Shown here piece by piece: positions 1 through 64,000 of a DNA stretch of 64,000 bases; positions within the stretch are counted from its first letter, which is position 1, and each line of letters opens with the position of its first letter. The DNA lies in IMG/VR virus record IMGVR_UViG_3300038760_000073, positions 12,846-76,845 of that record, one strand, 5' to 3'. The stretch is from a virus. The translations under genes were made by a program, and so were the position numbers. The notes under the pieces are model-generated. The model worked only from the letters and a program-made list of their open reading frames with translations, did not search any database and was not told the DNA's origin.

Positions 1-1
1 T

Positions 2-631
2 AAGCTCTGCCGGCAAATTTATCGACCCTAATACACCTTCATGAGTATATTCATCATGCAAAATAAGCTCAAAAAATACTTCACCTTCAATTAAAAGCTG
101 TCTAAAATACTGCCAACCTTTTTGTTTAAGGTCGAATAAATCTATAAACTTATAAAATTCATCTTCAACATTTTTTTTATCAGCAACATCTAAATCAATA
201 TTCTCAAAATTAATTTTAGCTATTTCACCTACATCATTTTCGTTAATAGTTTCGTCACATATTTCATCTAAAGCTTCAGCAACCTCCGAGTAAGCGGATA
301 TAATTCGATAGTCTCTAACACGACCAGTTTTATCCTCCTGCAGGTTTGCATACATTATGTCTGCGAAGGACGAGTCCTTACCAAACTCACCGATCGCTAC
401 ATTATTATAACTATTCGAAGATGAGACAGATGTTTTCGCTAAAGCTTCTGCGCGACGACCTCCCGTTTTATTAAAATATTTATATTTGGGATTTAGACTA
501 TCATCATCCTTAACGGTGTTGGTATATGGCAGCCTGTTCTGTATATATTGAACTAGATTTCTACCGAATGTAGAAGATTTACCATCGTTACTCACGTAAG
601 AACGATTTTGATTAGGAGATGTATCTGCCAT
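2..631 (-). CDS. gp20: Portal protein, T4 gp20-like (5' part; runs off the window)
   Basis: Manual translation from ATG 631: MADTSPNQ...DYRIISAYSEVAEALDEICDETI...GWQYFRQLLIEGEVFF, matching T4-like portal N-terminal motifs. Not in the ORF track because it is truncated. Confidence 0.9.
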   Translation of the reverse strand, partial: MADTSPNQNRSYVSNDGKSSTFGRNLVQYIQNRLPYTNTVKDDDSLNPKYKYFNKTGGRRAEALAKTSVSSSNSYNNVAIGEFGKDSSFADIMYANLQEDKTGRVRDYRIISAYSEVAEALDEICDETINENDVGEIAKINFENIDLDVADKKNVEDEFYKFIDLFDLKQKGWQYFRQLLIEGEVFFELILHDEYTHEGVLGSINLPAEL

Positions 632-649
632 TGTATGTTATAATGTTAT

Positions 650-1777
650 TTATTCTGCGGTAAAGTATAAACCACTTATACTACTCGACGATCCCCATCC
701 AGCTGGATTTTTAACTATAATATCAAAATTTCCGGAGCCGGATAGGTAAGGTATATTTATTGTTAACACCTCATCATTTAGTATTTTATAGTTATTTGGA
801 TCAACAACAAATCCGGAGACCGGTCCCGTATATGTTGTGTCTATAGCTGTAAAATTATTTGTTAATGATGTGTTGTTTGCACTCAATAAGATGAGATCTG
901 TTTTGAGAAAATTCGTACCGAGTATATTATAATTATACATATTATACGCAGACACGTGCTTATTCAATGTTATAGGATTGATAACATCTAAAACTGTGCC
1001 GGTTGTAGTATGGTATATATTTGTAATACTAGGTATCGCTGATAGTATAAATGTGTCTATATCACACTCTGCTGTTAGACTATTAAAAAAGTTTTCATAA
1101 TCTAGGGTGGTCAGCGGTTGTGTTAAATTATAATTTTTGGATGAATTAATAAAGTTTTGCTCAATAAAGTAAATTGGTGCAGAGGCTGTATTTTTATTTC
1201 TAAATAACCAACCCTTTATTGTAAAGTTGGTATCTGCAACAACTCTGAATTTATCTGTGTAGGTTAGGTCTGTAGGTTGATTTAATGATATGCTTTGGCT
1301 CCATTCAACTTCAGTTCTAATTTCTACAGTATCACCTGTTTCAGATGGCTCTTTCCACGCTATGATAATATATGGATTTGAATACGGAACAAAATTTGTT
1401 AATATTTGCTCCATATCCTGCATATATCTAGATATTATTGAAAAATTAACCTCCAAATTAATAGGTACAGGCATCCGTATTTCTGTACTATCTGTAGAAT
1501 TTGTGTAGTTGTATATGTTATTAATCTTATTAAACACCCTGTCTTTATCATATGATACAGATGTTAGATCTATAGCAACTACTGGTAAAGTAAGGTTTTG
1601 TGCTTTGTTAACAATGTCATACATCACTCGCTGTTTAGGCGCAAAAACATACCTAACTTCGACATTTTGTCGAGCATTATTATTTTTATCGTATCTCTTA
1701 ATGACTGTATCATCAAATGCTGCCACAAATTGTGTAAGCATATCTTTGATTTCAAACGAATATGTATAGTTTTTGAT
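650..1777 (-). CDS. gp15: Tail sheath stabilizer/terminator, T4 gp15-like, with C-terminal extension
   Basis: VRYVFAPKQR, LTLPVVAIDLTSVSYD.DR, MPVPINLEVNFSI, MEQIL.NFVPY and FTIKGWLF motifs. The frame extends 12 codons above ATG 1741 to ATC 1777, 5 nt after TAAATA. Confidence 0.75.
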   Translation of the reverse strand: MKNYTYSFEIKDMLTQFVAAFDDTVIKRYDKNNNARQNVEVRYVFAPKQRVMYDIVNKAQNLTLPVVAIDLTSVSYDKDRVFNKINNIYNYTNSTDSTEIRMPVPINLEVNFSIISRYMQDMEQILTNFVPYSNPYIIIAWKEPSETGDTVEIRTEVEWSQSISLNQPTDLTYTDKFRVVADTNFTIKGWLFRNKNTASAPIYFIEQNFINSSKNYNLTQPLTTLDYENFFNSLTAECDIDTFILSAIPSITNIYHTTTGTVLDVINPITLNKHVSAYNMYNYNILGTNFLKTDLILLSANNTSLTNNFTAIDTTYTGPVSGFVVDPNNYKILNDEVLTINIPYLSGSGNFDIIVKNPAGWGSSSSISGLYFTAE

Positions 1778-1788
1778 ACATATATTTA

Positions 1789-3423
1789 TTACAAAAATCT
1801 CTCAATAAAATATTTTGGTAATTTATGCCTATTTTTAATGATATTTTCTGTAATTGCACCGTCTAAAATATAAGTTATACAATAGTCTTTCTTCGATCTA
1901 ATACCCCTACCGCATGATTGAATTAAGGTACAGAGCATTTTATTTTGATACCAATTAAAATTATCCTTCATTAACCTCTCAATTCTAACATCCTTAGTTG
2001 GTAGAAAGGGAGCCTTAACAATAATTTGAAACCGAGCTAAATCATCCTTTAAATCTACCCCAAATGTCATTGATGGTGATATGAGAACAGTTGGGTCATC
2101 TGTTGAAGTATGTTGTTCTAAGATATCCTCATTTCTCACTCCAGGTTCCCGAATTAAGAACCTGTCTGATGTTAATTCGTTCGCTATACCTTTGGTAATA
2201 GTATTATTATGTGTATGTATAATGCCCTTATCATTTTTATGGTGATCACATATTTCTACGATCTGCTTTATAACTTTAGGTAAATTATTTTTAAGATTAT
2301 AATAATTTAATTTAAATTTAGTGTTACAAACGATAGGTGCATTTTTAGGCTCAAATGTAGATTCAGCCTCCACATATTTAAAGTTATCAATACCGAGTGA
2401 TTTGCAAAAATTGTCGGGGTCAATAATTGTAGCTGACATCAATATAACACCATCCGCATAATCAAACAGCTTGTGGGCTAGCTTATTTACCTTAAGTGGC
2501 ATAAAGGTTACCCCCTCACGATCTCTATCAAAGACATATTCTGACTCGCTCCATGATTCTATAACGAGGTTAATCCTACTATGAATGTTGCGAAGTCTAA
2601 TTATCTCACCCTTGAGGTCAATTAACATCCGCTTATTTGATGTACCTTTTTTGGCTATTAATAAATCCTTAATATTATTAATTCTTTCATTGATATTTGC
2701 AGATAAGGTATTTAACCATTTATAGCCATCCGTCCTACTAGTATAGGGTGTGTAATCGATATTAGAACTTTTAATAACTTTATATTCTACTTTACATGAG
2801 AACTCCTTAACTAACTGATCTTCAAGTTCTGAGGCTTCATCACATATTAAAAACTGTCTCTTCTTAAGGTGTTCTGGTAAAGCGAAGAACATACTATAAT
2901 TAAGCGTATTAAACTGTGCAGTTAGTGTAGTATTTCTCTGCTCATAATATGGGCAGCATTTTTTTGCCCAACACTCCTCTTTTATTTTTGGTAAGTGTAA
3001 GCAAGGAGCTACTTCAACCGAAAAGTTAGGATCTATCGCACATTGATAATTTGATTTACCTTTAAGAACTTCAACATCATTAAAAAGCTCTTTATATTGA
3101 TCCTGAAGAGATTTGGTAATTGTTAAGGCAGTACAACCAAATGATGGCTCTTCTTCACACTCATCACTATGTACGTATCCTCCACCATGCATCTGCCTAT
3201 AGGCAAGATATGAAGTAATTACATCTCTAAAATTATTAGAACATTTTTTCGATATGTTACCTACAGTCTTCGAAATGAATGATTTACCACTCCCAGTCGG
3301 CGCATTACACACCACAAACTTATAACCATCATTAAATGCTTTATCTATACAACTAAGAAGCTCAACTTGTTGAGAATTAGGAGTATACTTAGGCGGGAAA
3401 TGAGTTAATATATTAGGTATCAC
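1789..3423 (-). CDS. DinG/XPD-family SF2 helicase
   Basis: Q motif, APTGSGKS, LKGKSNYQC and CPYY Fe-S region, DEAS, MSAT, GVDLKDD, QSCGRGIRS. Confidence 0.85.
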   Translation of the reverse strand: MIPNILTHFPPKYTPNSQQVELLSCIDKAFNDGYKFVVCNAPTGSGKSFISKTVGNISKKCSNNFRDVITSYLAYRQMHGGGYVHSDECEEEPSFGCTALTITKSLQDQYKELFNDVEVLKGKSNYQCAIDPNFSVEVAPCLHLPKIKEECWAKKCCPYYEQRNTTLTAQFNTLNYSMFFALPEHLKKRQFLICDEASELEDQLVKEFSCKVEYKVIKSSNIDYTPYTSRTDGYKWLNTLSANINERINNIKDLLIAKKGTSNKRMLIDLKGEIIRLRNIHSRINLVIESWSESEYVFDRDREGVTFMPLKVNKLAHKLFDYADGVILMSATIIDPDNFCKSLGIDNFKYVEAESTFEPKNAPIVCNTKFKLNYYNLKNNLPKVIKQIVEICDHHKNDKGIIHTHNNTITKGIANELTSDRFLIREPGVRNEDILEQHTSTDDPTVLISPSMTFGVDLKDDLARFQIIVKAPFLPTKDVRIERLMKDNFNWYQNKMLCTLIQSCGRGIRSKKDYCITYILDGAITENIIKNRHKLPKYFIERFL

Positions 3424-3429
3424 ATATAC

Positions 3430-3457
3430 ATTATATGCCCTACTCTGCAGAAGTCAA
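3430..3457 (-). promoter_or_regulatory. Sigma70-like promoter TTGACT-N16-TATAAT, 6 nt before GTG start
   Basis: Read directly from the sequence. Confidence 0.7.
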
Positions 3458-3784
3458 TATGTATACGAAATTATTATACAATTTAGATGTTTGTGATAGA
3501 TCTAGAAACTTTGACTGTAATATTAGATCACTATCTTTTAAAAACGAGCTCAATTTATAATTAAACACTGTTATATTATCTATTTTTTCAACATTAAATG
3601 GGTATGGCATCTCGTACATTTTGAGATGACCATCTACTTCAATCATAAATCTAATATAATGTTGCTTTATTTGAAATATTTTAAATTTACCTTTCTTAAG
3701 AATCTTCTTATCTGTTCTTATTACAATATTTGATAATAGAAAGGGTTTAACATAATTAGCTACATTTTCTAGACAGTTATTCAT
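3440..3784 (-). CDS. Hypothetical protein
   Basis: ORF coupled to its neighbours (ATGA overlap). Confidence 0.7.
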   Translation of the reverse strand: MNNCLENVANYVKPFLLSNIVIRTDKKILKKGKFKIFQIKQHYIRFMIEVDGHLKMYEMPYPFNVEKIDNITVFNYKLSSFLKDSDLILQSKFLDLSQTSKLYNNFVYILTSAE

Positions 3785-4158
3785 GTGTTCATAAAGTTTG
3801 CTTTTTGGTCACCGGACATTGGATATATATTATCATTAAAATATGTCCAAAATTCCTCTGATACCGGTATCTTTTCAATTAAATCGCATTGACCCATATT
3901 AATATTCCTATAATTCTGCATTAATATGTCCCACACATTAATAATGTTATCTTTAGCTTCATTAATTTGTGATGGGCGTGTAGGGGGCTTATAGTTAAGT
4001 GTAATTCTACCATTTGTAGAATTTAATAAACTATATGATTTTGTACAAAGCATGCGCCTGGTTGGTGGTGCACCTGCTTTGGGTATCTTTCTAACAAATC
4101 GAATATCACATACATTTGATAGAAGTATACTATCAAGAGTTGATCTTTGTACTATCAC
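3781..4158 (-). CDS. Hypothetical protein (possible SH3/Sm-like phage protein)
   Basis: IRFVRK...RRMLCT...INVWDILMQNYRNI pattern seen in T4-like phage proteins. Confidence 0.6.
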   Translation of the reverse strand: MIVQRSTLDSILLSNVCDIRFVRKIPKAGAPPTRRMLCTKSYSLLNSTNGRITLNYKPPTRPSQINEAKDNIINVWDILMQNYRNINMGQCDLIEKIPVSEEFWTYFNDNIYPMSGDQKANFMNT

Positions 4159-4549
4159 TTTTTAATTTACAAATACCAAACAGCCTATCCTCATTTAAAA
4201 AGATACCTTTCTTAACCTTCCCGATACCTTCAACATCAATATTTGCTACAGTAACTCCTAGGTTATTTGGAAAGATTACAATATCACCCACTTTAGCAGT
4301 TACAACTTTAGGACCTGCTAGTAGGATTTTAGCTTTACGCCAGGCTCGAGTAATAGCATTTGTTGGTACTACAATACCATTCCTCTCAATTTCACCTTCT
4401 TCCGTCTCATCAATATATTCTACTAGTAGAATATCATCAAAAATGGCAGACAATTCAAAGTCATCAGTAAGACCTACATCACCAGTACTATTCGGTGATA
4501 GATCAATTAAATGCTTTTCCGGTGTTAATTTATTAATATCTGCAGGCAT
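4133..4549 (-). CDS. groES: Co-chaperonin GroES/gp31-like
   Basis: DDILLVE..., NGIVVP, AKILLAGP, KVGDIVIFP, FLNEDRLFG. Likely start MPADIN. Confidence 0.8.
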   Translation of the reverse strand: MPADINKLTPEKHLIDLSPNSTGDVGLTDDFELSAIFDDILLVEYIDETEEGEIERNGIVVPTNAITRAWRKAKILLAGPKVVTAKVGDIVIFPNNLGVTVANIDVEGIGKVKKGIFLNEDRLFGICKLKSDSTKINS

Positions 4550-4579
4550 ATAAATTATATATACCGACACTGCAGAATA

Positions 4580-4945
4580 TCAAGTCAGTTCATTTAAATA
4601 TTGTTGCAACTCCCTAACCGAAATTTGGTTATTACTAGCAATAAGTGCTAGATTATCAGTCTCTTCAGTTACAGCTTTTTTATTTTTCTTAATGTACTGT
4701 ATACGTTTGAATTTAAGTCTAGGTATCAGGTAGTAGTATAGCTTATACATTTCCTGCTTACTTTCAAACAATGAGTGAAACTTATTTAAAGTCTCATTTG
4801 TAAAATTTACAGTATCTTTCCCGTAAAATGATAACCACCTATTAAAGAGAAATGGTACAAAGCTCTGCTCACCTTCTAGATCTAATACACCTGCGTCATC
4901 TTTTTTAGAAAAGAAAAGCTTATTTTGTGTTTGGAAGAAATTCAT
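4580..4945 (-). CDS. Clamp loader small subunit, gp62-like
   Basis: FVPFLFNRWLS...YYLIPRLKFKRIQYIKK...QISVRELQQYL; TAATG coupling to the upstream gene. Confidence 0.6.
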   Translation of the reverse strand: MNFFQTQNKLFFSKKDDAGVLDLEGEQSFVPFLFNRWLSFYGKDTVNFTNETLNKFHSLFESKQEMYKLYYYLIPRLKFKRIQYIKKNKKAVTEETDNLALIASNNQISVRELQQYLNELT

Positions 4946-5526
4946 TATACCAAAATTTTCGACGTCGCGACCCACTGATCCAACACTTCATTATTGAAAT
5001 AATTAATTACAGATGTCATAAATGATTCAATTTGAGTATCGCTTAAATGTGTCGAATATGCAAATCCCGGAGCTTTTCTACCAGCGTTAATATTAATACC
5101 AGTATGCCCGAGAGCTACGCTATCTTTACTATACGTAATAGATACACTTACTTTACCAGAGTCTCTAACCTTATCATCTGACCCAATAAACTTATCCTGC
5201 ACCATTAAATCATCACCATCAACTATAATTGGCATTGATAAAATATTAGACAAAATATTTGCAATAGCTGTGTTAAATAATCTTTGAAAAGATACTGCAC
5301 CTAAGGGGCACATATTTGGAATTTCCCAGCAAAAGTTAACTGCATCCTCAGAGTAAATATAGTCATTTGAGAGAGCATCCTCTAGATCAATTAAGTTATC
5401 ACTCACATACATAGGCGCCCGAAATGCTATAATATTACCAACTGGACTTACTACCTTTTTAAAGAACTTATACGCGAACCTATCATGGATCAAATTACCT
5501 TCATACACTTGCTGACTAATAATCAT
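4945..5526 (-). CDS. DUF366-like protein (biotin/lipoate-ligase-like fold)
   Basis: YEG.LIH..FAY, IIAFRAP, DLED, QRL, GDDL, KVSVSI and HTGINI recall the DUF366 consensus. Confidence 0.7.
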   Translation of the reverse strand: MIISQQVYEGNLIHDRFAYKFFKKVVSPVGNIIAFRAPMYVSDNLIDLEDALSNDYIYSEDAVNFCWEIPNMCPLGAVSFQRLFNTAIANILSNILSMPIIVDGDDLMVQDKFIGSDDKVRDSGKVSVSITYSKDSVALGHTGININAGRKAPGFAYSTHLSDTQIESFMTSVINYFNNEVLDQWVATSKILV

Positions 5527-5534
5527 ATAGTGTA

Positions 5535-6560
5535 TTATATATACACTTGAGAATTAATCCAGGCAAATGTTGTCTCAATACCATATTTAAGAGATTGTGT
5601 TGGCTCCCAATTCATATGCTCCCTATATAAATTGTTATCAGAATTGCGGCCTCTGACACCCTCCGGACACTCAAAACCATATTTATCAATAAAATCATTA
5701 CCTGAGAGATTTTGTATTTTATTATCTTTACCGGCAGCATCTAAGGCCAATTGAGCGAGTTCATTGATAGAGACCATCTCTTCTGAACCAATATTAACAG
5801 GGCCTAAAAATTTATCTTGTCTCATAAATCTTAAAACTGCTTCCACACATTCATCTACATACAAAAAAGATCTAGTCTGTAGACCATCTCCCCAAACCTC
5901 AAGCCCTTCTCCTTCCTTAAGCTCAGCCGCTTTTCGACACATCGCAGCAGGAGCCTTTTCTTTACCACCTTGCCATGTACCCAACGGGCCGAAAATATTA
6001 TGAAATCTCGCAATCCTAACATCTAATTTATGATTTTTACTAAATGCCAAATATAATCTCTCACTAAATAATTTTTCCCAACCATATTCGCTATCCGGGC
6101 TGGCAGGATACGCGGATGATTCTTCACAATTTGGGTTATTTGGATCAAGTTGATTGTGCTCTGGATACATACACGCGCTTGAGGAATAAAAAACCTTACC
6201 AACCGTAAAGTTAACACATGCCTCAGCAACATTAAGATTAATTAATGCCGAATTATGCATTATAGCTGCGTCGTTATTACCTGTAAAAATATAACCGGCT
6301 CCACCCATATCAGCTGCCAGTTGGTATACTTCATCAAATCCCCCACGTTGAGTTTGAGATTGATCCGGAGCAAAAAATACCTTACTCACTAGACTAGTAT
6401 TTTTTAAATCGCCCAGTATAAATTCATCCGCATTCGACGATTCTTGATATTCCGGGTATTTTAAGTCGACGCCACGCACCCAATAACCTTCACTCTTCAA
6501 TCTATTTACTAAATGATTGCCTATGAATCCACCGGCTCCTAATACTAAAGCTCTTTTCAT
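5535..6560 (-). CDS. GDP-mannose 3',5'-epimerase-like NDP-sugar epimerase
   Basis: GAGGFIG, QLAADMGGAG, YSSSACMYP, YGWEK, RFHNIFGP.GTW.GG.EKAPAA.CRK. Confidence 0.85.
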   Translation of the reverse strand: MKRALVLGAGGFIGNHLVNRLKSEGYWVRGVDLKYPEYQESSNADEFILGDLKNTSLVSKVFFAPDQSQTQRGGFDEVYQLAADMGGAGYIFTGNNDAAIMHNSALINLNVAEACVNFTVGKVFYSSSACMYPEHNQLDPNNPNCEESSAYPASPDSEYGWEKLFSERLYLAFSKNHKLDVRIARFHNIFGPLGTWQGGKEKAPAAMCRKAAELKEGEGLEVWGDGLQTRSFLYVDECVEAVLRFMRQDKFLGPVNIGSEEMVSINELAQLALDAAGKDNKIQNLSGNDFIDKYGFECPEGVRGRNSDNNLYREHMNWEPTQSLKYGIETTFAWINSQVYI

Positions 6561-6589
6561 AATATATTTATATAAAATACCGAATCAAC

Positions 6590-6720
6590 TTCTATTACCC
6601 CTATAGCCACCCATCAAAGTTTTTCAGCTGGTATACATATATTTAGTAAATTATAATCAACTATCAACACTATATTTATCTGATGGTTTAGAACTCCATC
6701 AACGTCTAATATTATTATAT
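6590..6720 (-). pseudogene. Relic of a HAD phosphatase (KdsC/GmhB-like)
   Basis: Reverse strand reads IILDVDGVLNH (DxDGVL motif I) with no start codon and no intact ORF. Confidence 0.4.
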
Positions 6721-6732
6721 ATATAAAGTTTC

Positions 6733-7479
6733 TTAATTTGCAAGGTTGTGTATATCTTCTTTAGTTAATACATATGTACCTAATTTTGTGACAGTATAAC
6801 TAGCTAGTCTATTAGCTGTATGAATAGCTGATTTAATATTTTTATTCATACTAAATTTATACACTAAAGCAGATAAGAAAACATCTCCAGCTCCACATAC
6901 ATCGTACACTTCTACTTTTTTTGTTTTATATATTTGATTCTTATAAAGTGCACCTTCACCGCCTAATGTTACTATCAGTTCGCAATTTTTGTTATAGTCT
7001 TCTAATGATTCATATTCAATATTATTAATTTTTATATAGCAATTGCTAAAGCACTTTAAATCTTTCTTTTTAGTATCTACAAAAATAGGAATATCTTTAT
7101 AAAAAGTACAAATATATTTTGCTACATCGTAAGTAATAAAACCTTTATTATAATCACTTATTACTACAATATCATAACCCTTCTGAAGTTTTTTTAATTC
7201 AAGTGGTTTAATATTTTTCTCTCCAATATCATATCTAATTAATTGCTGTCTATAAGTTAAATCAACTATTCTATGTTTCTCTATTTGTTCATTATTTTTT
7301 AAATGAGTAACGGCGGCGCCTAGACTCAATAAATTTTCATAAACATTCGAGCTCATACCTTCTCTAGTTTCAAAATAATCTTCTTCTAATATAGGTACCG
7401 GTGCTTCTGGGTTTATACGCTTACATTTACCATAATGGTAAATATCTTTGCAACTATCACCTATTAATAAAATTTTCAT
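6733..7479 (-). CDS. HldE/RfaE-type heptose-7-phosphate kinase domain (PfkB family)
   Basis: ILLIGDSC.D.Y..G...RINPEAPVP, VISDYNKG, DVCGAGDVF. Confidence 0.85.
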   Translation of the reverse strand: MKILLIGDSCKDIYHYGKCKRINPEAPVPILEEDYFETREGMSSNVYENLLSLGAAVTHLKNNEQIEKHRIVDLTYRQQLIRYDIGEKNIKPLELKKLQKGYDIVVISDYNKGFITYDVAKYICTFYKDIPIFVDTKKKDLKCFSNCYIKINNIEYESLEDYNKNCELIVTLGGEGALYKNQIYKTKKVEVYDVCGAGDVFLSALVYKFSMNKNIKSAIHTANRLASYTVTKLGTYVLTKEDIHNLAN

Positions 7480-7604
7480 ATTTTAGTTAGTTTATTAATA
7501 ATATCACTACTAGCATGCTCTACTAGTCTAGGTAAAAATTTAATTTATTTAGCATATTTTTCACCTACTATATCTCTACCTTCCTAGTCACTACCCAATA
7601 ACAT
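7476..7604 (-). pseudogene. C-terminal relic of an RfaE-domain-II/cytidylyltransferase gene
   Basis: MLLGSD*EGRDIVGEKYAK*IKFLPRLVEHASSDIINKLTKI* has two in-frame stops; its TGA overlaps the kinase ATG. Confidence 0.7.
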
Positions 7605-7729
7605 TCTTTAAATATATTAATAAAAAGATCGCAATTATCAATAGTTACTTTAACAATTTTATCCTTATATTGTTAATGCTTTTTAAAATTGTTTCCGATA
7701 AATCCTTCAACACCTGTAATTATAATCAT
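7605..7729 (-). pseudogene. N-terminal relic of an HldD/RfaD-like epimerase
   Basis: MIIITGVEGFIGNNFKKH* is a Rossmann N-terminus; ATGA-coupled to the upstream gene and truncated. Confidence 0.65.
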
Positions 7730-8316
7730 GAATTTATCTTTTTATTAATAGAAAATTTCGCCATCTGCTCTCTACTTTTTGTCGAAGCAACAAGAATGTA
7801 ATTACTTTTATTAGAATGAATATATTCCATTCGTATATTATAATCTTTATTTATTTCTTTAATCTTAGCAATTAGCTCAGGTATTGTATTATTAAAATAA
7901 AGGGGTATATCATCGATAATAATAGTACTTGCTTTATCTGCAAATAACTCTTTTATTAAGGCTAATTCATCGAATGTAGGTACACCACCACCTTCGTCAT
8001 GGGCATCAAGCCAAAACGTGGCGTCTGTATCAATAATAGGCAACAGCTTTTTAAAGAAATCCAAAGAACTAGAATGATCAATTCTTAGTACATCACATTT
8101 ACTACTTAACTCTGATAAACAATGATCTACTCTCACTTTGTTAATATCACAGGAGTATAAATTTTTATAACCACCATTTATTGCATGAGTAAGGCTACCA
8201 CCAAAATGACAGCCAGTTTCAATAAAGGTATTACTCTTAGATTTATAAGCTTTAAAAATACTAAAAGCATTTTTATTAACGGGATCTAAAGTTTTAAAAT
8301 AATTTGCTGCTATCAT
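7726..8316 (-). CDS. Class I SAM methyltransferase-like protein
   Basis: FIETGCHFG, FWLDAH, IIIDD. Confidence 0.7.
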   Translation of the reverse strand: MIAANYFKTLDPVNKNAFSIFKAYKSKSNTFIETGCHFGGSLTHAINGGYKNLYSCDINKVRVDHCLSELSSKCDVLRIDHSSSLDFFKKLLPIIDTDATFWLDAHDEGGGVPTFDELALIKELFADKASTIIIDDIPLYFNNTIPELIAKIKEINKDYNIRMEYIHSNKSNYILVASTKSREQMAKFSINKKINS

Positions 8317-8321
8317 AATTT

Positions 8322-9716
8322 TTAAAGGTTTAACCACTCTTCCTCAACTATACCATAGTCACCATGCGATATATACAAATCCGGGTTAGACTTAGGATAT
8401 ATATCCACCCATTGTGGATCTATATTTTTTACATTTAAAGAGTCATTATGTATTAATATTACATCATCTAAATGTATATAAACTACTGTATAGTTGAATT
8501 TTTCTCCTAATTCTTTTAAAGCTAGAGGACTAGCACCATACCACCTATCACCTCTCCAGAAATAATCTGCATGATATTTTTGTACTTTCTTAACATTAGG
8601 TTCAAATCGTACACAAGCTTCAATCATTATTACACGAGGTGTATACTTTTCTAAAATAGAAGAAAGTAACCAATAATCGTTACCATCTATATCAATAGAT
8701 ATAAAATCAAAATGATTTTGTACTTTATATTTTTTAAAAGTATCACAGATATTTTCTTTAGTTAATTGCTCGTTATGTAAATTTATTTGAGGGTCTGAAG
8801 GCATAGAGGGATCACCCTCTAACAATAAACCATTCCACTTTTGCTGCGTTCTAAGAAAGTAGGTATTACTGCTTCTAACACCATCAACAGCTCCGAATTC
8901 AATAAAATATTTATTAGTAGTGCCTATTTTATTAAAAATATAATCTATATATGAATCTTGACCTTTTTGCGATTGGCCTAAGATTTTACATTCAACTTCC
9001 TTAAAGTTTAAAAATTTTGGGTTATTATAATAGTGCCATGGTTTATTGAATAAATGACTAACATTATCAAAGGTAATATTTTCAAATCTGCTATAACAAA
9101 ATAATTTATCAGTTGTATCTAGTGTTTCAAGTATAAACAATAAACTTGTATCAACAGTATGAATTTGAGATGCTTTTTCAAAAACCTTACACCAATCAAA
9201 AATTGTAAACCCGGGTATAGGTCTAAGCTCAACTATATTATCTAATTTACCTATATCGATATGCTTGCAGACCTGCTGATTAGGTAGAGAGCCAAAAAAC
9301 TTATTAACTAAGGTAAAATTAGATGGAGGATTTATTAGTTTAAATAGCTCATCTTCCTTTTCTGTATTTCTATTAAATTTTAAATATTTACTCCAATCAC
9401 TAAATCCTAACCCTATAAATTTATATTTTGAATCCATCATACAAAGACCAGGGTAATATTGATCTGCACTTTGTAATGGTAAAAATATATCTTCATTTAC
9501 TTTTTTATATTCTTTTGAAGAATAAAATTCCTTTAAGGGAAAATTACTATCAAGCGAACAAAAATTTGGTCCTGAAATATAATCTCCTAGCCATTCTGCA
9601 CAACCGTCTACTGGCCACCATACTTCATACCCATCGTTTAATAATTTATAAACAATTTTTTGACAAAATAAAATATCCCCTATACCTGCAGGTTGTCTTA
9701 TTAAACATTTTTTCAT
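8322..9716 (-). CDS. Two-domain protein: GT-B-like glycosyltransferase plus FkbM-like methyltransferase
   Basis: N-terminal RQPAGIGD and IHTVDTS; C-terminal SQKGQD, FIEFGAVDG..SNT, SIDIDGNDYW. Confidence 0.65.
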   Translation of the reverse strand: MKKCLIRQPAGIGDILFCQKIVYKLLNDGYEVWWPVDGCAEWLGDYISGPNFCSLDSNFPLKEFYSSKEYKKVNEDIFLPLQSADQYYPGLCMMDSKYKFIGLGFSDWSKYLKFNRNTEKEDELFKLINPPSNFTLVNKFFGSLPNQQVCKHIDIGKLDNIVELRPIPGFTIFDWCKVFEKASQIHTVDTSLLFILETLDTTDKLFCYSRFENITFDNVSHLFNKPWHYYNNPKFLNFKEVECKILGQSQKGQDSYIDYIFNKIGTTNKYFIEFGAVDGVRSSNTYFLRTQQKWNGLLLEGDPSMPSDPQINLHNEQLTKENICDTFKKYKVQNHFDFISIDIDGNDYWLLSSILEKYTPRVIMIEACVRFEPNVKKVQKYHADYFWRGDRWYGASPLALKELGEKFNYTVVYIHLDDVILIHNDSLNVKNIDPQWVDIYPKSNPDLYISHGDYGIVEEEWLNL

Positions 9717-10912
9717 TAGAAACGACTCTTTCTCTCAACAACCATTACAGGTCGTGAAGATAATCTTGCATAATTATATGCATCCACTACATCTTGTGAT
9801 GTCTCCGGATCAAATATAGGGAAAGTAACCATTTCCCTAAAAGTGCTAGTAAAATCTTGTGAATGTGTAGGGCCAGAATAAAAAGGACCCCCATCAGCTA
9901 CAACCGTTCGTAATGTGATAGGTGTTTTAAATTCACCATGAGATATTCTCTCAATATAATTCATATGATTTCCAATTGCATCTGCTGCTACTAACATAAA
10001 ATCATGACGTTCATAATATACTACCGGCTTAAATCCTTCAAAGGACATTCCTATAGCTAAACCTGCCATTAAATTTTCCGCTACTGGTGTTTCAAGTTTT
10101 TGATCATCTGGCACATTTGCAAGATTACCCATAGCATTTCCATATAAAACATTATACCCGATAAAGATAGTATTTTTATCTGCACCTAGACTATCCATAC
10201 TATCATTAATAGCATCTTTATAACCACCGGTAAATTTATTTTTAGGTAATTTAATATTTTCGTCTTCCAATACAGGAAAATATTCATCATCAGTAAGTTT
10301 TGTAGCCTTAGATAAATCAATTATACCTGGAGTTCTAGCATGAGGGTACTTCGGATCATAAACATACCGCTGTACACATTTAGGGTGGCTAGGTTCTAAA
10401 GCTTTACCCCATCTATCGATAGTAGGCGTATCAACTGATCGTCTATTATCTTCAACAATAAAATTACAAGGTAAATCCCAACCATCAACATATCTTGCGG
10501 CCTCATGTAAATGCCCTGAATCTTCATTACCATCTCCTAAAAAGCACCACACCTTTTGTTTAGATTTTTTTCTTTTTAAAGCCCACGCTATACCAGCTGC
10601 AATAGCTGGTAACCCTCCAATAATAGCAGAAGTAAAGAAATTTCTTTCTCTATCAAAAATAAACATACTACGACCGTTTAATATACGATCTCTTACTGTG
10701 TTTTGGGGTATACCATGAAGTATTGCATGGTAATGATTTCTATGATTTGATAAAACATAATCACCAGGTTTTATATCTTTAAATATCTTTACTAGTTCTT
10801 CTTCATTACCCCCGGATAGATGAAAAAGAAAGGGTAATTTATTTTGAAAGTAGAGGTCTACTATACTATCTTCAAAGTTAATTAAATCTTGCTCTGTAAG
10901 TTGGTTGCTCAT
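9716..10912 (-). CDS. Thiamine-diphosphate enzyme, fused E1-alpha plus E1-beta pyrimidine-binding domain
   Basis: HLSGGNEE, HRNHYH, GDG...VEDN ThDP motif, ETPVAENLMAGLAIGMS, GPTHSQ. Confidence 0.85.
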   Translation of the reverse strand: MSNQLTEQDLINFEDSIVDLYFQNKLPFLFHLSGGNEEELVKIFKDIKPGDYVLSNHRNHYHAILHGIPQNTVRDRILNGRSMFIFDRERNFFTSAIIGGLPAIAAGIAWALKRKKSKQKVWCFLGDGNEDSGHLHEAARYVDGWDLPCNFIVEDNRRSVDTPTIDRWGKALEPSHPKCVQRYVYDPKYPHARTPGIIDLSKATKLTDDEYFPVLEDENIKLPKNKFTGGYKDAINDSMDSLGADKNTIFIGYNVLYGNAMGNLANVPDDQKLETPVAENLMAGLAIGMSFEGFKPVVYYERHDFMLVAADAIGNHMNYIERISHGEFKTPITLRTVVADGGPFYSGPTHSQDFTSTFREMVTFPIFDPETSQDVVDAYNYARLSSRPVMVVERKSRF

Positions 10913-11934
10913 AAGTCTATTAGTATTCTGCCCGCCTGGCTCTGACGGATCAAATCTAAAGCATCGTTTATATTATGTAATGAAGTTCTGTGAGTAATCA
11001 ACGGATCAATATCTATCAACCCAGCTTCTGCTAACTTAATATAGCGAGGTATATCCTCTTGCGGGCAAGTTTTGCCACCTTGTGTAGCTCTTAGTAATTT
11101 ACCCTTTCCAAAAAACATATCAACAGCATTAGGTATCTCTAGAGTTTTATTAGGTGGTAGATGACCCACCATAATATATCTACCCTTGTTAGATAATAGT
11201 GATATAGCTTCTGATATTAACTCTGCTGATCCTACTGTATCAGTAATAATATCAACATCCTGTAAGTGATTACTAAATTTACTTTCTGTTAAATTAATAA
11301 AATGAGTAGCACCTAATTTCATAGCTATATCCTTTTTATTATTATTGATATCAACAGCATAAATAGGATAACAGCAATTCATTTTAGCACCCTGTATTAA
11401 GTTTAACCCAACACCACCACAGCCTATAACCATTAAGCTCTCACCAAATTTTACATCACATTCGTTATTAACTACACCTAAACCTGTAGTTAATCCACAA
11501 CCTAAAAGAGCTCCTAGATCTTTGTTTGTATTTGAACTTACCTTTGTAAGTCTATTTTCAGATATAATAGCATATTCAGCAAACGTGGTAACTTTACCCC
11601 CTCCAATCCGAATACCTTTACATTTATATGTTGGAAAGGGGGCCTCGATACCCTCACCTACCATCCAATGAGCGACTACACTATCATCAGGCTTTAAAGT
11701 AGTTACACCAGGCCCTATCTCAACTACATTACCGGAGCCTTCATGTCCCATCATATGAGGCATAAATTTAGCATTACCCTTATGACCTTTTATTTCTAAA
11801 AGTTGAGCCCCACATATACCACTAGCATGTAATTTAATTAGAACTTGTCCTACATCTAGAGGCTTATCTATTTCAACCTCTTCAACTATAAGGGGGTTAT
11901 CTACTTTGTATGCTATTGCTGCTTTAAATTTCAT
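10909..11934 (-). CDS. Zinc-type (MDR) alcohol dehydrogenase
   Basis: GICG, GHEG, LLGCGLTTG, GCGGVG. Confidence 0.85.
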   Translation of the reverse strand: MKFKAAIAYKVDNPLIVEEVEIDKPLDVGQVLIKLHASGICGAQLLEIKGHKGNAKFMPHMMGHEGSGNVVEIGPGVTTLKPDDSVVAHWMVGEGIEAPFPTYKCKGIRIGGGKVTTFAEYAIISENRLTKVSSNTNKDLGALLGCGLTTGLGVVNNECDVKFGESLMVIGCGGVGLNLIQGAKMNCCYPIYAVDINNNKKDIAMKLGATHFINLTESKFSNHLQDVDIITDTVGSAELISEAISLLSNKGRYIMVGHLPPNKTLEIPNAVDMFFGKGKLLRATQGGKTCPQEDIPRYIKLAEAGLIDIDPLITHRTSLHNINDALDLIRQSQAGRILIDL

Positions 11935-12746
11935 TTAAATAAAAATCTATAATTATTATAGATCCAATCTTCCGGAATTCTATATTTTTCTACCAATTTA
12001 AAGTTATTGGCTACGGCTGCTTTTTTAGACTCGAATATAGCCTCACCGTTAACTTTAAGATCTTCTAATATCTCACCTAATTCTTCTTGGTTGTTAAAAT
12101 ATATAATACCATCCTCGTCGAAAAAATCACTCACAGAATCATCACCCCAAAAAATAGGTATTGTTTTGGTAGCAAAACAATCAACAATTTTCTCTGTCCA
12201 ATATCCAGGTTGTCTACAATTTTCTATAGTTACAGAATACATATACTTGGATAATGAATCTTCTTTATTTTCTACAGGGTTATAACCATATCCAAACACT
12301 TCTATATCTGTAAACTTATCAATTACTTTATGTCTTAACTGATGACCTTCAGTGAAGTTCTTTGATGATGCAATAATAGAAACTTTATTATCTTTATGCA
12401 TATCTACGTAATTATTAATCCAACATCTACCATGTGGATAATAGAGGTAGTTCTGACCTTTGCTTATAAGATTTTCATCAAAAGTTAAAACAAAATCAAA
12501 CAATCGATTATTTTTCTCTATCCATTCATAATATTGCGGGTGAATTGCTCGTGGTTCTAAAATCCATGCTACCTTCCGCTTAATACCGGAAGCTTTATGA
12601 ATATCATTCAAGCACATATCCGTAATAAAGCAAGTATCACTAACAGGGGTGTTTGTAAAATTCCACTTTACATGCTTGTTAATACCTTTATGACATGACG
12701 ACGGTTCACCACCGAAATTTTTATCTCTAATATTTATTTCTACCAC
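11931..12746 (-). CDS. GT10 (alpha-1,3-fucosyltransferase-like) glycosyltransferase
   Basis: YMYSVTIENC...YWTEKIVDCF...TIPIFWG motif. Confidence 0.8.
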   Translation of the reverse strand: MVEINIRDKNFGGEPSSCHKGINKHVKWNFTNTPVSDTCFITDMCLNDIHKASGIKRKVAWILEPRAIHPQYYEWIEKNNRLFDFVLTFDENLISKGQNYLYYPHGRCWINNYVDMHKDNKVSIIASSKNFTEGHQLRHKVIDKFTDIEVFGYGYNPVENKEDSLSKYMYSVTIENCRQPGYWTEKIVDCFATKTIPIFWGDDSVSDFFDEDGIIYFNNQEELGEILEDLKVNGEAIFESKKAAVANNFKLVEKYRIPEDWIYNNYRFLFK

Positions 12747-14344
12747 GATTCTATATATGTCTCCATCTGTTTTTTATTAAATCTCTCAACCTTCTGAACC
12801 AACTGTTCGTTATGCTTATAAAATTTATGATTGCTCTTATCGGTTAACGCTACTTTATATGAATCTTCATGAGGTAAGTGAAATAGAAAGTATTTACTAT
12901 CTGTTGAAGTGACGCTAGTAACTGTCTTACCTAATATTTTAGCTCGTGATATAATCTCATTATCTTCATATCCCCAACCTTTAAAGTTTGGATTAAACCC
13001 GTTTATATCTTTAAATGTATTACGCTTAGCAATAAGGCAACCACCAACAGCATTTACATTACCAACTGTATATAAATCAGTCGTATAAAGATTTCTAATA
13101 TTAGATACATCTACGGTTGATTGCAAATGTTCAAACAGCTTAGGTATATTACCGTTTGCAGATCCCGTACCGGTAATCTGTTTTTTAAGTTTATATTCAG
13201 CATAAATTGCTACCCCATTATACCCTATACAAATAGAATTGTCTATATTACTAATCGTCTCTATAGATCTAGATAAACTATCAATACTAACAATACAATC
13301 TATATCTAAAAAGCAAACTATATTATTAATAGCATTCTCAAGACCTATATTATAACCTATACATTTATTATAAATAGCATCACTTTTGTGAAAAATATAC
13401 TGATCGTTACCCCGTACAATATGTTCTATAGTTTTTTCCGGCCCATCTTCTACAAATACAAATTCACAATTTGGATATATTGCCTTATAGTAGTTATAAA
13501 TAATTTTAAAATTCTTTCTACGCTCTTCTGTATCTTCTCTATAATGTACAACAAACGATATAGGCTCCGTAGGCTTGCGTATCTTTAATATATTTAAAAC
13601 TTCTGTTAAATTTAAATTCGGTACCCCTACAGGACTTACACCATGCTTCTCTAGAAAGACCTTCGCAGCTTTTTGAATATTACTCTGCCAGTCCTGCCTG
13701 GGCCTAATAGATGAGCTATGTTCTGAACATGCTTGTTCGTTTACGTAATCTAAACTGTTTGGTATATCTGCCCACCACCAGTAAGGTGTACTATAACCTG
13801 CTTTAGCTAATCTGTAAGAATGCTCCACATGTTCAAAAGCATTTACTAGCTTCTCATCATATAAACCTACATTCTCTAAGCATTCTCTAGTATAAAAAGT
13901 AACTGCCCCAACACAATGTAAATTGAGAGCTACTTTAATATCACCATAGTCAATAATTTTTCTAGGTTTAGGAGGACCTCCACTAACACCACCCTTATTT
14001 GCCGGTCCATGATAACCAAACATAAAGTGATGTATACCTGTTTTTTTATGAGCTGCTATATATGCCTTAAATAGGTTATCTGTAAATACCATATCATCCT
14101 CTACAAGAATAATATACTCACACCCATTATCTAACAAGCATTTTATTGCGAGATTTTTAGCATGACCAACTCCTTTACCACCACTGTTAATAACAATATC
14201 ATCTGAGGAACGAGTTACCGGTATATTACCATCATCTACGGTTATAATTTTATCATACCACCCCGGCTTAATTGAGTTAATGCATTTATTATAAAAGGCC
14301 GGCCTATCACATGTTATAACTGCGCACCCAACCTTCTCACTCAT
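12740..14344 (-). CDS. Two-domain GT-A glycosyltransferase (GT2 plus GT7-C-like)
   Basis: VDDG, VEDD; second domain FLDID and GFNPNFKGWGYEDNE. Confidence 0.8.
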   Translation of the reverse strand: MSEKVGCAVITCDRPAFYNKCINSIKPGWYDKIITVDDGNIPVTRSSDDIVINSGGKGVGHAKNLAIKCLLDNGCEYIILVEDDMVFTDNLFKAYIAAHKKTGIHHFMFGYHGPANKGGVSGGPPKPRKIIDYGDIKVALNLHCVGAVTFYTRECLENVGLYDEKLVNAFEHVEHSYRLAKAGYSTPYWWWADIPNSLDYVNEQACSEHSSSIRPRQDWQSNIQKAAKVFLEKHGVSPVGVPNLNLTEVLNILKIRKPTEPISFVVHYREDTEERRKNFKIIYNYYKAIYPNCEFVFVEDGPEKTIEHIVRGNDQYIFHKSDAIYNKCIGYNIGLENAINNIVCFLDIDCIVSIDSLSRSIETISNIDNSICIGYNGVAIYAEYKLKKQITGTGSANGNIPKLFEHLQSTVDVSNIRNLYTTDLYTVGNVNAVGGCLIAKRNTFKDINGFNPNFKGWGYEDNEIISRAKILGKTVTSVTSTDSKYFLFHLPHEDSYKVALTDKSNHKFYKHNEQLVQKVERFNKKQMETYIESW

Positions 14345-14385
14345 TATAATATATAATGAGAGTTATGCATAATTCAACTGCATTC

Positions 14386-14577
14386 CTACTGCTTGTGCCT
14401 GTTTTCCATATTTGAATAATATTGCGGATCTTCAACGAGATGCTGCTTTGCTATAATTTTAGCAATCGATTTATATGGTGTATGTTCTAGCTCAACTTGT
14501 ATACCTTTAATTAACTCCTCAGGATCAAACTGTAGTGTATCATCTATAGGTTTAAAAAAATTCTTAAAAGCTCTCAT
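14386..14577 (-). CDS. Small late protein, DUF5661-like
   Basis: ELIKGIQVELEHT...IAKQHLVEDPQYY; TATAAATA 5 nt upstream. Confidence 0.65.
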   Translation of the reverse strand: MRAFKNFFKPIDDTLQFDPEELIKGIQVELEHTPYKSIAKIIAKQHLVEDPQYYSNMENRHKQ

Positions 14578-14619
14578 ATTTTTATTTATAAACGAAACAA
14601 ATAGACTATAAATATTGTT
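14578..14619. promoter_or_regulatory. Two divergent T4-type late promoters (TATAAATA)
   Basis: TATAAATA-N5-ATG on each strand. Confidence 0.75.
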
Positions 14620-16296
14620 ATGCCTTATATCGACGATGATAAGTTAATTTATAATATACGAGAATTGCCGGAATCGTTTTCAATAACATCAGGGGACCTA
14701 CTAGTAGTTGAAGATACAGAAGGAACAAAGACAATTGATTTTGATAATATCATAATTGGATTAGATAATACTACTTTTGGTACCACCATCACTCAAAACG
14801 CTACAGATATTGTTGCTCTCTCTGCAACTAATAATAATCTTACAACAGCTATAGCTACAAACACTGCAAATATACTATCTTTGTCCGCGAATACTGTTGT
14901 CGTAACAAATGAGACTGAGTTAATAGCGGCGGTAGCTGCCGCTGAACCCCACATAACATTCGCAGCCGTGATAACGTTAACGTCCAAGATCGTCGTCCCG
15001 GTAGGCACGACCCTGAAGATGCAAAACGGAACAGGTATTGACTTTCAGAACGCACTGGACATGATGGAGTTTAATGGTGGAATTGATGTACCTGGGGATC
15101 ACCAGGTATTCTTCAACACTCTACCATACCCCATGACCGGGATCAACATTGACGGGCCGGGCAGTCTTGTGGGTTCTTTTCATGGAACTAGACACGCAGG
15201 GTGGTGGGGACCGGCAGCTCTTGGAGGGGACCAAACTGACCAAAACGCACTGCAATGCGCCGTCGACTCCGGCTTGATTTCCCGCGGCCATCCTGGCTTC
15301 CCTGATGTGCTCTATGGAGCCACCGCGTTTGAGGTGTATGCTCCTTTAGCCACTTACTCAATGACAGACACTCTATGGTTTACAAATCGTAGATTGCGGT
15401 TTAGGGGAGACCTTTATACCCAGCTTAGGTTTAATATCCCCGCTGGATCTCAGGACGCATGCATTGATATGTCGGACACAATAGCCTGGAATAATGTGTG
15501 GGACACTCAGCTGGTAGGATTTAGAATGAGCGACGACAGCACTAGGACCGACCTTATTGGGATCAAGGGAAGCCTACTGGAAGAACGGTCTAAAATATCG
15601 GATATACATATTGCCAGTTATGGTTCTCATGGGATCTGGATGGCAAACGGCGGTGGAAATACAGGTCTGATCGAGAACTGTAATATAACAGGTCCCAAGT
15701 CCGATAAGCCAGTCGGAATTAGGATTACTGGGCTTAATGGGTCAATCACAGTTCGAAACTGCGCAGTAGTAAACCCTAATACTTACATCGCTTTTTGGCA
15801 GGACAGGAACGGCCAAGGGCCTGTTACTTTTATTAACTGCCATGAAGAGAGCGCTGACATTGGATATTTAATTGGACCGGACCCAGCAGTGCAACCAGCT
15901 TCTGTTGTTGTCACTACCGATCGGCAATCCAAGACAAGTATTATTGACTGCACGTCAAACACTAAGCATTCCGGAGAGCGTGCCGTTTGGATCACGTCAG
16001 GTACCGCAACGGTAAGGGTGTGTAACTTAAAATGCGAAAATAGCGACATAAATTCTATAATTCTTGATGACTATTGGCTTAACAATGGTGGAGCTAGCGA
16101 TGAGTTTATCCCTCTTTCTTCAAGCCCGACCGGTCTTCCCTCTCATGCTGCTATCTCGGAGTTTAGGAGATGGCCAGTTATAGCATCTAGGTCGGCATCC
16201 TCTTATCGCAGGCCAAGCGACCCTACATTTGGAGTTGCTGCAAGTTATGGCGGCTGGAGAGTCCACCACATATTGGACTTATACGGAAACTGGTAA
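14620..16296 (+). CDS. Tail fibre/spike-like protein with probable beta-helix C-terminal module
   Basis: Late promoter; N-terminal IRELPE...GDLLVVED...TKTIDF plus LSA coiled coil; pectate-lyase-like periodicity (IENC, VRNC, FINC, IIDC). Confidence 0.65.
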   Translation: MPYIDDDKLIYNIRELPESFSITSGDLLVVEDTEGTKTIDFDNIIIGLDNTTFGTTITQNATDIVALSATNNNLTTAIATNTANILSLSANTVVVTNETELIAAVAAAEPHITFAAVITLTSKIVVPVGTTLKMQNGTGIDFQNALDMMEFNGGIDVPGDHQVFFNTLPYPMTGINIDGPGSLVGSFHGTRHAGWWGPAALGGDQTDQNALQCAVDSGLISRGHPGFPDVLYGATAFEVYAPLATYSMTDTLWFTNRRLRFRGDLYTQLRFNIPAGSQDACIDMSDTIAWNNVWDTQLVGFRMSDDSTRTDLIGIKGSLLEERSKISDIHIASYGSHGIWMANGGGNTGLIENCNITGPKSDKPVGIRITGLNGSITVRNCAVVNPNTYIAFWQDRNGQGPVTFINCHEESADIGYLIGPDPAVQPASVVVTTDRQSKTSIIDCTSNTKHSGERAVWITSGTATVRVCNLKCENSDINSIILDDYWLNNGGASDEFIPLSSSPTGLPSHAAISEFRRWPVIASRSASSYRRPSDPTFGVAASYGGWRVHHILDLYGNW

Positions 16297-16402
16297 AATG
16301 GTCTTACCTAATCAGGACTAGCACAAAATATTCCTGTTCTGCATGGTACCTTTGTATTGACTAATGCATGCATCCGTAGTAACGTATTTGACACAAGTTA
16401 TA

Positions 16403-17152
16403 TCACGTATTAGGAGATGACACCGGTAAATGAAACTTCTTAAGGAGCTCTTGTTGAGCCTCTTCACCCTCTTGAGCTGCTTTTTGCTGCATTACCAATT
16501 TCTCTAGATCTGCAATATTGTCTGGGTTGAGAATAGAATCTTCATCACCATACATATCACCTTCTGGTGTTACATATTCTTGAATAATATCAATTCTTTC
16601 TTGTTGTGTATGTGGTAGCTTAATTACACATGGTGAATCCCCTTTAGGAAAGAATATATCTGCATCTAAATTTTGAGTATATTGTTGAAAGATTGATTCA
16701 AATATATTATCAACCTCAACAATGTGATTTTTATTTGTGTCTCTTTGACCATCCTCAACTGGATCCAACTTACGGTTATATTTGCAAAGAAATACTATAT
16801 CTAAAAATCTCATAGACTCCCTAACAATATTAATCTGATCAGTAATAAACCCATCATCAAACCCGTCGTTACCTCTCTCACTAGACCAAATAGTGTATGC
16901 TAATACATCTAACGGGCACCTATCATATATAATGTTATCATCTACCTTGGTTTGTAACATTTGATCAACCATAGAATCTAATATCATTTTTTGCGTGCTA
17001 GGTATAGTTTTTGAGGAGTGTTGAATATTATCTACCTTAAGTTTTTCCCTATATGTTGATTTAGGGTTAATATAATTTGTCCAAGTATGTAAAAAACTAC
17101 GAACTAGTGTAGATTTACCTGTATTTTGAGCTCCGGAAATTGCAATTCTCAT
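16403..17152 (-). CDS. P-loop nucleotide kinase-like protein (AAA_28 type)
   Basis: IAISGAQNTGKST, IYDRCPLDVLAY, EDGQR. Confidence 0.7.
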   Translation of the reverse strand: MRIAISGAQNTGKSTLVRSFLHTWTNYINPKSTYREKLKVDNIQHSSKTIPSTQKMILDSMVDQMLQTKVDDNIIYDRCPLDVLAYTIWSSERGNDGFDDGFITDQINIVRESMRFLDIVFLCKYNRKLDPVEDGQRDTNKNHIVEVDNIFESIFQQYTQNLDADIFFPKGDSPCVIKLPHTQQERIDIIQEYVTPEGDMYGDEDSILNPDNIADLEKLVMQQKAAQEGEEAQQELLKKFHLPVSSPNT

Positions 17153-17190
17153 ATTTTTAATTTGTTATATTATAATCTGGTACATTAAAT

Positions 17191-17961
17191 TTAGACACGA
17201 AGGGCTTTATCCCACAGAAGTAAATGAAGTCTAGGCGAAAAATTTACATTCATCGATTTAGCATATTCTGCTACAACCTCTGCCTTTTCAATGTGCTCAT
17301 CTCTCGAGCCGCAGCAAGGCATAAACCATACTCTATTAAGAGGTACGTTAATATTCTTACTATCATTAATAAATTTACGCCAAATTTCATCGACATCCTC
17401 TGACCATGTTATAACAAATTTAAACCCGGATCCATTATCTTTATGCCATCTTAAAACCTCAGGCTTATAAGTGCTCTCTGTAGGGTCTCCATTGGATGTG
17501 AGTTTAGGTGAGGTAGTAAAAGTGGCTTTATAATTATCAACCCATTCATTATCTGGTAAAATTGTAGCATTTGTCTCAAAATCAATTCGCGGTAAAAATT
17601 TATATCGTTCTATAAATGCTGCTGTAAACTTAAGCAATTGTTTTTGCCTTACCATAGGTTCTCCACCAGTATATTTAAAAATGGCACCCGCTTTAAGATG
17701 TTCGATATATTTATTAGTTTCTAGCAAGGTAAAGAGATCGTTAAACGTCACTTTATTTTTTTTAGACCAGGATATATAGGAATCACAGCCATATGGTGCA
17801 TCCTCCGATATAAAACCTTTACATGTTAAGTTGCAGCCAAACAGTCTAAGAAAAACAGATGGTCTACCTATAAATTCTCCTTCCCCCTCAATCGTGTAAA
17901 ATACTTCTGGGATTTTATTTTCTCCAGCTAGTAGCAAATACTCTTTATCGCAATCTATCAT
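17191..17961 (-). CDS. queE: 7-carboxy-7-deazaguanine synthase (radical SAM)
   Basis: EVFYTIEGEG...FLRLFGCNLTC...GCDS, TGGEP, ETN, SPKL, SPRLH. Confidence 0.9.
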   Translation of the reverse strand: MIDCDKEYLLLAGENKIPEVFYTIEGEGEFIGRPSVFLRLFGCNLTCKGFISEDAPYGCDSYISWSKKNKVTFNDLFTLLETNKYIEHLKAGAIFKYTGGEPMVRQKQLLKFTAAFIERYKFLPRIDFETNATILPDNEWVDNYKATFTTSPKLTSNGDPTESTYKPEVLRWHKDNGSGFKFVITWSEDVDEIWRKFINDSKNINVPLNRVWFMPCCGSRDEHIEKAEVVAEYAKSMNVNFSPRLHLLLWDKALRV

Positions 17962-17967
17962 TATAGT

Positions 17968-17995
17968 AATATAATATATCAAATTGAATTTTCAA
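17968..17995 (-). promoter_or_regulatory. Promoter TTGAAA-N16-TATATT, 6 nt before queE ATG 17961
   Basis: Read directly from the sequence. Confidence 0.6.
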
Positions 17996-18066
17996 CTATT
18001 TTTCTACTAAATTTTAATGTTAATATAATATAACTGAACGAATTTTTCGGTATAAATATTATTATA

Positions 18067-18813
18067 TTGAGTAAAAAAACAACTTCTACAAGACGGGAAG
18101 GTGTTAACTTTGATAGTAAGGTTAATGACTTTGATGTGAGTATTGACAATAATTGGATGTTTGGCTTTAAATTAAAAAATCCATTTTACTTTAACGAGAA
18201 ACATAGCCAATTTTATGAGTGTCTTAAGGATACATCGACAAAAATGGCGTTTGTTGATGGGCCGGCCGGTACCATGAAAACATATATAGCTGTTTATGCT
18301 GCGTTAGAAATGATATATGACGGTCTATTTGATAAGCTTATATATATAAGATCAATTGCAGAATCAGCTCAAAAAAGCTTAGGATCTCTACCGGGAGAAG
18401 TTGATGATAAGTTCTCACCGTATGCAATGCCATTATTAGAGAAGGTTCAAGAAATTACTAATAATAGTACGAGCAATATGCTTAGACAGAAAGGTATTAT
18501 AGACGCTATCCCGGTAAATTTTGTACGTGGATTAACATTTAATAAATCTATTGTCATTGTTGATGAGGCTCAAAATCTTACTATAGGTGAATTAACAACA
18601 ATTCTTACAAGATTTGGTCGAAATAGTAAATATATTATCGCTGGAGACTGTCAACAAGCTGATATCGGTAATAAATCCGGATTTAATACTATCTTTAATA
18701 AATTTAATAAAGCTGAAAGTGTTGAAAAGGATATACACTCTTTCAAATTTGGTAATTCGGAAATTATGAGAAGTAAAATTCTAAAGTATATATGTGCCAC
18801 ATTAGGTGCATAA
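18067..18813 (+). CDS. phoH: PhoH-family ATPase
   Basis: GPAGTMKT, LGSLPG...K..PY, RGLTF, VDEAQN, LTRFG, GD.QQAD. Confidence 0.92.
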   Translation: MSKKTTSTRREGVNFDSKVNDFDVSIDNNWMFGFKLKNPFYFNEKHSQFYECLKDTSTKMAFVDGPAGTMKTYIAVYAALEMIYDGLFDKLIYIRSIAESAQKSLGSLPGEVDDKFSPYAMPLLEKVQEITNNSTSNMLRQKGIIDAIPVNFVRGLTFNKSIVIVDEAQNLTIGELTTILTRFGRNSKYIIAGDCQQADIGNKSGFNTIFNKFNKAESVEKDIHSFKFGNSEIMRSKILKYICATLGA

Positions 18814-18835
18814 GGCTTTTAATATAAATAACTCT

Positions 18836-18976
18836 ATACAATCCCTACCAGATAATCTTAGGGTGGGTGGTGATCTATATTTAAGGGAAACACCTATATC
18901 TAAAATATATTCAGCAGATGAGATAAAAGATATGGTTGAGTATGTAGGCGGTAGAGTTATCACCAACTATAATTGA
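18836..18976 (+). pseudogene. Single-repeat remnant or mini-gene of an LRR-like repeat protein
   Basis: IQSLPDNLRVGGDLYLRETPISKIYSADEIKDM...*; no ATG at the start, ATA lies 5 nt after TATAAATA. Confidence 0.55.
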
Positions 18977-18988
18977 CAACCATAAATA

Positions 18989-19432
18989 TTAGTTAGCGGC
19001 ACGATATTTTGCCTTATCAATTTTTTGCTTGAGACCTTCCTCAACATCAATTAATTGTTGAGCGGATATTTGAGCTGGAACGCGTTGAGGTTGTTGTATT
19101 ACCGGGTTAATCGGAGATGGTGCCTCGGTATCGGTATTATTTGCATTAAAACGATTTTCAAATATTGCCCCGTTTGTCTCTTCCGGTATATTTACCACCG
19201 GCAACGTTGCCGGTTCATTAAAATCCATATCAATTCTAACAACATCCGATTTAACAATAGCTAATTGCTTTATCATCTCATCGATCTTTGCATCTTGCAA
19301 TCTTAAGACAGAATTTATGTCATCAACTTTACTAGACTTTTGCCACATAACTGTAAAAAACCCCATTATAGGGGTAGCTAATATAATACCTAGTAACGTT
19401 GTAATTACGTTATTAATGTTAATTCTTTGCAT
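18989..19432 (-). CDS. Late membrane-anchored coiled-coil protein
   Basis: N-terminal hydrophobic helix, heptads, TAAATA upstream. Confidence 0.6.
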   Translation of the reverse strand: MQRININNVITTLLGIILATPIMGFFTVMWQKSSKVDDINSVLRLQDAKIDEMIKQLAIVKSDVVRIDMDFNEPATLPVVNIPEETNGAIFENRFNANNTDTEAPSPINPVIQQPQRVPAQISAQQLIDVEEGLKQKIDKAKYRAAN

Positions 19433-19442
19433 ATATGCATAT

Positions 19443-20093
19443 TTATCCCCAAGTAGTGCCTTTAAACCAATCTGACTTACCTTGTGTAACGTTATTACCT
19501 ACTGGGGCAGCTGCCGCGGCCGGGGCAGGATTACGGTTAGTTACTGATGACTCCGGTGATACGTTCGGTGCTTTTTCTGCAGATATATTATCTTGCACCC
19601 CCTCTGATCGCTGATCAGTATACTTATCCCAATCGATTAATTTACTAGTATTTTTTTCATATGTGGCTGAATTATCATCATGCTCAAATACTTCAACTTT
19701 ATCAACCCAACACCTACCAGACGTCTCCTTATCTATTATAGGATCAACTAATTTATAAATCCATTCAGCGGTTTTTTCGATTCCAACATTATCCATAACT
19801 CTAAGATCAATAATTCCACGAGATGATAATTCTTCAAATATATCCATCTCAGGATCGTCGCTAGCGACACATGTTGTATGATCAAATTGCTTCTGCAATA
19901 TCTTTCTAATTTCTTTAAATCCACCAAAATCATAAGACCAGGTCTTATCATCAAGATTGCTGCAGCCTATAGTAAATTCTGCTACTAAATTATACCCATG
20001 TAATTTGCAGCAGTGGCTGTGAGTAGCTCGCCATTGCCTGAAAGCACATGACCCTAGTGTTATACGTTTCTTTGATGTATGCTTATGACTCAT
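19443..20093 (-). CDS. queD: 6-carboxy-5,6,7,8-tetrahydropterin synthase
   Basis: SCAFRQWRA.HSHC..LHGY, DFGG, FDHT, E..AEW, VEVFEH..NSA.Y. Confidence 0.88.
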   Translation of the reverse strand: MSHKHTSKKRITLGSCAFRQWRATHSHCCKLHGYNLVAEFTIGCSNLDDKTWSYDFGGFKEIRKILQKQFDHTTCVASDDPEMDIFEELSSRGIIDLRVMDNVGIEKTAEWIYKLVDPIIDKETSGRCWVDKVEVFEHDDNSATYEKNTSKLIDWDKYTDQRSEGVQDNISAEKAPNVSPESSVTNRNPAPAAAAAPVGNNVTQGKSDWFKGTTWG

Positions 20094-20269
20094 AATATTA
20101 TTATAATATCTATATATATCTAAATCAACTATAAATTTACCTAATCACAGATACGCTAGACGGTCAGTTAATTAGGTTTTTCTTACTACCTATAGTCCAT
20201 TTATTAAGTCTAGATCCAATTGCAACTGTCGCGAGGGTACATTAATTTAGCCAATTTTCAAAAATATCA

Positions 20270-20297
20270 TTGACTTATTAAAAATATACATTATCAT
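20270..20297 (+). promoter_or_regulatory. Promoter TTGACT-N16-TATCAT, 6 nt before folE ATG
   Basis: Read directly from the sequence. Confidence 0.65.
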
Positions 20298-20303
20298 TAT
20301 ATA

Positions 20304-20960
20304 ATGAGTGATCAAACTGCAATATTACCAACAGCTAGTAGTTCTCATCCAAGAACATATGAGGAAAAACAAATTATAATTAAAAATGCAGCTGCAGCTT
20401 ACGAAAAATATTTAGATGCATTAGGTTTTGATTGGAGGAACGATCCTAACTCTGATAATACACCTATGCGTGTTGCAAAGGCATTTGTTAATGATATTGC
20501 TGCGGGGTGTTATAGTGATCCTCCGGAGGTGACTGTATTTCCAAGTGATGGGTATGATGGTATTGTAGCTCAGACAGGTATACCTATTGTGAGCCTATGC
20601 TCACATCATCATATGTCATTCACTGGTGTAGCTCATGTAGCTTATATTCCCTCTATAGATGGTAAGGTCGTTGGCCTATCTAAGCTTAATAGAATTGTTG
20701 AGTATTATGCAAGACGACCACAAGTTCAGGAACTCTTAACCATGCAAGTATCAAAAGCAATTGATGACATATGTGAAAATAATAGAGGAACTGCCCTAGT
20801 CATTAAAGCTCAACATACATGTGCATGTAACAGGGGTATTAAGCATCAAGGATGTGCTATGGTAACTAGTAAGTTGACTGGTGACTTTATGGATGATAAT
20901 AAAACTAGGACAGAATTTTATAAGTTTGTAGATATGTGGGAAGCTAGCGCAAATCGATAA
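20304..20960 (+). CDS. folE: GTP cyclohydrolase I
   Basis: TPMRVAK, SLCSHH, VGLSKLNR, RPQVQE, HTCACNRG. Confidence 0.95.
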   Translation: MSDQTAILPTASSSHPRTYEEKQIIIKNAAAAYEKYLDALGFDWRNDPNSDNTPMRVAKAFVNDIAAGCYSDPPEVTVFPSDGYDGIVAQTGIPIVSLCSHHHMSFTGVAHVAYIPSIDGKVVGLSKLNRIVEYYARRPQVQELLTMQVSKAIDDICENNRGTALVIKAQHTCACNRGIKHQGCAMVTSKLTGDFMDDNKTRTEFYKFVDMWEASANR

Positions 20961-21015
20961 CCCCCACGTAAATCGGCTGATTGTATACTAGAAGGAAATT
21001 ATATATAATATAGTT

Positions 21016-21549
21016 ATGAATATATTTGTAACTGATAATGACCCGATTCAAGCTGCTAAGAACTTATGTGATCAGCACGTACGTAGTAAAATGCAAATTG
21101 AGGGAGCTATTATGTTGGCTCATGCATTTTCACAGGAAATTCTTAATGATCCATCAACACCTAGAACATCCACCGGGAATCCGAGAAAAAGGGGTAAAGG
21201 TTATTATAAGCATCAATGCTCTATATGGGCTAGAGAGTCTATAGATAACTTTAAATGGCTAGCTGAGCATACTTTAGAAATGTTTACTGAGCGGATGTAT
21301 AGGTGGCCTGATTCAAAGGAGCATTACACTAAAACATTTATTGAATGGTGTATAGATAATATTGATAAGACATTAATTAAAGATATACCGCTAACATCCT
21401 ATGCTGTCGCTATTAATGATGAATGTGAGTGTCGCAAGACCGTTAAAGCATTTAACAGCTTATCAGTTATTGATCAATATAGACATTATATTAAACTAGA
21501 TAAAAAATTCGCTACATGGACTAAGCGAGAAGCGCCTAGCTGGTTTTAG
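21016..21549 (+). CDS. Pyrimidine-dimer glycosylase/DenV-related protein
   Basis: MNIF.TD.DP..AA..LCD.HV..KM.IE.A.ML, H..S.WAR.S..N..WL, YR.Y, W.KR..P.W. Confidence 0.7.
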   Translation: MNIFVTDNDPIQAAKNLCDQHVRSKMQIEGAIMLAHAFSQEILNDPSTPRTSTGNPRKRGKGYYKHQCSIWARESIDNFKWLAEHTLEMFTERMYRWPDSKEHYTKTFIEWCIDNIDKTLIKDIPLTSYAVAINDECECRKTVKAFNSLSVIDQYRHYIKLDKKFATWTKREAPSWF

Positions 21550-21986
21550 GCATCAACCTCTAAATTATCACCAGCAATATTTTCTGCACTAACATCAATT
21601 AGTGCATCTAATTCCCGTTCAATAAACTGTTTTCCAACCAATATCTTATAAATATTGGTAGATCTATTGCCAATAGAAAATGGCACATTTGAGAATAATT
21701 TATCACCAACTTTGACGTCAAACTCAACAACAGGTCGATGTTCAGTATTACCAGCACCAACATTAATTGTTACCTCACCGGTTTTATCTTTCAATAGTGT
21801 CTTACCGTTAACAGTTCTAAAAAACACCTTAGAGCCCTGCTCTTGCAAGTCCTCTCCATGGAGAACATTGTAAGCACCGTTACCAGAATCAAGCTTTGCT
21901 GGTACTATACCAATACCCTCTATATCAAAGAACTCAATTAAGCCTAAGATTACCCTTTCTTCAAAATATTGTTTAAACTTTACCAT
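21546..21986 (-). CDS. Retropepsin-like (RimK-associated type) putative protease
   Basis: PAKLDSGN, HRPVV, FSIGNRS...ILVGKQFI. Confidence 0.75.
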   Translation of the reverse strand: MVKFKQYFEERVILGLIEFFDIEGIGIVPAKLDSGNGAYNVLHGEDLQEQGSKVFFRTVNGKTLLKDKTGEVTINVGAGNTEHRPVVEFDVKVGDKLFSNVPFSIGNRSTNIYKILVGKQFIERELDALIDVSAENIAGDNLEVDA

Positions 21987-21997
21987 GGTAATTACTG

Positions 21998-22387
21998 TTA
22001 ATAATTTTCTGAATCTTCACTATGGTTAGGTACATCCTTATTTTCATCGTAATCTAACCAATGATAAACGGATGATAAATAATCAGATGCTTTAGTAATT
22101 TTTGCTGCCGTCCACCCCTCTAAACTATTTGCTGATTTGAGCATATTTTCTAACTCACTAGCATACTCTATAGTTTTTTTAAGTTCGGATAATGCCATAT
22201 GAATTTCAGAAGAATCATGCTCCTCATGAGAACATTTTTTATCACCACTATACTCTTGATCTGAATGTTGTTTATTATTATCTGTATTAATACCTACGAC
22301 AATATCATCTTTAACCGGTATACCGACTTGAGTCATATATGCTTCTGAAAGTAAATCTTTATCCTTACCCCAATTGTTATGCTGCAT
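21998..22387 (-). CDS. Late hypothetical protein
   Basis: TAAATA-N5-ATG; MA.SEL...LEGW...KITKA.DYL motif seen in T4-like phages. Confidence 0.65.
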   Translation of the reverse strand: MQHNNWGKDKDLLSEAYMTQVGIPVKDDIVVGINTDNNKQHSDQEYSGDKKCSHEEHDSSEIHMALSELKKTIEYASELENMLKSANSLEGWTAAKITKASDYLSSVYHWLDYDENKDVPNHSEDSENY

Positions 22388-22481
22388 AACAATATTTATG
22401 CTAAATTATAATACTCTCATACCTTTTAGCACTTTAGGTATTATTAATTAAGAATAACACTCTACCACCCTACCACTTCTA

Positions 22482-22874
22482 TCACCAAGATTTGCAAGCC
22501 CAGTAACCTGCTGTCAACTTACTCTTTTTTTGATCACACTTATGTCTAGCTCTAAATGATTTACGAGCTTTAGGATTACTCTTGCGTATTTTCATCGTCT
22601 TTTCACCCCGCTTTTTTGCAGATGTACCACCGTGACCAAAATTGACTTTCTTTACATTCCCAGTCTTTGGATCTTTAACATATACCTTAAACTTCTTAAC
22701 ATCTCCCCTGGTAGGCTTATTTAAGGTAACCTTGCGCCCCTGATACTCAGCATCCTCTTCCGGTAATCCACGACCAGGGAAATCTAACGACTCTGCCATA
22801 TTTTGAATACCTATTTCAGAAATATCATCTGTTGTTGTTTCTAGTTGCTCAAAATATTCTTTAAAGGTTTTCAT
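22482..22874 (-). CDS. Conserved basic T4-like phage protein with capsid-targeting-like N-terminus
   Basis: MKTFKEYFE; AEYQGRKVTLNKP...ARKSFRARHKC...YWACKSW. Confidence 0.7.
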   Translation of the reverse strand: MKTFKEYFEQLETTTDDISEIGIQNMAESLDFPGRGLPEEDAEYQGRKVTLNKPTRGDVKKFKVYVKDPKTGNVKKVNFGHGGTSAKKRGEKTMKIRKSNPKARKSFRARHKCDQKKSKLTAGYWACKSW

Positions 22875-22933
22875 ATGTATTTTAACTATTGCTTAAATTG
22901 TTTTATAGTAACTACTATAAACTAAGAATATGG

Positions 22934-23242
22934 TCAAGCACCCTCGCCATCCTCGGCACCGGTATTAAACATACTATTACCTTGACCGGTCGTACCTGCC
23001 CCTAATTTACTAAGTACATCTGCTAATTGTGCTATTAATTCTGCAGCACGTGCTTGTAAATCACCTGATTGATCTAGATCATCACAGCAACATTCATCAC
23101 AATTACCACATGTGCAGCTTTGAGGCTCTTGCGAACAACCACCAGCTATACCGGTATCGATCTCAGTTACAGCTAATTCTGTAGGAGCAATGCTCTGCAT
23201 ATATGTTTCAGCAATTAAATCCATAGTGGGGTTGTTCTTCAT
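22934..23242 (-). CDS. Late hypothetical protein with Cys-rich patch
   Basis: TAAATA-N5-ATG at 23242; CTCGNCDECCC. Confidence 0.6.
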   Translation of the reverse strand: MKNNPTMDLIAETYMQSIAPTELAVTEIDTGIAGGCSQEPQSCTCGNCDECCCDDLDQSGDLQARAAELIAQLADVLSKLGAGTTGQGNSMFNTGAEDGEGA

Positions 23243-23246
23243 AATG

Positions 23247-23795
23247 TTATTTATTGATAATAATCGATTTAACTGCTTCTTTATCTGTCTCAGACATGTC
23301 ATCCGGTGTAAAATAGCTAATAGCCTCGTCAATATCACTATTAATGAGATGTCTAGTCTTAGTTCCGGATATACCTTCTGATTGAATTGGTATTTTTGCG
23401 ATATTTACTAGTGGATATTTTTCAATATTTTTATTAAAACCATCATATCGCTTAATATCTTCATCTTTAGCACCAGCACCAACAATAATACCGGTATGTT
23501 TATTATTATATGCAAATGCATATACAGATCTAACAGGGCTAACAGCTGATATATGAGTCTCGATAGGCTTTCCTAGGTATTTTGAGTATATTTCCCATAT
23601 AGCCTTTGATTGTTCGGCTGTAATACCATCTCTTTCCTTCTTACCAATAAAAATAATGCCTTTATCTGCACTATCTAAAATATATTTGAAGGCTTTAAAG
23701 TGTCCCTTAGTTGGTGGTTTAAAGCCACCGGGGAATAATGCAATATTCTCTGCTGGTCCCTGAACTTGTTCAAAATACTGTTTAAAATTTTTCAT
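23247..23795 (-). CDS. HxGH-superfamily (cytidylyltransferase-like) nucleotidyltransferase
   Basis: PGGFKPPTKGH, ISGTKTR. Confidence 0.8.
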   Translation of the reverse strand: MKNFKQYFEQVQGPAENIALFPGGFKPPTKGHFKAFKYILDSADKGIIFIGKKERDGITAEQSKAIWEIYSKYLGKPIETHISAVSPVRSVYAFAYNNKHTGIIVGAGAKDEDIKRYDGFNKNIEKYPLVNIAKIPIQSEGISGTKTRHLINSDIDEAISYFTPDDMSETDKEAVKSIIINK

Positions 23796-25015
23796 TACTT
23801 AGTTATTGGTGTACTGGTTTGGCCTCCGGAGAAGTTTGCTCTACTAAACTCGAGTCTATCTACTAGCTTAACAGCGTTACCATCTCTACTGATGCTAACA
23901 TATCCTTCAGGCGCAGTAACCTTAAGCGTCCCATCACCAGCATCTAGAAAATGCTTTGTTTTATATACTGCATTATTATATTTGTTAATAAATATCTGTT
24001 TTGCTTGTGAGATTAACTTACTAACCTTAAACACATTTACTATATCTTGTTCATTACTCTCTATCTCTGAGAGTTTTTTCTTAAAACTCTCTTTAACTCG
24101 CTCTTTACCTTTAATACTCTTTCGTTTATCTATTTCCTTAGACATTCTATTTTTAATCCATAGAACAAAATTTGCATATGATTCATCAGCATTTTCTAAA
24201 AATTTACCACCTTTAATCTCAGAATTTGTATATATATTGAGTAAATCTAGGGGAAGATCTTTATATTTAACTTTAATTGAGTCAGCAGTCTTAACATAAT
24301 CCTTTACCTGCTTGACTTCATCAGTTGTTAATGTAACAACCCCTGTATCATCTTTAAAAAATGCATCATCTACCCACACACCAGGTACCTTGTTAAGTTT
24401 ATTAACTTTAGCTCCAAAATTAGCTCCACTTTCTAGATCATTGTATTCAGTATGAAAAATAATGCCAAATACTGAACTACTAATAGATTTACCTAGATCT
24501 GAATCCGCTTCCACTGCATATTTTATAGTATTTGGCTTAAATGTATAGTGCATCACCCCATCAATATTTTCTTTTGCTAATGTTGATGAATCAAACATAA
24601 AATCACCCTGTAGTATGTTTTTAATACCAAGTTTGGGTAGGTATTTGAGAGCCTTCTTAAGTTTATCTGCTAGACCAGGTGCATGTCCATGATTTAACTC
24701 AACATCATTATCAGTATAGTTAATTTTGGGGTCTCTATTAAAAATAGATTTGGTACCTACAAAAAATTTACCTGTATCTGGGTGCCTCCCTACAAACATT
24801 GCGGGCGCGCCATCCCACTTAACTGTGGTACCAACCTTTCGTTTACTTTTGCCTTGTAAGTGTGATAGTAGGTCTGTTATAAAGCCTCTAGCTGTTGTGT
24901 ATCCTTGCTCTCCCTTAGTTAGAACAAGTTCTTCCAGGTGGGTTAAGTGTGTGTTAGCTTTAGTTGCCTCCTCAATGAGCTTGTAAGCTTCAAAATATTG
25001 TTTATATGTTTTCAT
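23795..25015 (-). CDS. DUF6267-like protein with ligase-like KxDG motif
   Basis: NTHLTHLEE, KWDGAPA, GKFFVGTKS.FN, QGDFMF, PEGYV, KLVDRLEFS. Confidence 0.75.
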   Translation of the reverse strand: MKTYKQYFEAYKLIEEATKANTHLTHLEELVLTKGEQGYTTARGFITDLLSHLQGKSKRKVGTTVKWDGAPAMFVGRHPDTGKFFVGTKSIFNRDPKINYTDNDVELNHGHAPGLADKLKKALKYLPKLGIKNILQGDFMFDSSTLAKENIDGVMHYTFKPNTIKYAVEADSDLGKSISSSVFGIIFHTEYNDLESGANFGAKVNKLNKVPGVWVDDAFFKDDTGVVTLTTDEVKQVKDYVKTADSIKVKYKDLPLDLLNIYTNSEIKGGKFLENADESYANFVLWIKNRMSKEIDKRKSIKGKERVKESFKKKLSEIESNEQDIVNVFKVSKLISQAKQIFINKYNNAVYKTKHFLDAGDGTLKVTAPEGYVSISRDGNAVKLVDRLEFSRANFSGGQTSTPITK

Positions 25016-26190
25016 TAGTTGATTAGTTTCATTCCACCCACTTCTTTTGCAGCACCTGAGGCTGTTGTGCTACTACCAGGAAAGTACCCATAAACACCGT
25101 CACCGTCTATTCTAAATTTAATTAACTCTTGATCAATAGCTTGATTAATAATTTCTTGACTCTTTACATTGATGTAATTAGCTTTACTCCATGTACCCTC
25201 AGCAAACCTAGCAGGTCCTGTTCCGGATGCTTTCATACCATGCTGATATACTCCTAACCATATATCAAACTTATGGCCCCCTTCACCCATATTTTCATCA
25301 TCTGGTGAACCGTTTCCATAAGCGTGCAGTAAACGACCACACATATGCTGTATTCGTACATTAATACCCGGGTATTTATTAACGATTTCTTCTAAGACTG
25401 TCCTTGTTAGACCTTTCTTACAAAAATCACTGCTCCAAGTACTTGTATTAATACCATCGAGAGTATAACTATCATCCTCTGCTTCACCTGCTTTCAACCC
25501 ACCATAATTCGCTATTTGTTCAATTTTTACTCTATCATCAGCAAATCCCCTACCACGCGCACTTATAATCCTACCTAGACCTGTTTTTAATTCTATACTA
25601 GTATTACCTATCTGTAAATCACCAACGCTACCCTTTTTAGCTTCAGTTAAAAGAGCTAAAGCTAATTCTCCATTACCGACACTTACGTTACCTTCTTTAA
25701 AATCTCGCGCCCAAAGCATGTTATAAAACTTTAAATGATCTTCTACCGGCAAAAACATCTCAAGCTGAGGCTTACATATACTATATAATTCCATACTACC
25801 TACCTTAGTAGTAAATTCAGGTAACAATACATTAAGGTTGTCTTTTTTATCAACCAGCTCTCTTAATCCGTCGTAATTAGCATTATTAAACTCTTGAAAT
25901 AATAGTTTTAAGAACCGATCTTCTGTTTCAAAACCACTCTTTTCTGCTAGTTTTTGAATAATTTTATAATCCTCTTTAAGTATAAAGGATCCTTCAGCCT
26001 TACCTTGTAAATAATCAGCTACTCTAAATGCTGTCTTATCACTTATACCTTCAAGTGTTTGAGGTTTACCCTCATCATACTCAAAAGTAATCTTTGCTTC
26101 CCCATATACGCTTAAATGTCCACGTGGAGGTACTTCTTTACCTCTCACCTGATCATATAAACTTGCTAAAGATCTTCTACTATAATTCAT
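25015..26190 (-). CDS. Putative PD-(D/E)xK nuclease-fold protein
   Basis: GNGELALALL...GDLQIGNTSIELK. Confidence 0.55.
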   Translation of the reverse strand: MNYSRRSLASLYDQVRGKEVPPRGHLSVYGEAKITFEYDEGKPQTLEGISDKTAFRVADYLQGKAEGSFILKEDYKIIQKLAEKSGFETEDRFLKLLFQEFNNANYDGLRELVDKKDNLNVLLPEFTTKVGSMELYSICKPQLEMFLPVEDHLKFYNMLWARDFKEGNVSVGNGELALALLTEAKKGSVGDLQIGNTSIELKTGLGRIISARGRGFADDRVKIEQIANYGGLKAGEAEDDSYTLDGINTSTWSSDFCKKGLTRTVLEEIVNKYPGINVRIQHMCGRLLHAYGNGSPDDENMGEGGHKFDIWLGVYQHGMKASGTGPARFAEGTWSKANYINVKSQEIINQAIDQELIKFRIDGDGVYGYFPGSSTTASGAAKEVGGMKLIN

Positions 26191-26522
26191 GATCCAATAT
26201 CTGTAATTTTATCTAGTTCTCTTTGTGTGTCAACAGGACTGATCTCTAAAAAGTTCTCAATAGTCTCAATAACTTCTTTTGGTTTATCATTTAATATTAA
26301 TGACTGCAGCTCATTTACAATTTTACTCTCACTATCATCTGGTATATGTAAGAATGCCTTGACAGCTAAATTAATTAAGAATTTTTCACCCTCTGATGTT
26401 AATGGTATAGGTGTCTCAGGGACAGGCTGTTCACTAATATCCGTAGCATCAGGCATGTCTGGAGCTCCATCCTGTTCATTAATCTGTTTTAAATACTGTG
26501 TAATTAACTTGAGTGTTTTCAT
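26187..26522 (-). CDS. Hypothetical late protein
   Basis: Translationally coupled in the operon. Confidence 0.65.
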   Translation of the reverse strand: MKTLKLITQYLKQINEQDGAPDMPDATDISEQPVPETPIPLTSEGEKFLINLAVKAFLHIPDDSESKIVNELQSLILNDKPKEVIETIENFLEISPVDTQRELDKITDIGS

Positions 26523-26860
26523 ATTTCAATCTTCTTTGCGGCTTTAACGAGTTTATCTGCTAACTGTCTTTTAGCACTCTGAACTTTCCTTGCTGTTGAG
26601 CTCATCACCTGCTTACCTAGTTTTTGATCGGGTATAGACAAAACAGCTGCAGCTGTTTCTACTGTTTTGTCTATATCAGATTCTTGCTCTTCTTCTGGAT
26701 GAACAGAGTTTTTAAGCTTACTAAATATATCCCACGCAAATTCAGTACCACTTACATCAACGCTATCGATAACCTCGCCGGTTGCTGTTTGTAATACAAT
26801 ACTATAATTACCCCGTTCTGGATTATTTTCCTCAACTAATTCGAGAAATTTACTACTCAT
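26519..26860 (-). CDS. Hypothetical late protein
   Basis: TAAATA-N6-ATG; MSSKFLELVEE. Confidence 0.65.
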   Translation of the reverse strand: MSSKFLELVEENNPERGNYSIVLQTATGEVIDSVDVSGTEFAWDIFSKLKNSVHPEEEQESDIDKTVETAAAVLSIPDQKLGKQVMSSTARKVQSAKRQLADKLVKAAKKIEI

Positions 26861-26869
26861 GTATAATAT

Positions 26870-27340
26870 TTATGGTAGTAGAGATCGTTTTATGTTTATA
26901 TTGCTTTTAAATTTTTTCTCTAACGCCTGTAACTTGTATCTACGAAGTAAATTAAAAAATCTCTGAAAGTTGGCAGTTGAAATATCCGTATCGTTAAAAG
27001 CAATATAGTCTCGCTCTGTCAAAAAATTCTCAAACTCATACACATCATATGTAATATTTGATGGTAAAGTATTAAAAATCCGCTTTACCAATCTTGACTC
27101 AATACTATCTGTGGTCTTGTAGTAAAACCACTTTTTAGAACCTACCTTAGAGCATACATTTAACAATTGGTTAATAATAAAATGTAATCCTAACTTATTT
27201 TTATCCGCTCTAGATAAGGTCAATTCATTCTCAGTTATATATAAAATATATTCTTTAAAAGAATTATTTAAATAGTGGTTAAGATTTATAAACGTAATAT
27301 CCCTCTTTTGATCCTTAAAGTTGCTTACAGATAAGCTCAT
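26870..27340 (-). CDS. Hypothetical protein
   Basis: ORF that fills the gap between genes. Confidence 0.6.
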   Translation of the reverse strand: MSLSVSNFKDQKRDITFINLNHYLNNSFKEYILYITENELTLSRADKNKLGLHFIINQLLNVCSKVGSKKWFYYKTTDSIESRLVKRIFNTLPSNITYDVYEFENFLTERDYIAFNDTDISTANFQRFFNLLRRYKLQALEKKFKSNINIKRSLLP

Positions 27341-27352
27341 ATTATATACTGA

Positions 27353-27778
27353 TTATATAGATTTTCCTTTACCTATACGACAGTTTATTATACCATTATA
27401 GTACTCTTCCTTTAAGAGTACTTCCTCAGCGAATTGTATTTTCGCTTCTTCGTAACTTAATTGCCATTTTGAATCACAAAATTTGATAATTTCAAACTTA
27501 AAGTTTTGTTTTCCCAACTCAATAATATCTATATTAAGCTTATTTGATGACGAAGTATACTCACGCCAATCTGTCTCTTTAATTGTATGCCTTTTATTTT
27601 TCTTTCCTTTGAGAGGAGGTCGTTTAAGTGTAGTTATGCATTGTTTCTTACCAATATATTTCTTACCAGACTGTAAGTTTGTTATTTTATATATAAATCC
27701 GAACGGTACTATACTATCTTCACATATAATATCTGATTCCCAATGACCAAAATCAATTTGATTGCTCTTTATCGTCAT
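27353..27778 (-). CDS. GIY-YIG (Seg-like) nuclease
   Basis: FGFIYKITN...KKYIGKK, FKFEII, YYNGII. Confidence 0.8.
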   Translation of the reverse strand: MTIKSNQIDFGHWESDIICEDSIVPFGFIYKITNLQSGKKYIGKKQCITTLKRPPLKGKKNKRHTIKETDWREYTSSSNKLNIDIIELGKQNFKFEIIKFCDSKWQLSYEEAKIQFAEEVLLKEEYYNGIINCRIGKGKSI

Positions 27779-28058
27779 GATTTGCTAGCACTACTGCTTT
27801 TTTTTTCTGTACACCTCGTAACTTTTTTACCTTCTTCTTTTTGTTTTTCTCTGTCTCTGTACTTAAGTCGGCGCGGCGCTGTATGCCACCCAATACTTTA
27901 GGATTTCTGGCATCTCCAGGAGCGTATGAGTCAGATGAATTAATATTACCATCCGGGTCAAACCCACCTGCAGAGCCACCTACAGTATTACTAGTAACCA
28001 TATCTTCATGTAAATAGTATAAAAATATATGTTCAAATTTACTACTTGATTTTGACAT
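27753..28058 (-). CDS. Late hypothetical protein with basic C-terminus
   Basis: TATAAATA-N5-ATG at 28058. Confidence 0.6.
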   Translation of the reverse strand: MSKSSSKFEHIFLYYLHEDMVTSNTVGGSAGGFDPDGNINSSDSYAPGDARNPKVLGGIQRRADLSTETEKNKKKKVKKLRGVQKKKAVVLANHDDKEQSN

Positions 28059-28073
28059 ATAAGTATTTATATT
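28046..28073 (+). promoter_or_regulatory. Promoter TTGATT-N16-TATATT, 6 nt before uvsY
   Basis: Read directly from the sequence. Confidence 0.55.
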
Positions 28074-28079
28074 ATATAT

Positions 28080-28475
28080 ATGGAACTTCTTCAAAGATAT
28101 ATTAAAGAGGTTAGTGCAGATTTAGTAATTGATGATTTTAATCTCAAAAATGTACAACTTAAACTACCTGCAACAAAACATTTTTGGGTAGCTAGACTAA
28201 TCGAAGCTAAAATCGAGAAGGAATCTCTCATTAAAACAAAAAAGTCTAGCAAAAAGGCTATCATAAAGGATGTAATATACGCCGCACCAGTTAAAATATC
28301 ACAAGCTGCAGCAGAACAAGCGGCTGAGCGCCATGATACGATCCTATCTATTACTAATAAAATTAGAGAGTATGATTTAGTAATTATGTATCTTGAAAAG
28401 GTTGAAAAGGTTTTACACCAAATGACATGGGACTGTAAAAATATTATAGAAATTAATAGGCTTGAGCAATTATGA
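28080..28475 (+). CDS. uvsY: Recombination mediator UvsY
   Basis: DLVIDDFNL...LP..KH.W, WDCKNIIE; adjacent to UvsW. Confidence 0.75.
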   Translation: MELLQRYIKEVSADLVIDDFNLKNVQLKLPATKHFWVARLIEAKIEKESLIKTKKSSKKAIIKDVIYAAPVKISQAAAEQAAERHDTILSITNKIREYDLVIMYLEKVEKVLHQMTWDCKNIIEINRLEQL

Positions 28476-29905
28476 TATTATTTGATTATATCAAAAATAC
28501 AAATAGACTTGTTGTTAATTGTGAAGATGATAATATTTTTAATCAAATACGAGAGCACTTTAGTGTTAAAAATGATGATGCTAAATTTGCAAGACGGTTT
28601 AACAAGTTTGCTCCAAAGAGAAAATATGTTATAACACCAAATGGCACATGTGAGTTAGGACTATATTGGGATATACGCAAGTTTTTGCGGAGTAACCAGA
28701 TCAATATAGATATACAGGTAACTGATAGTCTAGAAAAGGTAATTAACATTGGGGTGCCTGGTGTTATTTACAACAATTTTAAGTTTAACTTACGTGATTA
28801 CCAGCTAGATGTAGTAGAACGTGCATTAAAGTTAGGTAGAGGTACATGTATATTAGGTACAGGAGCTGGTAAGACGTTTACAACTGCAGCTTTAATTGAA
28901 AATTTCTATAGAAAATCGCCGGATATAGATACTTTTAAGTGTCTAGTTATTGTACCTGACCTAGGCCTAGTCGAACAGACATATAAAGAGTTTATAGAGT
29001 GTGGATCCACCTATAAACTTACTAGGTGGACTGGTAGTATTGATCCAGACCTTACTGCAAACGTCATTATTGCAAATAATGGTATTATTCAAAGTAGATT
29101 TGATAAGAGTGATTGGATTAAATATATAGATTTATTAATAGTTGACGAGTGTCATAAAATAACAGCAGCATCGAAATTAGCTAAGATAGTTAAGCAGATT
29201 AAAACACAGCATAAATTTGGGTTTACTGGTACATTATCTGAAAACTTGCTCAATCAATGGGCTGTTATAGGAAGATTAGGACCTATTATATATGAAAAGA
29301 ATAGTTATGAGCTAAGACAAGCAGATCATCTTGTTAATGTATCAGTTAAAATCTTAAACATAAAGTATAACGCACCACTTCGCTATATAACTGACAATAA
29401 ATATAAAGAAGAGCTAGATTTTATATATGACTCACCCGGTCGTAATGAACTTATACTTAAACTATGTAGTAAGTTGAGTAATAATATACTGCTCTTAGTA
29501 AATCATATAAGACATGGTGATATTTTAGAACAATATCTCTCAAATATAAAGAATAAACAGGTATTTTTTATAAGAGGTGATGTAGGGGTAGATGAACGAG
29601 AAAAGATTAAAGAAATTATGGAGACTAATTCAAATGTTGTTTGTATTGCCATTAGTGCAATATTTTCAACAGGGGTTAATATTAAAAATCTGCATAATAT
29701 TATATTTACCGCCGGTGGAAAGTCATTTATCCGAACAGTTCAATCAATTGGCCGAGGCCTTAGAAAACATGATACTAAAGAGGAGCTAATAATTTTAGAT
29801 ATATGTGATGATCTAATATATGGTATTAAACATAATACAAAACGAAAAGAAATTTATGATAAAGAAAAAATACCATACACAGAGACAACTATTAGTGTTT
29901 TATAA
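28472..29905 (+). CDS. uvsW: DNA helicase UvsW
   Basis: LRDYQ, GTGAGKT, DECH, GFTGT, FSTGVNIKNLH, QSIGRGLR. Confidence 0.92.
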   Translation: MILFDYIKNTNRLVVNCEDDNIFNQIREHFSVKNDDAKFARRFNKFAPKRKYVITPNGTCELGLYWDIRKFLRSNQINIDIQVTDSLEKVINIGVPGVIYNNFKFNLRDYQLDVVERALKLGRGTCILGTGAGKTFTTAALIENFYRKSPDIDTFKCLVIVPDLGLVEQTYKEFIECGSTYKLTRWTGSIDPDLTANVIIANNGIIQSRFDKSDWIKYIDLLIVDECHKITAASKLAKIVKQIKTQHKFGFTGTLSENLLNQWAVIGRLGPIIYEKNSYELRQADHLVNVSVKILNIKYNAPLRYITDNKYKEELDFIYDSPGRNELILKLCSKLSNNILLLVNHIRHGDILEQYLSNIKNKQVFFIRGDVGVDEREKIKEIMETNSNVVCIAISAIFSTGVNIKNLHNIIFTAGGKSFIRTVQSIGRGLRKHDTKEELIILDICDDLIYGIKHNTKRKEIYDKEKIPYTETTISVL

Positions 29906-29906
29906 C

Positions 29907-29934
29907 TTGTTTTTAATCAAACATATACTATAAT
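29907..29934 (+). promoter_or_regulatory. Promoter TTGTTT-N16-TATAAT, 6 nt before gp55
   Basis: Read directly from the sequence. Confidence 0.6.
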
Positions 29935-29940
29935 AGTATA

Positions 29941-30372
29941 ATGTCCAAGGAAAAAGAAGAATATTATATTCAACCTAAGGTCTTTAAGGAGTCGTTACGC
30001 GCTTATTATGACACAGATAACTTAACTGATGATCTAGCGGAAAATATTAAAAAAATTGCATATGGTTTGAGTTATAATTCATCATTTATAAATTATACAT
30101 ATAAAGATGACATGATAGGGGATGCACTTATTAAAATGTATTCCGCTTTAAAGTTTAAAAAATATCGGTTTGAAACAGGTTCGAACCCCTTTTCGTACTT
30201 TACAACAATTGCATACCATGCTTTTATCAACCGTATTAAGAAAGAGAAAAAGCACCACGAAGCTATTTGCAATTATAAAGAAAAGATTTATGAAGAATAT
30301 ATGTCTGACCCAAATAACACATGCGGATATATATATGTAAAGCCAATAGATGATGATTCCGACGATTACTAA
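29941..30372 (+). CDS. gp55: Late-transcription sigma factor
   Basis: IAYGLS...FINYTYKDDMIGDA, NPFSYFTTIAYHAFINRIKKEKK. Confidence 0.92.
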   Translation: MSKEKEEYYIQPKVFKESLRAYYDTDNLTDDLAENIKKIAYGLSYNSSFINYTYKDDMIGDALIKMYSALKFKKYRFETGSNPFSYFTTIAYHAFINRIKKEKKHHEAICNYKEKIYEEYMSDPNNTCGYIYVKPIDDDSDDY

Positions 30373-31417
30373 GCCTAGAGTAGCTATTATATCTGATTTA
30401 CATCTCGGCGTACATGCAAATAGTTTGGAATGGCATAAAAATGCTATAGAGTGGGCAAATTGGTTTAAGGTAGAGTGTTTATCCAATAATATAGTAGATA
30501 TTATTTTTTGTGGTGATTGGCACCATAACAGAAGTGAGATATCTGTAAGCACATTACAGGTATCAGCTGATATTTTAGATATATTATCTGAATTTAATCT
30601 AATTATGATTATAGGTAATCATGATATATACTATAAATACAGAACTGATGTCAATTCCCTATCTGTTTTTAGGAATAGAAAGAATGTAACAATCTTGGAT
30701 AGGTATCAAACTGTTGAAACATTTAATAAAAAGATATCTTTCTGCCCATGGAATACATCTATATCTGAAATAGAACAGAGTGATATAATATTTGGTCATT
30801 TTGAGATTGAAACATTTAAAATGAACGCATTTAAGGTGTGTGAAGAGGGTATTAAAATAAAGGAGCTCCTCAAAAGGTCGGATTTAATTATTTCCGGGCA
30901 TTTCCACACAAGACATGAAAAGAACTTTGGGACAGGTACTATCTTATATGTAGGTAACCCATTTCAGATGGATTTTGGTGATACAGAGAACCAGAAAGGT
31001 TATTATATACTAGATATAACCACTAATAAGTATGATTTTGTGCCAAACAATGTATCATCTAGGTATAAAAAGGTTAATTTAAGTTGTTTAGTTAAAGAAG
31101 AAACAATTACACCTAACATTATTAATATTATATCTAATAATCTAGTTAAGTTGAAGATTGATATGAATATATCACAGGAAGACATGGATATACTGTTAGC
31201 TGTGTTGTATAAGCTTAACCCCGAGTCATTGACCGTTGATTATGACATCAATTATAATAGATTATTAAATGATACAGCAGATGTTGATGATCTGTCAGGT
31301 ATCGATGTAGAACAAGCTATTCAAGAGTTTGTAAAGGTGCTTGATTTAGATAATAAGAATGATATTATAGAATATACATTAGATCTCTATGAAAAAAGTA
31401 AATTTCAAGCGAATTAG
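30350..31417 (+). CDS. gp47: Recombination nuclease (Mre11/SbcD-like)
   Basis: SDLHLG, GDW, GNHD, GHFE, SGHFH. Confidence 0.92.
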   Translation: MMIPTITKPRVAIISDLHLGVHANSLEWHKNAIEWANWFKVECLSNNIVDIIFCGDWHHNRSEISVSTLQVSADILDILSEFNLIMIIGNHDIYYKYRTDVNSLSVFRNRKNVTILDRYQTVETFNKKISFCPWNTSISEIEQSDIIFGHFEIETFKMNAFKVCEEGIKIKELLKRSDLIISGHFHTRHEKNFGTGTILYVGNPFQMDFGDTENQKGYYILDITTNKYDFVPNNVSSRYKKVNLSCLVKEETITPNIINIISNNLVKLKIDMNISQEDMDILLAVLYKLNPESLTVDYDINYNRLLNDTADVDDLSGIDVEQAIQEFVKVLDLDNKNDIIEYTLDLYEKSKFQAN

Positions 31418-33194
31418 TATATTAAATTTTTTATCCGTTGGTGATGAGGTAGTATCAGTGGATTTTAAAACAGGTTTACATGTAATTACAGGTATTAATT
31501 ACGACAAACCGGATCGAAGAAACGCAATTGGTAAAAGCACAATAGCTGATGCTATATATTTTGCAATTTTTGGCGAAACATTACGTGATATTAAAAAGGA
31601 CCTTATATCAAATAATGTAACTAGTGGTAACACTCATGTTGAGCTGGATTTTGAAGTTATTACACCATCAGGGACTAATGAGTATAAGATAGTTCGAACG
31701 CTCGGACCATCAAAAGTCTTTATATACAAAAATAATAAAGACAAAACACGTGATAGTATATCAAACACCAACAAATATATATGTAATGTAACGAGCGCTT
31801 CCCCATCCATATTTAAAAACTGTGTAATTATGACAGTTAATAATGCTATACCGTTTATGGCTAAGAATAAGGTGGAAAAACGAAAGTTTATAGAAGATAT
31901 ATTTGGGATGGAAGTATTCTCGCAGATGTTATCCATTCTCCGCGCTGAGTATAATGATGTTAAGAAAGAATATGAAATTGATCAATCAAAACTAGATGAA
32001 TTACAGAAAACATATGCTGAATATATAAAGCAGCAGGATGACATATTAGCAGCGCGTAAATCTAAGAGGGGCATATATAAAAGTAGGCAGCAGAATAATA
32101 TAGATGATCTAGCCAAGTTAAATAAAGAGCTTAGCCAATATAAAGAGGAAGACTTAGATAGCATTAAAAAATCAATTGAACAGCTTAACAACCTTTTACC
32201 TAAATGTGATGCTAGAATTACAGAATATGTAGAGACTATTAGTTCTGAAAAAGCAAAAACTGGTCATTTAAAAGATATACTTTCTAAAATTGGTACTGAT
32301 AAAGATACATGTCCAGTATGCTTAAAAAGTATTCAGGACCACGATAAAGGGTATATTAATAAGGAGAAGGAGCAGCTTAAAAACACCATAAAGTTGATGG
32401 TTGATGGTATTAAGACTGTTAATGACTACCTCAAGAAGTATAGAGGGGTTAGAGAGACAATTTGCAAAACTATTACAGATAACAACCAGCGATTATCAGA
32501 TGCTATGTTATCTAAACAACGCGTTGGTAATATTAATGATAAAATTCAGCAGATACATCAATGGCAAGATGAATTACAGGTAGATTTAGATGTTATAGAA
32601 AGTACTAACACTGATTTTGATAACTTAATCGAATCTTCAAATAGTAGAATAAATGACTTATTGGAAAAAGTTAATAAGTTGAAGAAACATATAGCTAATC
32701 TAGATATTGTTAAGTATATTGTATCAGAGGAAGGCGTTAAATCCTACATTGTAAATAGACTCCTTGAATTATTAAATAGTAAATTGCTACAATATCTAAA
32801 AAGATTAGATGCAAATTCTATTTGTATATTTAATGAGTATTTTGAAGAAGAAATAATAAATGAAAAAAATAAAGTCTGCTCTTACTTTAATTTTTCAGGT
32901 GCAGAGAGGAAATCTATAGATCTTGCATGCTTATTTACCTTTTCTGACATTAGAAGATTGCAGGGTGGTGTTAAATATAATGTTGTTATATATGATGAGC
33001 TATTTGACAGCTCATTTGATGAGAAGGGTATTGAGATGGTTACACAGATATTACAAGATAGGGTTAAGGAGCTGGATGAGTGTTGTATTATTATATCACA
33101 TCGAAAAGAGTCTATTAAAGCGGTCACCGGTGATGTTATATATTTAACTAAGCAAAATGGTATAACGAGACGCGTTGCATATACTGAAATCTAA
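31389..33194 (+). CDS. gp46: Recombination ATPase (Rad50/SbcC-like)
   Basis: NFLSVG, NAIGKST, CPVC hook, FSGAE, DELFDSS, SH. Confidence 0.93.
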   Translation: MKKVNFKRISILNFLSVGDEVVSVDFKTGLHVITGINYDKPDRRNAIGKSTIADAIYFAIFGETLRDIKKDLISNNVTSGNTHVELDFEVITPSGTNEYKIVRTLGPSKVFIYKNNKDKTRDSISNTNKYICNVTSASPSIFKNCVIMTVNNAIPFMAKNKVEKRKFIEDIFGMEVFSQMLSILRAEYNDVKKEYEIDQSKLDELQKTYAEYIKQQDDILAARKSKRGIYKSRQQNNIDDLAKLNKELSQYKEEDLDSIKKSIEQLNNLLPKCDARITEYVETISSEKAKTGHLKDILSKIGTDKDTCPVCLKSIQDHDKGYINKEKEQLKNTIKLMVDGIKTVNDYLKKYRGVRETICKTITDNNQRLSDAMLSKQRVGNINDKIQQIHQWQDELQVDLDVIESTNTDFDNLIESSNSRINDLLEKVNKLKKHIANLDIVKYIVSEEGVKSYIVNRLLELLNSKLLQYLKRLDANSICIFNEYFEEEIINEKNKVCSYFNFSGAERKSIDLACLFTFSDIRRLQGGVKYNVVIYDELFDSSFDEKGIEMVTQILQDRVKELDECCIIISHRKESIKAVTGDVIYLTKQNGITRRVAYTEI

Positions 33195-33208
33195 AATAAA
33201 TAACATCG

Positions 33209-34438
33209 ATGCTTTCACCTCAACCCTTCTCACAACCCTTTGCGCAACCCTTTGCATCACCGTTCCCGAGAACGGGTCCTGGATTTTCATCACAACGAAA
33301 AAATAACGCGCCCATGCCTCGAGAAATGTCGCTGCCTAGATATATTAACTATTTGGCTGACCTAAGTGGTTGTGGCCACTGGCGTGTGCTATGGCCAGAG
33401 CAAGTTATTAACGCGACCGGTCGAGGAATTTCTCACTCTATAACATCGATGGTAACTGATCCAAGGTTTTATCAAAATGTTAAGGTAGTTAAACTGCAGA
33501 GACAAGCATCATCTGTTCAGAAAAAATTTGTTGAATTTCTCAAAAAGATACAACCTGATTATGGGTTTAAATTGATGTATGAAGTGGATGATGTTATCTT
33601 TAGGGAAGAAATACCTGATTATAATAAGTTTAAGTTTGCATTTGATAGTGAAGAAGTTCGAAATAACTGTATTGATATTATTAATATGGTTGATGAAGTT
33701 ACTGTTACTTGTGATTTCATGCGAAGGTTATATTTAGACAAAACATCGCAGAAGAATATAACAGTTATCCCCAACTTTGTACCAGATTTTTGGATGGGAC
33801 ATTTATACAATGGTAAGGAAGTTGTGCAGCAGTTCGATATAAATAAGAAGAAGCCAAGAATTTTATATACAGGGTCTGGAGCCCATTATGATGTAGAAAA
33901 TAAGACTGGTGGTGAGGATGATTTTTCAGGCGTCCGTGATTTTGTTAGAAAGACTGTTGATAAGTATCAGTGGGTGTTTGTTGGCGCTTTTCCTCCCCAG
34001 TTAGCTGATCTAGTTAAGCAAAATAAAATTGAATTCTATCCATGGCAAAATTTACTAAACTATCCTCGTGTAATTAGAAATCTAAATGTGCAGCTTATGG
34101 TAGCCCCCTTACAGGTTAATAATTTTAATAAAGCTAAATCAGATATTAAGTTTATTGAAGCATGCACTTTAGGTATTCCGTGTTTGTGTCAAGATATGGA
34201 GACATATAGTAACGCACCACCATCACTTAAGTTTAGTAATAGTGAAGAATTTGGTGATAAAATTGATACTATACTAAAGTGGAAAAACAGAAGTAAGTAT
34301 TATAAAAATGTAGAAGCTCTACATCAAATTGGTGCTGGTAGAATGCTTGAAAAAGAGTCAAATATTGGTGCCATTATGGAATCGTTAAACACACCATATG
34401 ACTCACCTGATAGAAAATACGCCGTAGAGTGGAATTAA
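33209..34438 (+). CDS. GT-B fold (GT4-like) glycosyltransferase
   Basis: SGCGHWRV.WP, YEVDD, VIPN, APL..N.FN.AKSDIK..E. Confidence 0.8.
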   Translation: MLSPQPFSQPFAQPFASPFPRTGPGFSSQRKNNAPMPREMSLPRYINYLADLSGCGHWRVLWPEQVINATGRGISHSITSMVTDPRFYQNVKVVKLQRQASSVQKKFVEFLKKIQPDYGFKLMYEVDDVIFREEIPDYNKFKFAFDSEEVRNNCIDIINMVDEVTVTCDFMRRLYLDKTSQKNITVIPNFVPDFWMGHLYNGKEVVQQFDINKKKPRILYTGSGAHYDVENKTGGEDDFSGVRDFVRKTVDKYQWVFVGAFPPQLADLVKQNKIEFYPWQNLLNYPRVIRNLNVQLMVAPLQVNNFNKAKSDIKFIEACTLGIPCLCQDMETYSNAPPSLKFSNSEEFGDKIDTILKWKNRSKYYKNVEALHQIGAGRMLEKESNIGAIMESLNTPYDSPDRKYAVEWN

Positions 34439-34441
34439 TTG

Positions 34442-34469
34442 TAGATTAAAATAGGAACTGACATATAAT
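34442..34469 (+). promoter_or_regulatory. Promoter TAGATT-N16-TATAAT, 6 nt before polymerase GTG
   Basis: Read directly from the sequence. Confidence 0.6.
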
Positions 34470-34475
34470 CTATAT

Positions 34476-37040
34476 GTGGCTTATAGAAATGCAATTTATG
34501 ATGGACGTGAAGGTGTAGTTAAATTATTTTGCTGGGATGAGGATGGTAATCGTATTGTTACAACTACCTCTCATGAGCCTTACCTCTATGTTGAAAATCC
34601 AACCGGGGATAAGGTATCTATTTTTGGTACAGCAGTTAAAAAGAAGAGCTTTCAGAATGGGTATCTAAAGTCAAGATTTTTGAAGGATTCTGGCGTTAAG
34701 AGAATTTTTGAAAATATGCCACCCGTACAGCAATTCCTATTAGATGTATATTGGAAGGATAACGAAAAAGAAGACTTCAGTCAATTCCCACTAAAGTGCT
34801 GTTTTCTAGATATTGAAACATTCTCGGTTGATACTTTCCCTGATATTGACAATCCAACTCATACAATTAATGTCATTACATGTTATGATAACTTTAGTAA
34901 AAAGTTTTTTACCTTTGGGTTAAAACCATATACAGGTACGTTACAAGATAATGTTGTATATGTTCATTGTAAGGATGAAAAGGAATTGCTAATTAAATTT
35001 ATTGAGTATATGGAATCAGACTACCCTGATATATTATCAGGGTGGAACTCTGAAGGTTTTGATATTCCATATATTATTAATAGAATGGAGAGAATTCTTG
35101 GTGAGGATTATGTTAAGAGGTTATCACCTGTTGGTAATGTATATTTTAGATTAATGAGAGGCCAGTTTGGTCAGGAAAAGAAAAGGTATTTTATTACTGG
35201 TATTGCCTGCCTAGACTTCCTAGATGTTTATAAGAGGTTTTGTCTTAAGTTGAGAGAATCATATAAGTTAGATGCGATTGGTGGTGTAGAGCTCGGTGAA
35301 ACCAAAGTGGATTATGAGGGTATGTCGCTAGCAGAACTATCAGAGAAAGATTGGAATAAATTTATTGACTACAACATTCAAGATGTTAATCTACTAGTTA
35401 AGTTAGAAGAGAAACTTCAATATATACCACTCTTGAGAATGTTATCATATGTTGGGTTAACCAACCTCGAGGGTGCTATGGGTACAATTCAGGTTATTAA
35501 TGGTGCGTTATGTGTTAGAGCTCGAAATAGGGGTGAGATTATATCTACGTTTGTTCGAAATGAGGGTGAAGGTAAAAATCCGGGTGCGTATGTAGCTGAA
35601 CCTAAATCTGGATTTAAAAATCATATTGTATCATTTGATGCAAATTCACTATATCCAAATGTGATGATATCACTTAATACATCTCCGGAGACTAAAGTTG
35701 GTAAGGTTGATATTATTGATGATAAAGTTATAATTCAGCATGTTTCTGGTAAGCAGTTTAGTTTGGATAAACCTGCCTTCGCAAAATTTCTTAAAAAGGA
35801 AGAATGTTCATTATCCAAAGCTGGTTTTATGTTTACTCAAAAAAAGAAAGGTATCATACCTGAATTTTTGGAATACTATTATAATCAACGTGTTGGTATT
35901 AAGAAGAAATTATTTATAGCAAAGCAGAAGCTTGAAAAAGATTCAACTAATACCAATCTTAAGTATGAGGTTGAGAGACTTAATACCTCACAGATGGTAA
36001 TTAAAATACTTATTAATTCCTGTTATGGTTATATGGGAAACAAAAAGGCCCCTATTGGGGATGATGATATTGCATCATCTGTAACATTAACTGGTCAAGC
36101 AGTTATTAAGAAATCAAATGAGTTTATTAAAGAGTATATTAAGTCACGCGTACCGTCTCTTAGTGATCATCAACTTGAAGAGAATATCATTTACAACGAT
36201 ACAGATAGTTCGTACATCTCTATATCACCTATTATTGAAAGTGGTTTAATTAAGTTTTGGGATGGTGATCAAGTTCATCAAGAGACCTATGACGAAATTC
36301 AAAAAATTGAAGATTATCTTAATAAGAATATGGAAGGTTGGGCGAAGAAAGCCATCCTCACTAAAAATAGTAGGTTTGTATTTAAGAGAGAGTGTATAGC
36401 TGATACTGGAGTGTTCTTACAGAAGAAGAGATATGTTATGCATATCTTAGACGATGAAGGTATTAAGAAACAAAAGTTTAAGTATACTGGTGTTGAAGTA
36501 GTTCGAACTACAATGCCGGATGCAATTAAGCCATATGCTAAAAGGATCATTGAGACAATGCTCTCTACACAGTCATTGAAGGAGACAAATAAAGTACTAA
36601 ATGATACCTATGAAATATTTAAAACCTTAGCCCCAGAGCAAATAGCTTTTGTGATGGGCGTGAAGGGGTATGAAAAATATGCTGTTCAGTGTAAGCAATT
36701 TAAAACTTGCAAGGGAATGCCTATACATGTTAAGTCTGCATATTTTTATAACATGATGTTAGATATGCTAAATACAGGCAATAAGTATGAGAAGCTTAGT
36801 TCTGGTGATAAGGTAAGATATTTATACCTACAGCAACCAAATAAATATAGGTTAGATACTATTGGATTTAAATACGAATTTCCAGCTGAGTTGGGTGAAC
36901 TATTTAAAGTTGACTATGAAAAAATGTTTGAAAAAATTCTCTTTCAAGGTATCGAGAGGTTCTATAATAACGTTTCATGGGCTATTCGTCGACCAACAGC
37001 GAATGTTCAAACAGAACTATTTGATATTTTTGGCTCATAG
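34476..37040 (+). CDS. gp43: Family B DNA polymerase
   Basis: DIET, GWNSEGFD, YNIQD, DANSLYP, KILINSCYG, YNDTDS, KKRY. Confidence 0.97.
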   Translation: MAYRNAIYDGREGVVKLFCWDEDGNRIVTTTSHEPYLYVENPTGDKVSIFGTAVKKKSFQNGYLKSRFLKDSGVKRIFENMPPVQQFLLDVYWKDNEKEDFSQFPLKCCFLDIETFSVDTFPDIDNPTHTINVITCYDNFSKKFFTFGLKPYTGTLQDNVVYVHCKDEKELLIKFIEYMESDYPDILSGWNSEGFDIPYIINRMERILGEDYVKRLSPVGNVYFRLMRGQFGQEKKRYFITGIACLDFLDVYKRFCLKLRESYKLDAIGGVELGETKVDYEGMSLAELSEKDWNKFIDYNIQDVNLLVKLEEKLQYIPLLRMLSYVGLTNLEGAMGTIQVINGALCVRARNRGEIISTFVRNEGEGKNPGAYVAEPKSGFKNHIVSFDANSLYPNVMISLNTSPETKVGKVDIIDDKVIIQHVSGKQFSLDKPAFAKFLKKEECSLSKAGFMFTQKKKGIIPEFLEYYYNQRVGIKKKLFIAKQKLEKDSTNTNLKYEVERLNTSQMVIKILINSCYGYMGNKKAPIGDDDIASSVTLTGQAVIKKSNEFIKEYIKSRVPSLSDHQLEENIIYNDTDSSYISISPIIESGLIKFWDGDQVHQETYDEIQKIEDYLNKNMEGWAKKAILTKNSRFVFKRECIADTGVFLQKKRYVMHILDDEGIKKQKFKYTGVEVVRTTMPDAIKPYAKRIIETMLSTQSLKETNKVLNDTYEIFKTLAPEQIAFVMGVKGYEKYAVQCKQFKTCKGMPIHVKSAYFYNMMLDMLNTGNKYEKLSSGDKVRYLYLQQPNKYRLDTIGFKYEFPAELGELFKVDYEKMFEKILFQGIERFYNNVSWAIRRPTANVQTELFDIFGS

Positions 37041-37057
37041 ACTATATATATGTACAT

Positions 37058-37354
37058 ATGGAAAAATACCTAGACAGACCACAAGATGATGGAACACGTA
37101 ATTCTCACCCATCGTACTGGAGAGGTAGAGCGAGAGGTACAGCAGAGATTTTAAATATTATTAAAAATATTGCAGAGGGTAAAGATGTAGGTGATGACAT
37201 AATTGCATCCCCAGTTGTTGAAGCCGCTAGACGTATTATACTAACATACAAAGATACCCTAACACACGCTTCGAAAAAATCTACATACCTAGCTAAACAT
37301 GCAGGTATAGCTGTAGAAACAGCTGAGAAGTTAGCTGAGCAGATAAAGCTTTAA
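37058..37354 (+). CDS. Hypothetical protein
   Basis: ORF after gp43. Confidence 0.6.
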   Translation: MEKYLDRPQDDGTRNSHPSYWRGRARGTAEILNIIKNIAEGKDVGDDIIASPVVEAARRIILTYKDTLTHASKKSTYLAKHAGIAVETAEKLAEQIKL

Positions 37355-39054
37355 TTTTCTCTCCTGTCTTCAGGTTTGTAATGCATGATTCTATCATGCC
37401 ATATTGGTGAGGCGAGTAGTATACCTGTTTTGAGTTCATCATCTACATTTTTTTGATGCATGTATGACATCCATGTTTGCTCGTATGGGTGAGCCCATGT
37501 AGTATCAATAAACATCTTTTTATTACCTGCTTTACTAACAATCATCGGCCAGTTAGCATAATATACCTCCCCGTCGATGTATGATACACCATCCACATTA
37601 CCTATATTATTAAATTTAGTTCTAGGGCAATTATTGTCTAGTCCATGTATTGGTAACTGATCATAATGTGGCCATAATTTAGATCTTACATCTTGTGGTA
37701 CATTATACCATGAACATTGCTTATCGTTATCAAAGTATACCTCTGTAAATGATAGTTTGAGAAAATCAAACTCTTCCTTTATCATTATTTTATGTAATAT
37801 ATCGTATAGACCAGGTATATATTTCTTAAACCCATTCCTACAAAATTGACCCTCTAATTCAGGTGGATTAACAGTCATATCATCCTCAAAAAAGAACATA
37901 TAATCTGCATCTGACTTATCAAAATGTTCAGCCGCGGCTTGTCGTCCACCACATATACCGGTATTACCGCCTAAATCAATATATTCAAACCCATACTCTT
38001 TACATGTTTGTTGGTTTTTAATTTTACTTTGTTCATCTGTCGAGTTATCTAGTAAAATTAAATCAGGCTTTTCTAACCACTCAGATGCCTTTTCCATTGT
38101 ATTAATTGTATGTAGTGGCTGCTCAGGAAAATTAAATGTGAGCATATATAGATTGGTTTTTAGCTTACTAATATCATATGTACTACCAGTAGGTTGATCA
38201 GTAGCTTTACGCTCAGGTACCTCTTCTAGCTCTACGTGTTCCCCTTCCAAAGCATTAACGAAGGTACCTATCATACCGTACTCTTCTAATGCAAATCTCC
38301 TATATTTCTCTGGGTGAGATTTGGCCATTATCGAGAAAACACTTTCCTCAGTACCCATGTAACCTTCACCTATAGTCCTATCTAATAACCCGTAGTATTC
38401 GCTATTTGCATCGGATATAGCATCCTTATGACCACCAAATAACCCTCCGCGGCAAACATAATCTACCTTCTCACCTGCAAATTTATTCATAGCATTAAAA
38501 TCAAATCCATGTATCTCATTCGCTGCTTTGTAGGGGTAAGATAAGAACAAAAACGGATCTAGATAATCCGTTATCTTAGATAAGGTATCTTCACTATACA
38601 AGGTATTTGCATTTACAGTCTGAGTAATACCTGCATCTAGCCAGATGAAATAATCAGTATCAAATGGATCCCATATTTTAGCGTCATGTAAAAAAGGCAT
38701 TTTCGACATTACAATAGGATTATAATATTCATTCTTACACTGCGGTGAATTTTTAAGCCACCCACCTTCTCCTGTTATATTCTGCCACGCTTCACTAGTT
38801 CTTATATCTTGAACTCTATCCCAAAAAGGTAAAAACATATTAGTTTTAATATCCTCTAATTCATATATCTTAATTAGAGTGTTATCTCGAGATCGTCTTT
38901 CTAATACGAATGACTCTAAAGATTTCGGAATAAACAGAATCATGTTACACGGTATTTTAAGAAACAAGTCAAAATGTTCTTCATACCTAGACCACTCACG
39001 CCCCTCTCTTCCAATATCCCATAAGCCAGAAACTATAGTCAGATTATTACTCAT
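37351..39054 (-). CDS. HtrL/YibB(WlaTC)-like domain fused to a GT2-like domain
   Basis: TIVSGLWDIGR, SK..FL, DPFDTDYFIWLDAG, GGLFGG; C-terminal LLDNS, GICGGR, FFEDD. Confidence 0.75.
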   Translation of the reverse strand: MSNNLTIVSGLWDIGREGREWSRYEEHFDLFLKIPCNMILFIPKSLESFVLERRSRDNTLIKIYELEDIKTNMFLPFWDRVQDIRTSEAWQNITGEGGWLKNSPQCKNEYYNPIVMSKMPFLHDAKIWDPFDTDYFIWLDAGITQTVNANTLYSEDTLSKITDYLDPFLFLSYPYKAANEIHGFDFNAMNKFAGEKVDYVCRGGLFGGHKDAISDANSEYYGLLDRTIGEGYMGTEESVFSIMAKSHPEKYRRFALEEYGMIGTFVNALEGEHVELEEVPERKATDQPTGSTYDISKLKTNLYMLTFNFPEQPLHTINTMEKASEWLEKPDLILLDNSTDEQSKIKNQQTCKEYGFEYIDLGGNTGICGGRQAAAEHFDKSDADYMFFFEDDMTVNPPELEGQFCRNGFKKYIPGLYDILHKIMIKEEFDFLKLSFTEVYFDNDKQCSWYNVPQDVRSKLWPHYDQLPIHGLDNNCPRTKFNNIGNVDGVSYIDGEVYYANWPMIVSKAGNKKMFIDTTWAHPYEQTWMSYMHQKNVDDELKTGILLASPIWHDRIMHYKPEDRREN

Positions 39055-39062
39055 AAACCTTA

Positions 39063-39896
39063 TTAATAACCGTTATCAATAAATTTTTTGTATAGACAAT
39101 CTTCACTGATGTTAAAGTTAGCAGCAGCTTCCGGTGATTGCCTATACACATTACACCCTTCATACGATTCATGATTAGTGTGTCGTAATACAGGAAATGT
39201 TTCAACTCCCCCTCTCTCTCGCCAATCTTCTAAGGTAGGCAGATCAGGATCGTCAGGATGAAATGTCACGATTCTATTTCTTTTCTTGCTCGAGAAATAA
39301 GCTGATATTAACAAATCGTCATCCCATGTAAAATTGTCCTCAACAAAGTCTGTAAAGTCAGTCTCAAAATATTGTCTTTTGTAAGATACAGATTTGTAGT
39401 GCTGTATAATATCTACACGGCTATTTCTTTTATTGGAGGTATAATAGTAATCTCTAACATCACCGAAAAAATTATCTCTAGATCTTATCCCGTCATAACC
39501 GATAATATCATCAGTAAATAATGATTGGTTATTAACTTGCTCTCGAACTAGATCTGTATGATACACTAAATCATCATCTACTACGATAATAATATCATCC
39601 GGATTAGTTAGACGCTCGATAGTTGGTAATAATTTAGTAATAGGACCACTATCCTCGAGATTGTCAAATATAGTAAATTTGTTATTACTACCATGCGATA
39701 ATTCTCGGATCCAATCTGGAATAATATATTCCTCTCCAGTGGATGTAAGTAACTTCGGGACATTTAAGTGTATTTCGTAATTATCATGCGATTGATTGAG
39801 TAGTGACAATAGGTTACTCTTAATACCTTCTTCATATGATTCAGGAGAATTTATCCTTGAAGGGATTGTTGTTAGTGTTAGTACCACGCGTTGCAT
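39063..39896 (-). CDS. GT-A glycosyltransferase
   Basis: LTLTTIPSRI, GPITKLLPT, IIVVDDD, DDLLIS. Confidence 0.75.
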   Translation of the reverse strand: MQRVVLTLTTIPSRINSPESYEEGIKSNLLSLLNQSHDNYEIHLNVPKLLTSTGEEYIIPDWIRELSHGSNNKFTIFDNLEDSGPITKLLPTIERLTNPDDIIIVVDDDLVYHTDLVREQVNNQSLFTDDIIGYDGIRSRDNFFGDVRDYYYTSNKRNSRVDIIQHYKSVSYKRQYFETDFTDFVEDNFTWDDDLLISAYFSSKKRNRIVTFHPDDPDLPTLEDWRERGGVETFPVLRHTNHESYEGCNVYRQSPEAAANFNISEDCLYKKFIDNGY

Positions 39897-39928
39897 ATGC
39901 ATACTTATTAATAAATATGCATATGCAA
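39891..39928. repeat. 38-bp near-perfect inverted repeat over a gene start
   Basis: ttgcatatgcatacttatt/aataaatatgcatatgcaa, one mismatched pair. Confidence 0.85.
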
Positions 39929-40011
39929 GCAGCACTCATTTCTTATCTTTAAAGTGTTAAGGGTTGTAGTAATAACCATAATATTGTGATATGTCTTTAA
40001 TTTAAAATCTA

Positions 40012-41037
40012 CTATAGAAATTTAAGGTCCTTAAAAATTCTATACCAACTATCTTCACCTCTCATAAAGGTTTTTGCATAATTAAAGTTATGTTCTATGG
40101 CTGGGAGCATTTTCTCATACGGATCCTCTTTATTTAGAAAATCTACTATATCTTTTAATTTATTACATAGTACGCGTTGATGAAACTCTTCTACAGGGCA
40201 ATCAGGATCTGGTAATTCAACTCCCCTCATATTAAACTCAACAATACCATCCATATTGATATTATCATCAAAAATCTTCGAGCCGCAATATATAGGAACG
40301 CACCCAGATAAAAAACAATCATATAGCTTTTCAGAATTAAACCCTGTTTGTTCATATGCATTCTCAATAATAATAACATACTTATAATCATAGTATGCTG
40401 TTCTAAATTCACATAAAGTATCGCGTTGAGATTCTTCTGAGCCGAGAGTAAGGACCCCCCCACAAGGATCTTCATGAGGGTGGTGCTCTCTACCCGTTAT
40501 TGTCTGGTTTTTGTTCCACATTGCTCCAGATCCATAGAAATCAACTAGACCGGTATCATTTAAACTATTATATACAGCGTGACGGAGCCTGTGCCCTAGG
40601 CAATAATGTTTCCAAGAAAAGGGACACGATATCATTTTTGATTTTGGATGAAGTTTAATATTAGCTTCATCTAACCATGTTGTATAGGCACATTTACTTG
40701 AGTAATAAAACTTATCTGGCCTCTCTTCTAATAGATGTCCGAGTTTGTCCTTGTTGTGAGTAATTACTAAATCAAATTTTTCAAAGTCTGTTTGTATATA
40801 GTCATATACATCTGTCCAGGGCGGTGTACAATACGGCTCTAACAAGATACATACATTCTTATTACCATCTACCGGGATATCGACCAGCTCTGATTTAATA
40901 AAATTATCTGTATATACGTTTATAGGCCTCCTTATACCATCTCTCATTTTAAGAATATAGTCAGAAGGAGATAAGCATGGAGCTAACCACTCACTACACA
41001 TAGTACTATCCCAAAAAGTTACATTAACTGGCGTCAT
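40012..41037 (-). CDS. GT10 fucosyltransferase-like glycosyltransferase
   Basis: YKYVIIIEN...SEKLYDCF.SGCVPIY.G. Confidence 0.8.
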   Translation of the reverse strand: MTPVNVTFWDSTMCSEWLAPCLSPSDYILKMRDGIRRPINVYTDNFIKSELVDIPVDGNKNVCILLEPYCTPPWTDVYDYIQTDFEKFDLVITHNKDKLGHLLEERPDKFYYSSKCAYTTWLDEANIKLHPKSKMISCPFSWKHYCLGHRLRHAVYNSLNDTGLVDFYGSGAMWNKNQTITGREHHPHEDPCGGVLTLGSEESQRDTLCEFRTAYYDYKYVIIIENAYEQTGFNSEKLYDCFLSGCVPIYCGSKIFDDNINMDGIVEFNMRGVELPDPDCPVEEFHQRVLCNKLKDIVDFLNKEDPYEKMLPAIEHNFNYAKTFMRGEDSWYRIFKDLKFL

Positions 41038-41141
41038 CTTAAATATTTAATCAAATATTATAGAGGCTCAACTAGTTGTATATTATAATACTTATGTTAA
41101 AAGTTTGCTATCAATGAGGGAGTAGATGAATATAAGTACGG

Positions 41142-41846
41142 CTATTCTTGAGGAATTTTAATAAATACTGTTTGACGGCCCCACAATATTTTAATATAAT
41201 CATTGTCCAACAGATATGGGGTTAATAATCTATCCTTACCTGCACTACCTGTATTAAAATCAGTATCATCTATAGATATCAAATGAACTGGTGCCATCTT
41301 ACTTTCTGCAGCTTTAAAAGCCTCTAGATGATGTTCAGCATATCTATGAGTACCTTTATCCCACCCATCTAAATATAAAAGATCTATAGGCTTATCGAAT
41401 TTTTCTAAAAATTCGATACCATCTTCCGGTATATGTATATATAAATTGTCTGGGAGAGGTTCTTTGATATGATATTTATATTGATTTTCTAACTGAGATT
41501 TACAGTGAGTATCTACATCTACCGTATATACATCAAATCCCTCCCGGGTCCAGAAGTATGTTGAATGTCCATCCTGACAACATGGAGGAGCGTCTTTACT
41601 TTGCAAATTATGCGAATTATTATAGTATTCAATACAGTTACTAGTTAGTTCCATTCTAGTAGATCCAATTTCTACTATAGTCTTACCATCAATCAATTTT
41701 AAGAGCTCAATAGTTTTAGCAATCCATGGAGCTGGGTAGTTTCTAATACTGTTTTCTTCATGAGTTAATACATCATGATCCCAGTAATAGCATGTATGTT
41801 TAAATTCATCACATGCCTTTAATACATTATAAAAATAATCTTTCAT
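41142..41846 (-). CDS. Class I SAM methyltransferase (Methyltransf_24-like)
   Basis: IVEIGS, DGIEFL, IDLLYLDG, ISIDD. Confidence 0.75.
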   Translation of the reverse strand: MKDYFYNVLKACDEFKHTCYYWDHDVLTHEENSIRNYPAPWIAKTIELLKLIDGKTIVEIGSTRMELTSNCIEYYNNSHNLQSKDAPPCCQDGHSTYFWTREGFDVYTVDVDTHCKSQLENQYKYHIKEPLPDNLYIHIPEDGIEFLEKFDKPIDLLYLDGWDKGTHRYAEHHLEAFKAAESKMAPVHLISIDDTDFNTGSAGKDRLLTPYLLDNDYIKILWGRQTVFIKIPQE

Positions 41847-41973
41847 ATATATATATATATTTATTTTACTATCGCTATTATTCTATCATTAAATCTACGG
41901 GTGTATCGGGTAAAGTCATAGAGACTAAATGACTGTGCATTTTGATCTTTAGCTAAACTTTCCAGGCTTGCCG

Positions 41974-42552
41974 CTAATTAATGTCCGTAGTAACCTCGAT
42001 CCACCATTGCCCGGGGTGTGTAATATTAGCTCTATTATTAAATATGGTATCGACAGCTCGTATAATATCAGGCCAATCTCGAGTATAATCATCCCCACAA
42101 ATAATCCCACCCTTTCGTATCAATGGTAGCCAATTTATAATATCCTCCTTTACAGAATTGTAATCATGTGACGCATCAATATATACAATATCAAAAAAAT
42201 TCTTGGGATAGTTTTTACTTTCTGTTACAGAATCGTTTTTAATTAATTTAATATTATCGATTATAGGTTCAAGATAATGGTTAGCTAATTTCCAGTAATC
42301 TGTATGTGTATTATGCTCCGCGGAGCCCTTAAAATGGTCTATAGCATATTGCCTACACTTAATATTATGATGTGTAAAATACTGATTAAATATAGTAGTT
42401 CCTTTACCCATATATACCCCAATCTCAGCAAATTTAATTTCATCTGATGTCAAGATTTTTGTCTTGCTAATTACCGGCAAAATATCTGTTAGTAGATTAT
42501 TAATTTGATCCTCTGATAAGAAGCCTGGTATAAGATTATGATTAGTTTTCAT
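41974..42552 (-). CDS. Class I SAM methyltransferase (Methyltransf_24)
   Basis: EIGVYMGK, IDHF, FDIVYIDASHDY, GGIICGDDY. Confidence 0.85.
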   Translation of the reverse strand: MKTNHNLIPGFLSEDQINNLLTDILPVISKTKILTSDEIKFAEIGVYMGKGTTIFNQYFTHHNIKCRQYAIDHFKGSAEHNTHTDYWKLANHYLEPIIDNIKLIKNDSVTESKNYPKNFFDIVYIDASHDYNSVKEDIINWLPLIRKGGIICGDDYTRDWPDIIRAVDTIFNNRANITHPGQWWIEVTTDIN

Positions 42553-43227
42553 TTAATACTTATCACACTCATTGTAGTCCCAAATAGCTGGAAATAGTCG
42601 CTCAAGCGCGTGAGCATATCCCCATTCTGATCTATCACCTATTTGCTCGAGCAAATTTTTCCACCATAATAAAGACTTATTATCTATACAGGCTGACTTA
42701 TTGACTATAAATTGTATACCGGCGGGGAAATGTCTAACTAATTCGTTTTTATCTGTAAGCACTTTAACAGGTAAGCTTATTTCAGATGCAACAACATCTA
42801 ACCCGTGCCCCCATTCAACAGATAGGCAGGTTGCCATATATCCTAACTCGACAAAATTCCCCGCGACTCTACAGAACTGATCGTCATTTAAATCTTTGAT
42901 AATATTATTATAATCTATTAGATTTTTGCACTTATAATTAACATACGGTACAGTATGCGGACAATGATCAAATGGGTGTCCCTGTAGAAATGTAATTGTT
43001 TCATAATCTTTATCATAATATTTGCATATATGATAAACATGTGTATGAGCATCCCTACCACTAAAATTATTTGGTAAATGTTCAATAATAGTGTTTGGTA
43101 TATCAGGTATATCGATACCTACTAAGTCCTCACTTTTATTATATATATAAATATCTACATCTTCTAACTGGTTAATCCAATTAATATCTTCATTATATCG
43201 CGCTATTACGACTGCATTTTTTTTCAT
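42553..43227 (-). CDS. DUF3431-like putative glycosyltransferase
   Basis: VIARYNEDINW, IYNK, GR.AHT..YHI...YD, FLQGHPFDH, LER. Confidence 0.7.
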   Translation of the reverse strand: MKKNAVVIARYNEDINWINQLEDVDIYIYNKSEDLVGIDIPDIPNTIIEHLPNNFSGRDAHTHVYHICKYYDKDYETITFLQGHPFDHCPHTVPYVNYKCKNLIDYNNIIKDLNDDQFCRVAGNFVELGYMATCLSVEWGHGLDVVASEISLPVKVLTDKNELVRHFPAGIQFIVNKSACIDNKSLLWWKNLLEQIGDRSEWGYAHALERLFPAIWDYNECDKY

Positions 43228-44492
43228 AATTGTATTTCTGCTTTTTCAACCCAGCCTCTACTTTTACTTATAGCCCAATATACAACTTTAACTGGTATTT
43301 TTTCTGTCATAAACATCTCTTCGTAGTGAATTGGTTTACCATCCCTAACAAGATCTTCCAGTCTCTTATCATTAATATATGTTTGATGTATACCTATACC
43401 ATCTTCATCATCAAATGACACTAACAGATTCTCATAATCATCACCCGGTAACATATCTTTGGTTATATCCACTAAATAGTATATAGAATTTATAAAGGAG
43501 TCTTCCCACTCCTCCTCACTATTATAAGGGTATGGGTTTGGAGGAATTTTATTATCTTTAGTATATTGCTGGAATGCTCGCCGCTTAAAATTTATACCAG
43601 CATACCTTTCATAATCCTTTAAAGATCGTGTTTTGCCTAAATCATACTCACCTAAATCTAACAACCTCTCTTCTACACCAAGCAGCTGTCTAATTCTAGC
43701 ACGAGCATCATTATTACCCCTCCACCACATATCGTCACCCCTACTGGACATGTCGTCCCATACTAACATATTACTTCTCTCTTCTCTCATTGTAGCATGC
43801 CAAATTACTACTCGATGCGGATGAAACAAATCATACCCATGGGTGAAAGATCTAACTGTGAGATTAATCTCTTCACCAGCGAAGAAAATATTTGGATCAT
43901 GTCTAATTTCTTTAGCCCACTTATTTGACCCAAACGAAAAGTGACCACTTAAAAATCTAGCAGGGTATGGCTTTGTAAGTTCCTTCCAATCTCGAACACC
44001 TGTCGGTCTAATGAAGATAGTACCAAATGGGTAAAAGCAAGCCGCCTCTGATACCCATGGCTCTTGCACTCGTCCAGCCGGGTCATTAAAGGGATCATAC
44101 ATAGGTAGATAACCACCTATCACCGGATTGTATCCATCTTCAACTAGTTCATCATACCAACCAATTAAGGTACTATCCCAATTTTCTGTAAACCGGTGAT
44201 GTGAGTCCAATTGTAATACAAAATCTTCATCTTCGAGTAACTCATCATTGATAACTGCGCGCGCGTATGCTAAGCCTTTAGCTTCAGTATAAAGCATTTC
44301 TTTAACTTTAAACCTAGAATCGTCTTTAAATTCTGATAAGTCATCAAAACCATCTTTAGGGTTATATTGCCTACATATACCAAATCTAACCCTATTAGGA
44401 AATTCAGCGTTCGTTAGCGCATCCTTAATAGTAGGTATAAGCTCTGGATCTCTATATGCGGGCAAATGTATTAGTATAGTTCGTTCTGACAT
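43224..44492 (-). CDS. GT60-like polypeptide alpha-GlcNAc transferase (paralogue 2)
   Basis: AYRDPEL, AKG..YAR, QLDSHHRF..WD, SGHF.F, FAGEE, T.GYD. Confidence 0.8.
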   Translation of the reverse strand: MSERTILIHLPAYRDPELIPTIKDALTNAEFPNRVRFGICRQYNPKDGFDDLSEFKDDSRFKVKEMLYTEAKGLAYARAVINDELLEDEDFVLQLDSHHRFTENWDSTLIGWYDELVEDGYNPVIGGYLPMYDPFNDPAGRVQEPWVSEAACFYPFGTIFIRPTGVRDWKELTKPYPARFLSGHFSFGSNKWAKEIRHDPNIFFAGEEINLTVRSFTHGYDLFHPHRVVIWHATMREERSNMLVWDDMSSRGDDMWWRGNNDARARIRQLLGVEERLLDLGEYDLGKTRSLKDYERYAGINFKRRAFQQYTKDNKIPPNPYPYNSEEEWEDSFINSIYYLVDITKDMLPGDDYENLLVSFDDEDGIGIHQTYINDKRLEDLVRDGKPIHYEEMFMTEKIPVKVVYWAISKSRGWVEKAEIQL

Positions 44493-44493
44493 A

Positions 44494-45846
44494 TTAATTG
44501 CATCTTGTAAATTCAATAATATTGTTTTCAGCTAGTTGAACCTTGTTATCCATCTCTACCTCTTCTAGTAATCTAGGACTAATTATACCCTCCAGCCTAT
44601 CCATCCAACCTTGAGATTTAGAATTTGGCCATACAATCCATTTATAGGGCGGTACATCTGTATTAAACTGCCTCCATAGTTTGCAATAGTTGTCAGAGTC
44701 TTTCTTCATACGATCAATTTCGTCTGGTAAAGCATCCTCTCGATATATCTCATTACCATCAACATCCTCAAATGCTACAGCCCAGCATGTATAATCATCG
44801 AGAGGCACTAGATCATACCCAATATCAATACAGTGTTTAAAGAAATTTAAGAACGAGCTATTATATTCCTGTTCAGTTGTGTAAGTTGGATTAGGTGGAT
44901 ATTTATTATCTAGAGTATATTGCTGTAATTGTCTCTTCTCAAATAATACTCCCGCATATTTTTCATAATCTTCTAGAGTACGCTCATTACCCAAGCCATA
45001 TTCACACTTATCCCCTTCAGCGATAAATTCACCATCTATACCCAATAACTTTCTAACTTTGGTATGTGATTGTGTATCTAACTCTACCCACCCGTCATTA
45101 TCACTCCAATGTCTAGGTTGATCTGATCTAGTATAGTAATGCCAGATTACAACTCGATGAGGGTGAAATAAATCATACCCATGGGTATACGCTCGAACTG
45201 CTAGACTTATTTCTTCACCGTGGAAGTATATCTCAGGGTCATGCTGAACTTCTTTAGAGAATATACCTAAAGTAAAGCAGAAATGTGCTGAGAGAAATCT
45301 AGCTGCAATAGGGGCATTATAGTTTACCCAGTTTGGAATTGTTTCTGGCTTAGTATGTAGAGGACCTTCCGGGGCAAATCTATCAAATACCAAACGCCAT
45401 GGATCATTTTCAGTTTTACCTGTTTTTGGATCATATGCCGGTACATATCCTGTTAACAGAGGTTTTTTATGACCTTGTAGCTGCAGCATATAGATCATAT
45501 TCTTTAGTGTAGTGTCCCAACCCTCTGTAAATCGGTGATGTGAATCTAAGTGAAGTGTAAAATCTTCATCATTATAATGTTGCTGAATTAAATTTCTAGC
45601 CCAACATACACCTTTAGCTTCCTTATAATCAATATCGATAATATTAATATTTTTGTGTTTGTTAAAACTAGTTAGTTTATCCCACTTGTCTTCTTTAGCA
45701 TGTTGCCAAGCAACACACACCCGTAAATTATCAGGCTCATCAGCTTTCTCAAGCATATCCTTTAATGTCTTTTTAAGTTCAGGGTCTCTATATGATGCAA
45801 TCTGCACAAAAATTAGTTTACCCGTGTAAGGATTCATATTAATCAT
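44494..45846 (-). CDS. GT60-like polypeptide alpha-GlcNAc transferase (paralogue 1)
   Basis: IFVQIASYRDPEL, AKGVCWAR, LDSHHRF, FHGEEI, R.YT.GYD, G.ERTLEDY. Confidence 0.82.
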   Translation of the reverse strand: MINMNPYTGKLIFVQIASYRDPELKKTLKDMLEKADEPDNLRVCVAWQHAKEDKWDKLTSFNKHKNINIIDIDYKEAKGVCWARNLIQQHYNDEDFTLHLDSHHRFTEGWDTTLKNMIYMLQLQGHKKPLLTGYVPAYDPKTGKTENDPWRLVFDRFAPEGPLHTKPETIPNWVNYNAPIAARFLSAHFCFTLGIFSKEVQHDPEIYFHGEEISLAVRAYTHGYDLFHPHRVVIWHYYTRSDQPRHWSDNDGWVELDTQSHTKVRKLLGIDGEFIAEGDKCEYGLGNERTLEDYEKYAGVLFEKRQLQQYTLDNKYPPNPTYTTEQEYNSSFLNFFKHCIDIGYDLVPLDDYTCWAVAFEDVDGNEIYREDALPDEIDRMKKDSDNYCKLWRQFNTDVPPYKWIVWPNSKSQGWMDRLEGIISPRLLEEVEMDNKVQLAENNIIEFTRCN

Positions 45847-45911
45847 TTAATCTGTTAAAAAATAAAATCCAGTAGTTGCATTATTAATAATTGACTATAA
45901 TATATAACTAT

Positions 45912-46256
45912 ATGTCAAATATTACAACAATCGTCGATCAAGTCGGAAGAACAGTTATTGGTGTGGAAACTAAATCCACAAAAGATACTATTACACTAAA
46001 TAATCCAGTTATTATTCATGTACAACCAAACTCAGAAAACGGTCAATTACAAGTACAATCGTTTCCTTACCTGTTTATGGAGTTTATTAAAGGTGATAAA
46101 ACAAAAAACAACTGGACATTCAATAAAGGTGCAATCGCTATCTCAGATGTTGAATTGGATGATAAGATTATTGAGCAATACAATAATATTAATTCACCAG
46201 CAGCTACTGCTGCATCTCCAGAAGAGCCTAGTGTAATTAAACTGTTTGACGAATAA
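45912..46256 (+). CDS. Conserved hypothetical protein (Sm-like T4-type)
   Basis: LNNPVIIHVQP...LQVQSFP...IIEQYN. Confidence 0.6.
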   Translation: MSNITTIVDQVGRTVIGVETKSTKDTITLNNPVIIHVQPNSENGQLQVQSFPYLFMEFIKGDKTKNNWTFNKGAIAISDVELDDKIIEQYNNINSPAATAASPEEPSVIKLFDE

Positions 46257-46271
46257 TTTAAGATAGCTCAT

Positions 46272-46343
46272 TCCGGTGTAGCATAATGGTAGTGCACGTG
46301 ACTGTTAATCACGCAAGTGTTGGTTCGAACCCAACCACCGGAG
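46272..46343 (+). tRNA. tRNA-Asn(GTT), CCA not encoded
   Basis: Acceptor TCCGGTG/CACCGGA; anticodon arm CGTGA-CTGTTAA-TCACG; T arm GTTGG-TTCGAAC-CCAAC. Confidence 0.95.
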
Positions 46344-46384
46344 TTTATTGCAATTTACCATACTACAAACTAAATATATTTACT

Positions 46385-46810
46385 ATGAAACTAACTACAA
46401 ATAAAAATAACATCCTATCAAATAACCCTATCGTTAATCTAGATAAAATATTTGATAATATGTTTAATACAACACCATTATTTCATAATTTAAATGAAAT
46501 ATATAAAACAGGTGATCAGGTCAGGTTCTCACCTGATGATGAATCGCTTACAGTTCAAATTGATCTACCAGGAGTAAAGCGAGATGATATTGCAATCACC
46601 TCCGATACAGACCAGTCCGAGGTATATATTAAAGCGAAGAGAGACATTAAAACTCTAGACGGTACACAGGAACAAACATATAACCGTTCCTTTACAGTAG
46701 GACGTGAGTATGATATTAAGCAAATTACATTTGTCTATCAAGATGGTTTACTTGAAATTGATGTTCCACGGCGGCAAAAGGAACAATATCTTAGAACACA
46801 TACACTATAA
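46385..46810 (+). CDS. Small heat-shock protein (Hsp20)
   Basis: IDLPGVKRDDI, YNRSF, YQDGLLEIDVP. Start moved to 46385 because the longer ORF overlaps the tRNA. Confidence 0.85.
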   Translation: MKLTTNKNNILSNNPIVNLDKIFDNMFNTTPLFHNLNEIYKTGDQVRFSPDDESLTVQIDLPGVKRDDIAITSDTDQSEVYIKAKRDIKTLDGTQEQTYNRSFTVGREYDIKQITFVYQDGLLEIDVPRRQKEQYLRTHTL

Positions 46811-46831
46811 CCTTTAACTTAAAATAATATT

Positions 46832-46870
46832 AAAGACCTCTATTGCATATTATGTGGTAGAGGTCTTTTT
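46832..46870 (+). terminator. Rho-independent terminator
   Basis: aaagacctcta...tagaggtcttttt hairpin plus T-tract. Confidence 0.8.
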
Positions 46871-46894
46871 GTTTGTATTATACTTAAAAATAAG

Positions 46895-46922
46895 TTGTAA
46901 AGTAAGGATCTTAATATATAAT
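46895..46922 (+). promoter_or_regulatory. Promoter TTGTAA-N16-TATAAT, 7 nt before uvsX
   Basis: Read directly from the sequence. Confidence 0.6.
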
Positions 46923-46929
46923 ATAGTAT

Positions 46930-48075
46930 ATGGATAAAGATATTGCAAGTGCGTTGGACGAAATTGATACTGTTAACCCCTTTGCAACATATCTAAGTGA
47001 TAGTACACTTAGTAGAGTAGGTGGGTGGGTTGATACTGGGTCATATGTATTAAATGCCATAATCTCCGGATCTCTTCATGGTGGTATACCTAAAGGTAGG
47101 GTAACTATGCTAGCTGGTGAGTCTATGACTGGTAAATCCCTGTTTGTTATGAAGATATTAGCTGCAGCTCAAAAAAGTGGGTTAATACCAGTTATTTTTG
47201 ATACGGAAAACGCGATTGACCCGGAAGGTGCTGAAAGACTTGGGTTAGATGTTAGCAAAGTTAAATATGTTCCTTGTATAAGTACAGAACAGACTAGAAA
47301 TGCATTATATAAGTTCCTTACATCAGTTAAAGAGAAGGGATTGGAGGGTAAATTTATCGTTGCTATTGATTCCTTAGGAAATTTACAGTCAGAACTGTCA
47401 TTATCACGAATGAGTAAAGATAATACAGCAGCTGATATGGGTACAAATGCTCGAGCTATGAAATCTCTCATGCAGACATGTACTAATTTAGGAGCTGTCA
47501 CACAAACAACTATTATATGCACTAACCATGTGTATGATAATCCTGCAGCTCTGTTCCCATCAATCGAGAAAAATATGCCTGGTGGTAAGTCATGTGTATA
47601 TCTACCTTCAGTTACCGTTCAACTGGCTAGAAAGCCAATGAAAGCTGACGGTGGCAAAACAATGGATGGTGAAACTGCTGTAGCGCAAAAGAGTTATGCT
47701 GGCATTATCATTAGAGCTCTAACTCGAAAGAATCGATTTATTAAACAGTATCTAGAGGGTGAAATGTATCTATCATTCGCATCCGGTTTAGATAGATACT
47801 ATGGCCTAATTGACTTAGCAGTTGGTTTAGGCGCCGTCATTCAAACTGGGGCAACCTACCAACTTGAAGATGGTAAGAAGTTAGGATATTACAAGCAGTT
47901 TAGGAAAAATACTGATCTATGGGAAAATACCATCCTACCTATTGTAGAGGCTAGAATGAAGGATGAGTGGAACTATTCAAACAAAGAAGAAGAACCACCT
48001 GATGAAGTAGCAGAAACGATAGTTGATCCAGTGTCGACCTCACTTAAGGATATATTAGAATTAAAGGAAAAATAA
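46930..48075 (+). CDS. uvsX: RecA-like recombinase
   Basis: DTGSYVLN..ISGS, AGESMTGKS, FDTE, IDSLGNL, NHVY, MPGG. Confidence 0.92.
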   Translation: MDKDIASALDEIDTVNPFATYLSDSTLSRVGGWVDTGSYVLNAIISGSLHGGIPKGRVTMLAGESMTGKSLFVMKILAAAQKSGLIPVIFDTENAIDPEGAERLGLDVSKVKYVPCISTEQTRNALYKFLTSVKEKGLEGKFIVAIDSLGNLQSELSLSRMSKDNTAADMGTNARAMKSLMQTCTNLGAVTQTTIICTNHVYDNPAALFPSIEKNMPGGKSCVYLPSVTVQLARKPMKADGGKTMDGETAVAQKSYAGIIIRALTRKNRFIKQYLEGEMYLSFASGLDRYYGLIDLAVGLGAVIQTGATYQLEDGKKLGYYKQFRKNTDLWENTILPIVEARMKDEWNYSNKEEEPPDEVAETIVDPVSTSLKDILELKEK

Positions 48076-48163
48076 TACTATATGCGACTCAGCTAAGAGG
48101 TTCTAACCCTATAGGTTATTGTGTTGCATCTTTGCTGTGAGATATTTGATAACATCTGCAGCC

Positions 48164-48469
48164 TCAAATCATGTTCTCGTCGCGGTAGCCATGTTCATCT
48201 TTGACGATTTGCATGAATGTCTCAAATTGATGTTTACCTAGGTTCATTAAAAAAACTAACCCAGCATCTCCAAGATTATCGACAAATACTTCAGCCTTTT
48301 TAACAAACTCGTCGAATTCACCTAGTGATTCATCTTCAGCTGGGTGTACATCACCTTCAGCCCCCATATGTGGAGGAGCCTCCTCTTGCTCGTAACTCTC
48401 GTTAAGAACTTTACCGGTCAAAACCTTAGTGTATTGCTCTGCCATTAAATCAAACTCATTACGCTTCAT
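48164..48469 (-). CDS. Late acidic hypothetical protein
   Basis: TAAATA-N5-ATG; MKRNEFDLMAEQY. Confidence 0.6.
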   Translation of the reverse strand: MKRNEFDLMAEQYTKVLTGKVLNESYEQEEAPPHMGAEGDVHPAEDESLGEFDEFVKKAEVFVDNLGDAGLVFLMNLGKHQFETFMQIVKDEHGYRDENMI

Positions 48470-48489
48470 AATATTATTTATGATACTAG

Positions 48490-48517
48490 TTGAATTTATA
48501 TCAAAAGACATTATAAT
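48490..48517 (+). promoter_or_regulatory. Promoter TTGAAT-N16-TATAAT, 6 nt before queC
   Basis: Read directly from the sequence. Confidence 0.7.
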
Positions 48518-48523
48518 TATTTC

Positions 48524-49267
48524 ATGAATAAACGACTCCTATTATCTTTATCAGGTGGTGCAGACAGTGTTGTCCTCTTGCATATGGCTGTTGATCGTGG
48601 ATATGAATATATTCATACTATATCGTTTGACTATGGGCAGAGACATAAGAGAGAGCTTGATTGTATACAGAAGCAGTTTAATGCTGTCAATGAAAAACAT
48701 AGCGTTAAACTGTTTAACACTATTATTGATGCGAACTTTCTTAAACAGATATGCCATACATCATCTCTCACCAATACTGATATCGAAAACCCCAATATCA
48801 GTAAGATTGCAGGAGATGCGCAGCCAGTATCATATGTACCATTCAGAAATCAGATGTTTAATACCATAGCTTGTGCATATGCAGAGAGTAATGGTATCTC
48901 AGATGTTTGGTATGGTGCTGCACAAGTTGATTCCTTAGCTGGTTATCATGATGGCTCGCGAGAGCATATTGATGCATTTAATCAGTTGATAGCTCTTAAT
49001 AGAGAACATAGGATAACGTTATCTGCACCACTATTAACAATGTCTAAAGCTGATATTATCTTAGAGGGTGTAAGACTAGGTGTCAACTTCGCAGACACAT
49101 GGACATGTTACAGTAACAGAGAAGATGGTTTAGCTGATGCTACAACACCATCAAGTAGCATGCGCTTAGCTGGTTTTATGCAAGCTGGTTATGTAGATCC
49201 TATCAAATATGTGCAGCAAAAGGCCCTAAATGATATATACGAACAAAAAGGGTGTAAAGAGATCTAA
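48524..49267 (+). CDS. queC: 7-cyano-7-deazaguanine (preQ0) synthase, atypical Zn site
   Basis: SGGADS PP-loop, FDYGQRH, YVPFRN, GY.D, APL..MSK, TWTCY, DPI.Y. Confidence 0.9.
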   Translation: MNKRLLLSLSGGADSVVLLHMAVDRGYEYIHTISFDYGQRHKRELDCIQKQFNAVNEKHSVKLFNTIIDANFLKQICHTSSLTNTDIENPNISKIAGDAQPVSYVPFRNQMFNTIACAYAESNGISDVWYGAAQVDSLAGYHDGSREHIDAFNQLIALNREHRITLSAPLLTMSKADIILEGVRLGVNFADTWTCYSNREDGLADATTPSSSMRLAGFMQAGYVDPIKYVQQKALNDIYEQKGCKEI

Positions 49268-49270
49268 TTA

Positions 49271-49741
49271 TTATAGTAACTCTGCCTTAATTAACCAAAC
49301 TATTACACTATATAATTGTCCGAAAGCTATTGATAACAGGCATATTTTTGTTATCCTTCTAGTTTTTCTGCTAGCTCCTAATGTTGGAGCTATAAATGCA
49401 CGTATATGACAATACGCTGCAATAGTTGTCATTAATTGCCTAAAAATTATGTTTGGAAAAACACCAAATTCTATCAGATTGGTAGTAAAGGGCATCTCGA
49501 GATAATGTGAAGTCCATGGTATAAGCCAGTATAGGTTATCCACCGCGTTACCTAAAAATCCTATGGTTATCCCACAAATTATCCAACCCATTTGCGGTGT
49601 AATTTTATCATCAGTTCTACGTATTGCATGCCGTAGCGAATGACTACACTCATATATAATATATGCGCTTAATATTACTAATGGAAAGGTCCATGCAATA
49701 GATTGCAGCTCTATTATTGTTTGTATTTGATCGTAATACAT
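49271..49741 (-). CDS. Late multi-pass membrane protein
   Basis: About 4 hydrophobic segments; TAAATA upstream. Confidence 0.6.
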   Translation of the reverse strand: MYYDQIQTIIELQSIAWTFPLVILSAYIIYECSHSLRHAIRRTDDKITPQMGWIICGITIGFLGNAVDNLYWLIPWTSHYLEMPFTTNLIEFGVFPNIIFRQLMTTIAAYCHIRAFIAPTLGASRKTRRITKICLLSIAFGQLYSVIVWLIKAELL

Positions 49742-49756
49742 AACAATAATATTTAG

Positions 49757-50173
49757 TTAGTTCCTACCATTACCCCTGCTAATTAATATATCTATCTTAG
49801 TCTTAATCGAGCTTACATCCTCTTTAATACTACCTATATCTTCCTTTATAGGTGTAGTTTCTTCCAATATAGCGAGCTTTAATTCAGGCTCTCTTATATG
49901 TAGTCCGGTATTACTCGAATGTTTCGACACTAAAGAGTCCATTCTGGTTATTATCGAAGCCACCCCTTTATGATGTGGTTCATATTTATGTTTTACAATA
50001 TCATCTACAATTACAAATGTTGACCATAGGATAGTAATAGAGCCTATAGCAGCCCCAATAACGGTCACCCATCCTAATATTGTTGTAGGGGCAGCAAACT
50101 TTATTCGTTTCCTGGAAGCTATTTCAGCTATAGTTGCACCAACAACTAACTTTATATGATCTTCATCGGACAT
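49757..50173 (-). CDS. Single-pass membrane protein with coiled coil
   Basis: ILGWVTVIGAAIGSITILW; IKEDIGSIKEDVSSIK heptads. Confidence 0.6.
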   Translation of the reverse strand: MSDEDHIKLVVGATIAEIASRKRIKFAAPTTILGWVTVIGAAIGSITILWSTFVIVDDIVKHKYEPHHKGVASIITRMDSLVSKHSSNTGLHIREPELKLAILEETTPIKEDIGSIKEDVSSIKTKIDILISRGNGRN

Positions 50174-50186
50174 GACTTTTAATTAA

Positions 50187-51935
50187 TTATAGCCCGTAAC
50201 TTCTGAGTTCTGCAAGCTGACCTATAGTTTTTGGTTTCATCTTGTCCTTAAATAATATAAACTTTTCTTTCGGTTTAAGTAGCCGGTCCTTATGAGCCTG
50301 ATCTGATAGATAAGATAAGGTGTAAGATTCGTTAACTGTATTCTCGTCCTCACCTCTTAGATGGCCAAGTTTAGCCTTAATAATACGGTACTTAGTGTTA
50401 AGTCTAGTTGCGGTTGTGTAATCTTTCCTATCAGTATAATATTCAATCTCTTTTCTCAACTCATGAAGCTTGAGCTCAAGCGCATCCGCTCGGTCTTCAG
50501 CCGGCTCCTCCAGTCTTTTTAGAAGCCTATCTTTAATAGCTCTATTATTAGCTATACGTGCCTGGGGATCATCACCATATTGCTGCTCAGTTAAGTAATG
50601 TGCAGTATAAGATTCATTAACTGTTTCCTCATCCTTACCTCTTAGATTTCCAAGTTTAGCCTTAATAATACGGTACTTGAAGTTAAGTCTATCTGCGGTT
50701 GTGTAATCTTTCTTATCACTATAATATTCAATCTCCTTTCTCAACTCATGAAGCTTAAGCTCAAGCGCAGCAACCCGATCTTCAACCGGTCCCTCTAGTC
50801 TTTTTAGAAGCCTATCTTTAATAGCTCTATTATTAGCTATACGTGCCTGGGGATCATCACCATATTGCTGCTCAGTTAAGTAATGTGCAGTATAAGACTC
50901 TGTAACTGTTGTTTTATCTAGATAATGAGCTACGTCAGCATCTAACTCTTCTGCCTCCTCTGCCTCCTCTGCATCAAACTTATCAGGTTGTTGATCTACT
51001 ACCGGCGGTTTAGTTGATGTAGAGTATGGGGTGCGATCTTGTTGAGCTCTATTTGCAGCCGGCCCAACTGGTTGAATATTAACATTACCTGGCTCGGTAA
51101 TATATATTTCAAACCTATCTGTAAAACGCTCTATATCTTGTTGAAGTAAGTCATACAGCTTTTGAACACCAATTTCTTTTACTTTATCTGCTAACGCTCT
51201 AGCATTTGCAGATTCCGAATCCGAAGCAAAAGAGAAGGATATTAGATTATATCCATCCTTACTTACAATATCAACACCATCTTCATCCGCAAACGCCTCA
51301 ACCTTATTTCTAATCTTAACCGCATCGTTTGGGTCAATTACTTGAATTTCAACAATATACCTTTCATCAAAATATTCGCCGTATAAATCATCTACAACCT
51401 CACCAATTTCACCATCAATTTCAGCAACCTTGGATGTTATAGGTGGTTCAACTTCCTCTTCAGGCTCTTGTTTATAATTTTTACCCATTATATTTGTCAG
51501 CTGTACATCTAAATACCTTGTTGGATTTTGTTTAATATCATCCAACACACTATCAATAAGCGGGGGGGTTTCAATCTCCACACCAGTTTCATCTACTTCA
51601 GGATGACTATAAAATAGTCTATTAAAAACCTCAGGGTCTGCTTTTTGAATTTCATTTGCTATAAAGGTTGAAGATGTGGCCTTTTTGCGTAAGATATCAA
51701 ACAGTTCATCTGTTAGATAATCTCTATGGTATAAAGCTCTTAGCAAAATTTGGTTTTTAGTTCTAGATGACGCTCCTACTCCTTGACCTGTTTTTTGATT
51801 TTTATAATTTTTAAGTATAGGGGTTAATCCGGATTTTTTAATAGCACCCTTCCATGCACTGGAAGAAGAACTAGTTGCTTCTTCTAAAATATTAATTCGA
51901 TTAAAAAGATCGTTGAATTTTGCATATGTTTGCAT
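50187..51935 (-). CDS. Late protein with internal 95-aa tandem duplication
   Basis: TATAAATA-N5-ATG; repeat visible in both protein and DNA. Confidence 0.7.
   Translation of the reverse strand: MQTYAKFNDLFNRINILEEATSSSSSAWKGAIKKSGLTPILKNYKNQKTGQGVGASSRTKNQILLRALYHRDYLTDELFDILRKKATSSTFIANEIQKADPEVFNRLFYSHPEVDETGVEIETPPLIDSVLDDIKQNPTRYLDVQLTNIMGKNYKQEPEEEVEPPITSKVAEIDGEIGEVVDDLYGEYFDERYIVEIQVIDPNDAVKIRNKVEAFADEDGVDIVSKDGYNLISFSFASDSESANARALADKVKEIGVQKLYDLLQQDIERFTDRFEIYITEPGNVNIQPVGPAANRAQQDRTPYSTSTKPPVVDQQPDKFDAEEAEEAEELDADVAHYLDKTTVTESYTAHYLTEQQYGDDPQARIANNRAIKDRLLKRLEGPVEDRVAALELKLHELRKEIEYYSDKKDYTTADRLNFKYRIIKAKLGNLRGKDEETVNESYTAHYLTEQQYGDDPQARIANNRAIKDRLLKRLEEPAEDRADALELKLHELRKEIEYYTDRKDYTTATRLNTKYRIIKAKLGHLRGEDENTVNESYTLSYLSDQAHKDRLLKPKEKFILFKDKMKPKTIGQLAELRSYGL
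50323..50909 (-). repeat. 285-bp in-frame tandem repeat (two copies plus a fragment)
   Basis: tgcagtataa at 50601 and 50886; taagattc.ttaactgt at 50323 and 50608. Confidence 0.9.
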
Positions 51936-51951
51936 ATAATTATTTATATAT

Positions 51952-52296
51952 ATGGGACTTACTTATCAAAATTTTAATGAAATAGGTTATGAAGAGCTAT
52001 GTAAATTGCCGGGAGTTGGTAAAGCAACTGCAGAGAGAATTATTGCTCAAAGACCATTCCTTAGAGATGCAGATTTATCTAAGGTTAGAGGATTAGGTAA
52101 AGGTACTTTAAAAAAACTCGGTATAGAAAATGTTAAAAAGAGACAGAAAGGTATTGAAAAATGGTTATACCATCCATATGAAGGTGATGATGTGGAATAC
52201 CCACATCACTGCTTCGCGTACGATACTAGAAATAGTCAACTAGACTTCTTCTGGCGTATACCTCAAAACTACCGTAAATATTATGGGGTAGATTAA
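51952..52296 (+). CDS. Helix-hairpin-helix (ComEA-like) DNA-binding protein
   Basis: EELCKLPGVGKATAERII..RPF....DL.KVRGLG. Confidence 0.8.
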   Translation: MGLTYQNFNEIGYEELCKLPGVGKATAERIIAQRPFLRDADLSKVRGLGKGTLKKLGIENVKKRQKGIEKWLYHPYEGDDVEYPHHCFAYDTRNSQLDFFWRIPQNYRKYYGVD

Positions 52297-52395
52297 TTTA
52301 AACTTATAACTATATACAATATATTAGTTAGGTTGTTAGTTATATATAGAAACACATTATGAAATTACGTAATCAAAATAGGAAGGGGGCTTGTT

Positions 52396-53067
52396 ATTTG
52401 CGCAATTTTTGGCTCATTTGAACCTTCAATGTTTGAAGTATTATACCAAGCAAATAAATTGCGTGGTAATTTTGCCAGTAGTGTTATTGCAATTGGTCAT
52501 GAAGATACATATATTCAAAAATTTGAAGGAGATATTCCTAAGTCGTTTGAATATGTAGATGATATGATATATATTACCGGTCATGTACAAGCACCAACAT
52601 CATGTAAACGTGAGTGGTCATATGATACATCACATCCGTTTGAGTCTATTTCATGGACAATATGTCATAATGGCGTTATAACAAATGAACAGCATCTTCG
52701 ACAGACATACCTACCATATATAGAAAATCCTGTTGATTCTTCGTTAATAGCTAACCTACTACAATTGTTTGTAGAAAATCAGTCAGCATCTAATGATAAT
52801 ATAGACCCAGTAAATGCTATTAAATCAACACTAACGTTGCTAGAAGGTACATTTGCATTATCTATTATTGATTCTGATACAGGGGAGTTTTATATTGCTC
52901 GTTGTGGGTCTATTCTACATTATGACGATAAAGGCAATTTTTCAACTATACCTGGTAAAGGGTTTACAGAGTTGCCAGAAGGTATAATCATGCGACTTGA
53001 TAAAGATCATCTTAAATGGGTGCAAGTTGCAACTTTTGAGACTCAATCACCATTTCTTTTTATATGA
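52396..53067 (+). CDS. Class II (Ntn) glutamine amidotransferase, probable ATT start
   Basis: In-frame ATT-TGC-GCA-ATT-TTT-GGC gives (M)CAIFG; RG, GH.QAPT, HPF, HNGVI.N, VDS, EGTFA. Confidence 0.82.
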   Translation: MCAIFGSFEPSMFEVLYQANKLRGNFASSVIAIGHEDTYIQKFEGDIPKSFEYVDDMIYITGHVQAPTSCKREWSYDTSHPFESISWTICHNGVITNEQHLRQTYLPYIENPVDSSLIANLLQLFVENQSASNDNIDPVNAIKSTLTLLEGTFALSIIDSDTGEFYIARCGSILHYDDKGNFSTIPGKGFTELPEGIIMRLDKDHLKWVQVATFETQSPFLFI

Positions 53068-53708
53068 GTAAGATATTTTATTTTTCAGCAACTGCAGGGT
53101 CAAAACGAGACACCCTACTATACAAAACGACAGATAAAGAAGTATTTTTTAAGGAAAATAATACCGACTCTTTACAGAAAACATATAACAAGGCAATCGA
53201 TTTCTGTATAGAAGAGAGTATTGAATACATTGTGATATCACATGATGATATTATATTTGAAAATGTTACAGAAAGTAAACTACTGGAAAATTTTGATAGG
53301 TACGATATGTTTGGAGTGGCGGGAGCTACTCAATGTAAATTTAATAAACCGGCTCTATGGCATTTAATGGGTGGTGGGGTTCAAGGCAGAGCGTTGAGAG
53401 GTGCGGTGGCACACATTAATGGTAAGAAGAAAAATATGACTGCATTTGGCCCTTACCCATCTCGAGTTGTGGTAGTAGACGGGGTATTCCTCGCAATTAG
53501 TAGGAAGGTTTTTGAAAAAATACGATTTGATGAGGATTGCCCTGCTAAGTTCCACATGTATGACTTGGACTATTCTCTCGCTGCTCATAATGCGGGATTT
53601 AAAGTGGGTGTGAGCGATATATTAATTACACATGAGTCACCTGGATTAACAAAAACGACTGATGAGTTTAAGAGGGGTGAAGATTGGTTTTTAACAAAGT
53701 ATAAGTAG
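53064..53708 (+). CDS. GT2-like glycosyltransferase
   Basis: YNKAI, HDD, GVAG, VDGVFLA, FDE...FH.YD.D, H.S.G. Confidence 0.78.
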   Translation: MSKIFYFSATAGSKRDTLLYKTTDKEVFFKENNTDSLQKTYNKAIDFCIEESIEYIVISHDDIIFENVTESKLLENFDRYDMFGVAGATQCKFNKPALWHLMGGGVQGRALRGAVAHINGKKKNMTAFGPYPSRVVVVDGVFLAISRKVFEKIRFDEDCPAKFHMYDLDYSLAAHNAGFKVGVSDILITHESPGLTKTTDEFKRGEDWFLTKYK

Positions 53709-53730
53709 TTAATTACTTGGTTAAGGTCAG

Positions 53731-53758
53731 TTGATTTACTCTCATATGATAATACACT
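53731..53758 (+). promoter_or_regulatory. Promoter TTGATT-N16-TACACT, 6 nt before helicase GTG
   Basis: Read directly from the sequence. Confidence 0.6.
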
Positions 53759-53764
53759 ATATCT

Positions 53765-55072
53765 GTGAGTAAATTAGATCTAGATTGGATGGAGAATGTT
53801 CTTATTTTTAAGAGCCTCACCGATAGTGGTTATTTAGCATCTATATCGGATGTTGTACAACCAGAATACTTTAAAAACAAAGCAATTGCTGATGTTTTTT
53901 CCATAATTAAAGCGTTTGCTGAAAAGAGAAACAAACTACCAACTATTACTGAAATTAAATCATATCTTGTTTCAGATGACCAAAAAACAGCCTTCAAAAC
54001 TTTAGTTCAATCATTCCAAGATTTAGATAAAGTTCTAGATAATGATGAATTATATGAAAATACAGAACGATTTCTTAAAGAGAAGGCTGTATATCATACC
54101 ATGCTCTCCGTAGCTGAAGATGTTTCACGAGGTATAGTGGATACATCAGATGTATTACAAAAATTTGAAAAGTCCTGTAATATAAGCTTAGTTACAGATT
54201 TAGGTTATGATATGTTTGGTGATGTTGAATCACTAATCAGTGATCTTAATTCTGTAGAAAATTATATACCATCAAAGTGGGAGTGGTTAGATGAGCATTT
54301 AGGTGGTGGGTTTTTAGAGACGGGTAAAGCCTTATATGTTTTTGCAGGTGAAACAAACATTGGTAAATCTATATTTTTAGGTAACATTGCGACCAATATA
54401 GCTAAACAGAATAAGAACGTCTTGTTAGTTACCTTAGAGATGTCAGAGCTTCTATATGCTCGGCGAATATGCTCGAATGTTACTAAAATACCAATGAAGG
54501 AGCTAACATCAAATACACCTACTATTAGAGATGTTATTAATAGGGAGGAAGGTAAAATTTTTATTAAAGAATTTCCACCAGCTACTATTACACCCACACA
54601 GTTAAAAGCATTTGTTCAAAAATTTAAAGAACAGGGTATTAAATTAGATGCAATTGTGTTAGATTATTTAAATCTACTCCATTCTCCTGCTGGTGCAAAC
54701 TCTTATGAGCGAATTAAAATTGTAACAGAACAAGTACGTGCTATGTCATATTTGTTTGAGTGTCCAATAATTTCAGCTACACAGTTAAATCGAACAGGTT
54801 TTGATCAAGATAATCCTGACTTGGCAACTATTTCAGAGTCAATTGGATTAGCTGCGACCGCAGATGTTATAGTATCGATTTATCAGAGTGAAGAAGATAG
54901 AGAGGTTAACCTGATCCGGTTAGGTATGATGAAAAACAGATATGGTGCTAGAGGAATGACACAAGCAATGAGTATAGACTATCCTACACTAACAATCGAT
55001 CAAGCAGATGATATTGATCTAGAGGATGATGCAGATAGTACTCTTAATGCATTGGCTGCCATGGCATTATGA
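53765..55072 (+). CDS. gp41: Replicative DnaB-like helicase
   Basis: GETNIGKS, TLEMSE, IKEFP, DYLNL, ATQLNR, SESIGL..TAD, KNRYG. Confidence 0.93.
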   Translation: MSKLDLDWMENVLIFKSLTDSGYLASISDVVQPEYFKNKAIADVFSIIKAFAEKRNKLPTITEIKSYLVSDDQKTAFKTLVQSFQDLDKVLDNDELYENTERFLKEKAVYHTMLSVAEDVSRGIVDTSDVLQKFEKSCNISLVTDLGYDMFGDVESLISDLNSVENYIPSKWEWLDEHLGGGFLETGKALYVFAGETNIGKSIFLGNIATNIAKQNKNVLLVTLEMSELLYARRICSNVTKIPMKELTSNTPTIRDVINREEGKIFIKEFPPATITPTQLKAFVQKFKEQGIKLDAIVLDYLNLLHSPAGANSYERIKIVTEQVRAMSYLFECPIISATQLNRTGFDQDNPDLATISESIGLAATADVIVSIYQSEEDREVNLIRLGMMKNRYGARGMTQAMSIDYPTLTIDQADDIDLEDDADSTLNALAAMAL

Positions 55073-55094
55073 TAAGTTGGTAATAAATAAATAA

Positions 55095-55964
55095 GTGAAT
55101 GTCCTTGTATTTGCAAATACATCTTTAGATGGAGCATGCTCCACCCTACTAATTAAGTGGTTGTATAAGGAGAAATTACGTGAGTTCATTATAGTTGAAG
55201 CAACTGAAACAAATATAGTTAATGAAATTAACTCTAGGCAAAAACATTTTAACAACTATGATAAAATATTTGTAATCGGTTTATGCTTATCAGAAGTACA
55301 AATTAGAGAAGTAGATAAACACTCCATAGTGGTTTTTGATCATCATGCATCACATACACGTCTACTACATAATTATAACAAAAGTAAGGGTATTGTTGAA
55401 GAGAGTACATCTTGTGCATCTTTAATACAAAGTAAGTTTAAATCAGCTATTAATATTAGCCCAGAACAAGAGCTCTTGTTAAAATATGTTGATGATTATA
55501 CTAGTTTTAATTTAAAATATAGTGACTCATTAAAGTTAAGTGCCATATTCTTTACATATAATAGACCAAAAGTATCTAAGTTTGTTGAATATTTTGAAGA
55601 TGGTATGCGACCTTATACTATCCAAGAAAAAAACTCAATTAAGATATACATCAAGCAATTTAAGGAGCAGTTAGAAAATAACCCAAATTTTGGTAATATT
55701 AAAAATTATAAAGCGGTTGCGATCTTTGCAAACAACCTAGTTAGCAATATTGCGCACTATATTATATCAAAATATAGTGCAGATATTGGTATAGTTATTA
55801 ATTTAGATACAAATAGTGTATCATTTAGACGATGCACACATTGTGATATTGATGTTAGTATACTATCAAAAACATTCTGTGAGGGTTCCGGATCAATTTG
55901 CGCTTCCGGTGGTAAACTTACACCGCAGTTCGCGAACTTACTCAAAGATTTTAAACCATGCTAG
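55095..55964 (+). CDS. DHH/DHHA1 phosphoesterase-fold protein with degenerate motifs
   Basis: SLDG, FDHH, SCA.L, VSFR, ASGG. Confidence 0.7.
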   Translation: MNVLVFANTSLDGACSTLLIKWLYKEKLREFIIVEATETNIVNEINSRQKHFNNYDKIFVIGLCLSEVQIREVDKHSIVVFDHHASHTRLLHNYNKSKGIVEESTSCASLIQSKFKSAINISPEQELLLKYVDDYTSFNLKYSDSLKLSAIFFTYNRPKVSKFVEYFEDGMRPYTIQEKNSIKIYIKQFKEQLENNPNFGNIKNYKAVAIFANNLVSNIAHYIISKYSADIGIVINLDTNSVSFRRCTHCDIDVSILSKTFCEGSGSICASGGKLTPQFANLLKDFKPC

Positions 55965-56251
55965 AGACCAGTACACTTACCCCATCGGCTACATTGGTAC
56001 AAAATGAAACAGAACATCTATTATTATGCTTTTGTACATATTGCGGCCTTTTAAAAGGAAAAAAGCTATCATTACAGAATGTGTTTGTATTAATATTAAA
56101 AGATAGGCGACTACGTAATATTCTTAAAAAATTACTATCAATAGATAACAATTATGAATTATTTAAGGCGTTTTTAAGTTTTGAACCATCTATCGCCGAC
56201 TCAAAATATATTACCAAATTTCTTAATACACAAAAAAGTATAAAATTATGA
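55958..56251 (+). CDS. Hypothetical protein
   Basis: Coupled within the operon. Confidence 0.6.
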   Translation: MLETSTLTPSATLVQNETEHLLLCFCTYCGLLKGKKLSLQNVFVLILKDRRLRNILKKLLSIDNNYELFKAFLSFEPSIADSKYITKFLNTQKSIKL

Positions 56252-56904
56252 TTTCATCGCGTGAGGAGTCTGTATATAATAGCTATTTATATGCGTCTCG
56301 AACAAGTAAGAATAAGCCATTTAGACCTCGACGCGATTTTGCAAAAATGGCGGATCAAGATATGTTATATCTTAAGAAAACAACAGCCTTTCTACAACGA
56401 TATAATCATATCAATCTAAGTGATTGGTTTATTGCTCCATATAAAGTATATGGTATGGATGAATATTTTGATTTGCATTTTTATAATACTCGTAAAGCGC
56501 TTAAGTGCTATACAACGTATATTAAGCAACGTGAAATTGAAGATCCAGATAATGTTGATGCTATTGATAGATTCAAGAGCAGTTTACATTTTATATATGA
56601 TTACTGCCATGAAAATAAAATAACACTGGAAGCATATATTAACGAATTTACAGGTAATTTACCTACATTTTTGCAACATATAAAAGAACATAAAATAAAC
56701 TTTTATATGTTGCAAACACTGGAAGTAGAGCCTATATTAAGAAAGATAGAGCCTTCGATACTTAATTTTATTGTTAGCGATTTCTGGTCTGTGTTTGTAC
56801 AGACTCGCACCAAATTCTTAAGTTCTAAGGTTCTAAAAGTAAAAGCAAGAAAAGGTATAAACCTAATAAAAACAAAACTAACAGTAGAAAACAACCAACT
56901 ATAA
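56248..56904 (+). CDS. Hypothetical protein (position and size of a gp59-like loader)
   Basis: Directly upstream of gp32; helical and basic; no diagnostic motif recognised. Confidence 0.45.
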   Translation: MISSREESVYNSYLYASRTSKNKPFRPRRDFAKMADQDMLYLKKTTAFLQRYNHINLSDWFIAPYKVYGMDEYFDLHFYNTRKALKCYTTYIKQREIEDPDNVDAIDRFKSSLHFIYDYCHENKITLEAYINEFTGNLPTFLQHIKEHKINFYMLQTLEVEPILRKIEPSILNFIVSDFWSVFVQTRTKFLSSKVLKVKARKGINLIKTKLTVENNQL

Positions 56905-56921
56905 TATATAATATAAAAAAT

Positions 56922-57794
56922 ATGAGTACATTTAATACATCAATGTTCGAGTCAATTAAAGACGCACTAGTAAGTGAAAATCAAAGCCAGTCAAAATATA
57001 ATGAGATAATCTCATGCAAGGTGGGTAATACATACTCTATCAGGTTGCTACCATTTGGTAAGTCTCCAAAAGATACATTTTTCCACTACTACAATCATGG
57101 TTGGGTATCCTTCGCTACTGGTCAATATGTTCAGGCTCTATCACCACAAACGTTTGGTGAGCGTGACCCTATCGCAGAAGAGCGGTTTCGATCACAACGT
57201 ATGGGGACAGAGGAAGAGAAAGAACGAGCACAGGCAATCCGCCGGCAAGAAAAGTGGCTTGTTAATGCATATGTTATTGATGATCCAACGAATCCGGATA
57301 ATAATGGAAAGGTTAAAATTCTTAGATATGGTAAGCAGCTACATAAAATTATCACCGCAGCAATTGAAGGTGAGGATGCTGAAGAGTTTGGCGCTCGTAT
57401 TTTCGATCTAGGATCAGACGGTGTAACTCTGAAGGTAAAATGCGAGAAGCAAGGTGACTACCCAACGTATGTATCTTCAAGGTTTACAACAGCTGGTAAA
57501 CTTGATCTCTCGGAAGAGCGTCAGAAAGAGATTTATGAAAATGTGTTTACATTGAAAGAGGTATTCCCGCTCCGATCGAGTGATGATCTAAAAGGTATGC
57601 TTGATGAGCATTATTTTTGTGAAACAGCCAGTTCGTCTAGTACATCAACTACACTCCCGGTAGAAAATACTCCACCCTTACAAGAGAGTAATCCGCCATG
57701 GGTCGATAACACAACATCTTCCACTCCAGTGGGTGCAGGGGTAAGTACCAGTTCGGTTGACGCTGATATTGATGAGCTACTAAAAGATCTATAA
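56922..57794 (+). CDS. gp32: Single-stranded DNA-binding protein
   Basis: IRLLP, YNHGW, DPI.E, YVIDDP.NP.NNGKVKI.RYGK, IFDL, Y..S.F, acidic tail. Confidence 0.9.
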   Translation: MSTFNTSMFESIKDALVSENQSQSKYNEIISCKVGNTYSIRLLPFGKSPKDTFFHYYNHGWVSFATGQYVQALSPQTFGERDPIAEERFRSQRMGTEEEKERAQAIRRQEKWLVNAYVIDDPTNPDNNGKVKILRYGKQLHKIITAAIEGEDAEEFGARIFDLGSDGVTLKVKCEKQGDYPTYVSSRFTTAGKLDLSEERQKEIYENVFTLKEVFPLRSSDDLKGMLDEHYFCETASSSSTSTTLPVENTPPLQESNPPWVDNTTSSTPVGAGVSTSSVDADIDELLKDL

Positions 57795-57795
57795 T

Positions 57796-58329
57796 ATGAA
57801 CCAAGAAGATAAAAATGCCGTTCTACAATTTATGGGTCAAGTGTATGGTGAATCCAAAAAAAATGATGGTATGTTGATTAATCAGTCAACAAATCTCAAA
57901 CCTAAATCTGATGAACTTAAACAAGTATTCGAAAAAACACTTCAAACTAATATACAGCAGCGCCCTCAACATATTTCGCCGGCTCCACATGTGGGGCCGG
58001 CGGTAATGGCGCCATCTGACGCGCCAGCATATGCTAGCACTCCCACTCTAGTAACACCAGAACAAGCCGCAGCTGCACTAGCAGAGACAGTAGTATCGGC
58101 TCCGCTTCATCCATTACCGGTGGTGCATGAACAGGACCACGACACCTCGAATCAAGAACAGCTAGAGTTTGATCTTACCGAGCCTAGTAAAATAGATAAG
58201 CTGCTGGATTTAATTAAGGATCAGACTAGAATCATATCAACAATTAATAAAAATATTGAATTAATTGCTAAGAGTATGAATACAACATCTAAACCCTCAA
58301 CAACTAAACATGCTAAAGGTAACAAATAG
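57796..58329 (+). CDS. Hypothetical protein with Pro/Ala linker
   Basis: In operon; contains QLEFDL, a possible clamp-binding-like motif. Confidence 0.6.
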   Translation: MNQEDKNAVLQFMGQVYGESKKNDGMLINQSTNLKPKSDELKQVFEKTLQTNIQQRPQHISPAPHVGPAVMAPSDAPAYASTPTLVTPEQAAAALAETVVSAPLHPLPVVHEQDHDTSNQEQLEFDLTEPSKIDKLLDLIKDQTRIISTINKNIELIAKSMNTTSKPSTTKHAKGNK

Positions 58330-59023
58330 GCTGCAATTTTTACAGTACTTAGATTCTGTCGCAAAAATTAATGATAGTGCTATTTTTGAAATTAATCCTG
58401 AGGGTATTAGCTGTTTAGTAGCATCTATTGATAATACGTTAATCTTATATACAGAGTATAAAGAGCCACAAGATATAACTACAACTATTAATGTACCTGA
58501 TATTAAAAAACTACATAGAGTTATTGATACAATTGATGGCAATAGCTTTAATTTAGTTATTAGTAATAATAACCTACAATATAAAGGTGTAAATGTTAAG
58601 TTTAAATACCATTTATTTGAAGATGGGTTTTTAGCTAAACCAGGTCTCAACTTACAAAAGATTAAGGATTTTAGCTATGATATTAAATTCAATGTAACTA
58701 AGTCACTATTACAACAGTTGTTTAAAGGCAGTACTTTTGCATCTGAAACTAATAAAGTCTATTTTTACACTGAAGATGGTAAGTTAAAGGCAGAGTTAAC
58801 TGATCGATCTAGACATAATACTGATGTGTTTGCTATAACTATTATAGATGGTGTAGATTTTAAGCTAGAACCACTACCAATTAACTTCGATAATATCAGA
58901 CTACTAACATCTGTTACAAATGAATACCAATTTAACATTAATACTGAGTATGGTGTTGTTGTTGTTGAAAATTGTAGCGATACCACTAAACTAAAATATA
59001 TTATCTCATCTTTAACACAATGA
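58310..59023 (+). CDS. gp45: Sliding clamp (gp45/PCNA-like)
   Basis: 237 aa; two-domain clamp-like pattern (IND.AIF, INVPDIKKL, KFKY, KYII); replication context. Confidence 0.65.
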   Translation: MLKVTNRLQFLQYLDSVAKINDSAIFEINPEGISCLVASIDNTLILYTEYKEPQDITTTINVPDIKKLHRVIDTIDGNSFNLVISNNNLQYKGVNVKFKYHLFEDGFLAKPGLNLQKIKDFSYDIKFNVTKSLLQQLFKGSTFASETNKVYFYTEDGKLKAELTDRSRHNTDVFAITIIDGVDFKLEPLPINFDNIRLLTSVTNEYQFNINTEYGVVVVENCSDTTKLKYIISSLTQ

Positions 59024-59346
59024 TTAATAGACATGGAAAAAATAAGCTCAAGACTGCAGGATATTTTATTAAAAGGCTTCGAGATAGTGGGTTCGAGACA
59101 ATCCGAATTTTTAATGGTTATAATGATAGCGATCCACGTAAGTGGACTATATTAATTGACCCAAAAAATACAGCTGTTTTTGTAACATGCTTCGAAAATA
59201 CACCTTTTAAGGGTGAATACTTATTTACCTTTGAAGATGGTAATCAGAGATTTCGTTCAGGTTATAGTCTTAAAACAGATTCAATTGAAGTTGTAGTTAA
59301 TAAATTGCTTACTTGTGGTGTAGATCAACTAAAACAACCTAAATAG
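59020..59346 (+). CDS. Hypothetical protein
   Basis: ATGA-coupled. Confidence 0.65.
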   Translation: MINRHGKNKLKTAGYFIKRLRDSGFETIRIFNGYNDSDPRKWTILIDPKNTAVFVTCFENTPFKGEYLFTFEDGNQRFRSGYSLKTDSIEVVVNKLLTCGVDQLKQPK

Positions 59347-59351
59347 TATTA

Positions 59352-59690
59352 ATGAATGATATTGATGACCATGGTAATGATTATGCCGCTGGGGATAATG
59401 ACGAACTAAAAAATCTCATTGAAGCGGCTCTATCTGACGCGATTAGTAGCAGTTCGAAAAAAGAATATGCGGATTATAATAAGTTAGTAGGTGTGGTTAA
59501 ATCAATTGTAGCTGAATATCTGGACAGCTTTATAGTTATAGGTTATGATTTTGATGGTAAGGTAGTTGAACTTCAATCAGCTAGCAATTCACAGCAAAAG
59601 GATGCATTACGTACACTATGTTTGAAGTATCTTTGCTTTAAAACTGGTTATGCTATACCAGGTGTTTATGAGAACGAAGGCGATCTGTAA
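59352..59690 (+). CDS. Hypothetical protein
   Basis: TAAATA-N6-ATG. Confidence 0.6.
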   Translation: MNDIDDHGNDYAAGDNDELKNLIEAALSDAISSSSKKEYADYNKLVGVVKSIVAEYLDSFIVIGYDFDGKVVELQSASNSQQKDALRTLCLKYLCFKTGYAIPGVYENEGDL

Positions 59691-59940
59691 AATTCGTGAA
59701 GCATATGCGATTGAGACCGGGGATTACGCCGGTCAGGTATTTGTTGTTATAGACATAGGTGAAACCGTAGGCTGTTTAAGCTTACCTAGCATGGATAATG
59801 TTCATATACCTAAAAAATCGTTTATTTCCGGAAGGAACACCGGTATAATAACATTAATAGAGAGAATACCTAGGTCAACCTTTAAAGTCTCTAAAGCACA
59901 ATATATTAAAAATGAAAACCTTAATCATAGACGGAAATAA
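59650..59940 (+). CDS. Hypothetical protein
   Basis: ORF in operon; the true start may be the second Met. Confidence 0.5.
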   Translation: MLYQVFMRTKAICKIREAYAIETGDYAGQVFVVIDIGETVGCLSLPSMDNVHIPKKSFISGRNTGIITLIERIPRSTFKVSKAQYIKNENLNHRRK

Positions 59941-60769
59941 TTTGGTTCATAGATGCTGGTGGACGGCAAAGAAGGTTGCTGGTGAAGATACCGGTCAATT
60001 AGATAATTTTCATATACACTTTACATTAAACGCAATTTTTTCTTATGTTAACAGATATAAGCCGACACAGACAATTATTGTGTGGGATGAAAAGCAGGGT
60101 AAAACACAAAACACTCGTAAAGTTTCATTTCCTGACTATAAAGGGAATCGGTCAGCTGACCCAGCACCTCATAAAAATAATAAGACTGTCACAAGGTTGT
60201 TAAACAGTGTAAGTATACCATCAATATACCCCTACGAGCGTGAAGCAGATGATATTGTTGCGTATATATGTAAAACGTACACAGGCTCTAAGGTTGTTGT
60301 TTCTGTTGATAGGGACTTTTTACAATTGGTTAATAATGATACAATATTGTTTGACCCTATTAGGAAACGGGAGTTTATTATTAACACATTTAAAGCAGAT
60401 ACCGGTTGGTGCAAAGAAGAGTGGTTAAAAGCTAAATGCTGTGAAGGTGATAAGTCAGATAATGTACCTGGTATCCATAGATTTGGTAAAGTTAAAATTA
60501 GAAAATGGTTGGATGGTGATTTACAACTAACAGAAGAGCAGCAGCAAATTATTGATAGAAATTTAACCTTGTTTAGCCTTGATGCTGTTATGCAGTGCGA
60601 AAGTGAATGTACCTATTATCAAGAGCAGTTAGATATACCTGTTGTATCTACGTGGGATAAATTTATTGCAGAGTGTGAGGAACGAGATCTAAAAAATATA
60701 TTGAAAAAGCGGGATGAGTGGTATAATTTGTTTGTTATGGGAAACAAATTAACTCAGTTATTGGGATGA
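59912..60769 (+). CDS. rnh: 5'-3' exonuclease/T4 RNase H-like flap endonuclease
   Basis: IIDGNNL, YKGNR, EADD, S.DRDFLQL, GDKSDNVPGI. Confidence 0.9.
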   Translation: MKTLIIDGNNLVHRCWWTAKKVAGEDTGQLDNFHIHFTLNAIFSYVNRYKPTQTIIVWDEKQGKTQNTRKVSFPDYKGNRSADPAPHKNNKTVTRLLNSVSIPSIYPYEREADDIVAYICKTYTGSKVVVSVDRDFLQLVNNDTILFDPIRKREFIINTFKADTGWCKEEWLKAKCCEGDKSDNVPGIHRFGKVKIRKWLDGDLQLTEEQQQIIDRNLTLFSLDAVMQCESECTYYQEQLDIPVVSTWDKFIAECEERDLKNILKKRDEWYNLFVMGNKLTQLLG

Positions 60770-61824
60770 TGCTACCAGAGGAGTTTGTAATTGTAAAGTT
60801 TTATGAACTTGGTTATAGACCGTTTTATAATAAATTTACAAACGTATATCAATGTGCGTGTCCTATTTGCAAAGAGGGTAAATCATTTAAGACAAAGCGC
60901 CGGTGTTACTATGTGCCTAAGAACGATAACATTTATTGTCACAACTGCGGCTATAGCTCTAAACCCTTAAAGTGGATAACAGAAGCATCCGGGGATACAG
61001 ATGCAGATGTTATACGAGAACTTAGAGACTACATACCCTCGGCAGACGTGTTAGCTGAGGGTGTAACAACGGCTCCCACAGTTGTTACAGATACCCTACC
61101 TGAAGATAGTATTAACCTATCTGATAGCACGCAGGTGGAATATTACAAATCAAACGATGTTATACGCGCAACTAAACATCTTATAAAGCTTAGGCGTTTA
61201 GATACAGCTGTTAATAGGCCGACTAACTTATATGTATCATTAACAGATAAGGTTCATAAAAATCGGTTAGTGCTACCGTTTTTAAATGAAACAAATAATA
61301 TTGAATTTTACCAGACTAGAACAGTCTTACCACGTGATAACAAAGTGAAGCCTAAGTATCTAGGTAGGGTGGGTGCTGAGAAAACCTTATTTAATATTAA
61401 TAAAATTGATCAGACTAGTGATAGGGTTTATATTTTTGAGGGTCCTATTAATGCGTTTTTTACTAAAAACTCTGTAGCTGTTGCAGGTATTACAGAGCGC
61501 GGCAGATCATTTACAACTAGACAGCAACAACAACTAGATACAACTCTTAAATTATTTAAGAGAGTATGGATTTTAGACTCTCAATGGATAGATCAAGCGT
61601 CTCTTATTAAAACAGAAGCGCTACTACAGCAAGGTGAGAGTGTATTTGTTTGGCCGGAGAGGTTTGGTAAAAAGTTCAAGGACTATAACGATATTGCAAT
61701 GTTTTATGGTATAGATGAAATTAAGGAGCATTTCATCCAAAAACACACCTATAGTGGTCTAGAGGGAATTGTTAAGCTGTCTGTAATTAAACGATATAGT
61801 TCAGATCAATCAACTAGTCGTTAA
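60766..61824 (+). CDS. gp61: DNA primase
   Basis: CPIC...CHNCG Zn finger, RLVLPF, YQTR, KY, FEGP, KDYND. Confidence 0.88.
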   Translation: MMLPEEFVIVKFYELGYRPFYNKFTNVYQCACPICKEGKSFKTKRRCYYVPKNDNIYCHNCGYSSKPLKWITEASGDTDADVIRELRDYIPSADVLAEGVTTAPTVVTDTLPEDSINLSDSTQVEYYKSNDVIRATKHLIKLRRLDTAVNRPTNLYVSLTDKVHKNRLVLPFLNETNNIEFYQTRTVLPRDNKVKPKYLGRVGAEKTLFNINKIDQTSDRVYIFEGPINAFFTKNSVAVAGITERGRSFTTRQQQQLDTTLKLFKRVWILDSQWIDQASLIKTEALLQQGESVFVWPERFGKKFKDYNDIAMFYGIDEIKEHFIQKHTYSGLEGIVKLSVIKRYSSDQSTSR

Positions 61825-61838
61825 GTCTACTTTTTGGG

Positions 61839-62276
61839 TTATACGTGGCGGAACGCTGGATTGTCAGTCTGTGATATATAACCTCTAAAAGATTCAGTTA
61901 ACCCAGCTAGTTCTGTTGCGACACGTGTAATTTTACGTTGTTCAGATGCCTTCATGCGATCGAAAATTGTGTCTGGCTCAGATGCCGCAAGTGTAGCTTG
62001 AATAGAGTTCTGCTCTCCATTAAGTCTCTGTAAAAAACTATCCATTTCAGATACCCAACCTTCAAGCTGGGTTCTCATCTCGGCAGCATGCTGGGCATGC
62101 GCTCTAGATGCTTCTACGGCTGCATTATCACCACCAGTTTCAGGCATATCTGTATCTATATTAAAATCCTCCGAGTTTGTCTCATCATCCAAGGTATCTA
62201 CAAATGCATCCTTTTCTAGATCATCTAAACTAGCTTCATCTAGAAGTTTGAAGAACCTTTTTTCGAACTTATTCAT
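61839..62276 (-). CDS. Late acidic hypothetical protein
   Basis: TAAATA-N5-ATG; MNKFEKRFFKLLDEA. Confidence 0.65.
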   Translation of the reverse strand: MNKFEKRFFKLLDEASLDDLEKDAFVDTLDDETNSEDFNIDTDMPETGGDNAAVEASRAHAQHAAEMRTQLEGWVSEMDSFLQRLNGEQNSIQATLAASEPDTIFDRMKASEQRKITRVATELAGLTESFRGYISQTDNPAFRHV

Positions 62277-62310
62277 ACAATTATTTATGCCAAGCATAAA
62301 TATTTTAAGG
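62277..62310. promoter_or_regulatory. Back-to-back late promoters forming an inverted repeat
   Basis: tatttatgc-caa-gcataaata. Confidence 0.7.
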
Positions 62311-62637
62311 ATGAATATCAATAATTCTCCATATAGTACAGGTATTGCAAATAAACCTGTTAGCAGCCAATTAGATATAGACAGCCAAATCGCAAAATAT
62401 AAAGAAGATGAATTAACTCAGAAAGCGCCTCCTATTTTACCTCATGAGTTGGATAATATTATTGCTGCTCTGGGAGACACATTTATTTCACTAACTCAAT
62501 TAAGTCAGATGTTAGCGGCTGCAGCACAAAATGATGAGATTGATAAGCTAGGCATTAATAAGATTATTGATAAAGTTGATAATGCTAACCAAATTGTGCT
62601 TGCAATCTCAGAAGATTTGGATATACTAAAGGTATGA
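62311..62637 (+). CDS. Late hypothetical protein
   Basis: TAAATA-N8-ATG. Confidence 0.6.
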   Translation: MNINNSPYSTGIANKPVSSQLDIDSQIAKYKEDELTQKAPPILPHELDNIIAALGDTFISLTQLSQMLAAAAQNDEIDKLGINKIIDKVDNANQIVLAISEDLDILKV

Positions 62638-63071
62638 TAAACATACTAGTGTCTTTATTTATAACATCAATAATCTCTACCCTTTTTGGTTTTGGTTTCA
62701 GTAGTATTGTTGGTTTTTGGCAAGCCTTTGCTATTGCTGCCGGTCTCCAAATAATTATTGCTCTTATATATAAATCATTTCGAATTGAGCAACAGAGTAG
62801 TAGTTCTAATGATGTAGAGCAACAGTTTAATGACCTATTATCATTAAGCACTATTAGTTTTACATGTCCGTGTAGTAAATATACATTTACTGAGGAGGTA
62901 TTTGCTGGTACAGTAAATATATTTAAATGTCCTGAGTGTAATAGTAATGTTAAAGTTAATCTAAACGCTTCAACTGTACTACAAACTAATGTTTTAAACA
63001 CCGATATTACAAATGATGTTCAGGCAGTGTTGGAGTCAAATGTAGATAGTGAGTCTGTGAAGGAAATCTAA
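62634..63071 (+). CDS. Membrane protein (2 TM) with Zn-ribbon
   Basis: Two hydrophobic helices; CPC...CPEC. Confidence 0.65.
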   Translation: MINILVSLFITSIISTLFGFGFSSIVGFWQAFAIAAGLQIIIALIYKSFRIEQQSSSSNDVEQQFNDLLSLSTISFTCPCSKYTFTEEVFAGTVNIFKCPECNSNVKVNLNASTVLQTNVLNTDITNDVQAVLESNVDSESVKEI

Positions 63072-63087
63072 TATAATTATATTAGAT

Positions 63088-63330
63088 ATGAAAACATTTA
63101 CATTTGAACTAAAGGATGGTAAAACTAAAGTAATGGAATTTGATGAATTTGTGAGGTGGGCCTGTTTGATTGAAGGTATTCAAAAAGTTGATGAAAAATT
63201 ACAACAGGTGAACGTTCCTGACTCAGATAATAGCTGGGTTAAACCACTAGCATTCGAAAAATATATTAGGGAGAGATTTCCCGCAATGAAGCATGATCTA
63301 ACTGTGGAAGCAACCTTAGGTACCATATAA
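63088..63330 (+). CDS. Hypothetical protein
   Basis: WVKPLAFEKYI.ER. Confidence 0.6.
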   Translation: MKTFTFELKDGKTKVMEFDEFVRWACLIEGIQKVDEKLQQVNVPDSDNSWVKPLAFEKYIRERFPAMKHDLTVEATLGTI

Positions 63331-63377
63331 TATATTATGTAATATACAATGCTAGCTGCTCGATAGTCAATATTTAC

Positions 63378-63417
63378 CAAAAAAAGGTATACCGGTTAAC
63401 CGGTATACCTTTTTTTG
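63378..63417. terminator. Bidirectional terminator; perfect 40-bp palindrome
   Basis: caaaaaaaggtataccggtt|aaccggtatacctttttttg, between convergent genes. Confidence 0.85.
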
Positions 63418-63418
63418 T

Positions 63419-64000
63419 TTAACTACTAGAAGGTGTTGGTGTTATTGAAGGTGTTGGTGTTATTGAAGGAGTAGGTGTTATTGATGGTGTAGCAGTAACT
63501 GACGGGGTAGGTGTTATTGAAGGTGTTGGTGTTATTGAAGGTGTTGGTGTTATTGAAGGAGTAGGTGTTATTGAAGGAGTAGGTGTTATTGAAGGTGTTG
63601 GTGTTATTGATGGTGTAGCAGTAACTGACGGGGTAGGTGTTATTGAAGGTGTTGGTGTTATTGAAGGTGTTGGTGTTATTGAAGGTGTAGGTGTTATTGA
63701 CGGGGTAGCAGTAACAGATGGTGTTGGTGTTATTGACGGAGTAGCAGTAACAGATGGTGTTGGTGTTATTGACGGAGTAGCAGTAACTGAAGGTGTAGGT
63801 GTTATTGAAGGTGTTGGTGTTATTGATGGTGTTGGTGTTATTGATGGTGTAGGTGTTATTGATGGTGTTGGTGTTATTGACGGAGTAACTGTAACTGATG
63901 GTGTTATAGATGGTGTGGGTGTTATAGATGGTGTTGGTGTTATTGACGGAGTAACTGTAACTGATGGTGTTATAGATGGTGTGGGTGTTATAGATGGTGT
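63419..64000 (-). CDS. C-terminal mucin-like Pro/Thr/Ser tail of a protein starting beyond the window
   Basis: 193 open codons, [20 protein letters not shown]...ITPTPSSS*; variation is mostly at synonymous third positions. Confidence 0.85.
63428..64000 (-). repeat. Degenerate 18-bp tandem repeat encoding [12 protein letters not shown] (about 30 units)
   Basis: gaaggtgttggtgttatt and variants. Confidence 0.95.

Follow-up and report, generated by a model that had tools for sequence, protein, structure and literature searches.

The closest known counterparts of the proteins considered here are the internal head proteins of bacteriophage T4, whose capsid-targeting sequence (CTS) reads MKTYQEFIAE (PMC8442874). 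Residues 4 and 7 of this leader govern targeting and residues 8 and 10 its processing, with the protease gp21 cutting after L/I-x-E (PMC9026906). In marine cyanophages, members of a cytidylyltransferase/NMNAT-like family have been detected by mass spectrometry in CsCl-purified virions of S-SZBM1 (PMC9146016), S-CREM2 (PMC10665884) and S-SCSM1 (PMC9602691); in these three papers we saw no connection drawn between virion presence and a targeting sequence, and a link between the CTS and cyanophage proteins was not found in the literature searched. Here we describe an operon in a 64,000-nucleotide stretch of DNA from an uncultured, T4-like ocean phage (the window; positions 12,846 to 76,845 of IMG/VR record IMGVR_UViG_3300038760_000073) in which four unrelated proteins, three of them predicted enzymes, share a CTS-like N-terminus.

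A shared N-terminus on four operon proteins

The operon runs along the minus strand and, in the order of transcription, has the following features, with functional names given as predictions and the scoring matrix described below.

26867..26874, minus strand: late-promoter-like motif CATAAATA, 6-7 nt before p113, the first operon gene
26519..26860, minus strand: p113, acidic, 113 aa; N-terminus MSSKFLELVEE, a possible relaxed form of the tag
26187..26522, minus strand: p111, acidic, 111 aa, overlapping p113 by 4 nt; without tag (matrix score -7.2)
25015..26190, minus strand: p391, PD-(D/E)xK nuclease-like; without the MK.FK.YFE tag
23795..25015, minus strand: p406, DUF6267, RNA-ligase-like covalent nucleotidyltransferase; tag at 24986-25015
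23247..23795, minus strand: p182, HxGH nucleotidyltransferase, NMNAT/PPAT-like; tag at 23766-23795
22934..23242, minus strand: p102, small, acidic and Cys-rich, a paralogue of p129; start set at an internal ATG
22482..22874, minus strand: p130, small and basic, pI 9.9, phrog_7595; tag at 22845-22874
22393..22400, minus strand: second late-promoter-like motif CATAAATA, 6 nt before p129
21998..22387, minus strand: p129, acidic; without tag
21546..21986, minus strand: p146, retropepsin-like aspartic protease, RimB / 'Zn_protease' PF05618-like, with a DSG motif; tag at 21957-21986

The four tagged proteins are mutually unrelated and yet share a leader of nine to ten residues: MVKFKQYFEE on p146 (start at 21986), MKTFKEYFEQ on p130 (22874), MKNFKQYFEQ on p182 (23795) and MKTYKQYFEA on p406 (25015), all on the minus strand, with M-K-x-F-K-[QE]-Y-F-E-x as the consensus of this phage lineage. 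A six-frame search with the pattern [FY]K[QE][YF]F[EQ] gave four matches only, in the window as in the entire 76.8-kb contig, always at residues 4-9 counted from the start methionine. A position matrix trained on 118 non-redundant leaders from other contigs gave the four strict tags 22-35 bits, apart from the runner-up N-termini (5.4 and 2.8) and from the best of 304 internal methionine sites (-2.8). A first-pass annotation of this DNA had proposed that unrelated operon proteins begin alike, and genome-wide scoring bears this out, since every N-terminus it quoted is present in its place and the strict motif is exclusive to four gene starts. Its four looser matches fared less well: MKTLKLITQY is rejected by the matrix (-7.2), MRAFKNFF is marginal (2.8), and neither MNKFEKRFF nor MSSKFLELVEE is among the 22 best-scoring N-termini. 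The last of these, on p113, fits only the relaxed pattern M.KFL.L[VI]EE, by way of its orthologues; p113 itself has no Pfam or PHROG family match. The DNA 5' of the tagged ATGs is not conserved, so that the tag is not a DNA repeat, and a repeat or mobile cassette boundary was rejected on this ground.

Predicted activities of the operon enzymes

p406 matches Pfam PF19782 (E 8.5e-96), a family in which K66, D68, G69, E370, G371 and K383 are invariant across 87 sequences and in which KxDG (motif I, with the catalytic lysine), EGxV (motif IV) and the motif V lysine are all present. Searches of the p406, p391 and p182 sequences against the PDB returned nothing useful, and a Foldseek search of the PDB with the p406 AF2 model (pLDDT 91) gave no significant match; the ligase fold surfaced only in an exhaustive aligner, VIA-align, whose best matches to p406 are RNA ligases (5cot, Z 8.8; 5d1o, 7.8; 6n0t, 7.5; T4 Rnl1, 7.3). 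The sole chain at Z >= 8, 5cot (NgrRnl), aligns over 186 aa with an rmsd of 3.9, and about ten other RNA/DNA ligases score Z 6.2-7.8. As modelled, DUF6267 has an RNA-ligase-like nucleotidyltransferase fold and is a predicted covalent nucleotidyltransferase. In ocean metagenomes the family falls into more than 2,000 clusters when grouped at 50% identity; we found no mention of it in the literature searched.

For p182, the motifs PPTKGH (G31 and H32 invariant) and ISGTKTR (G144 and R148 nearly invariant) supply both the (H/T)xGH after strand 1 and the ISxTxxR by which HxGH nucleotidyltransferases are recognised. There is no Pfam match at E <= 0.01 and only a weak PHROG match to a cytidyltransferase, while p182 is 37% identical to a Flavobacterium phage 'NMNAT' and aligns with the cyanophage cytidylyltransferase family in hhalign (Prob 94.9%, E 4.5e-8). 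p146 is matched by PDB 9g58 (E 9.4e-6) and by PF05618 at E 1.6e-4, although the 22.1 bits of the latter lie below the family cut-off of 27, and its sequence predicts a retropepsin-like protease. The first-pass calls of a protease, a nucleotidyltransferase and a ligase-like enzyme were thus broadly right, as retropepsin-like, HxGH and DUF6267 proteins respectively. The fourth tagged protein, p130, is 55% identical to an HTVC008M protein, and its homologous region occurs as a C-terminal fusion on the Melnitz nucleotidyltransferase.

The untagged p391 has a nearly invariant D191...E200-x-K202 and an AF2 model with a pLDDT of 82, falling below 50 in residues 1-30. Its best fold matches, the type II endonucleases HhaI and MspI, are weak (Z 4.0 and 3.8), and Foldseek found no significant match to the model in the PDB. 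The protein combines a conserved, disordered N-terminal module of 30-36 aa, also found on unrelated bodies, with a hypervariable body, which is why a word-index search recovered 10 clusters only.

Distribution of the tag and its genomic setting

Scanned for the tag coding pattern, IMG/VR yielded 79 distinct ORFs, with the pattern almost always at the true start, and at least 15 unrelated protein families are represented. In the fetched loci the tag stands at the ORF start in 150 of 1937 ORFs, against 19 internal occurrences. Positions 4 and 7 are aromatic in all 118 non-redundant leaders and in the four window proteins (F/Y at 4, Y/F at 7), and these are the mapped targeting positions of the T4 CTS, so the likeness to T4 internal-protein N-termini that had been noticed at first sight holds where it matters for targeting. 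Among ten further tag-bearing cargo proteins searched against Pfam, eight had no family and two gave weak nucleotidyltransferase hints. In near-complete relatives the tag-bearing genes are gathered in one locus only. The tag-bearing contigs are mostly short fragments, which bears on how strictly the tag belongs to T4-like phages; in one of them (G004, four tag-bearing genes, 67% complete) no matches to gp21 or gp23 were found.

Orthologues with as little as 35-50% overall identity still carry the tag, which is better conserved than the linker after it. Synonymous codons are used in the tag as they are in the gene bodies, and the tag accepts K/R and F/Y substitutions. Tags within a genome are not homogenised (4.10 vs 3.99 identities, p about 0.06), each protein family retaining its own flavour, and the identity comparison gave no sign of recent gene conversion or concerted evolution. 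Taken together, free synonymous variation, differing upstream DNA and the lack of homogenisation place selection on the peptide, and we read these sequence comparisons as protein-level selection of the tag.

The contig encodes the T4-like head module, with gp20, gp21 (PF03420, E 1e-33), a gp22-like ORF of 292 aa and gp23 (PF07068, E 6.5e-71), and where maturation cleavage would be expected, gp23 of this clade has WC[IV]EE, a sequence similar to the FEE of the tag. The motif NATAAATA precedes p113 (26860) by 6-7 nt and also precedes p129 (22387). The same motif is found upstream of gp20, gp21, gp22 and further head genes of the contig, at a distance of 5-16 nt. In relatives it is conserved both before the p113 orthologue (at 5 nt in L006, L019, L045, L047 and L064) and before the p129 orthologue. 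The earlier statement that the operon genes lie under TAAATA late motifs therefore stands for p113 and p129 but not for each gene.

Homologues of the tagged enzymes give further views of the leader. Of 103 diverse DUF6267 representatives, 25 open with a leader of the form ^M..[FY]..[FY][LIVF].E that abuts the domain, against an expectation of about 0.01, and DUF6267 homologues that have no leader begin exactly after the position of the leader Glu. In the p406 model the tag is a low-confidence helix, linked to the domain by flexible residues 11-18 (pLDDT < 50). Among p146 orthologues a Glu at position 10 is kept in all, directly before the domain. The cyanophage cytidylyltransferase/NMNAT-like proteins carry leaders of the MKSFLQFLKE-, MKKFSAFLTE- or MRFRQFIIE-type, and a search of the complete S-SCSM1 genome with the strict pattern marked one ORF only, that of the virion-detected nucleotidyltransferase, a single case being too few alone for statistics. 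Neighbours of this gene that have no tag were also detected in S-SCSM1 virions, and the authors caution that abundant proteins may co-purify (PMC9602691); the tag is thus not the sole route, and virion association could belong to the locus.

Proposed packaging, alternative readings and known systems

We consider that a lineage-specific version of the T4 CTS loads the tagged proteins into the head, and put the probability of this reading at roughly 0.7. The match between tag and CTS, the head module, the late motifs, the virion-detected relatives and the leaderless homologues together make packaging, as predicted from the genomes, well supported, and by analogy with T4 the tagged enzymes are probably packed in the particle and enter the host together with the DNA. 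Late transcription of the operon would be driven by the NATAAATA promoters, and during prohead assembly the tag would bind its bearers (DUF6267, the nucleotidyltransferase, the protease and the small basic protein) to the gp22 scaffolding core. A gp21-type prohead protease probably cuts the tag off behind Glu9 or Glu10, leaving mature proteins that would remain in the head and exit at infection along with the DNA. That folded enzymes of 20-46 kDa can pass through the tail is an assumption modelled on T4 Alt. In the host they might act in nucleic-acid end repair or in nucleotide/NAD-type chemistry, which is our guess.

Cleavage is less certain than targeting, since in the window the tags end in YFE[EQA], where position 8 is F, position 9 is Glu and position 10 is Glu in p146 only (1/4), and since the P3 position of the candidate cut holds F or Y, against the L/I that T4 gp21 requires. 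The leaders of diverse DUF6267 proteins and of cyanophage nucleotidyltransferases do read [LI]-x-E; the HTVC008M nucleotidyltransferase has Lys at position 10. For the tagged proteins we infer cleavage, injection and the takeover or anti-defence role suggested in the first-pass annotation.

The clustering of tag-bearing genes in a single locus of near-complete relatives would also suit a docking peptide for some other shared partner in the infected cell, such as an enzyme complex on the acidic p111/p113, a chaperone, or a site on the membrane or nucleoid; beside the tagged genes the operon has untagged acidic proteins as candidate partners, and the fusion of DUF6267 with the nucleotidyltransferase in some phages suggests joint work. 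We nevertheless judge docking unlikely, because the tag agrees with the T4 CTS at the mapped positions, the late-promoter motifs are common to the operon and the head genes, and tagged nucleotidyltransferases of the same broad family occur in purified virions (PMC9146016, PMC10665884, PMC9602691). Moreover, the start of leaderless homologues coincides with the predicted cleavage point, a better fit to a propeptide that is removed than to a docking helix that stays. The operon protease is itself tagged and the tag ends in a Glu-rich stretch, as might be expected of an N-terminal degron, or of a site for that protease, that timed enzyme activity, but this is quite improbable: the protease is missing from many tag-bearing loci of other phages, virion detection of tagged homologues would be left unexplained, and to our knowledge no degron of such a form is known.

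Features of the nucleic acid itself invite still another explanation, as the tag codons are AT-rich, Shine-Dalgarno sequences of the operon genes are weak or absent and cassette content between DUF6267 and the protease differs among relatives, so that the tag might act in the mRNA, as a translation-initiation or RegA-type operator, or as a recombination sequence for cassette shuffling. Such a role is very improbable, given that the tag varies at synonymous sites no less freely than gene bodies do and admits conservative amino-acid exchanges, that upstream DNA is unrelated and that tag flavours are family-specific with gene conversion not seen; an mRNA or translation signal was rejected on the codon evidence. 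That the tag is a functionless relic, left by ancient duplication of a first exon-like segment, would suit the adjacency of the genes and is scarcely credible for a peptide kept, above its following linker, at 35-50% overall identity and on at least 15 unrelated families.

Beyond head loading as such, we tentatively propose, at slightly less than even odds, that in ocean T4-like phages (Kyanoviridae and kin) a portable address tag loads an open-ended and fast-changing set of enzymes, including DUF6267, NMNAT-like proteins, proteases and many of unknown fold, into the capsid, and that the DUF6267-nucleotidyltransferase pair would serve as a pre-made kit for repair or counter-defence in the first minute of infection. 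Were this so, the injected proteome of uncultured marine phages would be predictable from genomes alone, with the N-terminal motif as a predictor of packaged, probably injected, proteins. The recurrence of NMNAT-like enzymes in purified cyanophage particles would gain a mechanistic reason, and DUF6267 could be placed, as likely, within the head. Cargo that arrives with the DNA acts ahead of phage gene expression and would therefore be a prime candidate against host defences in the most abundant marine phage-host systems. As with the CTS in T4, foreign proteins might also be loaded into the heads of marine phages by means of the tag.

The kind of system is already known from the CTS-tagged internal proteins of T4, of which the tagged proteins here would be further members. 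The CTS of T4 IPI, IPII and IPIII (PMC8442874, PMC9026906, PMC3012670) is likewise a ten-residue N-terminal tag on otherwise unrelated proteins, with an M-K-T start, aromatic residues at 4 and 7 and a Glu at the end, and the phage described here also has the gp21 protease and a gp22 core. The consensus differs: MK.FK.YFE has F in place of the I at position 8, and its Glu is at 9. Whereas the T4 proteins are small and basic and are made during head assembly, the cargo here, known from its genes, comprises enzymes of 15-46 kDa and one small basic protein, their synthesis at the same stage being predicted from promoter-like motifs. Like the hypervariable internal-protein loci of T-even phages, which share 'only a conserved CTS' (PMC3012670), the tag-bearing genes form one locus of changing content in which the leader is kept; in contrast to those loci, it belongs to phages with a marine host range, and its core of DUF6267, nucleotidyltransferase and protease consists of conserved enzymes, not restriction inhibitors. 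T4 Alt, an ADP-ribosyltransferase, is a precedent for a large enzyme that is packaged in the head, trimmed by gp21 and injected (PMC9026906), and is not homologous to any protein here.

The NMNAT-like or cytidylyltransferase proteins of cyanomyophage virions (S-SCSM1, S-SZBM1, S-CREM2 and S-CBWM1; PMC9602691, PMC9146016, PMC10665884) belong to the same broad family as p182, carry a CTS-like leader and are encoded in the same neighbourhood, after gp41/UvsX and beside DUF6267, but are longer, at 360-410 aa, and include a long linker as well as an extension at the C-terminus. DUF6267, finally, has no significant sequence match to the solved ATP-dependent RNA ligases (Naegleria NgrRnl, 5cot; archaeal Rnl3, 5d1o; Trl1, 6n0t; T4 Rnl1, 9do4; T4 Rnl2, 2hvq), and in its predicted structure has their fold (Z 6.2-8.8 over 180-205 residues), with the KxDG lysine motif and the EG..V and K motifs likewise in place, and differs from them by a long helical insert at residues 231-347.

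A shared N-terminal tag within one operon

The 76.8-kb contig is a fragment (~36% complete) of an uncultured marine T4-like myovirus, whose closest isolates are Pelagibacter phage HTVC008M, Methylophilales phage Melnitz and cyanomyophages, all Kyanoviridae. A T4-type head module lies on the same contig just upstream of the window, with portal, prohead protease gp21 (PF03420, E 1e-33), gp22-like scaffold and capsid protein gp23 (PF07068, E 6.5e-71). The region studied here is flanked on one side by QueD and GTP cyclohydrolase I and on the other by UvsY, UvsW, the late sigma factor gp55 and gp46/47. It holds nine tightly packed genes, named by protein length, in the order p113, p111, p391, p406, p182, a 102-aa ORF, p130, p129 and p146 (26860 down to 21546, minus strand), with overlaps of 1-4 nt among the first five. 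Four of the nine begin with M-[KV]-x-[FY]-K-[QE]-Y-F-E:

25015, minus strand: tagged start of p406 (DUF6267)
23795, minus strand: tagged start of p182 (nucleotidyltransferase)
22874, minus strand: tagged start of p130 (small basic protein)
21986, minus strand: tagged start of p146 (retropepsin-like protease)

The common tag that the first-pass annotation had described on these proteins was borne out, its core pattern having no further match in any of the contig's six frames. When scored against a matrix built from leaders of other contigs, the four N-termini reached 22-35 bits, every other N-terminus at most 5.4 and all 304 internal Met sites at most -2.8. Of the looser matches proposed alongside, this matrix rejects the p111 start, places the ORF at 62276 outside the top 22 N-termini and leaves the 63-aa ORF at 14577 (MRAFKNFF) marginal at 2.8 bits; the p113 start fits a relaxed form at most, which is clearer in its orthologues. 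The operon had also been placed under late motifs, and this holds ahead of p113 and p129: the late-promoter motif NATAAATA, found 5-16 nt ahead of head-gene starts, precedes both, at sites conserved in five relatives.

Several further features were observed in the window. A late motif also lies 6 nt ahead of the 63-aa ORF (14386-14577, minus strand). Contig-wide, NATAAATA lies only 5-16 nt ahead of start codons (for example at 14589, 14608, 18052, 19446, 22399, 26873 and 51947) and Shine-Dalgarno sequences are weak or absent, a combination suggesting that this phage may make late mRNAs with little or no 5' leader. Two small acidic proteins (22934-23242 and 21998-22387, both minus strand), each encoded after tag-bearing genes, look paralogous (LIAETYMQS and LLSEAYMTQ near their starts), the former being Cys-rich (CTCGNCDECCC). 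The operon is adjoined by genes for a QueD-like protein and GTP cyclohydrolase I, of the 7-deazaguanine precursor pathway (19443-20960); after them comes a gene for a 'DNA binding protein' of phrog_624 (21016-21549). Just upstream of the operon, and found in some relatives only, is a GIY-YIG-type homing-endonuclease-like gene (27353-27778, minus strand; phrog_7363) that also matches a PHROG labelled 'NAD synthetase'.

Selection on the tag

The DNA upstream of the four tagged ATGs is unrelated. In IMG/VR relatives the tag is kept in DUF6267, nucleotidyltransferase and protease orthologues down to ~50% overall identity, and additional cassette genes at the same locus are also tagged. Scanning IMG/VR for the tag coding pattern yielded 79 different ORFs. 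The match sits at a true ORF start in nearly all of them, and together they span 15 or more unrelated families, the majority lacking a Pfam match; in the fetched loci the pattern stood at the start of 150 of 1937 ORFs and was internal in just 19. Among near-complete relatives, it is this one ~3-kb locus alone that carries the strict pattern.

The choice of K, F, Y, E and Q codons in the tag is that of gene bodies, and K/R and F/Y exchanges occur within it, which points to selection on the peptide and not on the RNA. Each protein family has its own flavour of tag, and tags from one genome are no more similar than tags from different genomes, arguing for vertical inheritance under constraint over recent copying.

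Likeness to the T4 capsid targeting sequence

The T4 capsid targeting signal is MKTYQEFIAE (PMC8442874); suppressor analysis assigned residues 4 and 7 to targeting and 8 and 10 to processing, with gp21 cleavage directly following L/I-x-E (PMC9026906). In the tag the consensus is M1 K2 [TNKS]3 F4 K5 [EQL]6 Y7 F8 E9 [EQD]10, with aromatic residues at positions 4 and 7 in all 118 of 118 leaders. Judged on sequence, the likeness becomes near-perfect in the wider families: among 103 diverse DUF6267 representatives (35-47% identity), 25 carry M-x-x-F-x-x-[FY]-[LI]-x-E directly before the conserved domain start, against a chance expectation of ~0.01, and leaderless homologues start exactly one residue past the leader Glu. 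In the AF2 model of p406 (pLDDT 91), the tag forms a helix of its own at low confidence, and a flexible stretch separates it from the domain.

Cyanophage cytidylyltransferase/NMNAT-like proteins, which are homologous to p182 (hhalign 94.9%) and encoded in the same neighbourhood adjoining DUF6267, have the leaders MKKFSAFLTE, MKSFSQFLTE, MKSFLQFLKE and MRFRQFIIE. In S-SCSM1 the leader end FLKE/A mirrors GSFLAE/A in gp23 of the same phage, which corresponds to the T4 gp23 cleavage site. T4 gp23, like cyanophage gp23, has GSFL.E at its maturation site. In gp23 of the window's clade (genome 6253-7782, minus strand; relatives' loci L177-L181), WC[IV]EE, which resembles the FEE of the tag, stands at that position before a Gly-rich stretch, so the maturation site has diverged. 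The window tags have an aromatic residue and not L/I three residues before the candidate Glu, and position 10 is Glu in p146 alone; whether the cut falls behind Glu9 or Glu10 can therefore only be guessed.

Published virion proteomes, obtained by LC-MS/MS on CsCl-purified particles, include proteins relevant here. The cytidylyltransferase and its neighbour were detected in S-SZBM1 (PMC9146016; gene identities checked here), ORF154 with ORFs 155 and 156 in S-CREM2 (PMC10665884), and ORFs 89-93, among them NMNAT-like ORF91, in S-SCSM1 (PMC9602691). The excerpted text of the S-SCSM1 report calls NMNAT-like proteins frequent in cyanophage virions and proposes no targeting signal (PMC9602691); in the literature searched, no paper placed a capsid targeting sequence on cyanophage proteins. 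ORF91 is the one ORF with the strict aromatic pattern in the complete S-SCSM1 genome, although untagged neighbours are also virion-associated. The S-SZBM1 DUF6267 protein lacks the leader and is absent from that virion's protein list, consistent with tag-directed packaging.

Proposed cargo proteins and overall reading

For p406 (DUF6267, E 8.5e-96) the top structural matches are all RNA ligases, with Z 8.8 for NgrRnl, 7.8 for archaeal Rnl, 7.5 for tRNA ligase, 7.3 for T4 Rnl1 and 6.2 for T4 Rnl2; with the invariant K66-x-D68-G69, E370-G371 and K383, they place it in the ligase superfamily, its predicted and probable substrate being RNA or nicked nucleic acid. p182 bears TKGH and ISGTKTR, motifs of the HxGH nucleotidyltransferase type, and its best isolate match is a Flavobacterium phage 'NMNAT'. 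Other marine phages fuse the two in both orders, DUF6267 first (representative proteins P0115 and P0120; L037:8001-9896) or nucleotidyltransferase first and leaderless (P0126, P0129, P0130, P0131), an argument for joint action of the two enzymes. With its DSG motif, p146 is retropepsin-like, and p130, small and basic (pI 9.9), is reminiscent of T4 internal proteins.

Untagged p391 (25015-26190, minus strand) looks like a PD-(D/E)xK nuclease. Its first 31-36 residues, predicted disordered, are 61-67% identical across the proteins compared (L055:6574-7986, L011:1773-3185, L101:4256-5404), the remaining 350-430 residues being without BLAST similarity; this module may be a second signal, for docking or as a propeptide, carried by a nuclease-like protein whose body is hypervariable.

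The first-pass annotation read the tagged enzymes as carrying T4-like capsid-targeting N-termini and as probably injected. We put the probability that the tag directs packaging into the capsid at about 0.7; its proteolytic removal is slightly favoured, and injection with an early role is a tentative proposal, under which the cargo would serve first-minute nucleic-acid repair or nucleotide-cofactor chemistry.

A different phage, the 138.7-kb contig IMGVR_UViG_3300047553_000365 (L088, L117, L142), also has four tags, on three MKDFKTYFE paralogues and a fourth gene; no gp21 or gp23 match was found within the 67% of the genome covered, and use of the tag may extend beyond classical T4-like heads. 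On this reading the principle is the known one of the T4 capsid targeting sequence, including the T-even pattern in which one leader is shared by proteins that vary at a single locus (PMC3012670), here extended to T4-like phages of the ocean, whose consensus is shifted and whose cargo consists mainly of enzymes.

Follow-up and report, generated by a model that had tools for sequence, protein, structure and literature searches.

A conserved GT60 glycosyltransferase cassette in a divergent T4-like marine phage and its probable role in O-glycosylation of Pro/Thr-rich phage fibres

The window analysed here is a stretch of 64,000 nucleotides and represents the final 64 kb of a 77-kb contig from seawater, which originates from a divergent T4-like phage. 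Its PolB shares only ~32% identity with PolB of the marine cyanomyoviruses S-SCSM2R, S-SCSM1 and P-SSM2. Two tandem GT60-like genes are located with further glycosyltransferase and methyltransferase genes in the replication module between polB and uvsX. A second sugar island lies at lower coordinates in the window, and the contig terminates at position 64000 within a Pro/Thr/Ser (PTS) repeat (Table 1).

Table 1. Features of the window related to glycosylation and to the PTS repeat.
Feature	Position	Strand	Basis
Second sugar island	5535-14344	-	Pfam
FkbM-like methyltransferase	8322-9716	-	Pfam
GT10-like	11931-12746	-	Pfam
GT2/GT7C	12740-14344	-	Pfam
Two-domain glycosyltransferase HtrL/GT2, 567 aa, candidate extending enzyme	37351-39054	-	N-terminal HtrL_YibB, E 3e-11; C-terminal weak GT2 match
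Five inserted genes between HtrL/GT2 and GT60 pair, candidate extension and O-methyl capping enzymes	39063-43227	-	Pfam
GT2-like	39063-39935	-	Pfam
341-aa protein without assigned family	40012-41037	-	Part of five-gene insert
Methyltransf_24-like	41142-41846	-	Pfam
Methyltransf_24/TylF-like	41974-42552	-	Pfam
Weakly DUF3431-like, 224 aa	42553-43227	-	Pfam
GT60-like glycosyltransferase copy A, 430 aa, diverged paralogue	43224-44516	-	PF11397, E 4.9e-49, 168 bits
GT60-like polypeptide glycosyltransferase copy B, 450 aa, candidate initiating enzyme	44494-45846	-	PF11397, E 1.2e-73, 249 bits
Glyco_tranf_2_5 protein (GT2_5), 214 aa, beside GATase-like gene	53064-53708	+	Pfam, E 2.9e-12
Bidirectional intrinsic terminator between convergent replication-module genes and PTS gene	63383-63418	.	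18-bp stem
C-terminal 193 residues of PTS protein, candidate acceptor; rest beyond contig end	63419-64000	-	Translation, repeat analysis

The tandem GT60-like genes had been proposed in a sequence-only reading of the same DNA, and both proteins matched Pfam PF11397 ('GlcNAc'), which is equivalent to CAZy GT60 (PMC6418280), with scores far above its cut-off of 21 bits. The copies share 40% identity, and copy A is 67% identical to the second GT60 protein of two other loci (L025/L026). In an alignment of 18 homologues, the D101-S102-H103 and HGEE motifs of copy B were invariant; the DSH motif is retained in copy A. Copy B has no predicted membrane segment and gave an AF2 model with a pLDDT of 88. 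A Foldseek search of the PDB with this model returned ppGalNAc-transferases throughout the top ~48 matches, with E-values down to 4e-12. Thus, the GT60 assignment is solid by HMM, invariant DSH motif and fold. The animal GalNAc-transferases (GT27), which initiate mucin-type glycosylation, resemble the phage enzyme in a DSH-type motif and in having an accessory domain C-terminal to the catalytic one, but the identity amounts to only 12-16% and the phage enzyme has no ricin-type lectin domain, membrane anchor or secretory pathway.

All characterised GT60 enzymes are polypeptide α-GlcNAc-transferases (PMC9472816, PMC6939170). Trypanosoma cruzi TcOGNT1 forms GlcNAc-α-1-O-Thr on Thr/Pro-rich mucins (PMC9472816), while Gnt1 of Dictyostelium and Toxoplasma, which is soluble and cytoplasmic, modifies hydroxyproline of Skp1 (PMC6939170); the phage enzymes are predicted to be soluble and cytoplasmic as well. 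PF11397, the GT-A fold and a D-x-H metal motif are common to the phage proteins and the protist enzymes (TcOGNT1/2, Gnt1). Unlike these, the phage and bacterial GT60 proteins form a subfamily of their own with ~415-450 aa, 55-59% mutual identity and a conserved ~110-aa β-rich C-terminal domain, and the phage acceptor would be a viral fibre instead of Skp1 or a GPI-anchored mucin.

A conserved partner that the sequence-only reading had missed is the HtrL/GT2 protein, which also matches TIGR02192. Of the GT60 loci, 78 of 82 viral and 38 of 80 bacterial ones contain a full-length homologue, in most cases immediately downstream of GT60. GT60 and HtrL/GT2 therefore are a conserved cassette, which is new here. 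The AF2 model of HtrL/GT2 (pLDDT 84) is predicted to be a dual GT-A enzyme, as its best fold matches are the dual GT-A enzymes Mimivirus R699, LARGE1, LH3, K4CP and COLGALT1. The arrangement resembles the Skp1 pathway, in which Gnt1 is followed by the bifunctional PgtA (GT74 and GT2): the phage GT60 is likewise coupled to a two-domain glycosyltransferase with one GT2-like domain, and in Toxoplasma PgtA, which acts after Gnt1, the non-GT2 domain also comes first (PMC6939170). All components of the Skp1 pathway are cytoplasmic, as is predicted for those of the phage. It differs in its prolyl hydroxylase, for which no counterpart was found in the 77-kb contig, and in its target, which is one residue of one protein, whereas the phage target would be long tandem repeats.

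The common viral gene order is LamG/PT proteins, GT60, O-methyltransferase or GT25, HtrL/GT2, a PT-tailed 144-aa family and PolB. In this phage, five genes that the T4-like relatives L108, L110-L116 and L161 lack at this position are inserted between HtrL/GT2 and the GT60 pair. Sugar O-methyltransferase genes (RMNT/Methyltransf_24) were present within the cassette of 27 other viral loci. A late-type motif, TAAATA-N6-ATG, precedes 41037 in the insert.

The second sugar island encodes a NAD epimerase/dehydratase, a PfkB-like kinase, an FkbM-like methyltransferase protein, a Zn-dehydrogenase, a fused ThDP E1/transketolase-like enzyme and the GT10-like and GT2/GT7C proteins. It probably supplies and transfers unusual sugars, and a link to the GT60 cassette may be supposed. 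The late-type motif TATAAATA lies directly ahead of 6560 in this island. Homologues of the Glyco_tranf_2_5 protein are found at 57-58% identity in three T4-like relatives (L110, L111, L113). In a Pfam census at E<0.01, eight glycosyltransferase domains in seven proteins and three methyltransferase domains were detected, fewer than the 'about a dozen' and four counted previously, and most of them fall outside the range 43224-64000 to which the system had been assigned. Two of the three methyltransferase matches and two GT2 matches score under the Pfam cut-off. Candidates for the postulated extending and capping enzymes are indeed present, all without membrane segments.

Such glycosyltransferase islands could also serve to modify the envelope glycans of the infected host, such as its LPS/LOS core or capsule, for instance to exclude superinfecting phages or to alter grazing or recognition by phages; the PT tail would then be a flexible linker unrelated to the islands. 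Genes of the HtrL_YibB, GT25, GT10 and GT2 families typically occur in LPS/LOS loci, and the nucleotide-sugar tailoring enzymes of the second island would fit as well. Elsewhere, the HtrL family is known from loci for the LPS/LOS core, which counts against fibre glycosylation. The cyanomyoviruses S-SCSM2R, S-SCSM1 and P-SSM2 are likewise marine and T4-like and carry many glycosyltransferase genes, including GT10, GT2 and GT25, together with NDP-sugar epimerase genes; their 13-glycosyltransferase clusters were interpreted as serving host cell-wall or DNA modification (PMC12801897). However, none of the 17 sugar-island proteins contains a hydrophobic segment, and no flippase, polymerase or initiating phosphoglycosyltransferase family was among the Pfam matches, so that the islands are without a membrane component or lipid-carrier transferase. 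Furthermore, the characterised GT60 enzymes and the nearest folds all act on polypeptides, and it would be left unexplained why PT-repeat genes are overrepresented next to the cassette in both phages and bacteria. Envelope remodelling is therefore considered unlikely.

The position of the cassette suggests yet another target. It adjoins polB in this phage, in its T4-like relatives and in the main environmental clade, and lies near polB in the jumbo phage XacN1. No late-type promoter motif was found ahead of the GT60 pair. Both features would suit glycosylation of phage DNA at a hypermodified base for restriction evasion, as in T-even and other phages; diverse phage transferases are well known for this, and the 7-deazaguanine pathway encoded by this phage (Pfam) is an existing investment in DNA modification. 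The same two features, together with the distance of 17.5 kb between the cassette and the non-adjacent PTS gene, speak against glycosylation of fibres. Nevertheless, DNA as acceptor is very unlikely: the GT60 fold and family indicate peptide acceptors, known DNA glycan systems have fewer transferases and O-methyltransferases, and bacterial chromosome contigs of megabase size carry the same cassette immediately behind PT proteins that look secreted. A thymidylate-synthase-type hydroxymethylase and TGT/DpdA were not found in the 77 kb either, which is weak evidence since the contig is only 36% complete.

The PTS tail, described beforehand as at least 193 residues made purely of T/P/S/I/V/A, was confirmed by translation and consists of T63 P56 S35 I25 V9 A5. 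It is built mostly from ITPTPS and VTATPS hexamers, ends with SSS-stop and corresponds to a DNA repeat with a period of 18 in 29 copies. Besides the TPS frame, the repeat is open in another frame of the minus strand and in one of the plus strand. We favour the TPS frame since the differences between units concentrate at its third codon positions (898/383/1354 for positions one to three). Ser is invariant in this frame, while the plus-strand frame alternates E/D, lacks a start codon and would have to begin immediately behind the terminator. The terminator hairpin lies 3' of the PTS stop and is flanked by A7/T7 (-27.1 kcal/mol, z -7.4). In the closest relative (L005), a tail of this kind belongs to the reading frame of the positional counterpart, a protein of 1365 aa. 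PT tracts often serve as flexible linkers and do not require glycosylation, a point against the fibre reading.

PT-rich ORFs were strongly associated with GT60 when the co-occurrence test proposed beforehand for T4-like phage genomes was carried out on viral and bacterial loci. They made up 82 of 1452 ORFs and occurred in 49 of 82 viral GT60 loci, compared with 0 of 951 ORFs and 0 of 79 control loci (Fisher ~1e-19), figures that are phylogenetically non-independent because many of the 82 loci share one phage clade; the controls were sampled separately and have a GC content of 0.40 compared to 0.33. Within two genes of GT60, the rate was 12% versus 4% farther away in viral loci, and 7.4% versus 0.7% in bacterial loci from several phyla. 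Conversely, PF11397 was detected in 6 of 43 viral records chosen by a (TP)5 DNA pattern and in none of 46 controls. Some bacterial PT neighbours have Tat-like signal peptides and several contain FN3/Ig-type modules; their cellular logic may differ from the phage case.

As the PTS gene is truncated, its N-terminal domains and a virion role are deduced from the closest relative, which is 81% identical to this phage in a neighbouring gene. Its counterpart (L005:9209-13306, minus strand) comprises PS[VI]TP stalks, two Ig-like modules, a ~550-aa globular part and the PT tail, and its gene closes a same-strand operon in which tail-fibre PHROG matches were found. Where phage proteins of 1-1.5 kaa contain Ig-like and lectin-like modules, they generally function as fibres or decorations. 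Syntenic genes in L014, L016 and L017 encode β-helix, tailspike-like proteins of 0.8-1.5 kaa with PT linkers. In XacN1, which is a cultured jumbo phage, GT60 lies ~9 kb from a 3313-aa PT-linker gene beside baseplate-wedge genes. These neighbourhoods argue against a glycosylation of PT-repeat proteins that are adhesins or enzymes, secreted or released by lysis, or host proteins, without any virion glycan coat. The signal peptides and FN3/Ig-type modules of the bacterial neighbours would agree with such non-virion acceptors, as would the LamG/ConA-like PT proteins of the main phage clade, for which no PHROG structural annotation was found, and the PTS protein of the window is known from its tail alone. 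Overall, non-virion acceptors appear quite unlikely.

The reading we favour with reasonable confidence is thus a soluble mucin-type O-glycosylation system that acts in the cytoplasm on the Pro/Thr stalks of phage fibres; in this way, the phage probably coats fibre proteins of its own with sugars. The first HexNAc, by family precedent α-GlcNAc from UDP-GlcNAc, would be transferred by one GT60 enzyme or by both to Thr/Ser of PTS-repeat fibre stalks during their synthesis in the host cytoplasm, hydroxyproline being a less likely acceptor. HtrL/GT2 would add the next one or two sugars, like PgtA after Gnt1 on Skp1, and the inserted GT2-like enzymes, the O-methyltransferases and the second sugar island may modify the chain further and cap it. 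In this phage, the most likely acceptor would be the (ITPTPS)n tail as part of a tail-fibre-module protein. We infer the donor, acceptor residue, order of steps, virion location and biological benefit. Conceivable benefits are protease resistance, stiff hydrated stalks, shielding or adhesion, although shielding, adhesion or host mimicry by a glycan coat is speculation.

We found no publication describing GT60-dependent glycosylation of PT-repeat fibres in phages. The closest experimental precedent is provided by Che8-type mycobacteriophages, whose transferases glycosylate C-termini of capsid and tail-tube proteins (Freeman et al. 2023, cited in PMC12619734). In that system, phage-encoded cytoplasmic transferases decorate the phage's own structural proteins, as proposed here, and this was shown experimentally, whereas the present system is a predicted one. 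In the mycobacteriophages, the initiating family is another one than GT60, the hosts are actinobacteria and the acceptors are short C-terminal extensions instead of long PT repeats. The F1-cluster mycobacteriophage WIVsmall carries an HtrL_YibB gene near glycosyltransferase genes.

Among 50,697 cultured phage records, no cyanophage matched GT60, and the gene was present in only four, namely the Xanthomonas/Stenotrophomonas jumbo phages XacN1, Xoo-sp13, CM1 and RAS14 (38-43% identity). There it is annotated merely as 'glycosyltransferase', and a functional study was not found in the literature. Unlike in this phage, a carbamoyltransferase follows GT60 in XacN1 and the PT tracts are short.

The two tandem GT60-like genes on which the sequence-only reading had built its case, and for which it proposed an HMM search, both matched PF11397 far above the curated cut-off of 21 bits (168.1 bits for copy A and 249.1 bits for copy B). 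The match was found again in the profile search of the contig, and the copies are 40% identical to each other. PF11397 corresponds to GT60 according to a brown-alga genome paper (PMC6418280). A sequence search of the PDB gave no homologue of GT60. The AF2 model of copy B (pLDDT 88) has a GT-A domain and, C-terminal to it, a beta-rich domain, and its approx. 48 best fold matches in the PDB were all polypeptide GalNAc-transferases (ppGalNAc-Ts). These enzymes (GT27) initiate mucin-type O-glycosylation in animals. The window GT60 shares with them the GT-A fold and the D-x-H metal motif, which is present as D101-S102-H103 and is invariant in 18 GT60 sequences. The characterised GT60 enzymes are all polypeptide alpha-GlcNAc-transferases (PMC6939170, PMC9472816). 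By family, the GT60 genes of the window are candidate retaining transferases of GlcNAc from UDP-GlcNAc to Thr or hydroxyproline of polypeptides. The hydroxyproline route was unsupported, as no prolyl 4-hydroxylase (PF13640) was matched in the 76,845-bp record, which is 36% complete; control genomes were matched. In the Skp1 pathway, the hydroxyproline acceptor is created by such an enzyme.

The window is the terminal 64 kb of a linear IMG/VR virus record (CheckV completeness 36%) with a GC content of ∼33%. Pfam identified the T4-type genes for portal gp20, gp15, UvsW, gp47/46, PolB gp43, UvsX, gp41, gp32 and RNase H, and the 12.8 kb upstream of the window contain the gp23 major capsid protein, a prohead protease and tail-fibre-like proteins. 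The T4-type core set of a T4-like myovirus was thus present, including the gp21 protease. PolB is ∼32% identical to that of the nearest cultured phages. Seawater metagenomes of one study contain near-identical DNA, and those of a second, later study a strain with ∼98% identity; none of the matching data sets listed was from RNA, which has no bearing on expression. Taken together, the source phage is, as judged from its genes, an uncultured, divergent marine T4-like myovirus.

GT60 is a large family; at E ≤ 1e-10 it comprises over 7,000 clusters. At least 593 stretches were found in IMG/VR and 260 in GTDB species genomes, where the hosts were Saprospiraceae, Gemmatimonadota, Acidobacteriota, Verrucomicrobiota and Alpha- and Gammaproteobacteria. 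In the genome-contig scan, a single GT60 protein as query found nothing, while an alignment-based query succeeded. All window proteins were compared by tblastn with 82 IMG/VR and 80 GTDB loci recovered with the GT60 alignment. An enzyme with HtrL_YibB and GT2-like domains (HtrL/GT2) accompanied GT60 in 78 of the viral and 38 of the bacterial loci, usually directly downstream and on the same strand, and was full-length in more than 70 loci. Its AF2 model (pLDDT 84) has two GT-A-like domains, and the best fold matches were bifunctional or tandem GT-A enzymes, namely Mimivirus R699, LARGE1, LH3, K4CP and COLGALT1. A link of HtrL_YibB to CAZy GT74 (alpha-1,2-fucosyltransferase) was found neither in the literature nor by PDB sequence search, NCBIfam or Atlas; the fold is GT-A-like.

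Features of the window, of its contig and of the comparison locus L005
Feature	Positions	Strand	Product
First sugar island	5535-14344	minus	
Epimerase gene	6560		
ThDP enzyme and Zn-dehydrogenase	9716-11934		398 aa (ThDP enzyme)
Tailspike-like protein	14620-16296		558 aa
Candidate QueE	17191-17982		
QueD/PTPS	19443-20093		
GTP cyclohydrolase I	20304-20960		
DUF6267 protein	23795-25015		406 aa
HtrL/GT2 enzyme	37351-39054	minus	567 aa
Five inserted genes	39063-43227	minus	
Gene with (T)ATAAATA	41037		341 aa
GT60 copy A	43224-44516	minus	430 aa
GT60 copy B	44494-45846	minus	450 aa
QueC	48524-49267		
Coiled-coil-like gene	51935		582 aa
Stand-alone GATase	52429-53067		
PTS tail	63419-64000	minus	C-terminal 193 residues
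Counterpart of the PTS gene in L005	L005:9209-13306	minus	1365 aa
TnsA-like endonuclease gene of the contig (L004)	L004:10040-10474		

In relatives of the phage (PolB ∼70%, UvsX ∼82%), the identical slot between uvsX and polB is occupied by GT60-GT60-HtrL/GT2; the five genes that separate HtrL/GT2 from the GT60 pair in the window phage are missing there. The main phage clade has the order LamG/ConA-like PT proteins, GT60, sugar O-methyltransferase and/or GT25, HtrL/GT2, a 144-aa family in which a PT tail is common, and PolB. At 67% identity, copy A is closest to the second GT60 of the viral loci L025 (on a 307-kb contig) and L026, while its identity to both GT60s of the T4-like relatives is only 34–38%. 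As PolB of L025 and L026 is only 27–28% identical to the window PolB, this suggests that the cassette, or part of it, moved between phage lineages.

The co-occurrence of GT60 and PTS-repeat genes, which had been proposed as a check, was borne out. An ORF was classed as PT-rich if a 40-residue window contained 70% or more P/T/S and no fewer than 6 Pro; the counts are of non-overlapping ORFs. PT-rich ORFs made up 82 of 1452 ORFs in the viral GT60 loci and occurred in 49 of these 82 loci, compared to 0 of 951 ORFs and 0 of 79 loci in control viral loci picked by an unrelated P-loop DNA pattern (Fisher's test ∼1e-19, with loci that are partly related and hence not independent events, and a control of differing GC). 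Within two genes of GT60, 12% of the ORFs were PT-rich versus 4% farther away in viral loci (p = 2e-6), and 7.4% versus 0.7% in bacterial loci (p = 6e-8). In the reverse direction, a (TP)5-coding DNA pattern picked 43 viral records, of which 6 had PF11397, compared to 0 of 46 control records (p = 0.01); among the (TP)5-picked records of at least 100 kb it was present in four out of five. Bacterial PT-repeat proteins are encoded directly upstream of GT60, e.g. in L051, L054, L067, L075, L081 and L093; that the pattern recurs across several bacterial phyla speaks against mere co-inheritance. The bacterial PT proteins directly upstream of GT60 in L075, L081 and L049 start with twin-arginine-like (Tat) signal peptides. 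Such proteins may be glycosylated in the cytoplasm and then exported in the folded state.

The last 582 bases of the window encode a protein end of 193 residues, all of which are T, P, S, I, V or A, in agreement with the tail of at least 193 aa described by the sequence-only reading. T, P and S account for 80%. The 29 units of 18 nt form a free and unusually pure C-terminal (ITPTPS)n, with long Ser/Thr/Pro tandem repeats as would be expected of a mucin-type acceptor. Downstream of the stop codon lies an 18-bp hairpin flanked by A7/T7; folding detected it, whereas a simple terminator scan missed it. Other frames are open through the repeat as well, namely a plus-strand frame (GVGVIE/D units) and a second minus-strand frame (N/T/Y-rich). 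The differences between units concentrate on third codon positions of the TPS frame, in which Ser is invariant, while E and D alternate in the plus-strand frame. The latter has no start codon, and a start would fall after the terminator. For these reasons, and as the tail of the counterpart in the closest relative at this position (L005) is in frame, the TPS frame is preferred; it alone among the open frames agrees with the codon-position pattern, with the terminator and with the protein of L005. Recovery of the full gene, another check that had been proposed, did not succeed, as the contig ends in the repeat and all long contigs of four seawater runs stop at 63412 or 63338; the repeat is covered there only by pieces of 40–60 nt. 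Word depth over 63424-64000 in runs X1, X3, X5 and X6 was 15–100 times that of the flanking unique DNA. Together with the contig breaks, this excess indicates many copies of the repeat units, within their own gene and probably also in further genes or phages of these samples.

At the same convergent position, beside a neighbouring 352-aa gene with 81% identity, the L005 protein combines PS[VI]TP stalks, two Ig-like modules, a globular region of ∼550 aa and a PT tail of ∼170 residues. Its gene is the last of a minus-strand operon whose upstream members match tail-fibre and tail-collar PHROGs. More distant relatives have beta-helix proteins of 0.8–1.5 kaa with PT or poly-T linkers in this position, and in the cultured jumbo phage XacN1 a gene of 3313 aa with PT linkers lies beside the baseplate wedge, ∼9 kb from GT60. 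The PT proteins themselves had no match in Pfam or PHROGs. PF11397 was not found in the records of five fragmentary relatives (10–34% complete) picked via the 352-aa gene. From the L005 operon, the beta-helix relatives and the XacN1 gene, it is reasonable to infer that the PTS tail protein is located in the virion; glycosylation by the cassette of PT proteins outside the virion is considered quite unlikely. Giant viruses are known to glycosylate their virions, and protists to have GT60 enzymes. In mycobacteriophages, whose virion glycosylation by phage-encoded enzymes is known (as cited in PMC12619734), the glycan is on structural proteins; here, a structural placement is suggested by the tail-fibre operon of L005.

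The best reading, which we hold with moderate confidence from gene content and predicted folds, is a phage-encoded cytoplasmic mucin-type O-glycosylation of Pro/Thr stalks on fibre proteins. All steps would take place in the cytoplasm before assembly. GT60 would prime Thr/Ser of the stalks with HexNAc. Chain extension would then be the task of the two-domain HtrL/GT2, by analogy with PgtA, which acts after Gnt1 on Skp1. Diversification and capping of the chain would fall to the GT2-like enzymes and TylF/Methyltransf_24 methyltransferases of the insertion, along with the first sugar island. The coupling of GT60 to a two-domain transferase with HtrL and GT2 in one chain resembles Gnt1/PgtA, and Toxoplasma PgtA also has a non-GT2 domain first (PMC6939170). 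GT60 occurs in 4 of 50,697 cultured phage records, all of them Xanthomonas or Stenotrophomonas jumbo phages (XacN1, Xoo-sp13, CM1 and RAS14), which makes the idea directly testable.

Pfam found 8 glycosyltransferase and 3 methyltransferase domains in the window, several below cut-off and most outside 43224-64000, so that the earlier counts of about a dozen and four, respectively, were too high. Hydrophobic segments were present in none of the 17 sugar-island proteins, and no Pfam family of a lipid-linked pathway (initiating or lipid-carrier transferase, flippase, polymerase) was found in the ∼80 ORFs of this incomplete fragment. Remodelling of the host envelope, which is the published reading of glycosyltransferase islands in cyanomyoviruses (PMC12801897) and agrees with the tie of HtrL to LOS loci, is therefore rather unlikely for a fragment without membrane machinery; it would also leave the PT association unexplained. 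The first sugar island contains a fused ThDP enzyme (E1_dh and transketolase pyrimidine-binding domains) coupled to a Zn-dehydrogenase, which could yield a branched or two-carbon-extended sugar.

Glycosylation of the phage DNA by the cassette would be in line with its position adjoining polB and with the 7-deazaguanine genes of the phage. It is considered very unlikely, given that the cassette also occurs on bacterial chromosomes, that the fold of GT60 speaks against it and that no thymidylate-synthase-type hydroxymethylase was found in the 77-kb fragment. The preQ0 genes are dispersed and comprise GTP cyclohydrolase I, QueD/PTPS, QueC, a stand-alone GATase and a radical-SAM-like candidate QueE with a weak Fer4_12 match; TGT/DpdA was not found in the 77-kb record. 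By its gene content, the 7-deazaguanine pathway points to guanine modification in the DNA of the phage.

A literature search on GT60 in phages found nothing relevant, and one on a GT60 and HtrL/GT2 cassette tied to PT-repeat proteins in phages or bacteria found nothing either. To our knowledge, evidence for viruses that glycosylate their own particle is limited to giant viruses and a few actinobacteriophages, and the initiation of mucin-type chains has, as far as we know, been regarded as a eukaryotic invention. We tentatively raise the possibility that GT60 and HtrL/GT2 form a widespread, undescribed cytoplasmic mucin-type system of phages and at least five bacterial phyla. It would attach a short glycan of defined structure to Thr/Ser in Pro/Thr stalks and be the prokaryotic/viral counterpart, possibly the evolutionary source, of Gnt1/PgtA (Skp1) and GT60/GT27. 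What the window contributes is a T4-like lineage in which the cassette is a constant part of the replication module, a local expansion of this cassette that includes methyltransferases, and, in addition, a second sugar island and the unusually pure free tail. If the proposed system works, the cytoplasmic production of mucin-like glycoprotein stalks by relatives of the eukaryotic initiating enzymes would extend to many abundant aquatic phages and to bacteria from several phyla. This would bear on phage adsorption, stability, immune or grazer recognition and phage engineering. In this marine T4-like lineage, the islands rich in glycosyltransferases could then be read without invoking host-surface modification, and the origin of GT60/GT27 and of the Skp1 pathway would become accessible to testing.

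Several further genes were observed. Among the head genes of the contig (L004, contig positions 10040-10474), a TnsA-like endonuclease gene (E 8.6e-18) is inserted with the prohead protease region on one side and a 384-aa late gene on the other, and probably represents a mobile element of the homing type. A protein with a very strong DUF6267 match (E 8.5e-96) is encoded in a late-looking operon of small proteins. The tailspike-like protein resembles beta-helix tailspikes in its N-terminus and repeats and has no Pfam match; its local GC is 0.42 versus 0.33, and TATAAATA lies directly 5' of its start codon. Overall, TATAAATA is not over-represented (19 found versus 21 expected). A TAAATA-N5-6-ATG motif is present at structural genes and a few sugar genes and absent from the GT60 pair. 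Throughout the contig, (T)ATAAATA precedes the ATG by 4–6 nt in many structural genes without a visible Shine-Dalgarno sequence, and it also stands before PhoH, the epimerase, the coiled-coil-like gene and the 341-aa gene. This position suggests that the leaders of late transcripts are very short or absent.
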